A stretch of 64,000 nucleotides of DNA from Bdellovibrionales bacterium (lineage in GTDB: Bacteria; Bdellovibrionota; Bdellovibrionia; Bdellovibrionales; JAUICD01), in contig OZ253553.1 of NCBI GenBank assembly GCA_965262715.1, positions 2,848,001-2,912,000 of the forward strand, written 5' to 3'. The notes beneath the pieces are model-generated. The model worked only from the letters and a program-made list of their open reading frames with translations. It was not told the origin of the DNA and ran no database searches. Positions 1 through 64,000 of the stretch are shown here, in pieces. Each line of letters opens with the position of its first letter. Position 1 is the stretch's first letter. The position numbers were made by a program, and so were the translations under genes.

Positions 1-915
1 GCGGCCATTACTACATTGCTGACCACCGGTACATCCAGGACAACATTGTCCAGTTGGGCAGACACAAGACCCATTACTACATTGTTTGCCACTGGTACAT
101 GTCACTCCAGCACAAGGGTTAGGTGTAACACACTGGCCATTACTACATTGCTTGCCACCGGTACATCCAGGACAACATTGCCCAGTTGGGCAGACACAAG
201 ACCCATTACTACATTGTTTGCCACCGGTACATGTCACTCCAGCACAAGGGTCAGGCGTAACACATTGGCCACTCTTACATTGTTTGCCACCGGTACATCC
301 AGGACAACATTGTCCAGTTGGGCAGACACAAGACCCATTACCACATTGTTTGCCATTGGTACATGTCACCCCAGCACAAGGGTCAGGCGTAACACACTGG
401 CCATTACTACATTGTTTGCCACCGGTACATGTCACTCCAGTACAAGGGTCAGGCGTAACACATTGGCCACTCTTACATTGCTTGCCACTGGTACATCCAG
501 GACAACATTGTCCAGCTGGGCAGACACAAGACCCATTACTACATTGTTTGCCATTGGTACATGTCACTCCAGCACAAGGGTCAGGCGTAACACATTGGCC
601 ACTCTTACATTGCTTGCCACTGGTACATCCAGGACAACATTGTCCAGCTGGGCAGACACAAGACCCATTACTACATTGTTTGCCATTGGTACATGTCACC
701 CCAGCACAAGGGTCAGGCGTAACACATTGGCCACTCTTACATTGCTTGCCACTGGTACATCCAGGACAACATTGTCCAGTTGGGCAGACACAAGACCCAT
801 TACTACATTGTTTGCCATTGGTACATGTCACTCCAGCACAAGGGTCAGGCGTAACACACTGGCCATTACTACATTGTTTGCCATCGGTGCATTCAGGACA
901 ACATTGCCCATTTGG
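1..915 (-). repeat. Coding tandem repeat: alternating 66-bp subunits (132-bp / 44-aa period), Cys-rich
   Basis: Recurring acattgtttgcca(c/t)tggtacat motif; 22-aa periodicity is visible in the shadow ORFs 16..927 and 86..979. Confidence 0.9.
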
Positions 916-2193
916 ACAAGAAGGTGATGAAGTTGTAGTTGTCACAGATGGATCAATTTCAAAATCCATTCTTTTTTGAGATTGAATATCACGCTGGCTT
1001 GACTGTGTGATAGGGCATACATGTGATCCAAGTCTCTTATCAGTAGGTCCAAAGTAACAATAATCACCATCTTCTTCACAATAATAATAATAACTTTGTG
1101 AAGCAGACTGACCTTGGCTGTTAGATGCAAAAAGAGTGACTGTTCCTTCTATACAATCTGTATCTGAACTTGCAGGAATTCGTATCAACTCCCCATCACA
1201 ACTAAAATTAACTTTACTACCACTATTAGCTTGATACTGGCAGGTATCTGCATTAAGCACTTCTATTTGTACAAAACGAGTTATCTCTGATCTTTCATAT
1301 CTGTAAATGTCATTGTTCTCTAGTATTATAAGTATATTATTTGTACCGTCCGTAAAATCTAATGGATTGAAATAAGGTGTTACATTTGAAGTGACAGTTA
1401 CTTCTTTTTTTCTATAGGTCAGACATCCAGCTTTTGTAGTATCAGAGCTTACAGCAGAAACTTCAATCAGCAAAGTTCCAGGGCTTTCAGATGAAAGATC
1501 TACTTCTAATGTGTCTACATCTGTCTCGTTTGTTGTAGTTTCTCCTGAAGGAAGTGTAGCTTTCCATTGAATGGAAGAGAAGTTTGCGCTATCTTTCAAG
1601 GCAAATGTAATAGCGTCGGATGCTCCGGCTTTAAGAGAGGCTGCACTATCTGATGAGAGTTCTATTTCTAAAATATCATTAAGCGAGCAAGAACCTCCGA
1701 CCACAAATCTTTTACTAGCACTTGTTTTAAGCGTGGTTGACTGATAGGCGTTGGCAGACACATCATAAGCTCCTAATCCTGAAGAAAATTTTGTTTGATA
1801 TGTCTCTGCTGTTGTTGGAGCATCTGTTACGATAGAATCAAAGCCTCTTTGGATCGACCACTTGTAATTGTCAGAAACTGGATCAGCATTGAGGAATTGT
1901 AGTTTTATATCTGACTCAGAAGGAAGGAGGCGATCTTCTTTAGCCTCATCTGTCGTAGTATCTATTTCAATAATTTGTCCTTTTTCATAGGTGACTTCTG
2001 CAGGGCTTGAGTTTCCTAATGAAGTATCTACATCAGTTTTTTTACAGTTTTGAAAAGAAAGTAGAAAAATAGGGATAAAAGCGGTTAGAATATATAGAGT
2101 ATTTAAGTATGTAGGATTTGAATCTCTCAAAAAAGAAATGAGTTTTCTTTTTAGTTTGTTACAAGCTTTAGAATACTTTTGAAATTTACTCAA
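1..2193 (-). CDS. Cys-rich repeat lipoprotein, paralog of 3625..8868; runs off the left edge of the window (absent from ORF track)
   Basis: Manual translation from TTG at 2193: MSKFQKYSKACNKLKRKLISFLRDSNPTYLN...LSFQNC lipobox. Collinear with the N-terminal ~420 aa of the 1747-aa protein, then DPCAGVTCTNGKQCSNGSCVCPAGQCCPGC-type repeats. Both ends are in the same frame. Confidence 0.85.
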   Translation of the reverse strand, partial: MSKFQKYSKACNKLKRKLISFLRDSNPTYLNTLYILTAFIPIFLLSFQNCKKTDVDTSLGNSSPAEVTYEKGQIIEIDTTTDEAKEDRLLPSESDIKLQFLNADPVSDNYKWSIQRGFDSIVTDAPTTAETYQTKFSSGLGAYDVSANAYQSTTLKTSASKRFVVGGSCSLNDILEIELSSDSAASLKAGASDAITFALKDSANFSSIQWKATLPSGETTTNETDVDTLEVDLSSESPGTLLIEVSAVSSDTTKAGCLTYRKKEVTVTSNVTPYFNPLDFTDGTNNILIILENNDIYRYERSEITRFVQIEVLNADTCQYQANSGSKVNFSCDGELIRIPASSDTDCIEGTVTLFASNSQGQSASQSYYYYCEEDGDYCYFGPTDKRLGSHVCPITQSSQRDIQSQKRMDFEIDPSVTTTTSSPSCPNGQCCPECTDGKQCSNGQCVTPDPCAGVTCTNGKQCSNGSCVCPTGQCCPGCTSGKQCKSGQCVTPDPCAGVTCTNGKQCSNGSCVCPAGQCCPGCTSGKQCKSGQCVTPDPCAGVTCTNGKQCSNGSCVCPAGQCCPGCTSGKQCKSGQCVTPDPCTGVTCTGGKQCSNGQCVTPDPCAGVTCTNGKQCGNGSCVCPTGQCCPGCTGGKQCKSGQCVTPDPCAGVTCTGGKQCSNGSCVCPTGQCCPGCTGGKQCSNGQCVTPNPCAGVTCTSGKQCSNGSCVCPTGQCCPGCTGGQQCSNGR

Positions 2194-2434
2194 AATCTGA
2201 ATTCCTATATTTTTTGTTTATTTTAAGATGTAAGGCTATAATAAGTTTTCGGCTAAAGTCTTAAATAGCATTAGAGAGATTTTGTCTTATTTTCGCACAA
2301 ATCTAAGATTGCTAATTTTTTGGACAACAAAATTTATTTAAGAAGATAAGCGCAGATTTTTAGTGAGAAAAACTCGAATCAATCTGCTTTGGAGACTTTG
2401 ATAAGTTTGAGATGATATTTTTCTATAAAACTAG

Positions 2435-2667
2435 CTATTCCTAACTCCAAGGTTAAAAAAGGGGAGAAGGCAAAGGCGGTGATTGTTAGAATGATACACA
2501 AACAACGAAGACCGGATGGGAGTTATATAAGGTTTGATGAAAATGCTATGGTTTTAGTCAATGCCAATAAGGAGTCTATAGGTACACGCATTTTTGGCCC
2601 AGTTGTTCGAGAATTAAGAGTTAAGAAGTTTGTTAAGATCATTTCTTTAGTCCCAGAAGTTCTATAA
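2435..2667 (+). pseudogene. rplN: Orphan 3' fragment of 50S ribosomal protein L14
   Basis: [19 protein letters not shown]...[16 protein letters not shown]...[14 protein letters not shown]...[10 protein letters not shown] is the L14 C-terminal half. The N-terminus and flanking r-protein genes are absent. Confidence 0.85.
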
Positions 2668-2674
2668 AAAATAA

Positions 2675-3573
2675 GGTTCATGACACCATCAGGACCTTAT
2701 TAGGTGTGTTTTTTTTATTAATAGTAAATGGTTTTTTACTTGTTTTTTTATATTTCAATATATCTAATTTAAATTATTTTCTACAAGTAAAAAAACATTT
2801 CATTAATCATCAGTCAATACTTTTCTAATTTTTTTATAATGGATTATTTCTAATAATTTTTAATAATAATTCATATAAATTATCTTTTCTATAATTGAAT
2901 CTAAATTCACATTCCTTAAGGTGTAAGCAGAATGTTTTTTTATTCATACCTCTAAACTTAAAAAGTCTTACTTTAGCCAGACCCCAAAAATTTTCTATTC
3001 CATTAATGTGATTGTTAATATTTTTTTCTTTTTTAGCGAATTCATTCTTTCCATGATGTACACGGTAATGTCTCTTATACCCTATATTTACAAGGCTATC
3101 ATAGGATTTAAAACCATCTGTAAAAACAGTAGCACTCTTAGGTGTTTTTTGGCTTATGAGAAGCACGAGAATGCTTTGTGAGCAATTTTTAATCACTTGA
3201 GTATATACTTTGCCTTTTCTTTTTTTCAAACCAAAGACGATCGTTTTCCCACTTGATCCTCTACCACGAAGACCATGAACCCGTTTAGCTCCAAAATAAC
3301 TTTCATCTATTTCAATTTCTCCTTTTGAAAAAATACTTTCCTTTTCACAAAATTCAGCTATTCTTATGCGAAGCTTTTTTAAAATTCTGTTAATAGCATT
3401 TCTGCTTATACCGGAAAAATAACTTATTTGTTGAGCTGTTAAATCTCCTGAAAAATAACGGATAATTTCTCTAAATTTCTTCTCAGAAATGAGGGAACAG
3501 ATAATATACTTGTTTTTCATAGTCATAACAGTAAGTTAAACACTCTAAAAGTCAACTGATGGTGTCATGAACC
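2675..3573 (-). mobile_element. IS1595-family insertion sequence, complete
   Basis: 18-bp perfect TIRs ggttcatgacaccatcag (2675-2692) / ctgatggtgtcatgaacc (3556-3573); 8-bp TSD aaaaataa on both sides. Confidence 0.92.
2834..3526 (-). CDS. IS1595-family (ISXO2-like) DDE transposase
   Basis: EIEIDESYFG, VFTDGFKSY, HINGIENFW and HLKECEFRFN motifs. Confidence 0.92.
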   Translation of the reverse strand: MTMKNKYIICSLISEKKFREIIRYFSGDLTAQQISYFSGISRNAINRILKKLRIRIAEFCEKESIFSKGEIEIDESYFGAKRVHGLRGRGSSGKTIVFGLKKRKGKVYTQVIKNCSQSILVLLISQKTPKSATVFTDGFKSYDSLVNIGYKRHYRVHHGKNEFAKKEKNINNHINGIENFWGLAKVRLFKFRGMNKKTFCLHLKECEFRFNYRKDNLYELLLKIIRNNPL

Positions 3574-3624
3574 AAAAATAATTTTAAATTATTTAGTTTG
3601 GATTTGAAAGTAAAGTGATTGTTA

Positions 3625-6600
3625 TTATGGTGTGCAGACATGTGTTTTACAACTACAGCCATCGGGTTGATTAGGTGGTCTAGGATGACACCATTGTATT
3701 GTACAAGACCCTCTTCCTAAATACTCAGCTGGTGAAGATGCCTTACAATTTGAGGGTAATGTTTGTATAATTCTACATTCTGGCTCAATTCGGGTTGCTC
3801 CTATGTTACAATAGGCTTCTTTTGTGGTGCATGAAGCTGTTTGATATCCTTGTCCTTCACAACTCCAAGTGTATTGACGTGTTTTATATCTGAAACCAGC
3901 AGGTAAGCTGCTGTAAGATATACCGCCCCAATGTGTAGGAAAGGTTTTGTTTGTAGCAGTGCAGCCATTGCCGCACTGATGGACAAGGTTCTTTGGGCCG
4001 CATGTACATTCTGGTTTAGCTCTTCTTTTCCAGCAACTGCCGCTTTGGTAGCATTCTTGAGTGGATGGTAATCCAGATTGACATAGACGTGATGAAGTAT
4101 ATTCACCAGAGCCAGTACATGATGGCTTGTTCGTAAAGCACCTGATACTTGATTGACAGACTTGAGGTTGTCCTGCTGAAGGTCCATTTGCTGAAGGTGA
4201 AGCTGCGCAAGTCCAATTGTATGTTGTAGTGTCTACAGGATGAGGATGGAAGTAACCTTTTTTGCAGCATGTTGTGTTGAGCGCATTAGGCGAGGTACCA
4301 CCACCACAAGTAGAGTTACCACCTGCACAGTCACATGCAGGTAATGGTATTAGTTTTCGACAAGTTGTAGCAGTATTGCCTTTAGGAGTACCAGCTCCTG
4401 GGCAATGCCATCGGTCATATCCGCCACTAGCGGTTTTATTTATAGCAGCAGCTGGAGAGGAGCAACCATATTTTGTATTGTTATTGCATTGACCATGTAC
4501 TGTTGTAGGTATTAGTTTTCGACAAGTTGTAGCAGTATTACCTTTAGGTGTACCAGAACCTGGGCAATGCCAGCGGTCATATCCACCACTAGCAGTTTTA
4601 TTTGTAGCTGCTGCAGAAGAAGTACAGCCATATTTTACATTGTTATTGCACTGACCATTTACTGTTGCGGTTACACATGAATTACCGCTTTTTGAGTAAC
4701 CTGTGTTACAAGACCAACTGTTATAACATCCATTACTATCTCTATTACAAGTAGAGTTTGCAGGCTTAGTCCTATTGCATGAACTAGAAGTAGAACAGTT
4801 AGGTATTGTTTTTTGACAACTTCTTGCTGTAGTTCCAGCAGGTGTACCAGAACCTGGGCAATGCCATCGGTCATATCCGCCACTAGCGGTTTTATTTATA
4901 GCAGCAGCTGGAGAGGAGCAACCATATTTTGTATTGTTATTGCATTGACCATGTACTGTTGTAGGTATTAGTTTTCGACAAGTTGTAGCAGTATTACCTT
5001 TAGGTGTACCAGAACCTGGGCAATGCCAGCGGTCATATCCACCACTAGCAGTTTTATTTGTAGCTGCTGCAGAAGAAGTACAGCCATATTTTACATTGTT
5101 ATTGCACTGACCATTTACTGTTGCGGTTACACATGAATTACCGCTTTTTGAGTAACCTGTGTTACAAGACCAACTGTTATAACATCCATTACTATCTCTA
5201 TTACAAGTAGAGTTTGCAGGCTTAGTCCTATTGCATGAACTAGAAGTAGAACAGTTAGGTATTGTTTTTTGACAACTTCTTGCTGTAGTTCCAGCAGGTG
5301 TACCAGAACCTGGGCAATGCCAGCGGTCATATCCACCACTAGCAGTTTTATTTGTAGCTGCTGCAGAAGAAGTACAGCCATATTTTACATTGTTATTGCA
5401 CTGACCATTTACTGTTGCGGTTACACATGAATTACCGCTTTTTGAGTAACCTGTGTTACAAGACCAACTGTTGTAACATCCATTACTATCTCTATTACAA
5501 GTAGAGTTTGCAGGCTTAGTCCTATTGCATGAACTAGAAGTAGAACAGTTAGGTATTGTTTTTTGACAACTTCTTGCTGTAGTTCCAGCAGGTGTACCAG
5601 AACCTGGGCAATGCCAGCGGTCATATCCACCACTAGCAGTTTTATTTGTAGCTGCTGCAGAAGAAGTACAGCCATATTTTACATTGTTATTGCACTGACC
5701 ATTTACTGTTGCGGTTACACATGAATTACCGCTTTTTGAGTAACCTGTGTTACAAGACCAACTGTTGTAACATCCATTACTATCTCTATTACAAGTAGAG
5801 TTTGCAGGCTTAGTCCTATTGCATGAACTAGAAGTAGAACAGTTAGGTATTGTTTTTTGACAACTTCTTGCTGTAGTTCCAGCAGGTGTACCAGAACCTG
5901 GGCAATACCAGCGGTCATATCCACCACTAGCAGTTTTATTTGTAGCTGCTGCAGAAGAAGTACAGCCATATTTTACATTGTTATTGCACTGACCATTTAC
6001 TGTTGCGGTTACACATGAATTACCGCTTTTTGAGTAACCTGTGTTACAAGACCAACTGTTGTAACATCCATTACTATCTCTATTACAAGTAGAGTTTGCA
6101 GGCTTAGTCCTATTGCATGAACTGGAAGTTGTACAGGTTACGCAGCTATTACCGCTTTTTGAATAACCTGTGTTACAAGACCAGCTATTGTAACATCCAT
6201 TACTATCTCTATTACAAGTAGAGTTTGCAGGTTTGGTGCTATCACATGAACTGGAAGTTGTACAAGTTACGCAGCTATTACCACTTTTTCGGTAACCTGT
6301 GTTACAAGACCAGCTATTGTAACATCCATTACTATCTCTATTACAAGTAGAGTTTGCAGGTTTACTGCTATCACATGAATTAGAAGTTGTACAGGTTACA
6401 CAGCTATTAACACTTTTGCGATAATCAGTATCACATGTCCAAGCATAACATCCATTGCCTTGTGAGCTACACGTAGAATTACTAGGGTTTGCATTGTTAC
6501 ATGCACTTGATAAAGTATACTGCCCACTTGGACACGAGCCTGTTCTTTGATAACATCCATTAGTTTGCTGTTGACAGGTTTGATATGCTGGTTTGCCACT

Positions 6601-8868
6601 GTTGCATGCACTTGATGAAGTGTACTGCCCACTTGGACACGAGCCTGTTCTTTGATAACATCCATTAGTTTGCTGTTGGCAGGTTTGATATGCTGGTTTG
6701 CCACTGTTGCATGTACTTGATGAAGTGTACTGCCCACTTGGACATGAACTACTACAAGTGTCTGATGATGTGTAACCACTTTTAGTACAAGTCCATCGAT
6801 GAAGAGTTGGAGTATCACTTGGTCTTTGGCTGGCACTGCAAGTGTTGCCACATCCATTAACTACAGAATTGTCACAAGTACAGCTTGATGGAGGAGGGAG
6901 AGCACATAAATTGCCACTTTTTGAGTACCCTGTGTTACAAGACCAGCTATAACACCCATTACTGTCTGCTCGACATGTTGAGTTTGTAGGCTTACTGTTA
7001 TTACATGAAGTAGAAGTAAGACAATTTGGTATTCTTGCTTGACAATTTGTAGCAGTATTTCCAACAGGGTTACCTGAGCCTGGACAATGCCAACGATCAT
7101 ACCCACCACTAGCAGTTTTATTAGTAGTTGCTGCTGATGATGAACAACTATACTTTACATTATTATTACACTGACCATGTTCTGTTGTGGATTTTGCTTT
7201 TTGACAATTTGTAGCAGTATTGCCCCCGTTTGAACCTACACAATGCCATCTGTAAAGAGTGTTTGTATCTGCTATGGCACTAGGGTTTGCAGTTCCAGTG
7301 GAGCAACCATTTCTAACAGAATTATTACAGACACCATTAACTGATTTTGCTTTTTGACAATTTGTAACAGTATTGCCCCCGTTTGAACCTACGCAATGCC
7401 ATTTGTAAAGAGTGCTTGTATCTGCGATAGCATTGTCATTTGCGGTTCCTTTAGAACATCCATTTCTAACAGAATTATTACAGACACCATTAACTGGAGG
7501 AGAATTTGTAATTGGAGGAGGTGGTGCAGTTGTAACTGGCGGAGGAGGTGGTGCAGTTGTGACTGGCGGAGGAGGTGGTGCAGTTGTAGCAGGAGGAGTT
7601 ATAGTTGATGAAGTTGTAGTTGTCACAGATGGATCAACTTCAAAATCACTTCTTTTTTGAGATTGAATGTCACGCTGGCTTGATTGTGTGATAGGACATA
7701 CATGTGATCCAAGTCTCTCATCAGTAGGTCCAAAGTAACAATAATCACCATCTTCTTCACAATAATAATAATAACTTTGTGAAGAAGACTGACCTTGAGT
7801 GTTAGATGCAAAGAGAGTGATTGTTCCTTCTATGCAATCTGTGCCTGAGCTAGCAGGGATTTCTATCAATTCTCCATCACAGCTAAAATCAATTTTACTG
7901 CTATTATTAGCCTGATACTGGCAGCTATCTGCATTAAGCACTTCTATTTGTACAAAACGAGTTGTCTCTGATCTTTCATATTTATAAATGTGATTGTTTT
8001 CTAGTATTACAGGTATGTTATTTGTACCGTCTGTAAAATCTAATGGATTAAAATAAGGTGTTACATTTGAAGTGACAGTTACTTCTTTTTTTCTATAGGT
8101 CAGACATCCAGCCTTTGCAGAATCAGAGCTTGTAGCAGAAACTTCAATCAGCAGAGTTCCAGGGTTTTCAGATGAGAGATCCACTTCTAATGTATCTACA
8201 TCTGTCTCGTTTGTTGTAGTTTCTCCTGAAGGAAGTGTAGCTTTCCATTGAATGGAAGAGAAGCTTGCGCTATCTTTCAAGGCAAATGTAATAGCGTCGG
8301 ATGCACCGGTTTTAAGAGAGGCTGCGCTATCTGATGAGAGTTCTATTTCTAAAATATCATTAAGTGAGCAAGACTCTCCAACCACAAGTCTTTTACTAGC
8401 TCTCGTTTTAAAGGCACTTGATTGATAAGCATTAGCAGAGACATCATGTGTCCCCAGCTGAGAAAACTTTGTTTGATATGTATCTACTGTTGTTGGGCTA
8501 TTTGTTACAATAGATTCAAAGCCTCTTTGGATCGACCATTTGTAATTGTCAGAAACTGGATCAGCACCAATGAGTTGAAACTTTATATCTGAGTTACTAG
8601 GAAGAAGACGATCTTCTTTAACAGCTCCATCTGTAGTATCTATTTCAATAATCTGGCCTCTTTCATAAGTGACTTCTGCAAGCCTTGAGCCTCCTAATGA
8701 GGTATCTATATCAGTTGTTCTACAATTTTGAAAAGAAAGTAGAAAGATAGGAATAAAGAGAATTAAGAGATATGAAAGATTCAGGTATGTAGGATTTGAA
8801 TCTCTAAAAAAAGAAATGAATTTTCTTTTTAGTTTATTATGAATCTTAGAATATTGAAATTTATTCAA
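3625..8868 (-). CDS. Giant Cys-rich modular lipoprotein (1747 aa), putative surface/adhesin protein
   Basis: LSFQNC lipobox, Thr/Pro linker (TTAPPPP x3), then VNGxCNN..WHC.G modules, SSCNxxKPANSTC..WSCNTGY modules and near-identical 98-aa (294-bp) repeats. Confidence 0.85.
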   Translation of the reverse strand: MNKFQYSKIHNKLKRKFISFFRDSNPTYLNLSYLLILFIPIFLLSFQNCRTTDIDTSLGGSRLAEVTYERGQIIEIDTTDGAVKEDRLLPSNSDIKFQLIGADPVSDNYKWSIQRGFESIVTNSPTTVDTYQTKFSQLGTHDVSANAYQSSAFKTRASKRLVVGESCSLNDILEIELSSDSAASLKTGASDAITFALKDSASFSSIQWKATLPSGETTTNETDVDTLEVDLSSENPGTLLIEVSATSSDSAKAGCLTYRKKEVTVTSNVTPYFNPLDFTDGTNNIPVILENNHIYKYERSETTRFVQIEVLNADSCQYQANNSSKIDFSCDGELIEIPASSGTDCIEGTITLFASNTQGQSSSQSYYYYCEEDGDYCYFGPTDERLGSHVCPITQSSQRDIQSQKRSDFEVDPSVTTTTSSTITPPATTAPPPPPVTTAPPPPPVTTAPPPPITNSPPVNGVCNNSVRNGCSKGTANDNAIADTSTLYKWHCVGSNGGNTVTNCQKAKSVNGVCNNSVRNGCSTGTANPSAIADTNTLYRWHCVGSNGGNTATNCQKAKSTTEHGQCNNNVKYSCSSSAATTNKTASGGYDRWHCPGSGNPVGNTATNCQARIPNCLTSTSCNNSKPTNSTCRADSNGCYSWSCNTGYSKSGNLCALPPPSSCTCDNSVVNGCGNTCSASQRPSDTPTLHRWTCTKSGYTSSDTCSSSCPSGQYTSSSTCNSGKPAYQTCQQQTNGCYQRTGSCPSGQYTSSSACNSGKPAYQTCQQQTNGCYQRTGSCPSGQYTLSSACNNANPSNSTCSSQGNGCYAWTCDTDYRKSVNSCVTCTTSNSCDSSKPANSTCNRDSNGCYNSWSCNTGYRKSGNSCVTCTTSSSCDSTKPANSTCNRDSNGCYNSWSCNTGYSKSGNSCVTCTTSSSCNRTKPANSTCNRDSNGCYNSWSCNTGYSKSGNSCVTATVNGQCNNNVKYGCTSSAAATNKTASGGYDRWYCPGSGTPAGTTARSCQKTIPNCSTSSSCNRTKPANSTCNRDSNGCYNSWSCNTGYSKSGNSCVTATVNGQCNNNVKYGCTSSAAATNKTASGGYDRWHCPGSGTPAGTTARSCQKTIPNCSTSSSCNRTKPANSTCNRDSNGCYNSWSCNTGYSKSGNSCVTATVNGQCNNNVKYGCTSSAAATNKTASGGYDRWHCPGSGTPAGTTARSCQKTIPNCSTSSSCNRTKPANSTCNRDSNGCYNSWSCNTGYSKSGNSCVTATVNGQCNNNVKYGCTSSAAATNKTASGGYDRWHCPGSGTPKGNTATTCRKLIPTTVHGQCNNNTKYGCSSPAAAINKTASGGYDRWHCPGSGTPAGTTARSCQKTIPNCSTSSSCNRTKPANSTCNRDSNGCYNSWSCNTGYSKSGNSCVTATVNGQCNNNVKYGCTSSAAATNKTASGGYDRWHCPGSGTPKGNTATTCRKLIPTTVHGQCNNNTKYGCSSPAAAINKTASGGYDRWHCPGAGTPKGNTATTCRKLIPLPACDCAGGNSTCGGGTSPNALNTTCCKKGYFHPHPVDTTTYNWTCAASPSANGPSAGQPQVCQSSIRCFTNKPSCTGSGEYTSSRLCQSGLPSTQECYQSGSCWKRRAKPECTCGPKNLVHQCGNGCTATNKTFPTHWGGISYSSLPAGFRYKTRQYTWSCEGQGYQTASCTTKEAYCNIGATRIEPECRIIQTLPSNCKASSPAEYLGRGSCTIQWCHPRPPNQPDGCSCKTHVCTP

Positions 8869-9178
8869 AACCTGAATCCCTAATAACTTTTTGTGTTTCT
8901 TTTTAATATATAAGGCCTATAATAAGTCTTCGGCTAAAATCTTAAATAGCATTAGAGAGATTTTGTCTTATTTTCGCACAAATCTAAGATTGCTGATTTT
9001 TTGAATAAGAAAGCTCACTTAAGAAGATTAAGTGCAGAGAGTTTTTAGTGAAATGTAACGACAAAATCTGTCAGTATTTTTACAGAAAATGTCTCTTTTT
9101 AAAAATTATATATTGTGAAAATAAATCTAAAATGGAGATAAAACGGGTTTTGGTAAATATCTTAGGCAATATTCAAGT

Positions 9179-9194
9179 TGGCAAAGAACTTGCT
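9179..9194 (+). promoter_or_regulatory. Putative sigma54 -24/-12 promoter
   Basis: tGGcaaagaacttGCt, GG-N10-GC spacing, ~55 bp upstream of a small ORF. Confidence 0.5.
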
Positions 9195-9247
9195 AGTAAA
9201 TAAGGCATATATCCGAAAGTAGAACGTAGTTTCAAGGAGTGTGTATT

Positions 9248-9508
9248 ATGAATAAAAATATGTATGTTACTGAAAAAGTTTTCCGATTTCTTTCCCTTTC
9301 TATAGTGGGCATAGCTTTTAATATCGCTATATCTTATGCATCAAACATGTCAAAAGAGATGATGTCTACTAAATTAGATCAGACAGTTGAATCAGTTCAA
9401 ACTTTATCTATGAATGATGTCTACTAAATTAGATCAGACAGTTGAATCAGTTCAAACTTTATCTATGAAAACAAATAGTGATTTACCACTTGTAGAACTT
9501 AAATTTTA
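9248..9508 (+). pseudogene. Small secreted protein frameshifted by a 55-bp tandem duplication
   Basis: Signal-like N-terminus (...AISYA). 9359-9413 is duplicated at 9414-9468; without it the frame would continue MKTNSDLPLVELKF to TAG at 9508. Confidence 0.5.
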
Positions 9509-10018
9509 GTTTTCCATTAAGTTATCTTCTGTTGTGTCGCTTGGGCTTTCTTCAAAAAACTCTGGAAACCAAGACGAGATTAAGGAAGAACTTTCTGGAA
9601 GCAAAATAGTTCTTGAAAGTTCCCAAATTATGTTTCCATTGTCAGACATAAGATTATATTGAATATAAACCCCTTCTTGTTCTTCTTCTTCATTTTCCAA
9701 TCCTTCTTCTTGCCAAACATCTAATAGAATTTCTAATTTCAAATTGCCTTTTGTATTTGTATTGAAAGGAGGTCTATGTCCATCTATAAGATCTCTTGCT
9801 TCCTGATTAAGAGGCTCTACAGAAATAGCTTTTACATTTTTCAATTCATCAGGTAAGCTTTTATTTTTTTGTAACAACTGAACATCATCTGCCCAAAGTT
9901 TAAAGAATAGATCGGATTTATCAGGAACTATAAAAAGATCCCATATCACAAGGCCAAAAACTACAATTAAAATTAAGCCAATCACTTGTTTTGTTTTTGT
10001 TACTTTTTTCATATCCAC
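9506..10018 (-). CDS. Hypothetical protein with N-terminal TM anchor
   Basis: 170-aa ORF, hydrophobic N-terminal segment. Confidence 0.7.
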   Translation of the reverse strand: MDMKKVTKTKQVIGLILIVVFGLVIWDLFIVPDKSDLFFKLWADDVQLLQKNKSLPDELKNVKAISVEPLNQEARDLIDGHRPPFNTNTKGNLKLEILLDVWQEEGLENEEEEQEGVYIQYNLMSDNGNIIWELSRTILLPESSSLISSWFPEFFEESPSDTTEDNLMEN

Positions 10019-10075
10019 CTCTATTCATTATTTAAGTAGTTTTATGACGTTAAGGATAAACGTTGTTATTTCTTT

Positions 10076-10256
10076 TAAAATGTCTTTTTTTGTCTAAGGG
10101 TTTGTGGCAGAAGTTCTTGCTAGCTAGCAGGCACCCCCGAGCATTGCACCTTTAGTAACTTTATGAACTTATTATAGAATCAATCATTTTCTCAGAATCC
10201 TTATCTCATAATGCTCTGGCCTGAAGGCTAGCTCAAATTTCTGCCACAAACCTCTA
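10076..10256. mobile_element. MITE-like element
   Basis: Inverted ends ggtttgtggcagaa ... ttctgccacaaacc about 175 bp apart, TA at both outer edges, non-coding. Confidence 0.5.
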
Positions 10257-10282
10257 TGAAGGTTTTCCTTACTAATACACTA

Positions 10283-10939
10283 TTATGATCTATAATTACT
10301 TGTCATTATTTCTTTACAATATGCTGTTATCTCCTTATTAACATTTAGTTTATCACATAATACATCAAGTAGGTTATTTAATGCGTCCTTATCTCCAGTA
10401 ACCATTTCATAAAAAGACATACCATCTATTTTATACAATTCTTTCTTACTTCCCAATTTTTTTAACCTTTCTTTATAGTATTTAGCTTTTTTAGGAAGGA
10501 TAGATACGAGGTAACCTTTCCAACAACCTCTTTTTAGTTCAAGTGCTGTTTGTAACTTACTATAAACTTTATCTTTATTATCTTTATTCATTGTATTGTG
10601 CTTATTTTTGATCTCTGCTAATATTTTTTTTTCTAGGTTTTCAAGATCATAACCTGAATCATAATTTTCCCATCCACTAACAGAGCCCAAAATATTTTGA
10701 TGAAAATTTCCGATTGCATTAGACATTCCTCTAAGTGCTGAATTTTTATCTTGCAGTTCTAATAGATCTGATTTTTGTTTTATTTCAAAAGTATTTGTAA
10801 TTAGTAATGAATAAAAAGGGTCCACTCCATTCTTTTTTTGCCGTGATGTAACATTTTTTAAGGATTTTCTTGCGCTCTCACAAAGTTTTTCTATAGCACT
10901 ATCGAGATCTTTTTCAGAGATCCATTGTAAGCTGTTCAT
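10283..10939 (-). CDS. Type II restriction endonuclease, Eco47II-like PD-(D/E)xK
   Basis: NAIGNFHQNILG and YDL...AEIKNKHNTMN motifs; overlaps the upstream MTase gene. Confidence 0.75.
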   Translation of the reverse strand: MNSLQWISEKDLDSAIEKLCESARKSLKNVTSRQKKNGVDPFYSLLITNTFEIKQKSDLLELQDKNSALRGMSNAIGNFHQNILGSVSGWENYDSGYDLENLEKKILAEIKNKHNTMNKDNKDKVYSKLQTALELKRGCWKGYLVSILPKKAKYYKERLKKLGSKKELYKIDGMSFYEMVTGDKDALNNLLDVLCDKLNVNKEITAYCKEIMTSNYRS

Positions 10940-11777
10940 TTTTTCCCCTCTCTTGATTGATTATATAATCAGGGTTGATTTCAATGCCAATAGGGATACG
11001 TTGCAAGCTGGATGTGACTTTAAATGTTGTGCCGCTTCCAGAGAAAGGATCTAAAACCACATCACCTTTATCGGTAAAAAGCTTGATAAAAAACTCTGGC
11101 AGCCATTCTGGAAAGGCAGCACTATGCCCTGTATTGTGGCAAACAGGTGGTTTATGTAAGACATTTGAAGGATAAACAGAGTCTTTACCCTCCCATGCAG
11201 AGATGCGACGGCCAATCTTTGATTGAGTTGCAGAATCCATGCGGCGTCTATCATTTTGGCTCATATTTTTTAAACGAGCATTTGTCCAATGACCAATAGG
11301 TATACGTACGGCATTCTGTCTCATTTTAAAATCTTTAGTCTTACTAAAATGAAGGAGTCTTTCCCATGAATCACGGAAGCGGTACTTCCACTTACCCGGT
11401 GCAGCTGTTGTTTTATGCCATATATACTCTTCTACCCATCTAAATCCAATTTGTCTTTTAAGTGCTAAAATCAATTCAATCACATAAGGATGCCTCTCTC
11501 CTTCTACAGCTTTTTCTTTGATATTTAACACAAAAGATCCAGAAGGTTTTAAGATGCGGTACATTTCTTTTGATCTTTGAATGAACCAATCTGAGTAATC
11601 ATCAGGAGAAATGCCTCCATAAGTGTGTCTGCGAGCATCCGCATAAGGAGGTGATGTCACAATAAGGTCAATAGAGTTCTCTGACATTTTACGCATAATA
11701 TCAAGACAGTCACCGTTATGGATCTTATTTTGCCATTTTATAGGCTCATTATATATGTTAATAGTTTTTTGAGTCAT
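10914..11777 (-). CDS. Site-specific DNA amino-methyltransferase, beta class (probably N4-cytosine)
   Basis: TSPPY catalytic motif N-terminal, VLDPFSGSGTT SAM-binding motif C-terminal. Confidence 0.9.
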   Translation of the reverse strand: MTQKTINIYNEPIKWQNKIHNGDCLDIMRKMSENSIDLIVTSPPYADARRHTYGGISPDDYSDWFIQRSKEMYRILKPSGSFVLNIKEKAVEGERHPYVIELILALKRQIGFRWVEEYIWHKTTAAPGKWKYRFRDSWERLLHFSKTKDFKMRQNAVRIPIGHWTNARLKNMSQNDRRRMDSATQSKIGRRISAWEGKDSVYPSNVLHKPPVCHNTGHSAAFPEWLPEFFIKLFTDKGDVVLDPFSGSGTTFKVTSSLQRIPIGIEINPDYIINQERGKNEQLTMDL

Positions 11778-12036
11778 GTTATTGCCTTTTGAGGGAAAAT
11801 GTATTTACATTGTTTTTTTGGTTTATATAAGGTTTATTTTATTTATCATAAATGATGCCATGCATTGTCAATGAGATACAAATGTAAAAGCTATTTTGAA
11901 ACGACTTAAGGCATTTAGCTTATTATATTGCAGAATGGTTTTATTGCACAAAGCACTTGTAGGCTAATGCAAATATGTAGATAAGTACAAAAACTTACTT
12001 TGCAAAGGCTCCTAAAAACAGTTTAAGGAATATATT

Positions 12037-12567
12037 ATGATTCTTTCTGACCAAACTATAAAAAAAATGATTGAAAATAAGGAGCTTATTGCTGAACCTC
12101 TTTGTAAAGAGTCTTTGCAGTCGGCGTCTTTAGATTGCCGTTTAGGAAATCACTTTCTAAAGTTTAAAAAAAATCAATCAGTCATTGATTTATCAGACAA
12201 ATGTGAATATGAAGAGATACAAGCACGGTCAATAATTATAGACCCTCACTCCTTTTTACTAGCTACAACAATGGAATACATTGGGTTACCTGATTACATC
12301 ACATCATTTGTAGAAGGTAGAAGCTCAGTAGGACGTATTGGGTTGTTTATTCAAAACGCTGGGTGGATTGACCCTGGATTTAAGGGTCATATTACTTTAG
12401 AGCTTTATAATGCAAATCATCTGCCTATAAAACTCACGGCAGGTCGACGTATCTGCCAGCTTGTTTTTTGTAAAATGGACCTGCGTTCTCAAGTTCCTTA
12501 TAAAGGAAAATATCAAGGACAAACCAGAGCCACAGGATCTAAAATCTTTGAAGATAAAGATATCTAA
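12037..12567 (+). CDS. dcd: dCTP deaminase
   Basis: MILSD start, EGRSSVGRIG, AGWIDPGFKGHITLEL, YKGKYQGQ. Confidence 0.93.
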   Translation: MILSDQTIKKMIENKELIAEPLCKESLQSASLDCRLGNHFLKFKKNQSVIDLSDKCEYEEIQARSIIIDPHSFLLATTMEYIGLPDYITSFVEGRSSVGRIGLFIQNAGWIDPGFKGHITLELYNANHLPIKLTAGRRICQLVFCKMDLRSQVPYKGKYQGQTRATGSKIFEDKDI

Positions 12568-12787
12568 AGCGCAACCAGAATACATAAACTTCTTTATAAG
12601 ATCAGGCAGTTTCAAATGAAATCAAAAATAAAAAACTCTTTTCTTTTAGGTTTTTTTTATCAAAATAATTCATTTCTGAAGTTCTTATTTTAGTAACACC
12701 TTAGATTCTTTAAACAAAGTTCTTCAAAGGTAAAGTACATGCGTATATGTTATATTCATAAAATTGAAAGATGCAAAAACAAACATT

Positions 12788-13141
12788 TTACCTTCCTACT
12801 CCAATTTTTTGATGAATAACACTAGCAGGAGCTCTAACAGGAGCTCTACTAGCAGGAGTTCTGTTTGAACTTATAACTTCTCTATAAGATAGAACTGCAG
12901 ATGTAGGTATAGTTATATGGACTTGCTGTCCTGTTGTAAATTGTTGATAAGCTTGAAGCAGCTTTGAACACTCAACATTTATGAGGCTTTGATCTGTCTG
13001 AATCTGATAGATTCCCTCATTATAAGACTTAATCTTTCCATGAATATCAACAGTAGCTTCACCAAAACTGTTGGTTAATGGAAAAGACAAAAGAAAAGAA
13101 AAAGATATAACACTTGTTATTTTTTCTAATTTTGATTTCAT
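12788..13141 (-). CDS. Hypothetical secreted protein with RxPAS motifs
   Basis: Signal-peptide-like N-terminus; RTPAS/RAPAS near the C-terminus. Confidence 0.6.
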   Translation of the reverse strand: MKSKLEKITSVISFSFLLSFPLTNSFGEATVDIHGKIKSYNEGIYQIQTDQSLINVECSKLLQAYQQFTTGQQVHITIPTSAVLSYREVISSNRTPASRAPVRAPASVIHQKIGVGR

Positions 13142-13460
13142 TATAATACTCCTTAAAAAATGGTTAATATTGCTACATAAATATTAATTAGAAACTACAT
13201 TATGTATACTTATAGAGATGATTTTATTAGCTATCGGCTGATTTCAGTAAAAGATGAATAAAAAATATTGAAATTTGAAGAATGGAAGAATTAAATTTGA
13301 ATTTTTTAAAAATTATATATCTATATAACACAAGAAAGTAAAACCCCAATAAATAAATCAATATGTGGATTATCTATATATACTAAGTTGATGATAAAAT
13401 CAAGTACATCGTTGAAATAAAATTCTTTTTTTTGATAACTCCTTATTATAAGGTGAGAAC

Positions 13461-15521
13461 TTAGCCAGATGTAGCAAGAGCAAGTCGTCCATCTTTCTTT
13501 GAAAGCTCTGACTTTAGTGTTCTATGTTGAGATAGATGAGGATCTTTTTGAAAAAGCTCATGAGCCGCTCTATGCGCTTGCAGGAGAATGTCTTTATCTC
13601 TTATAACATTTGCCATTTTAAAACCATCAATCCCAGATTGACGTGTTCCTAAAACATCACCAGGCCCTCTAAGTTCTAGATCTTTATCAGCTATTTGAAA
13701 TCCATCATTTGTTTGTTCTAAAATACGAATGCGCTGCATGCTCTCTCTGGATACTCTTTGTCCTAACATCAAGATACAGTAACTCTTATAAAGTCCTCTG
13801 CCTACTCTTCCTCTTAATTGATGAAGTTGAGACAATCCGAAACACTCTGCATGTTCTATTAAGATCAAGTTGACATTAGAAACATCCATACCTACCTCTA
13901 TCACTGTTGTAGAAACTAGAGCTTGAATCTCAGCTTTTTTAAAAGCATTCATAATAGCCTCTTTTTCTGGAGGCTTTAACTTTCCATGTATAAGTCCTAA
14001 GGAAAACTCTTGAAACTCTTTTTTCAAATTTTCAAACTCTGAGACAGCATCTTTTAAGAAATCTCTTTTTTCACTTTCTTCAACTAGAGGATAAACAATA
14101 TACACTTGACGACCTTGATTTAACTGTTGCCTGATGAACTCCATAACTTTTCTTCTTTGATGTTCCTTTACCATTCTAGTTACAATAGGCGTCCTCCCAG
14201 AAGGCATTTGATCTATAATAGACACATCTAAATCTCCATAGAGTGTTAGTGAAAGTGATCTGGGAATAGGCGTGGCTGTCATAACCAACAGATGTGAGCC
14301 TTTAACTTTTAATTGTCTTCTCTGATGGACACCAAATCGATGTTGTTCATCGATAATAGATAAAGCTAAGTTTTTAAACTTTACATCTTCTTGTATCAAA
14401 GCATGGGTACCAATACACAATTGAACTTCTGACTTTTGTATTTGTAATAATTTCTCTGTTCTTTCTGATTTTTTGATTTGTCCTGTCAGCAATGTAATAG
14501 GAATGCCAAGTTGAGAAAATAATTTTTTTGCATTTTGGTAATGTTGTTCTGCTAAAACCTCTGTTGGTACCATAAAAGCAACTTGGTATCCATTAATAAT
14601 GGCATGAAGCGCAGCTAGGAAAGCCACTACTGTTTTGCCGCATCCTACATCTCCTTGGATTAACCGGTGCATAGGTCTTGCAAGTTTTAAATCTTGTTGA
14701 ATATCTTCAAGAACACGCACTTGAGCTGAAGTCAAAGACAAGCTTAATATATTAAGCGCTTTTTCTTGGAAGCTTTGGCTATCTTTATCCATAGCAAAAG
14801 ATCTTGTTTGTGGACTTAAGGATTTTCTAGCAAGAGCTGTCAGTTGCATCCAAAAGAATTCTTCAAATTTAATTCTTCTTTGAGCTTGAGATTTTCCTGA
14901 ATGGAGAGCATCGATCATATCACTTTTAGGTTGATGGAGATGTTGCAAAGCTGTTTCTTTTGGAATGAGTTGGTATTCTTGTCTTAACCATTCTGGGAGG
15001 AAATCTTGGACTTTTCCCTGTATAGCTTTTAAGGCTGTTTTTATAATACGTAATAACTTCTTATGACTAATAGGATCCATATCTGGGTAAAGAGGGACAA
15101 TTTGATCAAAGTTTTCTTCTTCTGTATAGTCGAGGATATCAGGATGACGAAATTCCTTTTTATCTTGATAAAGGCTTACCCGTCCCTCAACACGCACTTT
15201 CATATCTGGCTTAAATCTATCAAAGTATCCTCTGTAAGGTTGTTTAAAGTATTTGCAGCTAATATATCCAAAGTCGTCTCTTAAAATCACATCCCATATT
15301 CTAGAACGTCTATAGAAATTAACAGACACTACATAAGCCACAAGGCTTACATCTTCCCCTTCCCTTACATCTCTAATGGACTGATAGGCTCTATAATCTC
15401 GATAGCCTCTAGGATAGGTTTGCAAAAGATCTTCTACAGTTTTAATACCTTTTCTTTCTAATACCTTAGCTAGCTGAGGCCCAACACCTTTTAAATACTG
15501 TACAGAAGTTGAAAGTTCCAT
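13461..15521 (-). CDS. recG: ATP-dependent DNA helicase RecG
   Basis: QGDVGCGKT, DEQHRFG, MTATPIPR, QLHQLRGRVGRG, DLELRGPG. Confidence 0.97.
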   Translation of the reverse strand: MELSTSVQYLKGVGPQLAKVLERKGIKTVEDLLQTYPRGYRDYRAYQSIRDVREGEDVSLVAYVVSVNFYRRSRIWDVILRDDFGYISCKYFKQPYRGYFDRFKPDMKVRVEGRVSLYQDKKEFRHPDILDYTEEENFDQIVPLYPDMDPISHKKLLRIIKTALKAIQGKVQDFLPEWLRQEYQLIPKETALQHLHQPKSDMIDALHSGKSQAQRRIKFEEFFWMQLTALARKSLSPQTRSFAMDKDSQSFQEKALNILSLSLTSAQVRVLEDIQQDLKLARPMHRLIQGDVGCGKTVVAFLAALHAIINGYQVAFMVPTEVLAEQHYQNAKKLFSQLGIPITLLTGQIKKSERTEKLLQIQKSEVQLCIGTHALIQEDVKFKNLALSIIDEQHRFGVHQRRQLKVKGSHLLVMTATPIPRSLSLTLYGDLDVSIIDQMPSGRTPIVTRMVKEHQRRKVMEFIRQQLNQGRQVYIVYPLVEESEKRDFLKDAVSEFENLKKEFQEFSLGLIHGKLKPPEKEAIMNAFKKAEIQALVSTTVIEVGMDVSNVNLILIEHAECFGLSQLHQLRGRVGRGLYKSYCILMLGQRVSRESMQRIRILEQTNDGFQIADKDLELRGPGDVLGTRQSGIDGFKMANVIRDKDILLQAHRAAHELFQKDPHLSQHRTLKSELSKKDGRLALATSG

Positions 15522-15713
15522 GTTGTTTCACTAAAAATGAACCAGCCTCTCAAGGCGAGCCTCTCAAGGCGAACCTCTCGAGGCGAGCCTCTGGCTGTTT
15601 TGGGACAGTCAGCTTGACGGTTTACACCGTCAATAAAATGCTGACTGTCTCAAAAATCCGTTCATTTTTAGTAAGGAGACTCCTTTCATTTTTTTACACA
15701 ATGTTAAGGAAAT
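15522..15713 (-). repeat. Structured hairpin element, copy H1 (abuts the recG start codon)
   Basis: Nested stems ctaaaaatgaac/gttcatttttag, gacagtcagc/gctgactgtc, ttgacggt-ttac-accgtcaa; tail acacaatgttaaggaaat; internal 14-bp repeat gcctctcaaggcga x3. Confidence 0.8.
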
Positions 15714-15771
15714 CGTTTTATTTCCCTACCTTATTCTTATTTCCTCTCTTAACAAATTACCTAAATCTTTA

Positions 15772-15956
15772 CTGTTTCCCTAGAAAGCTTGAGGCTCGCC
15801 TCGAGAGGCATTTTTAGGAGGGAGATTCTTTTCATTTTTTAACATAATGTTAAGGAAATCGTTCACTGCCTCACCTTCTATACTCTCTCTTATTAACAAA
15901 TCATCTCAAATCGTAACTCTAAAGATTTTTTCCCCGTCTTTTCTAAAAAAACAACA
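15772..15956 (-). repeat. Internally deleted hairpin-element copy plus extended tail; tail is inverted-homologous to 22616-22835
   Basis: gaggctcgcctcgagagg, tttttaggagggagat and aatgttaaggaaatcg motifs are shared with other copies. Confidence 0.65.
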
Positions 15957-16127
15957 TATCTTCCTAGCTTTCTTTTTTTTATTTTTTTGATGATAAGTGT
16001 TTTATTAACCTTCTACTTCAAGACTTAAGTAAAGTAAATACATTTGCCCATTCGTGTCTGAAACAAAAGAGATTTATTATGATAATATAACCTAAGTAAT
16101 AGTATTTTAATAAGACAGGCAAAAAGA

Positions 16128-18479
16128 ATGGTCATGAAACTTCCCCAATTTATTATTTTTACACTAGCTATCATATTGCTTAATCTTTTTAATGCAAGCC
16201 ATTTTGATGGTGACGGTTTAAAGTCAGGGCTCTATCAAGAGGTATTTGCACAGATCCCAAGCAAAGGTCCTATTATTCCACCACCCCCTTCTCCTAATAA
16301 GGCTTTTACCTCTAATGAATCACCTTCTTCTACAACGAGTGAAACAATGAATAAACAAGATTTTGCTAACGCTTATCCTGAAGATATCACCAATGAGAAC
16401 TTTCCTGACCTTGTAGAAAGCTTTGATTTTAAAAATGCGCATATAAAGGTCGTCACTGAGGCTATTTCAAAACTAACGGGAAGAAACTTTATCATAGATT
16501 CAGCAGTTAATGGAACAATCACCATTATTGCGCCTTCTAGTATCACAGTTGCAGAAGCTTATAAGGCTTTCTTATCAGCACTTGCCATCAATAACCTAAC
16601 AGTAGTTCCTGCAGGCAAATTTTTGAAAGTCACAACTCTTATTAAGGCAAAAGGAAGTAGTGAGGTTTTTTCAGGCACTTATACACCTGATACAGACCAA
16701 ATGATCACTCGTATCATTCAACTAAAGCATTCAAATGTCGCGCAAGTTAGTCAGTTCATCAATAAAGCTGTTTCACCACAGGGTAATCTTCAAAGTTATG
16801 AGCCCACCAACACACTTGTGATCACAGATTTTGGTTCTAAAATTAACAACTTCATGAAAATCATTAGACAAATTGACGAATCTAGTGTAAATGAACAAAT
16901 GGCTGTTATGCCCATTCGATTTGCAAAAGCCAAAGACATTGCTGAGTTATTAGAAAAAATCATTAATAAAGGGCAACCACCACCTAGAGGTGGTCGACCT
17001 AATATTCCTCGATTTAGACAAAAAAAAGGTCGTACAGCTCAGAAAAAAGGTTCTGCCTTTTCACTTGTGCTGCCTGATGAAAGAACAAACTCTATTATTG
17101 TTTTAGCAAATCAACAAGGTATTGCAGAGGTGCGTAGGTTAATTAAACAACTTGATTTTGACATCAATCCAGAAGATGCAGGAGGACTTTATGTCTACTA
17201 TGTCAAACATGCTAAAGCAGAAGATATTGCAAATACAATCAATGGCATTGCTCAGCAATCTAAAAAAGATGCAAAGAGTCGACCTATAATCCCAAGTAAG
17301 ACAAATAGACCTTCTAGTACCCCATCAGGTTCGGTTGGATTCTTAGGAGAAGAAGTCAAAATCACATTTGATGAGCAGACGAATAGCTTGATCATTGCAG
17401 CAAGTCGTCAGGATTATGAGATTGTTTTAAATCTTTTATCTAAAATTGACATCCCTAGAGACCAGGTTTTTGTAGAAGCCATTATTCTTGAAATGAGAGT
17501 CACAGATGAACTTTCTTATGGGTTTAATCTTTTTCAGTTTGCACAAGGCTCAAAAGGACTAGGTAGAATAGGTTTTGGAAGCCCAGATCTTATGACAAAG
17601 ATTACAAATATTGGCACGCCAGGCTTGGTCTTAGGATTTGGAAGAGGAGAAGATGTGAGTATTAGAAATCCACTTGGTACTCCAGCAGAAATAAATGTTA
17701 AATCTATAATGGGATTCATAAATCTTCTTAAAACTGTAACTAAGGTAAATATTCTATCCACACCTCAAATTTTAGCTCTTGATAATGCAGAAGCAGAAAT
17801 TGAAGTAGGGGAAAGAGTTTCCATTGGGCAAAGCAATCAACTAAGTTCTCCAGGCAATCCAATATTACAGAATCCTACCTATGAAGATGCCACTATTAAG
17901 CTTGCCATCACTCCACAAATTAGCTCAGATAAGGAGACTGTGCGTTTAAATATTGATCAACAAATAAAAGAGGTTGTTACTGTTGTTGGTGCTCCTCCAA
18001 ATTTTACTACACGATCTTTAAAGTCTGATGTGGTTGTTCAAAATGGAGATACAATTGTGCTTGGAGGATTAATGAAAGATATAGAAAGGCCAATAATAAA
18101 TAAAGTTCCTATCTTAGGAGATATTCCTATACTGGGTTGGTTATTTAAAAGCAAATCACGTACGATTGATAAGCTGAACCTACTGATTTTTCTCACACCT
18201 CGCATTATACAAAACCGCACAGATGCGAGGGCTCTTTCTGATTTAAAGGTTAAAGAGAGATTGCAGTTTATTAAAGATACAGGAGGCGAAGATTTTCACG
18301 GTCGTAAGATAGAGGAGATCCGCATAGCTAATGCAAGAAACAATGTGGCTACAGAAGACTTGTCAGAAGAAGGCATAGAAGATTTACAAGAAGAAGAATT
18401 ACTAGAAGAAACAGAAAATTATGATGATGATGATAGTCTAGAAGAGGATATAGAAGATTTAGAGAACATAGAGTTATAA
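16128..18479 (+). CDS. gspD: Type II secretion system secretin GspD
   Basis: N0/N domains, QVFVEAIILE, ILSTPQILALDN, KVPILGDIPILGWLFK, LLIFLTPRII. Confidence 0.93.
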   Translation: MVMKLPQFIIFTLAIILLNLFNASHFDGDGLKSGLYQEVFAQIPSKGPIIPPPPSPNKAFTSNESPSSTTSETMNKQDFANAYPEDITNENFPDLVESFDFKNAHIKVVTEAISKLTGRNFIIDSAVNGTITIIAPSSITVAEAYKAFLSALAINNLTVVPAGKFLKVTTLIKAKGSSEVFSGTYTPDTDQMITRIIQLKHSNVAQVSQFINKAVSPQGNLQSYEPTNTLVITDFGSKINNFMKIIRQIDESSVNEQMAVMPIRFAKAKDIAELLEKIINKGQPPPRGGRPNIPRFRQKKGRTAQKKGSAFSLVLPDERTNSIIVLANQQGIAEVRRLIKQLDFDINPEDAGGLYVYYVKHAKAEDIANTINGIAQQSKKDAKSRPIIPSKTNRPSSTPSGSVGFLGEEVKITFDEQTNSLIIAASRQDYEIVLNLLSKIDIPRDQVFVEAIILEMRVTDELSYGFNLFQFAQGSKGLGRIGFGSPDLMTKITNIGTPGLVLGFGRGEDVSIRNPLGTPAEINVKSIMGFINLLKTVTKVNILSTPQILALDNAEAEIEVGERVSIGQSNQLSSPGNPILQNPTYEDATIKLAITPQISSDKETVRLNIDQQIKEVVTVVGAPPNFTTRSLKSDVVVQNGDTIVLGGLMKDIERPIINKVPILGDIPILGWLFKSKSRTIDKLNLLIFLTPRIIQNRTDARALSDLKVKERLQFIKDTGGEDFHGRKIEEIRIANARNNVATEDLSEEGIEDLQEEELLEETENYDDDDSLEEDIEDLENIEL

Positions 18480-18497
18480 AGATTAAGGGTTTTAAAA

Positions 18498-20204
18498 ATG
18501 CCAAATGAAAATATGGAAAGCCTAATCTTTAGATATACAAAAATATCTCGCCCAGAAATTAAAGGGATTTTAGCTCATAACACCAAAAACGGTAAGAGTT
18601 TAGGCGAAATCCTTAGTGAAAGAAAAGAGGGAAAAAAAGATAAAGAAGAATCCATTGATGTTATTTTAGCAACGCTCTCTTATCATCTTAAGCTTGATTA
18701 TATAAAAGATATTCCTATCAATGATATACCTATAGATCTCATTAGAAACCTACCCTTAAAATATGCCACAGACAATGCTATTTTGCCGTACAAATCAGAT
18801 AATCGAGGCATCACCGTCTTGCTATCTAATCCTTTTAATTTAGATATCCTCAATGATCTTAAAGCTTTTTTTGGAAAGAAGATTATTCCAATATTATCTA
18901 CTTCTACTAAGATCCAAGATGCGATCAATAAAGTCTATGAAAAGGGTGCAGCTACTTTTGAGGGGCTTGATGAAATAGAAGAAGAAGAATATGACCTAGA
19001 GGAACCTATCATCGATCTTTTGGAATCTGGAGATGATGATGCTCCGGTGATCAGATTGGTTAATAACTTACTTTTCCGCGCTGTCAAAGAAAAGGCTTCA
19101 GATATTCATATTGAACCCTATGAAAGAGATATGGTTGTACGCTTTCGAATAGACGGTATTCTTTATGATATTTTTAAACCCCCTAAAAAGTTTCAAAATG
19201 CCATTACATCTCGTATCAAAGTGATGGGGCATCTGAATATTGCTGAAAAGAGACTCCCACAAGATGGTCGTATTCCTTTAAAGTTTGCTGGAAAAGACAT
19301 TGATGTGAGGCTGAACACTGTACCCACTGCGCACGGAGAACGCCTGGTGATGCGTTTGCAAGACCGTTCCAATGTGATACTTGAACTAGAACAACTAGGG
19401 TTTCCTAAAGACACTCTTGAAACACTTTCTGAACAGCTTTCTAAAACACACGGTATTGTTTTAGTGACAGGACCTACAGGAAGTGGAAAATCAACAACTC
19501 TCTATGCGGGGCTTATGAAAATCAACTCTGTTGAACGAAATATTATTACTGTAGAAGACCCTGTTGAAAATCGTATTCATGGTATAGGTCAGATCCAAGT
19601 GAACTCTAAGATTGGGTTAACTTTTGCTAATGGGTTAAGAGCTATTTTACGTCAAGATCCGGATGTGATCATGATCGGAGAAATTCGAGATTTTGAAACA
19701 GCTGAGATTGCGATCAATGCATCTCTAACAGGGCACTTAGTGTTATCAACACTACATACAAATGATGCAGCGGGTGCTGTTCCAAGGCTTATGGATATGG
19801 GTTGTGAGCCATTTTTGATCTCTAGCTCCTTACTTTGTATTATTGCGCAAAGGTTGGTCCGAATGCTTTGTCCTCACTGTAAGGTAAAGTACAAGCTTTC
19901 GCAAGAAGATATTGCTACTTTAGGTATCACACCTGATATTGTAGCTAGAAGTAATCCTTTTAAGGCTATAGGTTGCAATCAATGCAATCAAAAAGGGTAT
20001 GTAGGAAGAACTGTGATTTCAGAATGCTTAGTTGTCACAGATGAAATTCGTAAGTTGATCTTAAGAAGACAAGATGGTGGCACAGTCAAGAAGGCAGCTG
20101 TTAGAAATAAAATGAGAACCGTACACTTAGACGGCATTCGAAAAATCCTCACAGGAGTTACTACAATAGAAGAGCTTCTTTCTAATTCTCAAGCTGATGA
20201 CTAA
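18498..20204 (+). CDS. gspE: Type II secretion system ATPase GspE
   Basis: ASDIHIEP, GPTGSGKSTT, LRQDPDVIMIGEIRD, two CxxC motifs; follows gspD. Confidence 0.93.
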   Translation: MPNENMESLIFRYTKISRPEIKGILAHNTKNGKSLGEILSERKEGKKDKEESIDVILATLSYHLKLDYIKDIPINDIPIDLIRNLPLKYATDNAILPYKSDNRGITVLLSNPFNLDILNDLKAFFGKKIIPILSTSTKIQDAINKVYEKGAATFEGLDEIEEEEYDLEEPIIDLLESGDDDAPVIRLVNNLLFRAVKEKASDIHIEPYERDMVVRFRIDGILYDIFKPPKKFQNAITSRIKVMGHLNIAEKRLPQDGRIPLKFAGKDIDVRLNTVPTAHGERLVMRLQDRSNVILELEQLGFPKDTLETLSEQLSKTHGIVLVTGPTGSGKSTTLYAGLMKINSVERNIITVEDPVENRIHGIGQIQVNSKIGLTFANGLRAILRQDPDVIMIGEIRDFETAEIAINASLTGHLVLSTLHTNDAAGAVPRLMDMGCEPFLISSSLLCIIAQRLVRMLCPHCKVKYKLSQEDIATLGITPDIVARSNPFKAIGCNQCNQKGYVGRTVISECLVVTDEIRKLILRRQDGGTVKKAAVRNKMRTVHLDGIRKILTGVTTIEELLSNSQADD

Positions 20205-22185
20205 GTTAGGAAATACTTATGAGGTTGTATTTTACTTATAGCGGTGTTTATGCAGAATTTCCTTAACATTGTGTTAAAAGATAAAAGGAGTCTGTTTACT
20301 CAAAATGAACGGATTTTTGAGGCAGTCAGCATTTTCTTGAAGATGTAAATCTTCAGGCTGACTGTCCAAAAATGACCAGAGGTCAGTTTATTTTGAGTGA
20401 GACAACGAGCTTCTTTCTAATTCTCAAGCTGATGACTAAGTTAGGAAATACTTATGAGGTTGTATTTTACTTATAGCGGTGTTTATGCAGAATTTCCTTA
20501 ACATTGTGTTAAAAGATAAAAGGAGTCTGTTTACTCAAAATGAACGGATTTTTGAGGCAGTCAGCATTTTCTTGAAGATGTAAATCTTCAGGCTGACTGT
20601 CCAAAAATGACCAGAGGTCAGTTTATTTTGAGTGAGACAACGAGCTTCTTTCTAATTCTCAAGCTGATGACTAAGTTAGGAAATACTTATGAGGTTGTAT
20701 TTTACTTATAGCGGTGTTTATGCAGAATTTCCTTAACATTGTGTTAAAAGATAAAAGGAGTCTGTTTACTCAAAATGAACGGATTTTTGAGGCAGTCAGC
20801 ATTTTCTTGAAGATGTAAATCTTCAGGCTGACTGTCCAAAAATGACCAGAGGTCAGTTTATTTTGAGTGAGACAACGAGCTTCTTTCTAATTCTCAAGCT
20901 GATGACTAAGTTAGGAAATACTTATGAGGTTGTATTTTACTTATAGCGGTGTTTATGCAGAATTTCCTTAACATTGTGTTAAAAGATAAAAGGAGTCTGT
21001 TTACTCAAAATGAACGGATTTTTGAGGCAGTCAGCATTTTCTTGAAGATGTAAATCTTCAGGCTGACTGTCCAAAAATGACCAGAGGTCAGTTTATTTTG
21101 AGTGAGACAACGAGCTTCTTTCTAATTCTCAAGCTGATGACTAAGTTAGGAAATACTTATGAGGTTGTATTTTACTTATAGCGGTGTTTATGCAGAATTT
21201 CCTTAACATTGTGTTAAAAGATAAAAGGAGTCTGTTTACTCAAAATGAACGGATTTTTGAGGCAGTCAGCATTTTCTTGAAGATGTAAATCTTCAGGCTG
21301 ACTGTCCAAAAATGACCAGAGGTCAGTTTATTTTGAGTGAGACAACGAGCTTCTTTCTAATTCTCAAGCTGATGACTAAGTTAGGAAATACTTATGAGGT
21401 TGTATTTTACTTATAGCGGTGTTTATGCAGAATTTCCTTAACATTGTGTTAAAAGATAAAAGGAGTCTGTTTACTCAAAATGAACGGATTTTTGAGGCAG
21501 TCAGCATTTTCTTGAAGATGTAAATCTTCAGGCTGACTGTCCAAAAATGACCAGAGGTCAGTTTATTTTGAGTGAGACAACGAGCTTCTTTCTAATTCTC
21601 AAGCTGATGACTAAGTTAGGAAATACTTATGAGGTTGTATTTTACTTATAGCGGTGTTTATGCAGAATTTCCTTAACATTGTGTTAAAAGATAAAAGGAG
21701 TCTGTTTACTCAAAATGAACGGATTTTTGAGGCAGTCAGCATTTTCTTGAAGATGTAAATCTTCAGGCTGACTGTCCAAAAATGACCAGAGGTCAGTTTA
21801 TTTTGAGTGAGACAACGAGCTTCTTTCTAATTCTCAAGCTGATGACTAAGTTAGGAAATACTTATGAGGTTGTATTTTACTTATAGCGGTGTTTATGCAG
21901 AATTTCCTTAACATTGTGTTAAAAGATAAAAGGAGTCTGTTTACTCAAAATGAACGGATTTTTGAGGCAGTCAGCATTTTCTTGAAGATGTAAATCTTCA
22001 GGCTGACTGTCCAAAAATGACCAGAGGTCAGTTTATTTTGAGTGAGACAACGAGCTTCTTTCTAATTCTCAAGCTGATGACTAAGTTAGGAAATACTTAT
22101 GAGGTTGTATTTTACTTATAGCGGTGTTTATGCAGAATTTCCTTAACATTGTGTTAAAAGATGAAAGGAGTCTGTTTACTCAAAA
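20172..22185 (+). repeat. 235-bp tandem array: 8 apparently identical units plus a partial ninth
   Basis: Unit starts gagcttctttctaattctc at 20172, 20407, 20642, 20877, 21112, 21347, 21582, 21817, 22052. Each unit = last 33 nt of gspE + ~52-nt spacer + ~150-nt hairpin element (H2). Confidence 0.95.
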
Positions 22186-22321
22186 TAAACCAACCTCTGG
22201 TTGCTTTCTGGCAATGACCCTGACGGCTAATGCCCTCAGCAAATAGGCCATTACCTAGAAAGTCCGTTTATTTTGAGTAGGCAGATATTCCTCATTTCTT
22301 TACATCATGTTAAGGGAATCG
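22170..22321 (-). repeat. Structured hairpin element, copy H3
   Basis: ctcaaaataaac/gtttattttgag, ctttctggcaatgacc/ggccattacctagaaag, ctgacggc-taat-gccctcag; tail atcatgttaagggaatc. Confidence 0.75.
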
Positions 22322-22518
22322 ATTAAACTTATTTCTAAACTAATCTCATAGAACCTTCTACGTTCTCTATTACTAGATTTAGCAGAGCCTTCAGCCAGGT
22401 TTAATACAATGCTAAGTATAGCTCTTTGGAACTGATTTTTTATTGGTCCTCTTAAGCTTAAATTGTTAGATTTACGATAGAGTTGGGTTGCTAAGTAATA
22501 AGTTTTGAATTTTTTCAT
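22300..22518 (-). pseudogene. Four-helix-bundle protein (23S rRNA IVP / Avd-like fold family), 3'-truncated
   Basis: MKKFKTYYLA...NQFQRAILSIVLNLAEGSAK...ERRRFYEISL. The last helices (GSLREVQ...) seen in the 41268 copy are missing and replaced by hairpin-element tail. Confidence 0.8.
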
Positions 22519-22658
22519 AAAAAGAAATAGAAACATTTTCCCTAACATGTATGTAAAAAGTGAAAGGAGTCTGTTTACTCAAAATGAACGGATTTTTGAG
22601 GCAGTGACGGATGAATTGTTTTTTTAGAAAAAACAGGGAAAAATCTTTGAAAGCCTTG

Positions 22659-22754
22659 ATTTAATATTTTAAGCCAAGCCTCGAAGTCCTCGAGCCGTCG
22701 CTTAGACAGCGATGGCTCTGCGGAAGATCTCGTCTTTGGCTTAAAATATTAAAT
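22659..22754 (+). repeat. Long imperfect palindrome
   Basis: 19-bp perfect IR atttaatattttaagccaa/ttggcttaaaatattaaat enclosing gagccgtcgct-tagac-agcgatggctc. Confidence 0.75.
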
Positions 22755-23139
22755 TTTAACTTGCTATAAAGATTTGAGATGATTTGTTAATAAGAGAGAG
22801 TATAGGAGGTGAGCCAGTGAATGATTTCCTTAATTTGTGTTAAGGAAAATGTTTTCGTTTCTTTTTATTATGCAAAAACTCAGAACAGATCCAGTTTGCC
22901 AGCTTTACCTATATCTTTTTAGGATGCACCCACAAATAAGGGACAAAAATTGTAAGCGCATTACAAAAACTGTAAGCAAGAATATTGCTTAAAACGTTAT
23001 TTTTTTAGCTTATGAATCCTTAAAGTTAATTTTAATCTACTTTCACCAAAATTTGTGACATGAATGAAATTGGCACGAATTTTGGAGTAATAAACAATAA
23101 AGTGATCTAATTATGAAAAACTAAGATAAGGATTTAATA

Positions 23140-24012
23140 ATGATGGAAATATTGAATAGATTAAAAAAACAATCAAAGAAATACTCTAATAAAGTATGTT
23201 TTCTCACTAAGTATGCTGCGTGTTGTTCCTTCCTACTTTTATCAGCTTGTACCTCCGCGCCAACTCCAGAAGAAATCACTGCAAAAGTTTATGAAGAATA
23301 TGGCACAACGCCAATGGCTATAAACAACCTTTCTAAAGGTAAAAAATTACTACCTATTTATGAAGCTGTTAAAAGAAATGATAATGAGGCTGTTAAAACA
23401 TTCTTACAAAATTCAAGGGTCAACCTCTATATCAAGCCTTCATTGCTTATAAGAGCTGCTTACAATGGTAATATAGAAATAGTATCTCAACTTTTAGGAA
23501 AAGGTGTTAGAGTTAATGAACAAAATCATCATGGTGAAACAGCTCTTATTATTGCAACAAGAAAACAACATGCTCGTATTGTAGAAATGTTATTGGAAGC
23601 AGGAGCTAAAACAAATATACAAAATAACAAGGGTACAACAGCACTGATGAAAGCTGTTCTTTCTGGAAACACTCAAGCTACAAACTTGTTATTGAAAGCA
23701 AGAGCTAATCGTAACATACGCAATAATTTCAATAGAACAGCATTGATTTATGCAGTTGCTAAAGATCATGAAGAAATTGCTTTAGAATTGATACAGCCGG
23801 GTATTGACTTAGATGTAAAAGATAAAAAAGGCAATACAGCACTGATTTATGCAGCACAAAACGGCAACCTAAATATTCTTCAAAAACTTATTCAAAATGG
23901 CGCAAGAGTTGAGCTTAACGACAAAGATAAAACAGCTCTTAAGCTAGCAGCTATGAAAGGACACACTAACATCGTTAAGTCTCTCATACAGGCAAATACA
24001 AAAGATTTCTAA
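23140..24012 (+). CDS. Ankyrin-repeat lipoprotein
   Basis: LLSAC lipobox; repeated GxTALxxA...G ankyrin units. Confidence 0.9.
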   Translation: MMEILNRLKKQSKKYSNKVCFLTKYAACCSFLLLSACTSAPTPEEITAKVYEEYGTTPMAINNLSKGKKLLPIYEAVKRNDNEAVKTFLQNSRVNLYIKPSLLIRAAYNGNIEIVSQLLGKGVRVNEQNHHGETALIIATRKQHARIVEMLLEAGAKTNIQNNKGTTALMKAVLSGNTQATNLLLKARANRNIRNNFNRTALIYAVAKDHEEIALELIQPGIDLDVKDKKGNTALIYAAQNGNLNILQKLIQNGARVELNDKDKTALKLAAMKGHTNIVKSLIQANTKDF

Positions 24013-24059
24013 GAAAAACTCTGTCTTATGTTGCTTACTTACAGCTGCAAATACAGATC

Positions 24060-25154
24060 TTACAATGTAAGGTCTGTATTTGTTTTTCGTAATTGGCCTT
24101 GCAGTTGACCACAAGCTGCATAAATATCTCGTCCCATTGTTTTTCTTAATAAAACATGAGCCCCAAGCTCTATAAGCTTTCTCTGAAATGCTAACACGGC
24201 TGTGTCAGAAGGTCTTTCAAAACCTGAATCAGGATGTTCATTAAAAGGAATGATATTGATCTTACATGGAATACTTCTTGTAAGCTTTCTTAATCTAATA
24301 GCATCTTCCAAACTATCTGTTACACCTTTTAAGAGCACATACTCAAAAGTAACTTTATCTTTAGTCTCTCTTGTATATTCCTTGCAGGTTTTTAACAGCT
24401 GGGTCATAGAGTATTTACGGTTAATAGGCATGATCTGAGAGCGTATCTCCTCTGTAGTAGCATTTAAGCTCACTGCTAATCTCACACCTAATTGAGCTAT
24501 CTTTGAAATATGAGGTACAAGTCCTGACGTAGATACAGTGATTCTTTTTTTGGAAATATTATATCCCCAATCTGATGTCAAAATTTCTATAGCCTTACAA
24601 ACAGCCTCTAAATTATCAAGAGGTTCACCCATACCCATAAACACAATGTTCGTTATCTTTTTAGATTGGTTTTTTATATGGCCAACTGTTTTACTAGTAT
24701 GTAAGGAATGATCTGACTTAAGAAGAGCTAGTGAAGCCAATAGATATTGAGCTACAATCTCTTCTGCTGTTAGACGTTTTAAAAGCTTCTGCTTAGCTGT
24801 AAAACAAAATTTGCAACCTAAATTACAACCTACTTCAGAAGATAAGCAAAGAGTTAAACGGTCCTCTGAAGGGATTAAAACAGTCTCAACACTTTTATTA
24901 TTTCCTGCGCTTATCAGAAACTTTTCTGTACCATCTTGACTTTTTGACCTATGGAGAACTTGTGGCAATTGAAAATCTAAGAGACCTGAAATATCAGCTC
25001 GAAAAGATTTTGATAAGTTTGTCATATCATCTAAGTTTAATACATGTTTTTGATAAACCCACTTAAAGATTTGCTGCGCTCGATAAGATTCTTTACCTAA
25101 GCCTTTTAACAAATCACTTAAATCTTTTAAACTTAGAGATAAAACATGAGGCAT
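24060..25154 (-). CDS. rlmN: 23S rRNA (adenine-C2)-methyltransferase RlmN (likely start ATG 25154)
   Basis: CNLGCKFC radical-SAM motif, VFMGMGEP, DIYAACGQL. Confidence 0.95.
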   Translation of the reverse strand: MPHVLSLSLKDLSDLLKGLGKESYRAQQIFKWVYQKHVLNLDDMTNLSKSFRADISGLLDFQLPQVLHRSKSQDGTEKFLISAGNNKSVETVLIPSEDRLTLCLSSEVGCNLGCKFCFTAKQKLLKRLTAEEIVAQYLLASLALLKSDHSLHTSKTVGHIKNQSKKITNIVFMGMGEPLDNLEAVCKAIEILTSDWGYNISKKRITVSTSGLVPHISKIAQLGVRLAVSLNATTEEIRSQIMPINRKYSMTQLLKTCKEYTRETKDKVTFEYVLLKGVTDSLEDAIRLRKLTRSIPCKINIIPFNEHPDSGFERPSDTAVLAFQRKLIELGAHVLLRKTMGRDIYAACGQLQGQLRKTNTDLTL

Positions 25155-25155
25155 T

Positions 25156-25575
25156 TTAAAATACCTCACTATGATCAAGTGCCTGGTTGGCAAGCCTGTC
25201 TGCTTCTTGATTTAAATTTCTGGAGATATGTTCTAGTTGAAAGCTTTCAAATTGACTTAATAATTGTTTGCATTTTTTAAATAAAGGAATGAGTGTTGCC
25301 TTTTTAACACGATACGCTCCTAATAATTGACGGATTAAAAGCTGACTATCACTTTTGAGAATCACCTCAGAAACTTGATTGTCGAAAGCTATCTGAAGTC
25401 CCTTAACTACAGCCATATACTCTGCAAAATTATTGGTCTGGTGCCCTAATGTTTCCCCAAATTCAGTGCACACATGACCATCAAGGTCAGTAATATAAAC
25501 ACCAATTGATGCAGGTCCAGGATTACCTCGAGAAGCTCCATCTGTATAAATAAACACTTTATTAGGCCATTTCAT
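25156..25575 (-). CDS. rnhA: Ribonuclease HI family protein
   Basis: YTDGASRGNPGPA, TNNFAEY, SDSQL, NQEADRLAN. Confidence 0.9.
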   Translation of the reverse strand: MKWPNKVFIYTDGASRGNPGPASIGVYITDLDGHVCTEFGETLGHQTNNFAEYMAVVKGLQIAFDNQVSEVILKSDSQLLIRQLLGAYRVKKATLIPLFKKCKQLLSQFESFQLEHISRNLNQEADRLANQALDHSEVF

Positions 25576-25797
25576 AAACTCTTAACATCTCTTTAATCTA
25601 ACAAAAATGCAAGTAAAAAATAGAGCTATTATGCAAAACTTTTTCTTTGCACTTCTCTGATTTTTATGTAATTCTACTTTGAGTATTTTATTAAAGGCAG
25701 GGATCTTGGATAATATCAATGTTGTTGAAGAGCCAAAGCATTAAGTAAAAACTGGAAAATAACACTCAATGTTCTTTTCCTTACTGTTGCTGTATTT

Positions 25798-26580
25798 GTG
25801 GTCTATTATGAGATCATAGATTATATGGAACTTAAAACTACAAGTGCCCTTTTTATAGGGCTTCCAATGCTTATTGGGTTACTTGTGGTTAATCTCACTC
25901 GTACAAGAGATACATTCGAAATGACTGTGAAAGTCACTGTTATTATTCTATGTCTTGTGGCACCACTTTTAGGTGAAGGAAGTATATGTATTTTAATGAT
26001 GGCTCCAATCTTCTTAGGAATAAATTTGATACTCGTTTTAATATATCAAAGCATAAGAAATAAATATTTGATGTGTTTCATAGTATTTTTACCTTTTTTT
26101 ACAGGTTTTATTGAAAAAAACTCACTTATACAGGAACAAGAATTTTTAAAAATGACAACAGAAACAATTGTCACAGGAACATTTGAAGAATGGCAGAACA
26201 AAATCAGTAGTTCCACTTATATATCAAAAAATGTTCCAATGTTTCTTAATCTTGGTTTTCCACTGCCTACTAAGATATCGGATCACAACTCTCAAATATT
26301 AATAAACTTTGACAAAGGAGGTTTTTGGGATGTTAGTAAAAAAGTAAAAAAGGGCTCAATCAGATATGCTCTCATAAAAGATACTTCAAAGATTAATGAC
26401 TGGATCAAAATCAAAGGCAGTCATGTAGAGATTACCAAAATAAATAATCAAAAGACACTCATTAAACAAACAACGAGTTATTACTCAAAAGTTTTTCCTA
26501 GATGGTACTTTTCTCCTTTTCAAAAACTGGCAGTAAAACAATTACATCAATTTGCTATCTCTTCATGGAAAAAAATATAA
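25798..26580 (+). CDS. Hypothetical membrane protein with soluble C-terminal domain
   Basis: Four hydrophobic segments incl. LLGEGSICILMMAP; stop directly abuts the next ATG. Confidence 0.7.
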   Translation: MVYYEIIDYMELKTTSALFIGLPMLIGLLVVNLTRTRDTFEMTVKVTVIILCLVAPLLGEGSICILMMAPIFLGINLILVLIYQSIRNKYLMCFIVFLPFFTGFIEKNSLIQEQEFLKMTTETIVTGTFEEWQNKISSSTYISKNVPMFLNLGFPLPTKISDHNSQILINFDKGGFWDVSKKVKKGSIRYALIKDTSKINDWIKIKGSHVEITKINNQKTLIKQTTSYYSKVFPRWYFSPFQKLAVKQLHQFAISSWKKI

Positions 26581-27999
26581 ATGTCTGAAGTTAAGAATTT
26601 GATCATAGAAAACTTTGCAATCTTTAGACTTCTTTTGTTTCTTTGCTCTTGCTCTTATGCGGTTATTTTATATTATTGGTTAAAACCAAATGCTTTTCAG
26701 TTCCGAGCTGGAATTATGGCAGTTACTGTTCAATTTTGGATAGGAATTCTTTTTAATTATTTATCTGTTGAGCTTGGATTTTGGAAATATCATCAAATGG
26801 GTTTTATGGTTCTAGATGTACCTATCGATATGCACATCGATTGGGCTATTTTGTGGGGATTTGGTATTTGTTGGCTTTCTGAAAGATGGCCAGGCAAAAA
26901 TATGACAATCATTAATTTTTTAATTTATATTCTCTCTTGGACTATTTTCACTTTATTGTTTGATATTGCGATGGTTAACTGGATGGTATTTCTTGAAGAC
27001 TATTCTCACAACTGGTGGATAGCAGATATTTGTAGTCTACTTGCTATTCAAGGGGTCACTGTTTGGTTTTATAAATCTATTAATAAGACAAATCGTCAAA
27101 ATTATGATTTACAATTTTTGCCTGTTATATCTCCTTATATAAGGAGTTTAATTTACCTTTCTTTATTTATTTGTTTGTTTTTTATTTATATTCCTGAACA
27201 AATAAATATTCTAATGAATTATTTTAGCATTAAAATGACAAATTATCATTTTAATGAACTTGCTTATCTCATTCTTTTTATTTCTGTAGCTATTGGAGGA
27301 TGGGCGACTCACGAGTTTGCTAAAAAAGGAGAAGGCACTCCTATTCCTTTAGATGAACCTCATTTTTTAGTGACTTCTGGGCCATATCTTTTTATGTCCA
27401 ACTCTATGCAAGTTTCTGGAATTTTGTTGACCATATCGATTCTTCTTTTTAATTTTAACTGGATAAATTTGATCTATCTTGTTGATGTTATACTTGTTGT
27501 CTGGTTGATATTTGAACGTTTTGAGAGCATACACCTCCATCGAGTTTACAAGGAAGCCTTTCGAAGATACCTTGAGTCAGTTCCTCCTTGGAAGATTAAG
27601 TTTATAGCGCAAAAATTAGATAAAAAGTTAAGACCAACACTTTTTATAGATTCTGGATGTAAAATATGTGTTAGACTTTCTAAAAAGTTTAAGAGATTTG
27701 ACTTTTCTGATAACATCAAGATCAAATCATTAAATGATGTATCTAAAGAAGGCCATTATCACTTAGAGACTTTAGCTAAGTCTAAAACCACTATGATTTT
27801 TATCGAGCCAAGAGTTAGTAAAAATAGCCATCAACCACTTGACTTTCTTTACTCTATAAAAGGAAGGGCTGTTTTAAGATTATTTGGATATATGCCGGCT
27901 CCATTTTGTTTTATAGCTGCCTTTGAAGGAATTCATGGAATTCCTTTATTAACTGATTTATTCTATAATTTTTTTGCAAAAATGCGAAAATATATGTAA
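26581..27999 (+). CDS. Polytopic membrane protein: ICMT/PEMT-like methyltransferase domain fused to DCC1-like CxxC domain
   Basis: GEGTPIPLDEPHFLVTSGPY motif; C-terminal FIDSGCKICV. Confidence 0.65.
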   Translation: MSEVKNLIIENFAIFRLLLFLCSCSYAVILYYWLKPNAFQFRAGIMAVTVQFWIGILFNYLSVELGFWKYHQMGFMVLDVPIDMHIDWAILWGFGICWLSERWPGKNMTIINFLIYILSWTIFTLLFDIAMVNWMVFLEDYSHNWWIADICSLLAIQGVTVWFYKSINKTNRQNYDLQFLPVISPYIRSLIYLSLFICLFFIYIPEQINILMNYFSIKMTNYHFNELAYLILFISVAIGGWATHEFAKKGEGTPIPLDEPHFLVTSGPYLFMSNSMQVSGILLTISILLFNFNWINLIYLVDVILVVWLIFERFESIHLHRVYKEAFRRYLESVPPWKIKFIAQKLDKKLRPTLFIDSGCKICVRLSKKFKRFDFSDNIKIKSLNDVSKEGHYHLETLAKSKTTMIFIEPRVSKNSHQPLDFLYSIKGRAVLRLFGYMPAPFCFIAAFEGIHGIPLLTDLFYNFFAKMRKYM

Positions 28000-28226
28000 T
28001 AAGCTATTTCTCAAAAATAGGTTTTGTATTTTGTTTTTACAAGTTAAAAGTTAAGGTAGCAAATCCGTACTACACGTACCACTGTACTACAAAGGACTTC
28101 TGGCAAGTCCGGCAAAGAAGTTCATGGCAACTGTTTGTCGGATTGCCTGAAAAAGTATAGGTAATACAGGAACATTATACTAACACATATAAATATTTGC
28201 GCAACAAAGCTCATCTGATTTATAAT

Positions 28227-30638
28227 TTAGATGGCAACTGGAATTGAGGACTTCCTTTTAAGCCTTGTGGAAGCTAATTTTGTTTTTGCTTTTCTTTCAA
28301 GAGCAACAGCTAAAACTTCATCGATATGCTTAACAGGTATAAATGTTATCTTTTGTCTTAATTCTTTAGGTATATCTATCAAGTCCTTTTTATTTTGAAA
28401 AGGGATAATAACACTCTTTGATCCATGTCTTAAAGCTGCAAGAACTTTATCTTTTAATCCTCCAATAGGAAGAATCCTTCCAGTAAGTGTCATTTCACCT
28501 GTCATAGCAATATCACTTTTCACACTGGTTTCTGTAATCAGAGAGATAATTGCTGTGGCGATAGTGATACCTGCAGAAGGACCATCTTTTGATATAGCAC
28601 CTGCTGGCAGGTGGACATGAATTTCATGATCATCAAACCATTTATCAGGAATACCTAAAGCTTTTGCATGAGCTCTTGTATAGGCAAGTGCAGCCTGTGC
28701 GGATTCTTTCATTACATCTCCCAACTGACCTGTGAGAGTGATTTTGTTCTTTCCTTTCATTTTAAGAGCTTCAATATATAAAATTTCCCCTCCTACAGGA
28801 GTCCAAGCAAGCCCTGTGGCAACTCCTATACGATCTTCATTTTCCATGTCATCTCTAATAAACTTTGCTGGTCCTAAGAATTTGTCAATGTTATTTGATT
28901 TGATAACATATTTTTTATTTTTTTCACCTTTTACAATTTTCGTGGCTATTTTACGACAAATACTCTCAATTTCACGTTCTAAATTACGTAAGCCGGCCTC
29001 TCTAGTGTAATCAGAAATCAATGTTTGGAGTCCGCCATCAGTAAATTCTATGTTTTTCTTCTTATCAATACCATGAGCTTTTAATTGCTTTTCAATAAGA
29101 TGTTTTTTAGAAATTAATAATTTTTCTTGTTCAGTATATCCAGATAAGTTAATGACTTCCATACGATCTCTTAAAACTTTAGGGATGTTTTCTAAAACAT
29201 TTGCTGTTGCTAAAAACATCACCTTGCTTAAATCAAAATTCACATTTAAGTAATGGTCTCTAAAAGTATGATTTTGTTCAGGATCTAAAACTTCTAAGAG
29301 CGCAGCACTTGGGTCTCCACGAAAGTCATTTCCTAATTTATCTATTTCATCTAGAACAAAGACAGGATTTTTAGATTTGGCATTTTTTAAAGCTTGTATA
29401 ATCTTTCCAGGCATAGCTCCTACATAAGTACGTCTATGACCTCGTATTTCTGCTTCATCTTTTACACCACCTAATGAGACACGTTCATATTTTCGTCCCA
29501 TAGCTTTGGCAATACTCTTACCTAAAGATGTTTTACCGACTCCAGGAGGACCTGCAAAACACAAAATAGGACCTTTCATATCCTCTTTGAGTTGTCTAAC
29601 AGCCAGAAATTCTAAAATCCTCTCTTTGACTTTTTCGATAGCATAATGATCGGTATCTAAAAATTGACGAGCATGTTCAATATTCAAATTATCTACAGTT
29701 TCATGTTTCCATGGTAGTTCAATACACCAATCAATATATGTTTGAAGAATGGAGTTTTCACTAGCATCTGGGTGTGTCTTAGAAAGTCTGTGTAGTTGCT
29801 TGAGACATTCTTTTTCAACATCCTCAGGCATTCCAGCTTTTTTAATGCTTTCACGCAGTTCATCAATATCTTCACCTTTATAATCGACTTCTCCAAGTTC
29901 ACTTTTAATGGCTCGTAATTGTTCACGTAAGAAATATTCTTTCTGTGTTTTACTCATTTCGTCCTTTGCCGTATTTTTGATTTTTTCTTGCATGGATAGA
30001 ACTTCTAATTCATTTTTCAGATGTTCTAAAACTATCTTTAATCGATCTGCAGGATTCTCTGTTTCTAATATTTTTTGAGCATCTGGCACTTTAAGATCTA
30101 GGTTACTAGCAACTAAGTCGGCTGTTCTTCCTGGGTCAACTACATCATCAAGAACTAAAAGAATATCTGGTGAAAAGACTTTCCCATGAGCAATGATTCT
30201 TTCTAAAAAATCTTTTAAGTTTCTCATAATAGCTTCAGCCTCTAAATCGTGGCTCATGTTTTTATTTTGCTCCTTTTGAAAGCATTCTACTTTAACTTCT
30301 AAATGAGGTTTTGTATGAATATATGAAGTGATTTTTCCTTTAGAAATACCTTGTATAAGTATTTTAATTCGACCATCTGATAACTTACGCATTCTTGTGA
30401 TCATACCTACAGTACCTACACTAAATATAGATTCAGGCACGGGGTCTTCGTCTATCATATTCTTTTGAGACGATAGAAAAATCAGTCTATTTCTAGAAAG
30501 AGACTCTTCTACAGCTTTTATAGAAGATTCACGTCCTATAAAGAGAGGTAAAATCATATAAGGAAATATCACAATGTCTCGGACAGGTAATAAAGGCATA
30601 TTTTCAGAAATCTCTATATTTGAGTCATCAAATATCAT
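28227..30638 (-). CDS. lon: Endopeptidase La (Lon)
   Basis: Lon N domain, GPPGVGKTS, GHRRTYVGAMPG, KDGPSAG, PIGGLKDK. Confidence 0.97.
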   Translation of the reverse strand: MIFDDSNIEISENMPLLPVRDIVIFPYMILPLFIGRESSIKAVEESLSRNRLIFLSSQKNMIDEDPVPESIFSVGTVGMITRMRKLSDGRIKILIQGISKGKITSYIHTKPHLEVKVECFQKEQNKNMSHDLEAEAIMRNLKDFLERIIAHGKVFSPDILLVLDDVVDPGRTADLVASNLDLKVPDAQKILETENPADRLKIVLEHLKNELEVLSMQEKIKNTAKDEMSKTQKEYFLREQLRAIKSELGEVDYKGEDIDELRESIKKAGMPEDVEKECLKQLHRLSKTHPDASENSILQTYIDWCIELPWKHETVDNLNIEHARQFLDTDHYAIEKVKERILEFLAVRQLKEDMKGPILCFAGPPGVGKTSLGKSIAKAMGRKYERVSLGGVKDEAEIRGHRRTYVGAMPGKIIQALKNAKSKNPVFVLDEIDKLGNDFRGDPSAALLEVLDPEQNHTFRDHYLNVNFDLSKVMFLATANVLENIPKVLRDRMEVINLSGYTEQEKLLISKKHLIEKQLKAHGIDKKKNIEFTDGGLQTLISDYTREAGLRNLEREIESICRKIATKIVKGEKNKKYVIKSNNIDKFLGPAKFIRDDMENEDRIGVATGLAWTPVGGEILYIEALKMKGKNKITLTGQLGDVMKESAQAALAYTRAHAKALGIPDKWFDDHEIHVHLPAGAISKDGPSAGITIATAIISLITETSVKSDIAMTGEMTLTGRILPIGGLKDKVLAALRHGSKSVIIPFQNKKDLIDIPKELRQKITFIPVKHIDEVLAVALERKAKTKLASTRLKRKSSIPVAI

Positions 30639-31001
30639 GGGGTGTTTTCTCCTCGTCTTAATTTTTGTTTCATCAATATCTAGGGTATTCTTAAATTTAC
30701 TTAAAGCTTATGCTTCTTATAAAAATATTCGGAGCATATAAAGGATGGCTTAACCTCAAAAAGACCTAAAAATAACTAAATGATGATTTGAAAATAGAAC
30801 ATAGGTATAGAATAGAAGCTATTACTGTTTTGATGTAAATCATTGAAGTTACAAATTATTTCTTATTAAGTCTTTTTTGGCATCTAGCAAAATGGACTTG
30901 GCATGATCATTCTCATTCTCATTCAATCTTACATTTGCAAGCACTTTATACTGAATACCAGATGAAATAAGAGTTGTAAAAGCTAATGATAAGGATGAAC
31001 A

Positions 31002-31266
31002 GAGGCTTGTCGCACGAATCTGACCTTAGGGCAATGGTTTTGAGGTTTAGGAAATAAAGTGAAGACTCAGCTCAATTAGGCAGACTGACAGCAGCCCCAG
31101 ACAGGTGCTGCCAGTTTATGAGACTGTATTGATTACTTGAGAAGTGTTTGTAATGTATTGGCACACTTATTTATAACAAATTCATAGTTTTTGAGATGGC
31201 TTCTATATTATGAGCTACAAGTCTTAGTATATATAAGCAGTTACAAGCGATGTTTGTGCAATAAGG
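31002..31266. mobile_element. Degenerate MITE with IS5-type ends
   Basis: ggcttgtcgcacgaa ... tttgtgcaataagg resembles the end of the IS5 element at 63079 (ggtcttgttgcacaaa). Confidence 0.45.
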
Positions 31267-31276
31267 TTGTTGAAAT

Positions 31277-31708
31277 CTATCCAATGTATTGCCTTTGAAC
31301 AGATTCTCTCATCTCTGCTCCTTCAACACTCATTCTTGCCCAAGGAATAGCATGTAATCTTGCAGCGTCAATAGGTTCCTCTGTCTCTTCACAGATACCA
31401 TAAGTCCCTTTGGCAATTTTTGCTAAGGCGTCTTCTATTTCATGAAGCTGATGTCTTGTTCTCTTTTGGGCGTTGACAACTTCTGATTCTATAAGGCTTT
31501 TTACAGCTTGATCTGTTTCATCTCCACCCTTTTCTATACTGTTTTTTTGCAATTTTTCACGATTAGAACGTGACATATTCATCAATTTTGTTTTCTTTTT
31601 CAATAAATTTTGACGGCACTCTTCAATAAATTCCGCAGAATGAACAGTCATGATTTTCCCCTTTTTTTTAAAAACATATTTATTATTTATACTTTTGGTT
31701 TGTGACAA
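31277..31708 (-). CDS. dksA: DksA/TraR family transcriptional regulator (start may be ATG 31651)
   Basis: DETDQA coiled-coil tip; IEDALAKIAKGTYGICEETEEPIDAARLHAIPWAR. Confidence 0.8.
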   Translation of the reverse strand: MSQTKSINNKYVFKKKGKIMTVHSAEFIEECRQNLLKKKTKLMNMSRSNREKLQKNSIEKGGDETDQAVKSLIESEVVNAQKRTRHQLHEIEDALAKIAKGTYGICEETEEPIDAARLHAIPWARMSVEGAEMRESVQRQYIG

Positions 31709-32075
31709 GGTGTCTTATAAGATTGGTTAATTATTTATTAAAATTAAATTATCATAGCTATAAAATAAAAAATCAATTTCTATATCTTTCATCTAAGATC
31801 TTTGTAGTGAAAGCATAAAAAATCATAAAAACTATTAGATAATCGGGTTTTTACAAAAAATCTTTACTAAAAAAACATATTTATTATGAAGATTTCTTAA
31901 TAAGGTATGAGGCAAATAGCCTGCCCAAGCTGTCATAAAGTTAGACGTCTATATATTATTATGACATTCTATTTTAACATTTACTCCTCCTTCGTCTATA
32001 GGCTTTCAAAGAGTTTAACATCTAACTGCTTAATATTAGAAGGAAAACACTGAAAAACATTTTTTTTTGAGATAT

Positions 32076-32091
32076 TGGCACACTTTTGGCT
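32076..32091 (+). promoter_or_regulatory. Putative sigma54 promoter
   Basis: tGGcacacttttgGCt, GG-N10-GC. Confidence 0.45.
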
Positions 32092-32126
32092 TGTATAAAA
32101 TAAAGGTATAAAAACAAGGAGAGAAA

Positions 32127-32345
32127 ATGAAAAGATTATTTTGTTTAATGTCTACTATTATTATAACAAGTTTTGCATCATCTACTTTTGCTAATTCAAT
32201 GTGTTCTCAGCAATGGGGAGGAGAAAGCATTTTTACTAATTCTAATCAAGTAAAACAAAACAGTTCTGGAAATCAAAATCCAGGTCAGGGAATTAATGAG
32301 CAGAAATCTCGTCGTTCATCAAGTAGCACTCATCGCAGAAAGTAA
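32127..32345 (+). CDS. Small secreted protein
   Basis: aaggag RBS; MKRLF...STFA signal peptide. Confidence 0.7.
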   Translation: MKRLFCLMSTIIITSFASSTFANSMCSQQWGGESIFTNSNQVKQNSSGNQNPGQGINEQKSRRSSSSTHRRK

Positions 32346-32397
32346 TCTTATATAGTGATTCTTAGCTCTAGTTACTGATTAAATAATGGAACTTGTT

Positions 32398-32817
32398 TTA
32401 TTTCTCACTAGAGCTGTTAGGACTTTGGGTTGTTTTGGTTCCTGATATAACACCTTTGATACCATCAAAAACAACTTTCTGATCTATGAGTTTTTTAGGA
32501 TCTACTATATCAAATGTTTCATTTGGGGAATCAGAAATAGGTTTTTCAAGCCTTTTTACCCTAAGCATTGATTCTTTTATGCTTTTAGGTGTATATTCTT
32601 CGAGAGGGTTTGTGTCTGCATTTGTTAGCTTCTGTTTTGTAAATTTCCGAAGATAAAAAATACCTACATGCGCAATATCATTGATATAAAAACCTAGTGC
32701 TGTTTGTTCAATCGATCTGTTGATCTTTTCAGCACAGCTAATTCCTTTAATTTTTATGGTATGTAAAGTCAATGAAATGATGAATGCGCAGAATATTTGC
32801 CCTATATAAAATAACAT
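32398..32817 (-). CDS. Hypothetical protein
   Basis: 139-aa ORF with gaggtg RBS and hydrophobic N-terminus. Confidence 0.5.
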   Translation of the reverse strand: MLFYIGQIFCAFIISLTLHTIKIKGISCAEKINRSIEQTALGFYINDIAHVGIFYLRKFTKQKLTNADTNPLEEYTPKSIKESMLRVKRLEKPISDSPNETFDIVDPKKLIDQKVVFDGIKGVISGTKTTQSPNSSSEK

Positions 32818-32942
32818 CTAAATCACCTCTTATAAAAAATAAATCGGTCTTTTTTTATTTTTTTCAATTATATATTAAAAAAATATGTCTAAGATTCATA
32901 TATGTGCATATAATTGTAATTATACAACAATGGTGATTATTT

Positions 32943-33569
32943 ATGAAAGATCATGGGTTTATTTATAAAATTTTCTCTTTATTTGTCGGGTTATCTGGGC
33001 TTCAAGCCTATGGTTTTATTTTTGGAGTATTATTTTTGTGTGGAATAGGGCTACCTGTTCCTGAAGACCTAACACTTATTGCTGCAGGGTATTTATCTGG
33101 CGAAGGCTCTATCTCTTTTGTAGGAGCTCTATTAGTAGGCTTTATAGGTGTTTTAGCAGGTGATATTCTGCTTTTCACAATAGGCTATCGATTTGGAGAT
33201 CAAGTCTTTAAGTGGCCTATCTTTGTCAAAGTTTTTACACCTCCTCGTATACAAAAGGCAAAATACCGGATTAATAAAAATGCAAAACTTATTTGTTTCA
33301 CTGCTCGGTTTGCTCCAGGATTGAGAGCAGCTATCTATTTGACAGCAGGGACACTTAAGGTACCATTTAAAGTATTTATATTTCAAGATGGACTAGCTGC
33401 ATTGGCTAGCGTACCATTTTGGGTTTGGACAGGTTATAAGTTTCATGAACATCGTGAAAAGGCACTTGAAGTATTGACACAAGTTCATATTTATCTTTTT
33501 ATCTTTGTTGCTTTTATTTTTAGTTATCTCTTATGGAAATGGATATATAAAGATAAAAAATCTGTCTAA
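32943..33569 (+). CDS. DedA family membrane protein
   Basis: GLPVPEDLTLIAAG, GDILLFTIG, ARFAPGLR. Confidence 0.92.
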   Translation: MKDHGFIYKIFSLFVGLSGLQAYGFIFGVLFLCGIGLPVPEDLTLIAAGYLSGEGSISFVGALLVGFIGVLAGDILLFTIGYRFGDQVFKWPIFVKVFTPPRIQKAKYRINKNAKLICFTARFAPGLRAAIYLTAGTLKVPFKVFIFQDGLAALASVPFWVWTGYKFHEHREKALEVLTQVHIYLFIFVAFIFSYLLWKWIYKDKKSV

Positions 33570-33869
33570 TAAAAAAATATTTATATCTCAAAAAAGCACA
33601 CAATTTTTGTTCTAAAAATTAAATTAAAAATAAAAAATTTAAGAAAAATTATATAAATTCAGATAAGATAATTAAGAAGAGTATCATATTTATAATTTTC
33701 ATCTGCGCACTTTAGCATAATCTTAACAACATCAATGATTTAAGCCAATCAACTTAGATAGAACCAAAAATTGATGTTTTTACAAACTTGTTACATCTTG
33801 TATCTTAGATTTTGACATCCTTTGATTTAAAAAATTTATTAAATTATTTTTTTAATAAGGAATTTTAAA

Positions 33870-35075
33870 GTGCAAGTCAGTAAATTAGCATTTCAAATGA
33901 AGGTATGTTGTTTCATTTTAATTATTTTTGTATTGATGTATAAGATGAATACCATAGTGGTTAAAGCTGATACACGGGGTGAAACATGGAGCATAAAAAC
34001 GGCGGTAGACAACTTTGTTGTAAAGAAAGGTGCTAGAGGGCAATATTTTATCAATGGAAGAAAAGTTCATTTAAATACCTTTAATGAATTGAAGGATTTT
34101 GTTGATAATAAGTTGTCGTTTGCTGATGAAGATATAGGAGATAATGAAGATTCATGTTCAAAACCAAGTGGGGCACCTGACCTGCAGATTTTAAAGACAA
34201 CAGGAAATCAAAAGAAAAAAATCTTAGTGTATATTGACGAGCGTCTCCTCATTGTCAATCACAGGTGTTCTTCAATAGAAGGAAATGGCATTTTTGCTCT
34301 TCCTATGCATCGTGAATGGTATATTGGAACTAAAACAGTAAATATCAAGATAGGAACTCAAAGAAGATTAGTGTTTAGTGATTCAAAACCTATAGTATAC
34401 AGAGAAAGCACAAATTCTCAGGATAGAACGGTGAAACTCCTTGTGAGTGGTCCGATGCTTGATTGGAGTAAAATTGATCTTTTTGAGAAAAAATTAAAAT
34501 CTATAGAAATTTCAGGAAGACGGCATTTATCTTATATTAAAGATAGGCCTAGCTTTACTTTTATTACAAATAATAGAGAGTACACATTTTATGAAATTCG
34601 AGATCCAGAGCTTGTATGGGTTTTAAAATTACCGGATAAACCATTTCTCATCTTATCTGAATCATTTAGTTGGCGTGAGTTTAATTTAGAATATGTTGCA
34701 GATCTGAAAGCTGACATTATCAATACTTTACAAAACTCTGAAAGTGCAGAAAATAAACGTATAAGGGCTCTTAAGACATTGAAGAACTATTGGAATCCGT
34801 CTTTTCAAGAAATACTATTTACTATTTTCAAAGATGAAGATGAGTCAAGTCAATTACGTAAGGAGATTGCAGAGTTCTTAATTCAAAAACCAACATCTTT
34901 AAATAAAGAAACTTTATTAAATGCGCTTATTGTAACGCAAAACCCTTCCTTGAGAGAGTATATTTCTATGCGGTTAAGAATTTTTTATCCTAAGGGAAAA
35001 GCTATCTCTGCAAATGATGATGATTATACAGTCACGGAAAAGATGAATACTTGGAGAGGTTTTCAACCTCAATAA
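33870..35075 (+). CDS. Hypothetical exported protein, helical (HEAT-like) C-terminus
   Basis: 401-aa ORF, N-terminal hydrophobic stretch. Confidence 0.65.
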   Translation: MQVSKLAFQMKVCCFILIIFVLMYKMNTIVVKADTRGETWSIKTAVDNFVVKKGARGQYFINGRKVHLNTFNELKDFVDNKLSFADEDIGDNEDSCSKPSGAPDLQILKTTGNQKKKILVYIDERLLIVNHRCSSIEGNGIFALPMHREWYIGTKTVNIKIGTQRRLVFSDSKPIVYRESTNSQDRTVKLLVSGPMLDWSKIDLFEKKLKSIEISGRRHLSYIKDRPSFTFITNNREYTFYEIRDPELVWVLKLPDKPFLILSESFSWREFNLEYVADLKADIINTLQNSESAENKRIRALKTLKNYWNPSFQEILFTIFKDEDESSQLRKEIAEFLIQKPTSLNKETLLNALIVTQNPSLREYISMRLRIFYPKGKAISANDDDYTVTEKMNTWRGFQPQ

Positions 35076-35119
35076 ATATACATATTGAAAGAGTAGTTAC
35101 AGTTGGCCTTCTTGTTGGC

Positions 35120-35506
35120 TCATAGCTTCATATCTTTGATGATTGGGGTTAATATATGACCTTCAAACACAGAACCAGGAAAAACCTCTCTTGTCACAAC
35201 CACTGCTAAACAAACTTGAGACTCTTTAAACTTAGCATTTTTACGGTAACCCTTCTGACGTAAATCATCTTCAATAATCAATTCAAAGTACAAGGTTGTA
35301 CAATCAAAAAATAAAACCTTCAAAGGTTCTTTAAAAACCCTTTGAACTGCTTGACTTGCCAATTTGTTATCTTATTTATCCTCGTAAATAACTTTGTACA
35401 CTACACTTTTTGGCAAAATCCAATAACCGATAACTGCTAATAACTATAAATACAACATTCTGTGTAAAAAATATGAAGAAAATTCAAATTAACTGTCAAA
35501 CTCAGG
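35120..35506 (-). pseudogene. Internally deleted IS1634-family remnant
   Basis: VLFFDCTTLYFE...KFKESQVCLAVVVT matches the 56218 transposase; degenerate end aactgtcaaactcagg at 35491-35506. Confidence 0.85.
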
Positions 35507-35590
35507 AGCGCATTGGAATCAAGTGTCTTTTCACTCAGTTTGAAAAATATTTCTTAACATAAAGCTTTATATTATGCTTTCATAAAAGTT

Positions 35591-36832
35591 ATGTGGGAGC
35601 AACATTGGATATATCTCTATAAAAACATTAGGGTTCTATTTTATTTTTATTGCTTTATTTTTACCTTTGTTTTGGTAAAAGACCTTTTAGCTTCTCAAGC
35701 AAATGATCCAAACTTTCATCAAGATTCTTGCCGTGAGTATGCTAATGGAGAGGAGAGAATCTTATCTGTGCCTTTTGTTGATATAGGGGCTTTTCCTATG
35801 TCTGTGTTTTCGATGCAATGTCATTATAAAATAAAAAGACAAACAAGTCAGACTTACACGGCTTCCATAGCTTTAGAGTTTTCTCCAAGTTTGGCGTACT
35901 TTAATGGGCCTGTCCCCACAGATCAAGTGCATAAACACTATTTGCAAAAAGTAAAAAATTGCATAGCAAAGAGCAATCATAAAATAATAGGGGTAAATGG
36001 AAAACAAATTCTTATTGATATTGAGGATGCTAAGGTAGCAAGAGAAACCAACTCTTCAACACCTCGGCATTCTATTCAAATCCACACTCATTATAATATA
36101 CCATCTTCTTTTAAGAGCTTTAATGCTTATATTGGTTGCCCTTCGATATTTCATGAAATACTGCACTATTTCTGTTTAGGTGATGAATACAGTTTCCATC
36201 TTAGTAACTTTTTTCGCTTAGCATCACAATATACAGAAGATAGACTATTGTTTGATTGCCGAGTGACTCAAACAAATAGCATTATGAGTGATAGTATAAG
36301 ATGGTCAATGGTACTTGATGATCCATTAGATCATGGGTTCCAGTGGCGTTCACCTCTTCATCGCGAAGAGCCTACTTTTTTTAATGAAGATATAGAATAC
36401 TCTCTTCTTGATCCAACACATTTTAATGCTATTCTCTATGGAAATTGTTCAAGTAGGGATGATGTCAGACATTATAGAGAATGTATGCGTTTAGCTTTTC
36501 AAGATTCTAGTTTGAATTTTAATTGCTTAAGTCAAAAACATCAATGTGAAAACTTGAACTTACTAGGCCGTGATAAAAACAAAGAGCTTGCAAGATTATA
36601 TACTGAATCCTATTTGTTACAATTAGATCTTGGGAGGACAAATGAGGATTTAGTAGAAAATCTTTTTAAACGCTTTTCTTATGATCCCTCTAATCATGAT
36701 CTTTCGATATTCCAATATGGATATATAGCGTATGATCATGGATATTTATTATATCTTAAAGAAGGATATGAAAAGGAAATAGAAGAGTTAAATAGAAGAA
36801 TCCATAATGTACAAAACTGGCCTGATGAGTGA
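35591..36832 (+). CDS. Exported hypothetical protein with zincin-like HExxH motif
   Basis: HEILHYFCLGDEY and downstream SIM (Met-turn-like). Confidence 0.6.
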   Translation: MWEQHWIYLYKNIRVLFYFYCFIFTFVLVKDLLASQANDPNFHQDSCREYANGEERILSVPFVDIGAFPMSVFSMQCHYKIKRQTSQTYTASIALEFSPSLAYFNGPVPTDQVHKHYLQKVKNCIAKSNHKIIGVNGKQILIDIEDAKVARETNSSTPRHSIQIHTHYNIPSSFKSFNAYIGCPSIFHEILHYFCLGDEYSFHLSNFFRLASQYTEDRLLFDCRVTQTNSIMSDSIRWSMVLDDPLDHGFQWRSPLHREEPTFFNEDIEYSLLDPTHFNAILYGNCSSRDDVRHYRECMRLAFQDSSLNFNCLSQKHQCENLNLLGRDKNKELARLYTESYLLQLDLGRTNEDLVENLFKRFSYDPSNHDLSIFQYGYIAYDHGYLLYLKEGYEKEIEELNRRIHNVQNWPDE

Positions 36833-36895
36833 CAGTATGAACCGTTAGACTTACTGCCGGAAAGTGGTCAGAGGCAGTTTTATTGAAAATAGCTT

Positions 36896-37507
36896 CTAAT
36901 TTTTTGAAATGTTGTGTTTGTTTTTGAGGTCAAGGTGCCATTGATCTATTCGATCTTTTGCCCTTTGTTGACTTAATGCTTTTTTAATCTGACCACTCAC
37001 ATTTGAAAAACTTGTACCATCATAATTGTTTTTATTTTCTTGATAATAATTTACAGCCTCTTCATCTGTTATAGGAATTAAAGAGGACTGCTCTTTGAAC
37101 TTTATAAACTTCTTAGCACGTAGTTTTCTTTGTATTGAAGATACCAATTCAGATCTTGAAACCTGCAAATCTTTCCATAAACTGAATAAATCTTTTTTTG
37201 AGGATAACTGAGTTTGAAATCTTGTAAGCTCAGATATAACCTCTCTTTTAGAAATACGACTTAAAGCAAAAATTTGAGCCTCTTTATCAATAGCATATTC
37301 TAACAGCACTTGATCTGTGTGCAGTTTAAGTTCTGGCAGGGGCTTGTTAAATAAAACAGATTCAATAATTCTGTCTATTTCAATGTCACGACTTGTGATA
37401 ACTTGGTCTGCTGATGTTCCAACAATGTTCAATATCGTATCTGCAAATAATAATTGGTGAAAACAGAAGACCCCTATTATTAAAACTAAAGTGTTATATG
37501 ATTTCAT
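36896..37507 (-). CDS. Exported protein, SurA/PrsA N-terminal-like
   Basis: Signal peptide; VITSRD and ITDEEAVNYYQEN segments. Confidence 0.6.
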   Translation of the reverse strand: MKSYNTLVLIIGVFCFHQLLFADTILNIVGTSADQVITSRDIEIDRIIESVLFNKPLPELKLHTDQVLLEYAIDKEAQIFALSRISKREVISELTRFQTQLSSKKDLFSLWKDLQVSRSELVSSIQRKLRAKKFIKFKEQSSLIPITDEEAVNYYQENKNNYDGTSFSNVSGQIKKALSQQRAKDRIDQWHLDLKNKHNISKN

Positions 37508-37656
37508 GGGACTTTTATCCTTTAAAGAGCCTTCTTTGAGCTTACCACATCAAATAAAGTATAACAGTTATTTCAAAAAAATGACTACTGAAAAAAAGTA
37601 AAACTGATTTTAGAGAAATAGCTCATTATGGCTTTGTCATTTAAAAGATAGAGTTA

Positions 37657-38820
37657 TTATGAATCTTTCATTTTAGAAATTTCTTGGATAAGAGAGCGTA
37701 CAGTTTGAGAGGTTCTTCTTTTTTCATGACGCTTTTGAAATTGTTCAAGGGCAAATTGCCGCATATCTTCTACAGAATCAAACTCATCCATGATCTCTAC
37801 GCCCAATAAGGTCTCTAGAGCATCCTCTAAAGTAATCAGTCCTGTTGTTTGTCCATCCTGATTTACTGCTATAAAAATATGCTCCTTATATTTTAAAAAC
37901 TCATTAAGAGTGGTACCTATAGACTGATTTTCTGGCACTTTATGAATAGAATGGCATATATCTCCTAATGTTGTATTTGATGCTTCCACAGATTTATTTG
38001 AACCCATAGGTGAAGTAGCAAAAGCCCCATCTTCTAACAAAGTTTTTTTTGTATTGCTTTGAGCATAGTTTTCTAAGAGTTCATAACGTAAAACAACACC
38101 TACAATATCATCCATGCCCATCTTATAAATAGGTATACGAGAAAAAGGTATAGATGGATGCTGCTTGACAACTTGACCAACAGAAACATCTGCGGGAAAG
38201 GCTACAATAACAGACCTAGGTGTCATCACATCCTTAATGTAAATCTTATCAAGGCGTAGTAGGTTTTTGATCACATTACGTTCTTGGTGCTTAATAGAGC
38301 CTTCCTCTTGACTGATCTCTGCTGTAGCAATTAGCTCATCCCTTGTAAAAAGTAGAGGGCGTTTTTTACCAAAAGTACTTAAGTCTGCTACAAATTCACA
38401 AAATGAAACAATAGGGTAAAGTAGAACAATAAGATATTTAATAATGTAAGCAGAGGGAATAGCAAGTCTTCTCCAATAAGTAGCTCCTATTGTTTTAGGG
38501 ATGATCTCTGAAAATATCAAGATACCAAATGTGAGGATTCCAGAAATAATAGCTACCATTTCACTGCCATATAATCTCATAACAGTTGCACTGATTAAAG
38601 CAGCTCCTAAAGTGTTAGACACGGTATTTAAAGTTAAAATAGCTGCTAGTGGACGATCAATATCTTTTCTGAGAGCATGAAGAACATCACCTGATTTAGA
38701 TCCTTGATTTTGCAATTGACCAATAAAAGAATCCTTAACAGATAAAATAACAGATTCTAAAAGAGAACAAAAAAAGGAAATAGTAAGAACAAAAATAAAA
38801 TAAGAAATTAATAGAACCAA
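37657..38820 (-). CDS. CNNM (DUF21)-CBS domain protein, hemolysin/CorC family
   Basis: SFFCSLLESVILS, ILIFSEIIPK, VMTPRS, FSRIPIY, GLITLEDALETLLG. Confidence 0.92.
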   Translation of the reverse strand: MVLLISYFIFVLTISFFCSLLESVILSVKDSFIGQLQNQGSKSGDVLHALRKDIDRPLAAILTLNTVSNTLGAALISATVMRLYGSEMVAIISGILTFGILIFSEIIPKTIGATYWRRLAIPSAYIIKYLIVLLYPIVSFCEFVADLSTFGKKRPLLFTRDELIATAEISQEEGSIKHQERNVIKNLLRLDKIYIKDVMTPRSVIVAFPADVSVGQVVKQHPSIPFSRIPIYKMGMDDIVGVVLRYELLENYAQSNTKKTLLEDGAFATSPMGSNKSVEASNTTLGDICHSIHKVPENQSIGTTLNEFLKYKEHIFIAVNQDGQTTGLITLEDALETLLGVEIMDEFDSVEDMRQFALEQFQKRHEKRRTSQTVRSLIQEISKMKDS

Positions 38821-38823
38821 GTT

Positions 38824-40935
38824 TTAAGCACCTTTAGCGTTTTTTTTATGTGCTTCTATAAGCTCTTCTTGAATACTTTTAGGAACTGGCTTATATTCTG
38901 AAAACTCCATTGTGAATTCTCCCTTTCCTTGAGTTGCTGATCTTAAATCAGTAGAATATCCAAACATCTCTGTCAATGGAACAAGAGATTCCACTGTAAT
39001 ATAACCTTCTATTGCTTGAGTGCCTGTGATTTGACCACGACGTTGGTTCAATTGTCCAATCACAGAACCTTGGAATTCTTCAGGAGCAGAAACTTCTACC
39101 TTCATAATAGGTTCTAGGATCACAGGATTTGCTTGAGGGATATGTTCACGAATGGCCGCCATAGCACAAAGCTTAAAGGCCATTTCACTAGAGTCCACTG
39201 AGTGAAAATCTCCATCATTAAGTTCTATACGTATGTCAATAAGAGGAAATCCTATCAAAAGTCCTTTTTCTAATTGCTGTTGAAATCCTTTGTCACAAGC
39301 TGGAATATATTCCCTAGGAATAGATCCTCCCACAATTTTATTGATGAATTCATAGTGCTTATGTTCAGAGCTTTCTGGATCCTGCGTGAGAGGCTCCATA
39401 TATCCTCCCATCTTAGCAAACTGCCCTGCACCTCCTGTTTGTTTTTTATGAATCTGTACAAAGTCAACATGAGATGAGATGGTTTCCCTAAAAGCTACCT
39501 GTGGCTTACCTACTTTGCAAGTGACTTTAAATTCTCTTTTCATTCTTTCTACATAAACATCTAAATGCAACTCTCCCATACCAGATATAATAGTCTCTCC
39601 TGACTCCTCATCCCTGTGTACACGGAAAGTAGGGTCCTCTTTAGTGAACTTATTAAGAGCTTTGGAAAAATTAGCAATAAGTGCCTTATCAATAGGAGCA
39701 ATAGAAAGAGAAATAACAGGATTTGCTACATGCATAGACGTCATAGCTGCATTGATTTTTCCATCGGTAAAGCTATCTCCTGATGAGCAGTCTACACCAA
39801 ACATAGCAATGATATCACCTGCACTAGCAGACTGAATATCTTCCATTTCATCGGAGTGCATGCGCACCAATCTAGGCACTTTGATTTTCTTTCCTGTACC
39901 TGTATTAATAATGGTATCACCTTTTTTAACACAGCCCTGATAGATACGCATATAAGTCAGCTGGCCATATCGGCCATCTTCTAATTTAAAGGCTAACATT
40001 AATAAAGGTTGATCAGCATCTGATTGAATGACAAATTTTTCCTCATTTTTGTCTAAATCTAAAGCTTCATTTGTCACTTCCTTTGGATTAGGAAGATAAT
40101 CTGTGACAGCATCAAGAAGAGGTTGCACTGCTTTGTTTTTAAAGGCAGACCCCATAAGCACTGGGATAAATTTAAGACTCAAAACACCAGCGCGAATAGC
40201 TACTTTCAATTCATCTGCTGTGACTTCTTGTTCCATAAGAAACTTTTCACCAACCACATCATCAAAATCAGCAACAACGCCGATAAGATCATGTCTTGCT
40301 GCTTCAGCCTCCTGTTTTCTGTCATCGGGAATATCAGTAATTTTAATTTCTTCTCCATTTTCACCTAAGAACTCCATTTGTTTCATCTCTACTAAATCAA
40401 TCACTCCAGTATGTTTATCTTCTAAACCAACGGGTAATTGAATAAAATGAGCATTTAATCGAAGTTTTTCATGGAGTTGCTCTAAAACACGCTCAGGGTG
40501 AGCTCCTGTTCGGTCTAATTTATTAATAAAAGCAAGGCGTGGCACACTGTAACGCCTCATCTGTCGATCAACTGTAATAGATTGAGACTGAACTCCTTCT
40601 ACCCCAGAGAGAATCAAAATAGCTCCATCAAGAACTCTTAATGCTCTTTCTACCTCGATAGTAAAGTCCACGTGACCGGGAGTATCAATAATATTGATGT
40701 TGGTATCTTTCCATTGACAAAATGTAGCTGCAGATTGAATTGTGATACCTTTTTCTCGCTCTAAGTCCATGGAGTCCATTTTAGCTCCAACACCGTCTTT
40801 ACCGCGCACCTCATGTATAGCATGAATACGCCCAGTGTAAAACAAAATACGCTCTGTTAGTGTGGTTTTACCAGAGTCAATATGCGCTGAAATCCCAATA
40901 TTTCTTAAGTTACTCCAATCTCCAGGCTGATTCAT
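38824..40935 (-). CDS. fusA: Elongation factor G
   Basis: [39 protein letters not shown]. Confidence 0.97.
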
Positions 40936-41267
40936 TTGTTATCCCCCTCAAATAACTTTATGATAAAAAGATAAAGTATAACATTTAAACAATAAAAATC
41001 AATATTCTTGTTAAACAATACTTCGTCAATTTCTCACAATAACCTTATTTTATGTTATGAAGCTCTTTTTATATCAAATGTGTTAAGATATCTCACCTAA
41101 AGTTTCATTATGAAACAAATTTCTTAAGGTTCATGACATCTTAAAATCTAGAAAGCAAGACATTTAGAACAACAAAACAAGATGGATCCTTTTTTCTCTA
41201 TAAAAGTTCTTTCTAGAAGCCATCTCAAAAATAAATATTTGCATTTATTTCATTTCCCTAAAAATAA

Positions 41268-41555
41268 ATTGAAGGTTCAGCTCAGTTAGCACTTAAATTC
41301 TATCGTAATTCTCAAAAATTACATTTATACAGTCCTCATAAAGACCAATTTAAAAGAGCTGCTTCAAGTATTGTACTTAACTTAGCTGAAGGCAGTGCTA
41401 AACCAACAGCTAAAGATCGCAGAAAAATTTATTATATTAGCCTTGGCTCTTTAAGAGAAGTACAAGCTATATTGAATATGATAGGCCATGTTGACTTAGC
41501 AAAACAGGCAGATCAACTAGGAGCTTATTTATATAAACTATGTCAAAATACTTAA
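41268..41555 (+). pseudogene. Four-helix-bundle protein (IVP-like), 5'-truncated; absent from ORF track
   Basis: Manual translation QLALKFYRNSQKLHLYSPHKDQFKRAASSIVLNLAEGSAKPTAKDRRKIYYISLGSLREVQAIL...QLGAYLYKLCQNT*; in-frame TAA at 41265 and no start codon. Confidence 0.8.
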
Positions 41556-41558
41556 ATT

Positions 41559-42332
41559 TTATTTGAATTTTACTTTATTTGTAGGACAAACAAGATTTTT
41601 GTGTATACGTTCAGAAGATTTAACTTCAATGGCAGTGTGCATATCATTACAAATAAAATCAACTTCATAACCAGATGTTGTTCTCCAATAATGTATATCT
41701 AATTCGGGATTTTTATATTTTTTGTAATTTATAAGTTCCATAAAAATATAATGTTCAAAACTTTTTCCAAAAGCCTCATTTCCTTTATAGGGTTTTCTTT
41801 GAGCTATATAATTGGCAATACCAACATCAAAAAAATAAAACTTATCTGTCAAAACCATTTTTCTATTTTTAGAGGCCCTCCAAGGAGAAAGACGGTATCC
41901 TAAAAAAGTATCCTCTAAAATTTCAAAATATCGACGAACAACTTTAGCACTGATGCCTGTTTCTCTTGCTACATTCGTATAATTTAAAAGCTCAGAGTTG
42001 GTTAAGGCTGCTACTTTTAAAAACTCAGTAAAGGCAGGTATATTTCTTATTGAAGATTCTGATACAATTTCTTCTTTTAAGTAATCAGAGACATAAGACC
42101 TTAAATCTTTTAAATAATGGGAAGATAAGAAGTGAGAAGGTAAAAGTCCTGTATGTAAAGCTTTTTCCAATAAAAATCCTTTTGTCTCATAAAAAGAAAG
42201 AGGACCCATTTCAAATCGCCATGCTCTTCCAGCAAGTAAATTAGAACCAGCTCGTCTTAATTTTCTTGCACTAGATCCAGTAAGGAGAAATGAAGCAGAT
42301 TTATTCTCAATAAGCCAATGAACTTCATCATT
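41559..42332 (-). pseudogene. AAA_14/DUF4143-type ATP-binding protein, N-terminally truncated
   Basis: In-frame DEVHWLIE..FLLTGSSARKL..LAGRA upstream of the called ATG; KFYFFDVG and YWRT..EVDF..EVKS; no Walker A. Confidence 0.8.
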
Positions 42333-42402
42333 TTACAAAAGCCTATTGCAGGCTCTTAACTAAAATATTAATTTGATATTTATGTAATACCTTTTGCAAA
42401 GA

Positions 42403-43194
42403 TTAGCTGCCACCATCTACCGTTAATACAGAACCTGTTACCCAAGTGGTTTTCATAAGATAATCGACAGCCTCAACTACATCTTGCGCTTGCCCCATAC
42501 GTCCTAAAGGAGATATCTGATGACATCTTTTAATAGCCACTTGAGAGGTTTTATCTGTTTTTTCATAAAAATCATGTATAGGAGTATAAATAATACCTGG
42601 ATTGATAGAGTTTACACAAATACGATACTCTGACCACTCCATTGCTAAAGACCTTGTCCAATTGTTCATAGCAGCCTTAGAAGCAGAATAGATGGAGGTA
42701 TAAGCAATCGGGTCCTGCGCTAAACTTGAAGATATATTAATTACATGTGGAGACCCTGCTTTCTTCAGCAACTTAAAAATACCTTTTGTGATACGGAAAG
42801 CGCCAAAAAGATTAGTTTGAAAATGCATAGACCAATCATCTTCATTAGATTCTAAAAAAGATTGCCTGTTAATACGTCCTGCATTATTGACCAATAAGTC
42901 TATAGTATCTGTCCATTTTTGAATTTTTTGCAGGGCTTTTTTAACATTAGAAGACTTAGAAATATCTGTAATTAAAATAAGAGGTGGATGAGTCAACTCA
43001 GAAGCTACAGCATTCAATTTTTTTTTATCACGTCCTAAAATAGCTACTTGAAAATCATGAGCATCAAGGTGCTGAGCAATAGCAGCACCAATACCAGAAC
43101 TTGCCCCTGTTATAATAGCTCTTTTTAAATGACTTTTCTTCACCATTCTCTCCTTATATCTATTTATCATAAAGTGACCTTGTGGCACAAACAT
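42403..43194 (-). CDS. SDR family oxidoreductase
   Basis: ITGASSGIG, LVNNAG, YSASK, VTGSVLTVDGG. Confidence 0.92.
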   Translation of the reverse strand: MFVPQGHFMINRYKERMVKKSHLKRAIITGASSGIGAAIAQHLDAHDFQVAILGRDKKKLNAVASELTHPPLILITDISKSSNVKKALQKIQKWTDTIDLLVNNAGRINRQSFLESNEDDWSMHFQTNLFGAFRITKGIFKLLKKAGSPHVINISSSLAQDPIAYTSIYSASKAAMNNWTRSLAMEWSEYRICVNSINPGIIYTPIHDFYEKTDKTSQVAIKRCHQISPLGRMGQAQDVVEAVDYLMKTTWVTGSVLTVDGGS

Positions 43195-43230
43195 CGGTTG
43201 TCATTTTTTATATATACTAAGGTTTGTAGT

Positions 43231-43527
43231 AGGCTTATTCACTAGCAGCAGAGGGCCTTTGGCCACCATATCCTAATATAATATTAATGCCATAGCCTTG
43301 TTGCACGAATATTGACGCTATTACATTGGGTTACCATTAGCGTCTTTTGGCAGGCTTGTGAACTAACTCAGGCCAGAGCATTATGAGGTAAAGATTTTAA
43401 AAGAACTTTTATTCTATAATTAATTATAAAAGTAATAGAAATTCATTGCACGGGGGTTGCCTGTTGCTAGTGAATAAGCCTGCCAAAAGACGCTGCTAAT
43501 ACATACAAATATTTGTGCAACAAGGCC
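43231..43527. mobile_element. Interlocked MITE-like inverted repeats, including IS5-type ends
   Basis: IR pairs at 43231/43481, 43294/43527 and 43339/43494. Confidence 0.6.
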
Positions 43528-43690
43528 ACAATCAAGTAAACAGGTGTTTCGGTAGTTGTTAGCGGTTTGTGTTGAGTGCCATGTATTTTGATTCCGGTTA
43601 CATATGCCGCCGGTTTGCCGGATTTCCGGAAAAAGTAGTTATGAACTTATTTTTTTAAGTTGGTTTTTAAATATTTGGAAGAATAGATAA

Positions 43691-43722
43691 AAGAAAGGAT
43701 ACTTATTTAAGTATCCTTTCTT
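43691..43722 (-). terminator. Putative intrinsic terminator
   Basis: aagaaaggatactta/taagtatcctttctt hairpin downstream of 43794..44747. Confidence 0.6.
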
Positions 43723-43793
43723 CTTGTTAATATAGGAGGTATTCAATTAATCAATAACTCTCTCTATAAAAAAGCTCACATCTTTTCTTTTTT

Positions 43794-44747
43794 TTAAAGA
43801 GCAACACCAGCAGTAGCAAGTCTACGAGAATATACTTGACATACGTCAGAAGTCAAAGTGTTAAGTCTTCTTATCAATGCCGCTATAGGTTCTGTAAATG
43901 TACGATGCATTGCATTTAACATCTGATCTGCAGCTGCAGCATAAGTAGTTGTATCAAGACTTACAGCTAATAGAAAACGGGCCATATTTCTAACTGCAGG
44001 ATTGTAAGAACCTTGCCACCCACGAATGCACACCTCTGCCCGCTCGCCTAAAAGAGCAATGTGAACCTTATCTACTAATGTATTAAGATGAGTGTATAAT
44101 GTTCTAGCAAGATCAGAAAATTGAGGCATTGCAAAATCTGCCGCTCTTTTCATTAATGCATCTCTAACAGCACCTATGACAATTCTAAAATTGCTTTTCT
44201 CTGTTGCCATTTGACCTGCTGCCTGCGGGCTTAACTGAGCATTACCTGTTGCAAGTTGTAGATCAACAGGTATTTGCTGCACAGCAGTAGGCTGTACATC
44301 AACATCAAAATAACCTGGGCGAACACCTTCTCTTCCAACATCACTTGTGCCAATGATAGTAGAGTAAGCGTTTGCATATTCTAATTGAAATGCTTTTTCA
44401 AGCTCTGCATCTAGCATAGCTAATGAACCTGTAACGTCTTTCATTAATTGTGCATTTCCTTGATGCGATTTAATCATTTGTAGGAGTGATCCAACGCCCG
44501 CGGTTGCAATTATTGCTTCGTTTCCAAGATGGCTTGCTATAGCTGTTCTAAGCCCTGGAAGGACGCTCTTAGACCTAGCAGTAGCAGAGAAACTAGCTAT
44601 AGCCGTGGGATTAGCCTTACTCACTGCACTCACTACTTGTGTTACTCTTGTCAGCACACGAAGAACACTTTGGCCTTTGGCACTTTGTATATTTATAACA
44701 CTTAAAAGCAAGAGAGCACTGACACTAAAAAAAACTGATCGTAACAT
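43794..44747 (-). CDS. Ala-rich secreted hypothetical protein
   Basis: aggagg RBS, signal peptide, 317 aa. Confidence 0.75.
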   Translation of the reverse strand: MLRSVFFSVSALLLLSVINIQSAKGQSVLRVLTRVTQVVSAVSKANPTAIASFSATARSKSVLPGLRTAIASHLGNEAIIATAGVGSLLQMIKSHQGNAQLMKDVTGSLAMLDAELEKAFQLEYANAYSTIIGTSDVGREGVRPGYFDVDVQPTAVQQIPVDLQLATGNAQLSPQAAGQMATEKSNFRIVIGAVRDALMKRAADFAMPQFSDLARTLYTHLNTLVDKVHIALLGERAEVCIRGWQGSYNPAVRNMARFLLAVSLDTTTYAAAADQMLNAMHRTFTEPIAALIRRLNTLTSDVCQVYSRRLATAGVAL

Positions 44748-45044
44748 AAAAACCTCCTAATACATAATTCTAATACATAATTACAACCGTTAATATAAAT
44801 AAATAATTTGTAAGTCTCTTATTCTCTATTATTCAATATTTTGCAAGCAAAAAATAAAAATTTATAACTTATTGTAAAAAATACATGATTTTGTAAATTT
44901 GACATAGTTAGTATAATACAATATAAGCACCTTGTAATGTTCTGCTCATTTCCAATTTCTTTTTATCTTTAAGCCACTTACTGAGTAATAACAAGTGCTT
45001 AAGGATATATCCTGTCTTATGATGAATATTTAACCACTGCGACA

Positions 45045-45060
45045 TGGCATAGTTATTGCT
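45045..45060 (+). promoter_or_regulatory. Putative sigma54 promoter
   Basis: tGGcatagttattGCt, close to TGGCAC-N5-TTGCW consensus. Confidence 0.6.
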
Positions 45061-45147
45061 GTGCTCTACATAAACAACTATTGATCTGGGATATATGGGC
45101 TTATAAAAGCTAAAAAACTGATAAAAGTTTAGGGAGACCTTATATTA

Positions 45148-48100
45148 ATGCAAACAAGACTATTTTCTGCTTTTTCTATAAGGATGCAGTTTCAGCGTTA
45201 TATGATATATATGATCTGCTTTTCTCTATGTGTTGCAAATCCTGGCTTTATTCATCTTGCCTTATCTCAACAGCAATCTCCACCAGCAAATCAAGATCAA
45301 GCAAATCAAGAGGAAGATATACCTGAAAATAATGAGGATAACCTGCAAAACCCCCTTCAAGACAAAGCTGAACTAGATAAGAATAGGCTGCTAGATCACC
45401 CTCTCTACGCAGAGGTATCTCGTTTAGGTGAAGAAGTTGAAAGGCAACGTCAGGCAGCCTGCTGTGAAGATATTCCTGGAGTTGAAAGTCGTAATTTAGA
45501 GCCTCTTAACTCGATCATTCAAAGATATCAACAGGTCAAGCAGTCTGTAGAAGACTATGTTAATGGCAAGACTCCTTTGCAGAATATCCCTACAGAGCAT
45601 ATCAAAGATTATTGCCTTAACCAAGAAGATATCCCAAGAGAATGCCTCCCAATAATAAGACATCTTACAAAGACTTATGCCAATGATGGTTTTTTAGAAT
45701 ACTTAACAGAATATTGTCTTGAGCAAGAAGGGTTCCCAGAAGAATGTCTTCCAATAATAGAGCATTTTATCAGAAATAATACTGTTATCGATAATGTGTT
45801 TTTAGAACATCTACAAGAACATTGTCTGAATCAAGAAACGGCACCAGAGGAATGCTCATCAGTTGAACAGTTTAGGTTGTTTTTTATTAACAACAATAAG
45901 GCTGTTATAGAAGAGCCGCTTAATGATGCTTTTAAACCATATTTAGAACAATACTGTTTTAATCAAGAGAGTATGCTCATAGAATGCTTACCTCTTGACG
46001 TGTTGAGATTAGATTTTATCAACAACAGTAAAGCTCTTATAAATCGACTTAATGATATTTTTACACCATATTTAGAGCGATACTGCTTTAACCAGGAAGA
46101 TATACCTATGCCTGAGGAATGTTTATCAATTGAAAATATTAAATCGTCTCTTAATATAATCAACAATATCATTTTTATGGGGTTAATCCTATCGATTGCT
46201 TATAAAATTGTGTTAACCCAAATGTATTTAGGAACAACCTTAAACGAGATAGATCTTTCTCCTTTTACTTTATCAGTTAATAGAAATACATATATAGATG
46301 GCCAACAAGCTGATGATTGTTTACAAAATACAGATACTTTTCTTAACGATGAAATTAATAGAAGTTTAGGGTTAAGTTTTTCAAATGCTAAGACAACTGA
46401 ACATGAAGAGGAAGAAGGACAATGTTTTCACAATATTGAAATAGACCAATCAGTATTCATAGAGTCTCAGTTTGCAATTGAAATGTCTAAAGATTCCGAT
46501 GATGCTCTCATTCAATTTCTGCTTTACCCTATCTTAGAAAATTATTATGAAAGTCTTTTTACTATACAAATATTGAAAGGAGTTAGGTCTGAAGATATTG
46601 ATCTTCCTGGTATTGATATCCTTTCTCAAAATACAACTTTTTCTATTAATGATCTTATACAAGATACAGTCCAAAGAGAAGCAAAGGTAAAACTTCGAAC
46701 ACTCAATTTCGGTGAAGCTCTCAAAGAAGCCTTTAAGACATTAATTGATGATAATCCACAATGGCTACAAACAACAAGGCTTTATACTCTTGATGCCTTA
46801 AGAGATATTTCAAATGAAACTGGAATACTAATAGATAAAAGCTTACGAGAAAGTATTTATCAAGAAGAGTTTTCTTCTCGTTTTATTTCTAGAATTGAAT
46901 CCACAATCGACGGTGACTTAGGAAATCTCTACTGTGCAAACTGCGAGTCACATACTCTTGAAAGCTATAAACAACAAAGGATTCATAGATCTTTAATGAT
47001 AATATTTCTAACTTCCAAGATTGAAAATATTTGGGAGAATCTTATTGTAGAAGGAGAAGAGGAAGAGGGTAATAGAAGATACAGACTGGGAATTTATCCA
47101 GAAATAGCAACAAAAATCCAGGAAGTTTACACGCCTATTGACAACTCTTTAAAGAATGATCAAGAGCCTCCAGCTAGATACTTAGGATTATTGGAAAGCT
47201 TAGAAGGTTTAGTAGACCAGTGGATTGAGAAAGCATTAGAAATCATGGAGGAACAATCCTTAGAAACACATCCAACACACCAAGAGTACATAGAAGAGAT
47301 TATTCAAGAGGTAAATAGAATATCATTAACAGATCAAAGCCGTCTTTCTGCTTATGCCGTCTACCAAGCTGTCAAATCACAACACGACTTCCCAATTCAT
47401 CCAGAAGTTTCTGCAACTCTAGATCGAATGTTTCTTGTTTCACCCTCTTATCAGAGTGCAAGAGATGCTTTTAATAGCTCTATACTTAGGTTAACAGATG
47501 ATATAAGCAGTTACATTGAAGAGGAAACTGGAGAAACTGAGGAGAGTGATGATCTAAATCAAGTACCTAATAAAATTATTGATCCAAATCAGATAAGAGA
47601 TATTTTAGAAAAGGCCAGTGCAATGGCATTTCAAGGGCGTATGAACCAAGTGGCCGACCAGCAAGGCATGAATGCCAAAAAAAGATCTATAGAATACCTT
47701 CTTGTTGTAGGAGAAGATATGGGCTTTTTCGATGCATATCTTATTCCAGAAGGGCAAGATGAAGAAGATATAGTTCCTCTCATTAGAGACACTATTTTTT
47801 CTCGACTTAATAGATATCCTAAGAGGGAAAAGGGTTTTTGGGATTTCTTTAAGCCATGTTATTATTATTATCTTTCTTCTCCTGTCTTGTGTAAAACAGA
47901 TGCTCAAGTGTATTTAGATATTTACAAAGAACATCAAAAAAGTGAAATACTCAATAAAAACCGGATCCTTTCAGATCGTTATTCTCCGATTGATGGAAAA
48001 CCTCTATTTGAGATCATACAAGATCATTGTGGCCCTGAGATGGATAAAGATATCTGTAGATCTCGTGTTACAAATATTATGATCGAGGCTTTAGAAAGAC

Positions 48101-49290
48101 AAGAGCAAGACATACAAGATAATTTTCAAGAACTTATGAGAGATCTAACCAATGAGGACACTTCAGAGGCTCTTCGAAAAGTCATGTTCGCCTTAGAAGA
48201 AGATGAAGCAGGTATTTTTACGAATCTTCGCACTCATCTCGAAGAAAATCATAGAGCACTATTTGATTTTCACAAAGAGCGTTTGCAAAGTCACTTAGAA
48301 CCTACAGCCTCAGAGAGGTTTGTTGAGAATTATATCAGTAAGCCTGCAGATGACTTAATGCTCTTATCATTTATATTGCTAGCTCCTGAATTTGTAGGAG
48401 GACTCGCTAGATTCGGTAGAACATTTTCGAGTTCCAATAGGCTACTATCTCTGGCAAGTCAGAGCACAAAGACACATCCATTAGCAAGGATGTGGCTGCC
48501 TATCTTTGTTGGCAAAGGATTTGAAAATTATTATGATTATAAGGACATAAGCTCTAGGACAGACTTTATTGAAGACCTTTATTATATATCACCTCAAAGA
48601 AGCGCGCTTGTCGATCAAGCCCAACTTATAATGAGTGAAGAATTAGAAGATGAAGCACACCGTAATGCAGTCATTCTACCTATAGTATTAGGCGGCCTAA
48701 TAGGTGTGATGTTTGTAGGCGGTCTAATAAGATGGTATACAGGATCTAGTGCTTTAAGATGGACTATGAACCGTATGTTGGATGCACGAGTGAGGTCTCT
48801 AGCTGGTTATTACCATAAGAGTGGGTATCGTCCTGGTCATCTTGAAAAGTTAGGAATTAGATACCCAAATAGTACAAAGTGGAGCAGTGCAAAATGGGAA
48901 GGTGAAATAAATGCTTGGGATATGAAGGCTCTAAAAGAGAAAGTCGATATACTCAAACAAAATGCTATTATTCCTGAAGAAGCTGAATCTATTCGAGTAA
49001 GTTGGTATGTTGTTAGCCGTTTTTATAATAGGCACGTGAAATTAGTTAGCAGGGTAAAAGAAGCTAGAAGACAAGTTGGTGCTTCTACTGATCTTAGCTT
49101 TAAAAATGTAGGGGAGACAACTATAGAAGGGCAAATAAGAGCAGGTGGTAGTAGCAGTCGTGTTGGAGATCTTAGAATCTTACAGAAAATGATGCAAAAA
49201 GAAGAAGCTTTATTGAATAGCCTTCGACAACATGAAGAAAATTACCCATTTATACGCAGCCTTATTGATCATTTAAATACACTTCCTTAA
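45148..49290 (+). CDS. Large acidic exported/membrane hypothetical protein (1380 aa)
   Basis: Signal-like N-terminus, five YCxxQExxPxECL repeats, C-terminal hydrophobic segments. Confidence 0.8.
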   Translation: MQTRLFSAFSIRMQFQRYMIYMICFSLCVANPGFIHLALSQQQSPPANQDQANQEEDIPENNEDNLQNPLQDKAELDKNRLLDHPLYAEVSRLGEEVERQRQAACCEDIPGVESRNLEPLNSIIQRYQQVKQSVEDYVNGKTPLQNIPTEHIKDYCLNQEDIPRECLPIIRHLTKTYANDGFLEYLTEYCLEQEGFPEECLPIIEHFIRNNTVIDNVFLEHLQEHCLNQETAPEECSSVEQFRLFFINNNKAVIEEPLNDAFKPYLEQYCFNQESMLIECLPLDVLRLDFINNSKALINRLNDIFTPYLERYCFNQEDIPMPEECLSIENIKSSLNIINNIIFMGLILSIAYKIVLTQMYLGTTLNEIDLSPFTLSVNRNTYIDGQQADDCLQNTDTFLNDEINRSLGLSFSNAKTTEHEEEEGQCFHNIEIDQSVFIESQFAIEMSKDSDDALIQFLLYPILENYYESLFTIQILKGVRSEDIDLPGIDILSQNTTFSINDLIQDTVQREAKVKLRTLNFGEALKEAFKTLIDDNPQWLQTTRLYTLDALRDISNETGILIDKSLRESIYQEEFSSRFISRIESTIDGDLGNLYCANCESHTLESYKQQRIHRSLMIIFLTSKIENIWENLIVEGEEEEGNRRYRLGIYPEIATKIQEVYTPIDNSLKNDQEPPARYLGLLESLEGLVDQWIEKALEIMEEQSLETHPTHQEYIEEIIQEVNRISLTDQSRLSAYAVYQAVKSQHDFPIHPEVSATLDRMFLVSPSYQSARDAFNSSILRLTDDISSYIEEETGETEESDDLNQVPNKIIDPNQIRDILEKASAMAFQGRMNQVADQQGMNAKKRSIEYLLVVGEDMGFFDAYLIPEGQDEEDIVPLIRDTIFSRLNRYPKREKGFWDFFKPCYYYYLSSPVLCKTDAQVYLDIYKEHQKSEILNKNRILSDRYSPIDGKPLFEIIQDHCGPEMDKDICRSRVTNIMIEALERQEQDIQDNFQELMRDLTNEDTSEALRKVMFALEEDEAGIFTNLRTHLEENHRALFDFHKERLQSHLEPTASERFVENYISKPADDLMLLSFILLAPEFVGGLARFGRTFSSSNRLLSLASQSTKTHPLARMWLPIFVGKGFENYYDYKDISSRTDFIEDLYYISPQRSALVDQAQLIMSEELEDEAHRNAVILPIVLGGLIGVMFVGGLIRWYTGSSALRWTMNRMLDARVRSLAGYYHKSGYRPGHLEKLGIRYPNSTKWSSAKWEGEINAWDMKALKEKVDILKQNAIIPEEAESIRVSWYVVSRFYNRHVKLVSRVKEARRQVGASTDLSFKNVGETTIEGQIRAGGSSSRVGDLRILQKMMQKEEALLNSLRQHEENYPFIRSLIDHLNTLP

Positions 49291-49295
49291 AACAG

Positions 49296-49329
49296 AAAAC
49301 CCCTTTAACTGAAACTAAAGGGGTTTTTT
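49296..49329. terminator. Bidirectional intrinsic terminator
   Basis: aaaaccccttta...taaaggggtttttt between convergent genes. Confidence 0.75.
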
Positions 49330-49393
49330 GTTTTAACAATATCTTTTCTAAATTATTTTCTTTAAAGACAGAAAATATAGAAAAAAGTATAGG

Positions 49394-51061
<1,668 letters not shown>

Positions 51062-51079
51062 CTATTACCTTTAATTTAT

Positions 51080-51391
51080 TTAATTGATAATCCCTAAAAC
51101 ATCATCTTCACGAATCATCAAATATTCCTCTCCCTTTAGCTTTAATTCAGTGCCAGCATATTTGCTAAATAGAATCTGATCACCGCTCTTAACCTCTAAA
51201 GGCAGATATTTTCCATGTTCAGTTTTTTTACCAGAACCAACAGCTATAACACGTCCCTCTTGAGGTTTTTCCTTAGCCGTTTCTGGAATGTAAATACCCC
51301 CAGCTGTCTTCTCCTCTTCAGATAATCGTTGTATCAAAAGGCGATCATGAAGAGGTCGAACCCCAACTGTAGTCGTCATTGTATTGTCCAT
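51080..51391 (-). CDS. groS: Co-chaperonin GroES
   Basis: RPLHDR, TAGGIYIPETAKEKP, FSKYAGTE. Confidence 0.97.
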   Translation of the reverse strand: MDNTMTTTVGVRPLHDRLLIQRLSEEEKTAGGIYIPETAKEKPQEGRVIAVGSGKKTEHGKYLPLEVKSGDQILFSKYAGTELKLKGEEYLMIREDDVLGIIN

Positions 51392-51613
51392 AACTTATCC
51401 TCCCTATAAAAATAATAAAATTATCCAACTATCAGCAATATTGTGATGTGACATGCTAATGTCAAGGGTAAAAACATCTTTTTTCATAAATTTTATCTAG
51501 ACAAGCAAATATCTTGCCGGAAAACCACAACAAGTCATTCATAGTAAGTCACAGCCTTATTTAAGCTTTAAATCAAATTATAATGACTTTTCAAAATGAT
51601 ATGATGTGCCATG

Positions 51614-52064
51614 CTGTTTCCCTAAAAATAGTCTGGCCTCTGTATCACTAAAGTGCATCTCGTCTGTGTTTCCCTAAAAATAGTCTGGCCTCTGGCCACT
51701 TTCTGGCAGTAAGCCTGACAGTTTACACTGTCAGCAAATAGCTTACTGCCTAGAAAGCCTGACTATTTTTAGGAGGGAGATACTCTTCGCTTCTTTACAA
51801 AATGTTAAGGAAATTGAGCTAAAGTGATTTTTTAGGAAAAAAGATTCTTCAGTTCTGTTTCACTAAAATGCATCTCGTCTGTGTTTCCCTAAAAATAGTC
51901 TGGCCTCTGGCCACTTTCTGACAGTAAGCCTGACAGTTTACACTGTCAGCAAATAGCTTACTGCCTAGAAAGCCTGACTATTTTTAGGAGGGAGATACTC
52001 TTCGTTTTTTTACAAAATGTTAAGGAAATCGAGCTAAAGTGGTTTTTTAGGAAAAAAGATTCTT
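51614..52064 (-). repeat. Two tandem (215-bp period) slightly diverged hairpin-element copies H4a/H4b, each with the grxD 3' end
   Basis: 51640-51849 ~ 51855-52064; stems ctaaaaatagtc/gactatttttag, cagtaagc/gcttactg, ctgacagt-ttac-actgtcag. Confidence 0.88.
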
Positions 52065-52355
52065 AAGCTCTCCTGACTCATACATTTCTGTCATGATGTC
52101 AGATCCACCAATTAACTCTTTGTTCACATAGAGTTGAGGGATGGTTGGCCACTGACCATAAGCTTTAATGCCTTCTCTTATCTCTGGGTCTTCTAATACA
52201 TCCACATCTTGGAAGTTGACATTGAGTTCTTTAAGAATAGCTACTGATCTAGCTGAAAAACCACATTGTGGAAAATTAACAGTCCCCTTCATAAATAACA
52301 CAACATTGTTTTTATCTAAAATTTCTTGAATTTTTGATTGGGTGTCTTCACTCAT
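52047..52355 (-). CDS. grxD: Monothiol glutaredoxin Grx4
   Basis: LFMKG..PQCGFS, WPTIPQLYV, IGGSDI. Confidence 0.95.
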   Translation of the reverse strand: MSEDTQSKIQEILDKNNVVLFMKGTVNFPQCGFSARSVAILKELNVNFQDVDVLEDPEIREGIKAYGQWPTIPQLYVNKELIGGSDIMTEMYESGELKNLFS

Positions 52356-52379
52356 TTTTTACCTCTTTCTCTGTTTTAT

Positions 52380-52601
52380 TTATTTTATATTAATGGTTAA
52401 TGCATGTATTTCCCCACTTTTAAGTTGCTCTTCAAAAACACTCATAACTAAGCGATGAGAGGCAATTCTCGACATTTTTGATAGCTGGCTACAAGATATA
52501 GTAAGTTGATAATGGTTATTTGTTCCCGTTAAGTCAATAACCTCCATCTTAGTATTAGGATATTGTTTCAAAAAATGCTGTTTAACTTCATCACTTTGCA
52601 T
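52380..52601 (-). CDS. BolA/IbaG family protein (likely start ATG 52601)
   Basis: DLTGTNNHY, RIASHRLV, IHALTI; adjacent to grxD. Confidence 0.88.
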   Translation of the reverse strand: MQSDEVKQHFLKQYPNTKMEVIDLTGTNNHYQLTISCSQLSKMSRIASHRLVMSVFEEQLKSGEIHALTINIK

Positions 52602-52635
52602 ACAAAGCCTCTTGTTATCAACTTTAAAGTAGTGT

Positions 52636-52935
52636 TTATAAATAACTGTGTATTTTATTTTTTTCAAGAACAAAATCCACTGATGTTTTTGTCCCTTTTT
52701 TTATGTTACAACCTTGACAAGAAATAACTATATTTAATTTTGATGAATGGCCTCCTCTTGCAAGAGGTAGTTTATGATCCATTGTCAGCTCATCGGTAGC
52801 AAAGGTTTTTTGACAATAATAACAAATACCTTCTTTGAGCTTTTGTCTCCACCATTTTGTAGACCTTAATTGTTTCGCTTTAAGTCTCTCCTTTTGAAGA
52901 TGAGACTTTGATTGGGGTTTATAAAAAGTTGTCAA
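52636..52935 (-). CDS. Small HNH endonuclease
   Basis: CYYC, LTMDHKLPLARGG, NIVISCQGCNIKK. Confidence 0.88.
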   Translation of the reverse strand: MTTFYKPQSKSHLQKERLKAKQLRSTKWWRQKLKEGICYYCQKTFATDELTMDHKLPLARGGHSSKLNIVISCQGCNIKKGTKTSVDFVLEKNKIHSYL

Positions 52936-53173
52936 AACACAAATCCTTAATTGTTACTTCTAGAGACTCTATTTTATTAGCACTTGCTTTTATAGGGATA
53001 TTATTATACATTTAGCTATCTTGTGTGTTTTTATATATCTCATGATGCTGAAAATGTCAAAAAACAAATAGCTATTTCAATGATTATGATGAGGTGATAT
53101 AATAATATGAATACAAGTCAAAATGAGTGGTACATCTAAAAAATAAAATTCATATATGAGGGTGTTATAATCA

Positions 53174-53773
53174 ATGCAAAATCAAAGACATGCAGACTAT
53201 GTCATAGAAGACCTTAAAAAAGAAACACAAGGCCTTTTAGAGACAGCAGCTCTTACAACATCTTTTGACAAGTTTATGGCTTGGGGGCGTAAAAACTCTT
53301 TATGGCCTCTGCCTTATGGTACAGCTTGTTGTGGGATTGAATTGATGTCAGTCCTAGGTCCTAAATATGATCTGGCTCGCTTTGGCGCAGAGGTTGTAAG
53401 ATTTTCTCCAAGACAATCTGATCTTTTATTAGTGGCAGGAACCATCACAGAAAAAATGGCTCCAGTCTTAATTCATATTTATAAACAAATGTTGGAACCT
53501 AAATATGTGCTTTCTATGGGAGCTTGCGCTAGTTCAGGTGGTTTTTATAGGGCTTATCATGTTCTCCAAGGTATTGACAAAGTGATTCCTGTAGATGTGT
53601 ATGTTCCCGGATGCCCTCCTACACCTGAGGCTGTCCTTGACGGAGTTATGGTTTTACAAAAGATGATTGAAGCTAATAGACCTCGTCCATGGAAAGACAA
53701 CTGGAAGGATACTTGGAAGCCTCATGATTATCAAAAAAGGCAAGATCAAGTGGAATCTTCTCATACAGAATAA
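53174..53773 (+). CDS. nuoB: NADH-quinone oxidoreductase subunit B
   Basis: [31 protein letters not shown]. Confidence 0.96.
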
Positions 53774-53803
53774 TCTTAAAGCAATTACATAAGTAGGAAT
53801 GAA

Positions 53804-55540
53804 ATGAATCATCTAGATGAGATAAGGAAAGATTTAACACATAAGTTTGATGTTTCTCAATTTCAATTTCAAACAGAATGTGATGATGATGTTCTGACAA
53901 TTCCATGCGATCAAGTCTATGGTGTTGTAGAGCATTTTAAAAAAACAAAAAGATTTGATTTCTTGATGGATGTATGTGGAGTTGACTTATTAGAGCACCC
54001 TCATTTCACGTCATCACAGGCAAATGGTTCTACTCAGTCATCAGATGTCTCACAAAAAGGACGATTTCATGTAGTATATCACTTCTTCTCATCTCAGAAC
54101 TTTCATCGCTTGCGGCTCAAAACAAAATTACCATCTCATCCTAAGGTCAAATCAATTACTCCTTTATGGAAAGGAGCTAACTGGTTTGAGAGAGAAGCTT
54201 ATGATATGTTTGGTATTGAATTTGACGGACATCCTTATTTAGAAAGATTGCTAACGCATCATGAATTTAAAGGGCATCCTTTACGTAAAAATTACAGTTC
54301 AGATCAGCAGCAGCATTGCTATTCTGTTAAGCCACTTCATTTTGAAAACGATGCTACATACATTAAAGACCCTCATAAAAACTTTGTTTCTTTAAACATT
54401 GGACCTTCACACCCCGCCACTCATGGAACTTTAAGGATTATGGCAGAACTGGATGGAGAGGTTGTTCATCGAGCTAATGTAGAAATTGGTTTTTTACATC
54501 GCTGTTTTGAAAAAATGGCTGAGACTCATCATTACAATCAAGTGATTCCCTATACAGATAGACTTAACTATTGTTCTGCTCCAATGAACAATGTAGGTTA
54601 TTGCAAAGCTGTTGAAAGATTGCTAGACGTTGAAGTTCCTCCAAAAGCGCAAGCTATTCGCATTGTTTTGTGTGAACTAAGCCGTATTATTGATCACATG
54701 GTGTGTATTGGAGCTAATGCTGTAGACTTAGGAGCACTCACAAGCTTTCTTTATTTGTTTAATATGAGAGAGATGGTCTATGAGCTTTTTGAAAAACTTT
54801 GTGGCGCTCGATTGACGGTTTCTATGACACGTGTTGGGGGCATGGCCAACGATCCACCTGATGGTTGGTTTGATGATGTTTTAGAAACATTGAAAAAAAT
54901 TGAAAAAGGCATTGAAGAAATTGATACACTACTAACTCATAATAAGATTTGGATGAAAAGAACAAAAGGGATTGGCCAAATCACAACAGAAGAGGCTATT
55001 GCTTTTGGATACACAGGTCCTTGCCTGCGTTCTACTGGCATGAATTTAGATTTAAGAAAGGTTATTGGCTATTATGGTTATGACCAACTTGACTTTGATG
55101 TACCTGTAGGAACTTGTGGAGACGTATATGATCGCTACTTGGTTCGTTTAGAAGAAATGAGGCAGTCCATTAAAATTATTAAGCAGGTGGCAAATAATAT
55201 TCCAGAAGGAGACTTTACCATTCGTGATAAGCATATTGTGCTGCCAGACAAAAAAGATGTTTATGGAAATATTGAAGGTTTAATGAACCACTTTATGTTG
55301 GTTATTAAAGGATTAAAACCTCCTCAAGGAGAGTTATACGATATGACAGAGGCTGCAAATGGAGAGCTTGGTTTTTATTTGATCAGTGATGGAGAAGCAA
55401 AGCCTTATCGTTTGAAAGTCAGGCCACCTTGTTTTGCTATTTTTCAATCCTTTGCTAAAGCTATTGAAGGCAGCCTCCTATCTGATGTGGTTGCCATTCT
55501 TGGAAGCATGAATGTTATTGCAGGAGAGCTTGATAGATAA
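53804..55540 (+). CDS. nuoCD: Fused NADH-quinone oxidoreductase subunit C/D
   Basis: ANWFEREAYDMFGI..GHPLRK (C domain); NIGPSHPATHG..GELDR (D domain). Confidence 0.95.
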   Translation: MNHLDEIRKDLTHKFDVSQFQFQTECDDDVLTIPCDQVYGVVEHFKKTKRFDFLMDVCGVDLLEHPHFTSSQANGSTQSSDVSQKGRFHVVYHFFSSQNFHRLRLKTKLPSHPKVKSITPLWKGANWFEREAYDMFGIEFDGHPYLERLLTHHEFKGHPLRKNYSSDQQQHCYSVKPLHFENDATYIKDPHKNFVSLNIGPSHPATHGTLRIMAELDGEVVHRANVEIGFLHRCFEKMAETHHYNQVIPYTDRLNYCSAPMNNVGYCKAVERLLDVEVPPKAQAIRIVLCELSRIIDHMVCIGANAVDLGALTSFLYLFNMREMVYELFEKLCGARLTVSMTRVGGMANDPPDGWFDDVLETLKKIEKGIEEIDTLLTHNKIWMKRTKGIGQITTEEAIAFGYTGPCLRSTGMNLDLRKVIGYYGYDQLDFDVPVGTCGDVYDRYLVRLEEMRQSIKIIKQVANNIPEGDFTIRDKHIVLPDKKDVYGNIEGLMNHFMLVIKGLKPPQGELYDMTEAANGELGFYLISDGEAKPYRLKVRPPCFAIFQSFAKAIEGSLLSDVVAILGSMNVIAGELDR

Positions 55541-55763
55541 GCTTTATACAGAAGAGGGCTAGCAACAGGCTTAAAACTTAAAGGCTTTGATATCGAAAAC
55601 TCTCACTTTTTTACTTCTTAAGGAATTCTACTTACAACTTGAATCCAAAAATCATTATGTAAGTTTTACATCATTATGTAATTTTTACAATTTAAGACGT
55701 TTATCAATCATATTTATTGATAAATGTTCCTTTTCATGTTATTCACTCCTAATATTACTTTTT
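55419..55763. repeat. 345-bp direct repeat, left copy (target duplication)
   Basis: Matches 59848-60192; immediately abuts the IS end cctgacttcgacgg. Confidence 0.92.
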
Positions 55764-55865
55764 CCTGACTTCGACGGTTTAAACTTATAAGTTACTGGGA
55801 TCATTGGATGATACATTACATCATAGGCACTACAATTGATTTTTAGTTATGTATTAAGTGTATTT

Positions 55866-56115
55866 TTATTCAATAAGATAAGGTGTTGTAGAGTGCTTAA
55901 GTCCCATAATCTGATAGATTTTCAGAGCTTCCTTACTTATATTTGAAGGTATAGAGTACTTTCTGTTATTGGTTTGATCTACTAATAAACTATGCTGTAC
56001 ATGGATTAAAGCATTTCGTATAATTTCCGGTGAACAGGCTTCATATTGTATCTTCACTCTGTAAGCTAAGTGTCTTATACAGACTAAACAGATAAAAGCA
56101 ATGGCTATGTGTGCT
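55866..56115 (-). pseudogene. 3' fragment of IS1634 transposase
   Basis: AHIAIAFICLVCIRHL...STTPYLIE with a few substitutions relative to the full copies. Confidence 0.85.
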
Positions 56116-56217
56116 CCTGACTTCGACGGTTTAAACTCATAAGTTACTGGAATCACTAGATGATACATTACATCATAGGCACTACAATTGATTTTTGGTT
56201 ATGTATTAAGTGTATTT

Positions 56218-57879
56218 TTATTCAATAAGATAAGGTGTTGTAGAGTGCTTAAGTCCCATAATCTGATAGATTTTCAGAGCTTCCTTACTTATATTTGAAG
56301 GTATAGAGTACTTTCTGTTATTGGTTTGATCTACTAATAAACTATGCTGTACATGGATTAAAGCATTTCGTATAACTTCCGGTGAACAGGATTGGTATTG
56401 TATCTTAATTCTGTAAGCTAAGTGTCTTATACAGACTAAACAGATAAAAGCAATGGCTATGTGGGCTTTGATTCGATCTGATGTCCAGTGAAATATAGGA
56501 CGTATTTTTAAATCATGCTTAGCTATCCGGAATGTTTCTTCGACTTGCCATAACCCCTTATATTGGCTAATAATGTCTAAATCATCCATATCTTTGAGGT
56601 TTGTTATGACTCCAAACAAACCATCCCACTTTTGATCTTCTTTGACTCGATTTTCATTGACTGAAAGCTTTTGTTTCTTGCCTGTGACTTTTAAATACTT
56701 CTTATAACCGTAATTGTTTAATAAAGTCTTCACATCTTGAGCCTTTGAGAGTTTCTTAACTAAACTATCTATAGTTTGTTGACGATCATGTCGATCTTTC
56801 TCCGCTCTCTTATAAGAATAACAAACTATCACTTTCCTCTTATTATCTTTATCTTCTAATGATTGAATCTTGAAACCTTCTTGTTTACTGACAATTTTGT
56901 ACTTTGACTTATCTAATACAAGCTCTTGTTTTACTTTTGGTAATTTCTTAAGCTTAGCTCCTACAATATAATGAAGATTCTCATCTTCTAGTGCTTTTAA
57001 ATTATCTTCACTTAACATTCCTCTATCAGCGACATAAATAGCTTGTTCTAAGTTATATTTAGACTTCATCTCTTTTATCACTGGATTTAAGGTATGACCC
57101 TCGAAGATAGCACCCGGGAAAGTCTCGTAACTGACAGGAAAACCTTCTTTGGTCACAACGACTGCTAAACACACTTGAGATTCTTTAAACTTAGCATCTT
57201 TACTGTAACCTCTTTGTCTTAAATCATCTTCAATAATTGATTCAAAATACAGTGTCGTACAATCAAAAAACAAAACTTTCAAAGGCTCTTTAAAAACCTT
57301 TTGTGCCACTTGACCTGCCAGTCTCTTTATCTTATCTATCCTTTTGCTATCTAAACGATCCATCATGCGATAAATCTTCTCTAACGAAATATGAACTCCA
57401 AAATCCTCTTCTAAAAATCGACTGCTCTCTCTTTTACTTTGAGGATTAGCTATCCGAGCCATCACTGTATGAAATAAAACCCAATGTGATGAATGATAAC
57501 GACTCACTGGTAAAATGCGATCTAAACCTAATTCCTTGTACATAGCTCCATAAACCTCATGAATACCTACAATGACTCTTTGATCTTCCCTTAGTTTCTT
57601 AAGATCTACTTTTAAGGGTTTATTGCAATGACGAAACTTGGACTCAATCACTTGTTTAGAAATCTCTTCCGGAGCAAAAAAAGATAATTGATTTTCATTT
57701 GTTAGTTTAGCTTTGATGAATTCTCCAAGCTCTTGAAGACGAAATAGCTCATCCTCATCTTGAGCCACTCCGACATGACGGATGATCTTTTGGCGAACTT
57801 TATTGCCATAACGGATAGAATCAACGATCTGAACTGACTGCCTTGGACTGTTTGGTGTGCTTTTGATTCTTACAAACAT
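56218..57879 (-). CDS. IS1634-family transposase
   Basis: FFDCTTLYFE, YVADRGM, WQVEETFR..KHDLKIRPIFHW..RIKAHI. Confidence 0.92.
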   Translation of the reverse strand: MFVRIKSTPNSPRQSVQIVDSIRYGNKVRQKIIRHVGVAQDEDELFRLQELGEFIKAKLTNENQLSFFAPEEISKQVIESKFRHCNKPLKVDLKKLREDQRVIVGIHEVYGAMYKELGLDRILPVSRYHSSHWVLFHTVMARIANPQSKRESSRFLEEDFGVHISLEKIYRMMDRLDSKRIDKIKRLAGQVAQKVFKEPLKVLFFDCTTLYFESIIEDDLRQRGYSKDAKFKESQVCLAVVVTKEGFPVSYETFPGAIFEGHTLNPVIKEMKSKYNLEQAIYVADRGMLSEDNLKALEDENLHYIVGAKLKKLPKVKQELVLDKSKYKIVSKQEGFKIQSLEDKDNKRKVIVCYSYKRAEKDRHDRQQTIDSLVKKLSKAQDVKTLLNNYGYKKYLKVTGKKQKLSVNENRVKEDQKWDGLFGVITNLKDMDDLDIISQYKGLWQVEETFRIAKHDLKIRPIFHWTSDRIKAHIAIAFICLVCIRHLAYRIKIQYQSCSPEVIRNALIHVQHSLLVDQTNNRKYSIPSNISKEALKIYQIMGLKHSTTPYLIE

Positions 57880-57996
57880 AAAAATAATTTAATGCTTATT
57901 AAAAAAAAAGTCAAAATAAAAATAAAAATAATCTGACTTGGTGTGTTACTAGGCACTACATCGAAAACTTACTCCAAAATCCTATAACCATCAATG

Positions 57997-59691
57997 TTAC
58001 AAAACCAATACCAAACTTAAACCGTCGAAGTCAGGAATAAGATAAGGTGTTGTAGAGTGCTTAAGTCCCATAATCTGATAGATTTTCAGAGCTTCCTTAC
58101 TTATATTTGAAGGTATAGAGTACTTTCTGTTATTGGTTTGATCTACTAATAAACTATGCTGTACATGGATTAAAGCATTTCGTATAACTTCCGGTGAACA
58201 GGATTGGTATTGTATCTTAATTCTGTAAGCTAAGTGTCTTATACAGACTAAACAGATAAAAGCAATGGCTATGTGGGCTTTGATTCGATTTGATGTCCAG
58301 TGAAATATAGGACGTATTTTTAAATCATGCTTAGCTATCCGGAATGTTTCTTCGACTTGCCATAACCCCTTATATTGGCTAATAATGTCTAAATCATCCA
58401 TATCTTTGAGGTTTGTTATGACTCCAAACAAACCATCCCACTTTTGATCTTCTTTGACTCGATTTTCATTGACTGAAAGCTTTTGTTTCTTGCCTGTGAC
58501 TTTTAAATACTTCTTATAACCGTAATTGTTTAATAAAGTCTTCACATCTTGAGCCTTTGAGAGTTTCTTAACTAAACTATCTATAGTTTGTTGACGATCA
58601 TGTCGATCTTTCTCCGCTCTCTTATAAGAATAACAAACTATCACTTTCCTCTTATTATCTTTATCTTCTAATGATTGAATCTTGAAACCTTCTTGTTTAC
58701 TGACAATTTTGTACTTTGACTTATCTAATACAAGCTCTTGTTTTACTTTTGGTAATTTCTTAAGCTTAGCTCCTACAATATAATGAAGATTCTCATCTTC
58801 TAGTGCTTTTAAATTATCTTCACTTAACATTCCTCTATCAGCGACATAAATAGCTTGTTCTAAGTTATATTTAGACTTCATCTCTTTTATCACTGGATTT
58901 AAGGTATGACCCTCGAAGATAGCACCCGGGAAAGTCTCGTAACTGACAGGAAAACCTTCTTTGGTCACAACGACTGCTAAACACACTTGAGATTCTTTAA
59001 ACTTAGCATCTTTACTGTAACCTCTTTGTCTTAAATCATCTTCAATAATTGATTCAAAATACAGTGTCGTACAATCAAAAAACAAAACTTTCAAAGGCTC
59101 TTTAAAAACCTTTTGTGCCACTTGACCTGCCAGTCTCTTTATCTTATCTATCCTTTTGCTATCTAAACGATCCATCATGCGATAAATCTTCTCTAACGAA
59201 ATATGAACTCCAAAATCCTCTTCTAAAAATCGACTGCTCTCTCTTTTACTTTGAGGATTAGCTATCCGAGCCATCACTGTATGAAATAAAACCCAATGTG
59301 ATGAATGATAACGACTCACTGGTAAAATGCGATCTAAACCTAATTCCTTGTACATAGCTCCATAAACCTCATGAATACCTACAATGACTCTTTGATCTTC
59401 CCTTAGTTTCTTAAGATCTACTTTTAAGGGTTTATTGCAATGACGAAACTTGGACTCAATCACTTGTTTAGAAATCTCTTCCGGAGCAAAAAAAGATAAT
59501 TGATTTTCATTTGTTAGTTTAGCTTTGATGAATTCTCCAAGCTCTTGAAGACGAAATAGCTCATCCTCATCTTGAGCCACTCCGACATGACGGATGATCT
59601 TTTGGCGAACTTTATTGCCATAACGGATAGAATCAACGATCTGAACTGACTGCCTTGGACTGTTTGGTGTGCTTTTGATTCTTACAAACAT
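57997..59691 (-). CDS. IS1634-family transposase, second copy, C-terminus reads into the adjacent IS end
   Basis: Near-identical to 56218 copy (D->N at WTSxR); tail PDFDGLSLVLVL derives from the terminal sequence. Confidence 0.9.
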   Translation of the reverse strand: MFVRIKSTPNSPRQSVQIVDSIRYGNKVRQKIIRHVGVAQDEDELFRLQELGEFIKAKLTNENQLSFFAPEEISKQVIESKFRHCNKPLKVDLKKLREDQRVIVGIHEVYGAMYKELGLDRILPVSRYHSSHWVLFHTVMARIANPQSKRESSRFLEEDFGVHISLEKIYRMMDRLDSKRIDKIKRLAGQVAQKVFKEPLKVLFFDCTTLYFESIIEDDLRQRGYSKDAKFKESQVCLAVVVTKEGFPVSYETFPGAIFEGHTLNPVIKEMKSKYNLEQAIYVADRGMLSEDNLKALEDENLHYIVGAKLKKLPKVKQELVLDKSKYKIVSKQEGFKIQSLEDKDNKRKVIVCYSYKRAEKDRHDRQQTIDSLVKKLSKAQDVKTLLNNYGYKKYLKVTGKKQKLSVNENRVKEDQKWDGLFGVITNLKDMDDLDIISQYKGLWQVEETFRIAKHDLKIRPIFHWTSNRIKAHIAIAFICLVCIRHLAYRIKIQYQSCSPEVIRNALIHVQHSLLVDQTNNRKYSIPSNISKEALKIYQIMGLKHSTTPYLIPDFDGLSLVLVL

Positions 59692-59847
59692 AAAAATAAT
59701 TTAATGCTTATTAAAAAAAAAGTCAAAATAAAAATAAAAATAATCTGACTTGGTGTGTTACTAGGCACTACATCGAAAACTTACTCCAAAATCCTATAAC
59801 CATCAATGTTACAAAACCAATACCGAACATAAACCGTCGAAGTCAGG

Positions 59848-60192
59848 TCAGGCCACCTTGTTTTGCTATTTTTCAATCCTTTGCTAAAGCTATTGAAGGC
59901 AGCCTCCTATCTGATGTGGTTGCCATTCTTGGAAGCATGAATGTTATTGCAGGAGAGCTTGATAGATAAGCTTTATACAGAAGAGGGCTAGCAACAGGCT
60001 TAAAACTTAAAGGCTTTGATATCGAAAACTCTCACTTTTTTACTTCTTAAGGAATTCTACTTACAACTTGAATCCAAAAATCATTATGTAAGTTTTACAT
60101 CATTATGTAATTTTTACAATTTAAGACGTTTATCAATCATATTTATTGATAAATGTTCCTTTTCATGTTATTCACTCCTAATATTACTTTTT
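59848..60192. repeat. 345-bp direct repeat, right copy (includes duplicated nuoD 3' end)
   Basis: Matches 55419-55763. Confidence 0.92.
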
Positions 60193-60214
60193 AAGATGCA
60201 TAAAACTTATACGT

Positions 60215-60425
60215 CAGAGGCTTGCCTTGAGAGGCGTAATTCATTTTGGTAAAATAATATGATTTCCTTAACATGATGTAAAAAAACGAAGGGAATCTCC
60301 TTACTAAAATGCATCAAGCTTTCTAGGCAATGACCTATTTGCTGATGGCGTAAGACCATCAGGGTCATTGCCAGAAAGTCGCCAGAGGCTTGCCTCGAGA
60401 GGCGAGATGCATTTTAGTGAAAAAA
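60215..60425 (+). repeat. Structured hairpin element, copy H5 (60262-60425), preceded by a terminal fragment
   Basis: ttccttaacatgatgt tail; ctaaaatgcatc/gatgcattttag; ggcaatgacc/ggtcattgcc; ctgatggc-gtaa-gaccatcag. Confidence 0.8.
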
Positions 60426-60752
60426 GACGAGATGCATTTTAGTGAAAAAAGACGAGATGCATTTTAGTGAAAAAAGACGAGATGCATTTTAGTGAAAAAA
60501 GACGAGATGCATTTTAGTGAAAAAAGACGAGATGCATTTTAGTGAAAAAAGACGAGATGCATTTTAGTGAAAAAAGACGAGATGCATTTTAGTGAAAAAA
60601 GACGAGATGCATTTTAGTGAAAAAAGACGAGATGCATTTTAGTGAAAAAAGACGAGATGCATTTTAGTGAAAAAAGACGAGATGCATTTTAGTGAAAAAA
60701 GACGAGATGCATTTTAGTGAAAAAAGACGAGATGCATTTTAGTGAAAAAAGA
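60403..60752 (+). repeat. 25-bp tandem repeat x14 (cgagatgcattttagtgaaaaaaga)
   Basis: Perfect 25-bp period without spacers; the unit is the 3' terminus of H5. Confidence 0.95.
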
Positions 60753-60764
60753 AAGGATGAAAAA

Positions 60765-62966
60765 ATGAAATATAAAATAATATGTTTGTTTATATGGTTA
60801 TTGACCATAAGCCTGTCATTTTCTGTATTTTCACAAGATCAATTCAAACAAGATGAGATGGATAGGAATCTTTTACGTGTAGTTCGCACTGGCAATTTGG
60901 AAGAAGTTGAAAAATCTTTATTAGCTGTAGCCAATCCTAATGCTAAAGATGAATATGATCAAAACAACACAGCTCTTCACTATGCTGCTATGGAGGGGCA
61001 TACAGCTATAGTAGAGATGTTGATTCGACATGGAGCAGATTCTTTAGCTGTTAATGATTTACACCAAACTCCTGCCATGGTGGCAAAAAGCAGATCTGTT
61101 ACCAACATGTTAAATCAATATGGAACATACTCCCCACCATCTCCTGAAATTCTCCGCCAACAGCAATTAGATGAACAGCTCATCAGAGCAACTATAAATT
61201 TTGATGGTTATGACAAAGCTATTCAAGCTTTATCAGAAGGAGCTAATCCCAATGCAACAGACGATAGAGAGGTCCGTATTTTATCACTGCGTTTAAGTAC
61301 AGGTCAGGTGATCTCTGTTGAGCAAAGATTTGGATGGGAAGGTATGCCTGTTTTATTTTTAAGTGTGATGCACAGTGGATATCAATTAGTTGAGGCCTTA
61401 ATCAGAAAGGGAGCAAATATTGACACTGTATTGACTGTTAATATTATAAAGAAGATCAATGTTTTATCGGAAGGTTTGTCTGTTAAAGATCCACAAACAC
61501 GTCAAGTACTACAACGTCATGGTGCTAGAGAGTTGCCTCCAGATGTCAATGAGCGTTCCATAACAGAACAACAAATGGATTCTAGCTTATTGGTAGCAGC
61601 AGCTCATGGGGATGTCCAACAAATATTAGAGCTTTTAGGGGCAGGAGCTAATCCCAATGCGGCCGACCACAATAACACAACAGCTCTGCACTGGGCAGCA
61701 AGCAGTCACAATGTGGATGCTGTTAGAGTGTTGATTGCTTATGGTGCTGATCCTAGTGCCATTACTGTTTTTGCTGAAACTGTTTTTGATTGGACAACAA
61801 ATACAGATATACGAAGTATATTAGGAAAACGTTCATCGACTTCTCTAGGTTTAACTTTGAATTCTTATTCCGATGTTTACATTTACACAACAAATGATCA
61901 CAGCCGGCAGGAACAACTTGATGATCAATTACGTCTTGCCATTCTTAGATATCCAGAGGCTTATAAAAGAAGGGCTATGGGTATAGATGATATAGGTGAA
62001 GCCATTGCTTTAGGTGCTGATGTCAATGCTATTTATAAAGACGTGAGAATAACTCAGCTTGGGGAGAGAATAGTTTCTATTTATACTCCTCTTCATCTGG
62101 CCATTCGAACTAACAATATTAAAGCTATACGGATATTATTAAGTCAAGGAGCCTCTATCACATTTCCTTATAGAATCTTTACCCTCTATCAAGGGCATGG
62201 CAACGACCAACAAGATTTTACAGGAGATCATCGAACACATTATGAAGGAATGCGCACAGGTTATGAAATTACTGTAGAGGCTTCAGCTATCAATCTGGCT
62301 CTTCAAAACGGAAATACATCTGCACAGCATTTAATAGAAGTTTTTAGAGATCATGACTCTTTGGATGTGAATATCCCTTTAAATCAAAATAGACAGACCC
62401 TTTTACACCAGGCTGCCCATGCTAATGATTCTTCTACTGTTTCTAGTTTATTACAGTTAGGAGCTAATCCTAATATGAAAGATCATCAAAATAGGCTTGC
62501 AGCACAGATCACGACACAGCCTGAAATTGAAGTGCTGATCCTCTCACATGAAGACTTTGAATCTTATGAGTTTACAGTAGATGAATTATATCAAATATAC
62601 GGAAAGCATTCACAGCTTTTGTTTGCTGTAGTCAAGTATGGATCTGTAGAGGCTGTAAAAGAAACTTTAACCACCATGCAAGCTCAAGGTGTGGATATAA
62701 AAAATATGGTAAATATGGTAGATACAAGTGGACGTAATTTTTTGCATTGGGCATCTCTTCGTGGTGATCTCACAATCATCCAGTTATTGATGTCAGTTGG
62801 TGTTTCTTCCACAGCACTTAATAAATCTGGCCAAACTCCTGTTGATGTCGCTAGAAGTAGTCAAGTGGCCAAGTTTATTAATGAATTTGTTACACCAAGC
62901 AGAGTATCTCAGGAATTAGCGATGGAAAAGTGCTTAACTTCTTTAACTGCTGGGCCTGGCAATTGA
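60765..62966 (+). CDS. Secreted ankyrin-repeat protein (likely start ATG 60765)
   Basis: aaagga RBS, MKYKIICLF..SVFS signal peptide, multiple TALHxAA/GAxPN ankyrin units. Confidence 0.88.
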   Translation: MKYKIICLFIWLLTISLSFSVFSQDQFKQDEMDRNLLRVVRTGNLEEVEKSLLAVANPNAKDEYDQNNTALHYAAMEGHTAIVEMLIRHGADSLAVNDLHQTPAMVAKSRSVTNMLNQYGTYSPPSPEILRQQQLDEQLIRATINFDGYDKAIQALSEGANPNATDDREVRILSLRLSTGQVISVEQRFGWEGMPVLFLSVMHSGYQLVEALIRKGANIDTVLTVNIIKKINVLSEGLSVKDPQTRQVLQRHGARELPPDVNERSITEQQMDSSLLVAAAHGDVQQILELLGAGANPNAADHNNTTALHWAASSHNVDAVRVLIAYGADPSAITVFAETVFDWTTNTDIRSILGKRSSTSLGLTLNSYSDVYIYTTNDHSRQEQLDDQLRLAILRYPEAYKRRAMGIDDIGEAIALGADVNAIYKDVRITQLGERIVSIYTPLHLAIRTNNIKAIRILLSQGASITFPYRIFTLYQGHGNDQQDFTGDHRTHYEGMRTGYEITVEASAINLALQNGNTSAQHLIEVFRDHDSLDVNIPLNQNRQTLLHQAAHANDSSTVSSLLQLGANPNMKDHQNRLAAQITTQPEIEVLILSHEDFESYEFTVDELYQIYGKHSQLLFAVVKYGSVEAVKETLTTMQAQGVDIKNMVNMVDTSGRNFLHWASLRGDLTIIQLLMSVGVSSTALNKSGQTPVDVARSSQVAKFINEFVTPSRVSQELAMEKCLTSLTAGPGN

Positions 62967-63078
62967 AAAAATGAAGTTAAGTAATCTTAATAAGTTAAGA
63001 CTTTTTTTTGGCAGTCATTTGTTCTTTACATTAAAGTACATTAAGTGGTAAAAGAAATTCAAAGTCTTAGTAGAGAAG

Positions 63079-64000
63079 GGTCTTGTTGCACAAAGATTTA
63101 AATAGTTTTTATTTTATTTATTTTTTAAGTAAGATTGTCATTTAATATTTTTTTATCAAAGAGAAGAAGGCACAATCATCTGATTAAGGATTTTACATTT
63201 AATAAACACTTCATTTGCTTGACGATGAAATTCTCTAGAAGATAATTTATCACCTAATAAAGTTTTAAATCTATACATAGCTGTTTCTGATATAGACCTC
63301 CTGTGATATTTATGCTTTTTTTTCCACTTCTTTCTACCCATCTTCTTGATTTCTCTAATATAAGTATCTCTAAGAAGCGGCGATCCTCGACAATTTCCAT
63401 GCCTCTTAATCACAGCATTCTTTCTAGGTGGAGCAACCAATTTTATACTTCTATCACTTGTAAACTGATAACAATTCTTACAGTCATAAGCCCCATCAAC
63501 TGAAACTTGGCCTATCTCATCTTCATATCCTGTCAATAACTCTTCAAAAACCTCATTATCCTTTACAGAATTATCACTTAAAACAGATGCCTTAATCTGG
63601 GAATTTGACTCATCTACCGCTAAATGTAGCTTCTTCCAGGTCCTTCTCTTAGAATACCCATGCTGACGGACTTTCCACTCTCCCTCCCCATAAACTTTAA
63701 GACCTGTGGAATCAATGACAATATGAGGATTCTTGTGAGAAGATAGCTTTCTTTCTAGTTTTACTGATAACTTCTGTAATCTTCTGCAAAGAGTTGTATA
63801 ATTAGGTATTTCTATATCAAGACACATAAGTTCAACTAGGGATTTAGCAAAACCTTCTGTAGATCGCAATTTTAAACCAAATATGAATCTTAATATATTA
63901 AGAGTTTCAATAGCTTTATCAGAGTAAACTTGTTGACCCCCTTGCTTTGAAGAACATTTTGCATACCAAGATTTGACGATATCTGCTGAAAACCAAAAAG
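63079..64000 (-). mobile_element. IS5-family (IS903-like) element with transposase, cut by window end
   Basis: End ggtcttgttgcacaaa at 63079. Transposase with PNYTTLCRR, IDSTGLKVYGEGEW, WKKLHLAVD, DGAYD, YHRRSISETAMYRFK; frame stays open from 63156 to the window edge. Confidence 0.92.

Follow-up and report, generated by a model that had tools for sequence, protein, structure and literature searches.

A dispersed repeat of about 143 nt with a covarying hairpin fold and variable insertion junctions in Bdellovibrionales

The window analyzed here, a 64,000-nucleotide stretch of a Bdellovibrionales genome, contains full and partial copies of a single repeated element of about 143 nt (~150 bases). 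The five loci named in the original prediction (H1 to H5) are genuine, lie where they were placed, and are all copies of this repeat; the existence of the element is confirmed. H1 (15522..15712, minus strand) is a full element whose small-helix loop holds three 14-bp fold-back inserts, and its 3' end lies 6 nt ahead of the recG start codon. An internally deleted copy upstream of it (15777..15858, minus strand; E 1e-6) retains the 5' motif, the outer stem and a short interior. H2, as assembled, is an array of 8.6 units of 235 bp (20172..22190, plus strand), each with 86 bp of host flank including the end of gspE, the element, and 6 nt; its eight elements, from 20258-20400 to 21903-22045, are identical. 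The 5' module of a ninth plus-strand unit is fused head-to-head at the outer stem to H3 (fusion 22138..22318, strand unassigned), a full element on the minus strand (22176-22318). On the plus strand, a 3'-truncated fragment holding positions ~1-67 (22537..22603) is followed by a copy of a second long-hairpin repeat, family B (22611..22760), which has 44 near-full copies in the genome, 37 of them adjoining the element. A decayed 3' fragment lies at 36830..36880 (plus strand). H4a (51671..51813), upstream of groES, and H4b (51886..52028) are full minus-strand elements forming a 215-bp tandem duplicate, and stacked 5'-truncated 3'-end pieces of other variants lie behind H4a (51614..51670, minus strand). 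H5 (60263..60420, plus strand) is a full element with one 14-bp fold-back insert, and its 3' arm plus 7 nt of flank recurs in an array of 14 x 25 bp, as assembled (60403..60752, plus strand). One sample, which may be the source sample, gave contigs in three runs; three overlapping pieces of these match positions 12000-20150 of the window, including H1, without a difference, and no empty-site joint was found in these contigs.

The element was compared among this genome (G000), a congener (G001, 720 kb of 2.57 Mb read) and two sister-genus genomes (G003 and G004, the latter as four contigs); the genomes are 90-99% complete by markers. G000 holds 503 matches, 309 of them full. The density is higher in G001, where the element makes up 7% of the DNA read. 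Nearly all copies are intergenic, with 2 of 235 loci inside ORFs. In agreement with the earlier view that no known family is recognizable, the element scored below the gathering threshold for every Rfam family. A pattern that matches 142 times in G000 had no hits in viral and metagenome contigs, phages and plasmids gave no match, and among the matches listed in genome contigs (at least 80) all came from G001. A literature search, covering papers apart from their supplements, found none on this family. G003 and G004 each have a hairpin repeat family of their own with the same architecture: G003, a reduced genome of 1.6 Mb (97.8% read) with no multi-copy transposase, has 223 matches of the analogous repeat, and the contigs of G004 hold at least 45 copies of a related one. 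The covariance model of the element reaches the G003 repeats only at E > 0.2, so their homology is unproven. The terminal motifs of the G003 and G004 repeats suggested an HDV-like ribozyme; this candidate was rejected, as upstream P1/P2 pairing was no better than shuffled in 66 G003 copies.

The fold has every predicted part: stems, ~6-nt bulge and loops. The three-tier nested hairpin is correct as to stems and bulge, but the true fold is a three-way junction with a fourth helix (5 bp, AGA loop) between the middle and outer stems. A single bulged A is near-invariant (270/271 parsed copies). The loop is GTAA at H1, H2, H4 and H5, as predicted for four of five loci, and ATTA at H3; family-wide, at least 196 of 319 copies have GNRA and at least 63 have GNYA loops, so the loop class is GNNA rather than strict GNRA. 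The sequence described as a shared tail exists, but on the strand with the G·T pairs it forms the 5' end (TTTCCYTAACAT). This end carries an invariant 12-mer, its module is unpaired, and the leader is variable, whereas the 3' boundary is sharp (TTTAGKGA plus 0-9 nt). Fold-back inserts of 14 bp occur in 33 of 115 parsed G000 copies, and helices are mosaic among copies. Folded as DNA, the element strand of four copies gave z-scores of -6.9 to -8.8 and the opposite strand -5.5 to -8.1, with 0 of 200 shuffles as good. Double-sided changes were observed at 25 of 43 pairs, and in 19 of 20 rows an arm was predicted best by its partner arm. These results agree with the proposal of selection on a single-stranded structure, the fold being kept through compensatory change with one strand favored. 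Pairing was better in younger copies of G001 (rho -0.35) but not of G000 (rho +0.12).

The reported excess of G·T pairs holds for the window copies. Family-wide, however, G·T accounts for only 326 of 1042 non-Watson-Crick cells (31%) against 184 for A·C, a count that leaves out the conserved T·G at the stem foot (292/319 copies), and the one-strand bias is modest. The designation as ncRNA is unsupported, since the low G·T content and the GNYA loops suit DNA equally well. Nor does structure conservation separate the element from known bacterial repeats: REPINs (PMC3116915) and bcr1 (PMC3184786) also show compensatory changes. The distinguishing traits are the junction anatomy and the missing enzyme.

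Comparison of empty and filled paralogues bore out the suggestion that the element is mobile. Filled sites showed target deletions of 1-51 bp or duplications of 10-63 bp, with no fixed target or duplication. In G000 (14 usable of 26 rows) the target was either duplicated, over 25 and ~63 bp, or shortened by 1-26 bp; G001 (5/5 rows) had deletions of 3-51 bp or a 10-bp overlap, and the family of G003 (4 usable of 5 rows) had deletions of 1-47 bp. Several junction rows represent one shared event, and with paralogue pairs no more than 75-98% identical, part of the deletions may have arisen after insertion. Flanking direct repeats starting within 10 nt of the 3' end were found at 7 of 107 G000 loci versus 0.23% of shuffled pairs, and were rare elsewhere (1/61 loci). 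The 3' end is followed by a further element piece in 223 of 390 cases in G001 and 62 of 269 in G000, and the starts of these trailing pieces cluster at positions 118-132, 98, 79, 64-69 and 35, near helix boundaries. The element inserts within its own copies as well as behind them, and copies turn over between genomes. Distant loci with near-identical copies have 36-124 nt of upstream flank in common and then diverge, and most exact matches in a leader-donor comparison were paralogues of the same insertion. Near-identical dispersed copies are present in G001 and G004, and the identical ones in G001 may have arisen by gene conversion: at one CRISPR-end locus the element has the same junction in G000 and G001 but a locally typical core. 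Targeting of hairpin feet was rejected, as such targets were not enriched (p 0.16, 0.52).

No cognate enzyme had been noticed in the window, and the analysis found none close to the element or, within the families tested, elsewhere in the genomes; no intermediate of movement was found either. No RT, RAYT/IS200, IS91, IS110, tyrosine recombinase, Cas1, IS4/5/1634 or Rpn is common to G000, G001, G003 and G004, the profile searches in relatives covering families other than IS3, IS30, IS256, IS630 and IS1595. No single gene has the repeat at its flanks in every genome. Tyrosine recombinases number two each in G000 and G001 and zero in G003 and G004. The test for an IS110/bridge-RNA system, a DEDD transposase, was negative. 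A small serine resolvase, present in all five family genomes, is the only tested mobile-element enzyme family common to these four; it is unflanked by the repeat in G003 and only distantly flanked in G000, making it a weak candidate. A screen of 916 proteins common to G003 and G000 for HUH, YxDD and primase motifs yielded no candidate (21 were also scanned with Pfam). A 594-aa G003 protein considered as an RT turned out to be a housekeeping gene, an Xer/dif reading found no dif-like site and no support, and loss of SbcCD as a cause was rejected because sbcD is present in G000.

On this evidence we tentatively favor a selfish, non-coding interspersed repeat, recognized by its fold and short invariant 5' motif, that is pasted as a folded single strand through primed synthesis and template switching. 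The element would be freed or exposed as a folded single strand; at nicks, gaps or stalled forks, primed DNA synthesis that switches templates would copy it in. Synthesis halting or re-entering at helix junctions would leave stacked 5'-truncated pieces; a return upstream or downstream of the departure point would give a duplication or a deletion, and recombination between the resulting direct repeats would build arrays. The enzymes may be host replication and repair proteins or an unannotated lineage-specific protein, rather than a known transposase. Both the single-stranded release and the pasting by template switching are put forward with the same caution, and either enzyme source, and RNA or DNA, could serve. 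More doubtful, though possible, is the broader reading that one Bdellovibrionales family hosts a superfamily of enzyme-less selfish hairpins with short conserved ends and an exchangeable stem, which, lacking a transposase, recombinase or reverse transcriptase of their own, reach hundreds of copies by hijacking the template switching of host polymerase, or a host polymerase that works on RNA. If true, such hairpins would be the bacterial equivalent of SINEs or of templated-insertion parasites, and would represent a new form of mobility in bacteria. To our knowledge, the spread of small bacterial repeats has been explained only for those with a known partner transposase. The repeats here occupy up to 7% of the DNA read; they lie at positions prone to rearrangement, disrupt genes and take the place of tRNA trailers. 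Reduced genomes with hundreds of structured repeats and junctions unlike those of transposases leave host enzymes or a small number of unannotated genes as the candidates and make the question testable.

Ranked second, and unlikely, is an RNA-templated, SINE-like route, in which a read-through transcript, cut down to a stable folded RNA, would serve as template for target-primed reverse transcription at nicked DNA. Non-LTR retroposition leaves variable duplications or deletions, 5' truncation, a sharp 3' end a few nt past the stem and carry-over of 5' flank, and the junctions of the element share these marks. G·T also exceeds A·C in 66 versus 13 and 70 versus 22 copies, most loops are GNRA, and element 3' ends abut tRNA CCA ends in antisense (5 of 38 tRNAs in G000, three cases in G001 and 4 of 34 tRNAs in G003). 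However, only 2.5% of stem cells are G·T, and roughly one loop in five is GNYA. Unlike SINEs, the element lacks a reverse transcriptase in three of four carrier genomes: RVT_1 had zero matches in G001, G003 and G004, and the two RTs of G000 (a group II intron RT and a retron St85 RT) have no element upstream. The msDNA-like repeats of Nannocystis are another system likened to the element, but no cognate RT of the retron/msDNA or SINE-like kind occurs in every carrier.

It is quite unlikely that the element is of REPIN or MITE type, with an HUH (RAYT/IS200/IS91) or other enzyme lost or transient and its junctions blurred by decay. The strand-specific bulged fold fits an ssDNA enzyme, the invariant 12-mer could be a nick site, and G001 has one recurrent precise junction to position 12/13 in 55 contexts. 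Nevertheless, Y1 is absent from G001, G003 and G004, the single Y1 of G000 is an IS200 with its own ends, and Y2 is absent from all four genomes (80 matches in control G232); the near-identical dispersed copies in G001 and G004 and the lack of a gene flanked by the repeat in all genomes also argue against it. According to Bertels and Rainey (2011; PMC3116915), REPINs are mobilized by RAYTs, show compensatory changes, and insert into and beside each other. The element likewise has hundreds of extragenic hairpin copies with compensatory changes, clustering and tandem arrays, but no RAYT (Y1 HUH) gene is flanked by it, and its fold is an asymmetric three-way junction bearing a 40-nt module on one side, where a REPIN has two inverted REPs in a symmetric hairpin; its junctions show long and variable duplications and deletions. 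The bcr1 repeats of Bacillus cereus, as reviewed in PMC3184786, are similar in length (~155 bp), branched fold with compensatory changes, and positions varying between strains, but differ in having 5-bp direct repeats in every case. The element works like REPIN and bcr1 repeats but does not qualify as either. As with IS91/ISCR, one end is fixed and the other variable with flank capture, but no Y2 transposase is available. The attC sites share a strand-specific fold, an extrahelical base and a replaceable interior; their boxes are RYYYAAC/GTTRRRY. The inner end of the outer stem varies in the element, which has no AAC/GTT crossover triplet, cassette arrays or integron integrase, and no tyrosine recombinase in G003 or G004. 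Cas1 with leader-end insertion and full repeat duplication, the casposon pattern, was not found: at the CRISPR array the element lies leader-distal and its insertion duplicated 24 of 28 nt, and Cas1 is absent from G004.

A regulatory element or small RNA maintained by the host, such as a terminator, RNA stabilizer or protein-binding site, is improbable. The nearly exclusive intergenic location and the enrichment at tRNA 3' ends (7/38 versus 79/2187 ORFs, p 5e-4) are consistent with it, as is the retention at the CRISPR array end in both congeners. However, sites next to orthologous genes were not conserved between G000 and G001 (Fisher p 0.11, 0.80; 344 orthologues), no rule of orientation to genes or replichores was found, the G003 family interrupts four Rpn genes and the G000 element a four-helix-bundle gene, and the repeat fills 7% of the G001 DNA read.

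A MITE of the IS1634 family or another DDE transposase is very improbable and already largely refuted: the family is present in G000 (41) and G001 (10) with G000 duplications of 50-294 bp, long and variable as described for IS1634/IS1549 (PMC2266710), and the element ends in a 9-bp imperfect inverted repeat, but IS1634 ends are precise and begin CCTGA, whereas those of the element are ragged, match none of the listed ends of nine multi-copy IS groups in G000 and flank no fixed-length target-site duplication, deletions outnumber duplications, and G003 has 223 analogous repeat matches with no IS1634 or DDE_Tnp_1. Equally remote is a specific partnership with Rpn (YhgA-like) nucleases that supply nicks: RpnA leaves 3'-OH ends that prime polymerase, with template switching proposed (PMC5350276), and 16-19 genes occur in G000, G001 and G003 against only 12 of 201 order genomes with any, but the contigs of G004 have none despite their related hairpin repeat, 20-kb samples, one per genome, from four further genomes rich in Rpn held no dense short repeat (a comparison of low power), and adjacency was not enriched in G000 (9/39).

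As a separate observation, four-helix-bundle genes lie adjacent to the element in 6 of 11 cases (p 0.004, uncorrected).

The element family is real, and its mechanism of movement is unusually constrained. The genome containing the window (G000) is a single contig of 2.94 Mb with a GC content of 33.6%, in which the element gave 503 profile matches, 309 of them full length, at 235 loci; these make up 2.1% of the genome, and two of the 235 lie inside predicted ORFs. In a congener (G001), 468 matches account for 7.0% of the DNA in the 720 kb read out of 2.57 Mb. The five loci of the original prediction (H1-H5) were present with the nested fold as claimed, subject to corrections on anatomy, and the window genes around them have housekeeping roles or belong to ISs (recG, gspDE, groESL, nuoBCD, ankyrins, IS1634, IS5). 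The element is ~143 nt long and starts with the invariant 12-mer TTTCCYTAACAT, followed by ~28 nt of lower conservation. Downstream of this stretch it folds into a three-way junction composed of the outer stem P1 (14 bp), a long arm, and a small helix (5 bp, AGA loop). The long arm has three helices, of 6, 10, and 8 bp in that order, the first two separated by one bulged A and the last two by a ~6-nt bulge; this bulge and the 8-bp apical helix agree with the first description, while its GNRA apical loop was too narrow, the loop being GNNA family-wide. The 3' end is TTTAGKGA with a weak AACAG tail.

The predicted covariation of the fold was also supported. In an alignment of 319 distinct full copies, made without a structural filter, the 11 top corrected mutual-information pairs were all helix partners, and 11,833 of 12,875 stem cells (91.9%) were Watson-Crick, with 326 G·T and 184 A·C among the others. 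A set of 56 copies uncorrected for relatedness (4 from the window, 49 from G001, and 3 from the sister-genus genome G004) showed changes on both sides in 25 of 43 pairs and a covariation score of 0.420, compared with 0.177 when shuffled and 0.05-0.09 when slid; its 97.3% of paired cells is inflated by the G001 rows, which were picked from 95 passing a structure-anchored parse. Helices were assigned in 115/211 copies of G000 and 156/212 of G001. Among these parsed copies, most helices had 5-17 perfectly paired versions, and the partner arm was the best predictor of an arm in 19 of 20 rows, indicating that helices are swapped as units. G·T outnumbered A·C in 66 copies against 13 with the reverse in G000, and in 70 against 22 in G001. 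Template switching between arms could reportedly produce compensated pairs through mutation alone. However, such switching would tend to lose bulges, yet the bulged A was retained in 270 of 271 parsed copies, which suggests that the fold is under selection when the element is copied.

Among 384 genomes of the order searched, the 3' pattern of the element matched 164 times in G000, 731 times in G001, and 3 times in G004, with no match in the remaining 381, and a covariance model was positive in 3 of 101 genomes. The G004 matches lie on three small contigs (C1, C4, and C11) with 85-90% identity to G000 vs. 66-68% to G003, another sister-genus genome, and contig C6 is G003-like. Thus, judging from sequence identity, these matches are probably foreign to that bin and their contigs probably represent contamination from a G000 congener. 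As first proposed, no known family was recognized: the element had no match in the Rfam, phage, plasmid, viral, or metagenome sequences searched, and no account of it was found in the available portion of a MITE review (PMC10969869) or in the literature searched.

Our element was not detected in G003 (best E 0.28). This 1.6-Mb genome has its own ~125-nt hairpin repeat (223 matches) with the 5' motif CCTTGAAC, arrays, and junctions like those of our element; empty-vs-filled comparisons showed deletions of 1-47 bp in 4/5 rows. The own contigs of G004 harbor a related repeat, built as GCTGGGCAAC - variable stem - GAAGACCTT; it occurs 11 times in 57 kb, and its short form matches 45 times over the genome and once among 150 other genomes searched. 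This survey for sister families covered G003 and G004. Profile comparison shows the two families to be homologous to each other (E 6e-4 to 0.1), and they may be homologous to our element, as their terminal resemblance suggests. The G003 repeat also breaks four genes for Rpn (YhgA-like) nucleases (G003:C1 1482322, 863285, 1530949, and 561523), at least three of them immediately 5' of an internal reading frame, possibly the small antitoxin form.

Element presence beside orthologous genes was uncorrelated between G000 and G001 (344 orthologues). Of 26 empty-vs-filled paralogue rows in G000, 14 were used; the 12 dropped comprised five with flanks that are themselves repeats, six in which the inserted copy belongs to a shorter derivative family, and one locus of mixed orientation. 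The 14 rows revealed target duplications of 25 bp (one row) and ~63 bp (two rows, probably a single event), and target deletions of 1-5, 2, 2, 3, 8, 14, 18, and 19 bp, as well as 23-26 bp in three rows that are probably a single event. All five G001 rows had deletions of 3, 14, 42, or 51 bp or a 10-bp overlap, the latter at a target similar to the element's own 3' end. Foreign bases numbered 2-27 between the target and the 5' motif and 0-6 at the 3' end. In tandem arrays, the first units have GTGA plus 2-9 nt joined to a point 30-86 nt upstream, without microhomology. Direct repeats whose start lies no more than 10 nt from the 3' end flank 7/107 G000 loci (control 0.23%) and only 1/61 other loci. 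Element pieces follow 3' ends in 223/390 cases in G001 and 62/269 in G000, and most of them start close to a helix boundary; many 5' ends are preceded by pieces that are truncated at the 3' side. Near-identical copies at distant loci have an upstream flank in common, of variable extent. In G000, the element occurs at 7/38 tRNA 3' ends vs. 79/2187 ORF ends (p 5e-4), an excess that could be partly due to constraint by the tRNA, and in five cases an antisense joint lies within 2-6 nt of the tRNA CCA. Hairpin feet were examined as targets in general, and no preference for them was found.

Several routes of movement can be weighed against these data. HUH or RT routes are disfavored by the absence of the enzymes from most carriers. 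In G000, G001, G003, and the own contigs of G004, respectively (genomes 90-99% complete by markers), matches numbered 3/0/0/0 for RT, 1/0/0/0 for Y1 HUH, and 0/0/0/0 for Y2 HUH, for which a 3-Mb control genome (G232; stretches L316 and L320) gave 80 IS91-family transposase matches. Tyrosine recombinases (2/2/0/0) were missing from G003 and G004, which therefore have no recognizable XerC/D; the enzyme classes first put forward (HUH, RT, and tyrosine recombinase) are thus present in G000 but not in all four genomes. The other counts were 6/5/2/0 for Cas1, 41/10/0/0 for IS1634, 54/3/0/0 for DDE_Tnp_1, 19/16/16/0 for Rpn, and 0/0/0/0 for IS110, and G003 proteins included no multi-copy transposase. 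The sole family in common among those profiled was a small serine resolvase, a weak candidate for the mover: it is not repeat-flanked in G003, and precise serine recombination is at odds with the ragged junctions. The junctions appear to exclude conservative site-specific recombination and fixed-duplication DDE transposition. Long target duplications are a feature in common with IS1634, as described in the accessible part of one report (PMC2266710), but the ends are unrelated; IS1634-family elements in G000 have target duplications of 50-294 bp, and two lie in tandem at 55763-59910 of the window.

With the DDE and site-specific routes set aside and HUH and RT enzymes mostly absent, what is left and fits would be primed synthesis that copies a folded single strand and switches templates on the way. 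Such copying would account for a polar boundary, fold-back inserts, self-targeting, truncation at helix junctions, and target deletions or duplications. The lack of RT tips the template toward DNA, which seems more likely than RNA. In compensatory change, clustering, and turnover, the element is similar to REPINs (REP-pair repeats moved by the Y1 HUH enzyme RAYT) and the Bacillus cereus repeat bcr1, as far as the available portions of the reports describe them (PMC3116915, PMC3184786). However, it failed the RAYT and symmetry tests for REPINs and the fixed-repeat test for bcr1.

In addition, a second long-hairpin repeat (~145 nt) with a covarying apical stem was found at 22611-22760 of the window and at 43 other G000 sites, 37 of the 44 copies adjoining the element; none was found in G003 or in 720 kb of G001. 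The two congeners carry the element at the same CRISPR array (G000:C1 476742-490607 and G001:C1 369547-369689), at the end distal to the leader and with 24/28 repeat bases duplicated. G000 also has two orphan repeat-element-repeat units, and in G001 the element also occurs within a Cas12a array. The five CRISPR-Cas loci of G000 differ in type and, typed by eye from translations, are compact divergent type I-like, I-E-like, Cas12a-like, 1644-aa Cas9-like, and type III. Small genes that we take to encode four-helix bundles have 11 paralogues in G000 (e.g., C1 660279-660578), of which 6 adjoin the element and some are broken by it. Four tandem tRNA-like units precede tRNA-Trp at G000:C1 2198524-2198863. 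Behind tRNA-Asp in another stretch read (L003 1282-3054), a 590-aa gene product joins a retron St85-family effector to an RT. At 3625-8868 and 16-979, the window encodes long repeat proteins that are rich in cysteine and belong to a multi-copy family of G000.
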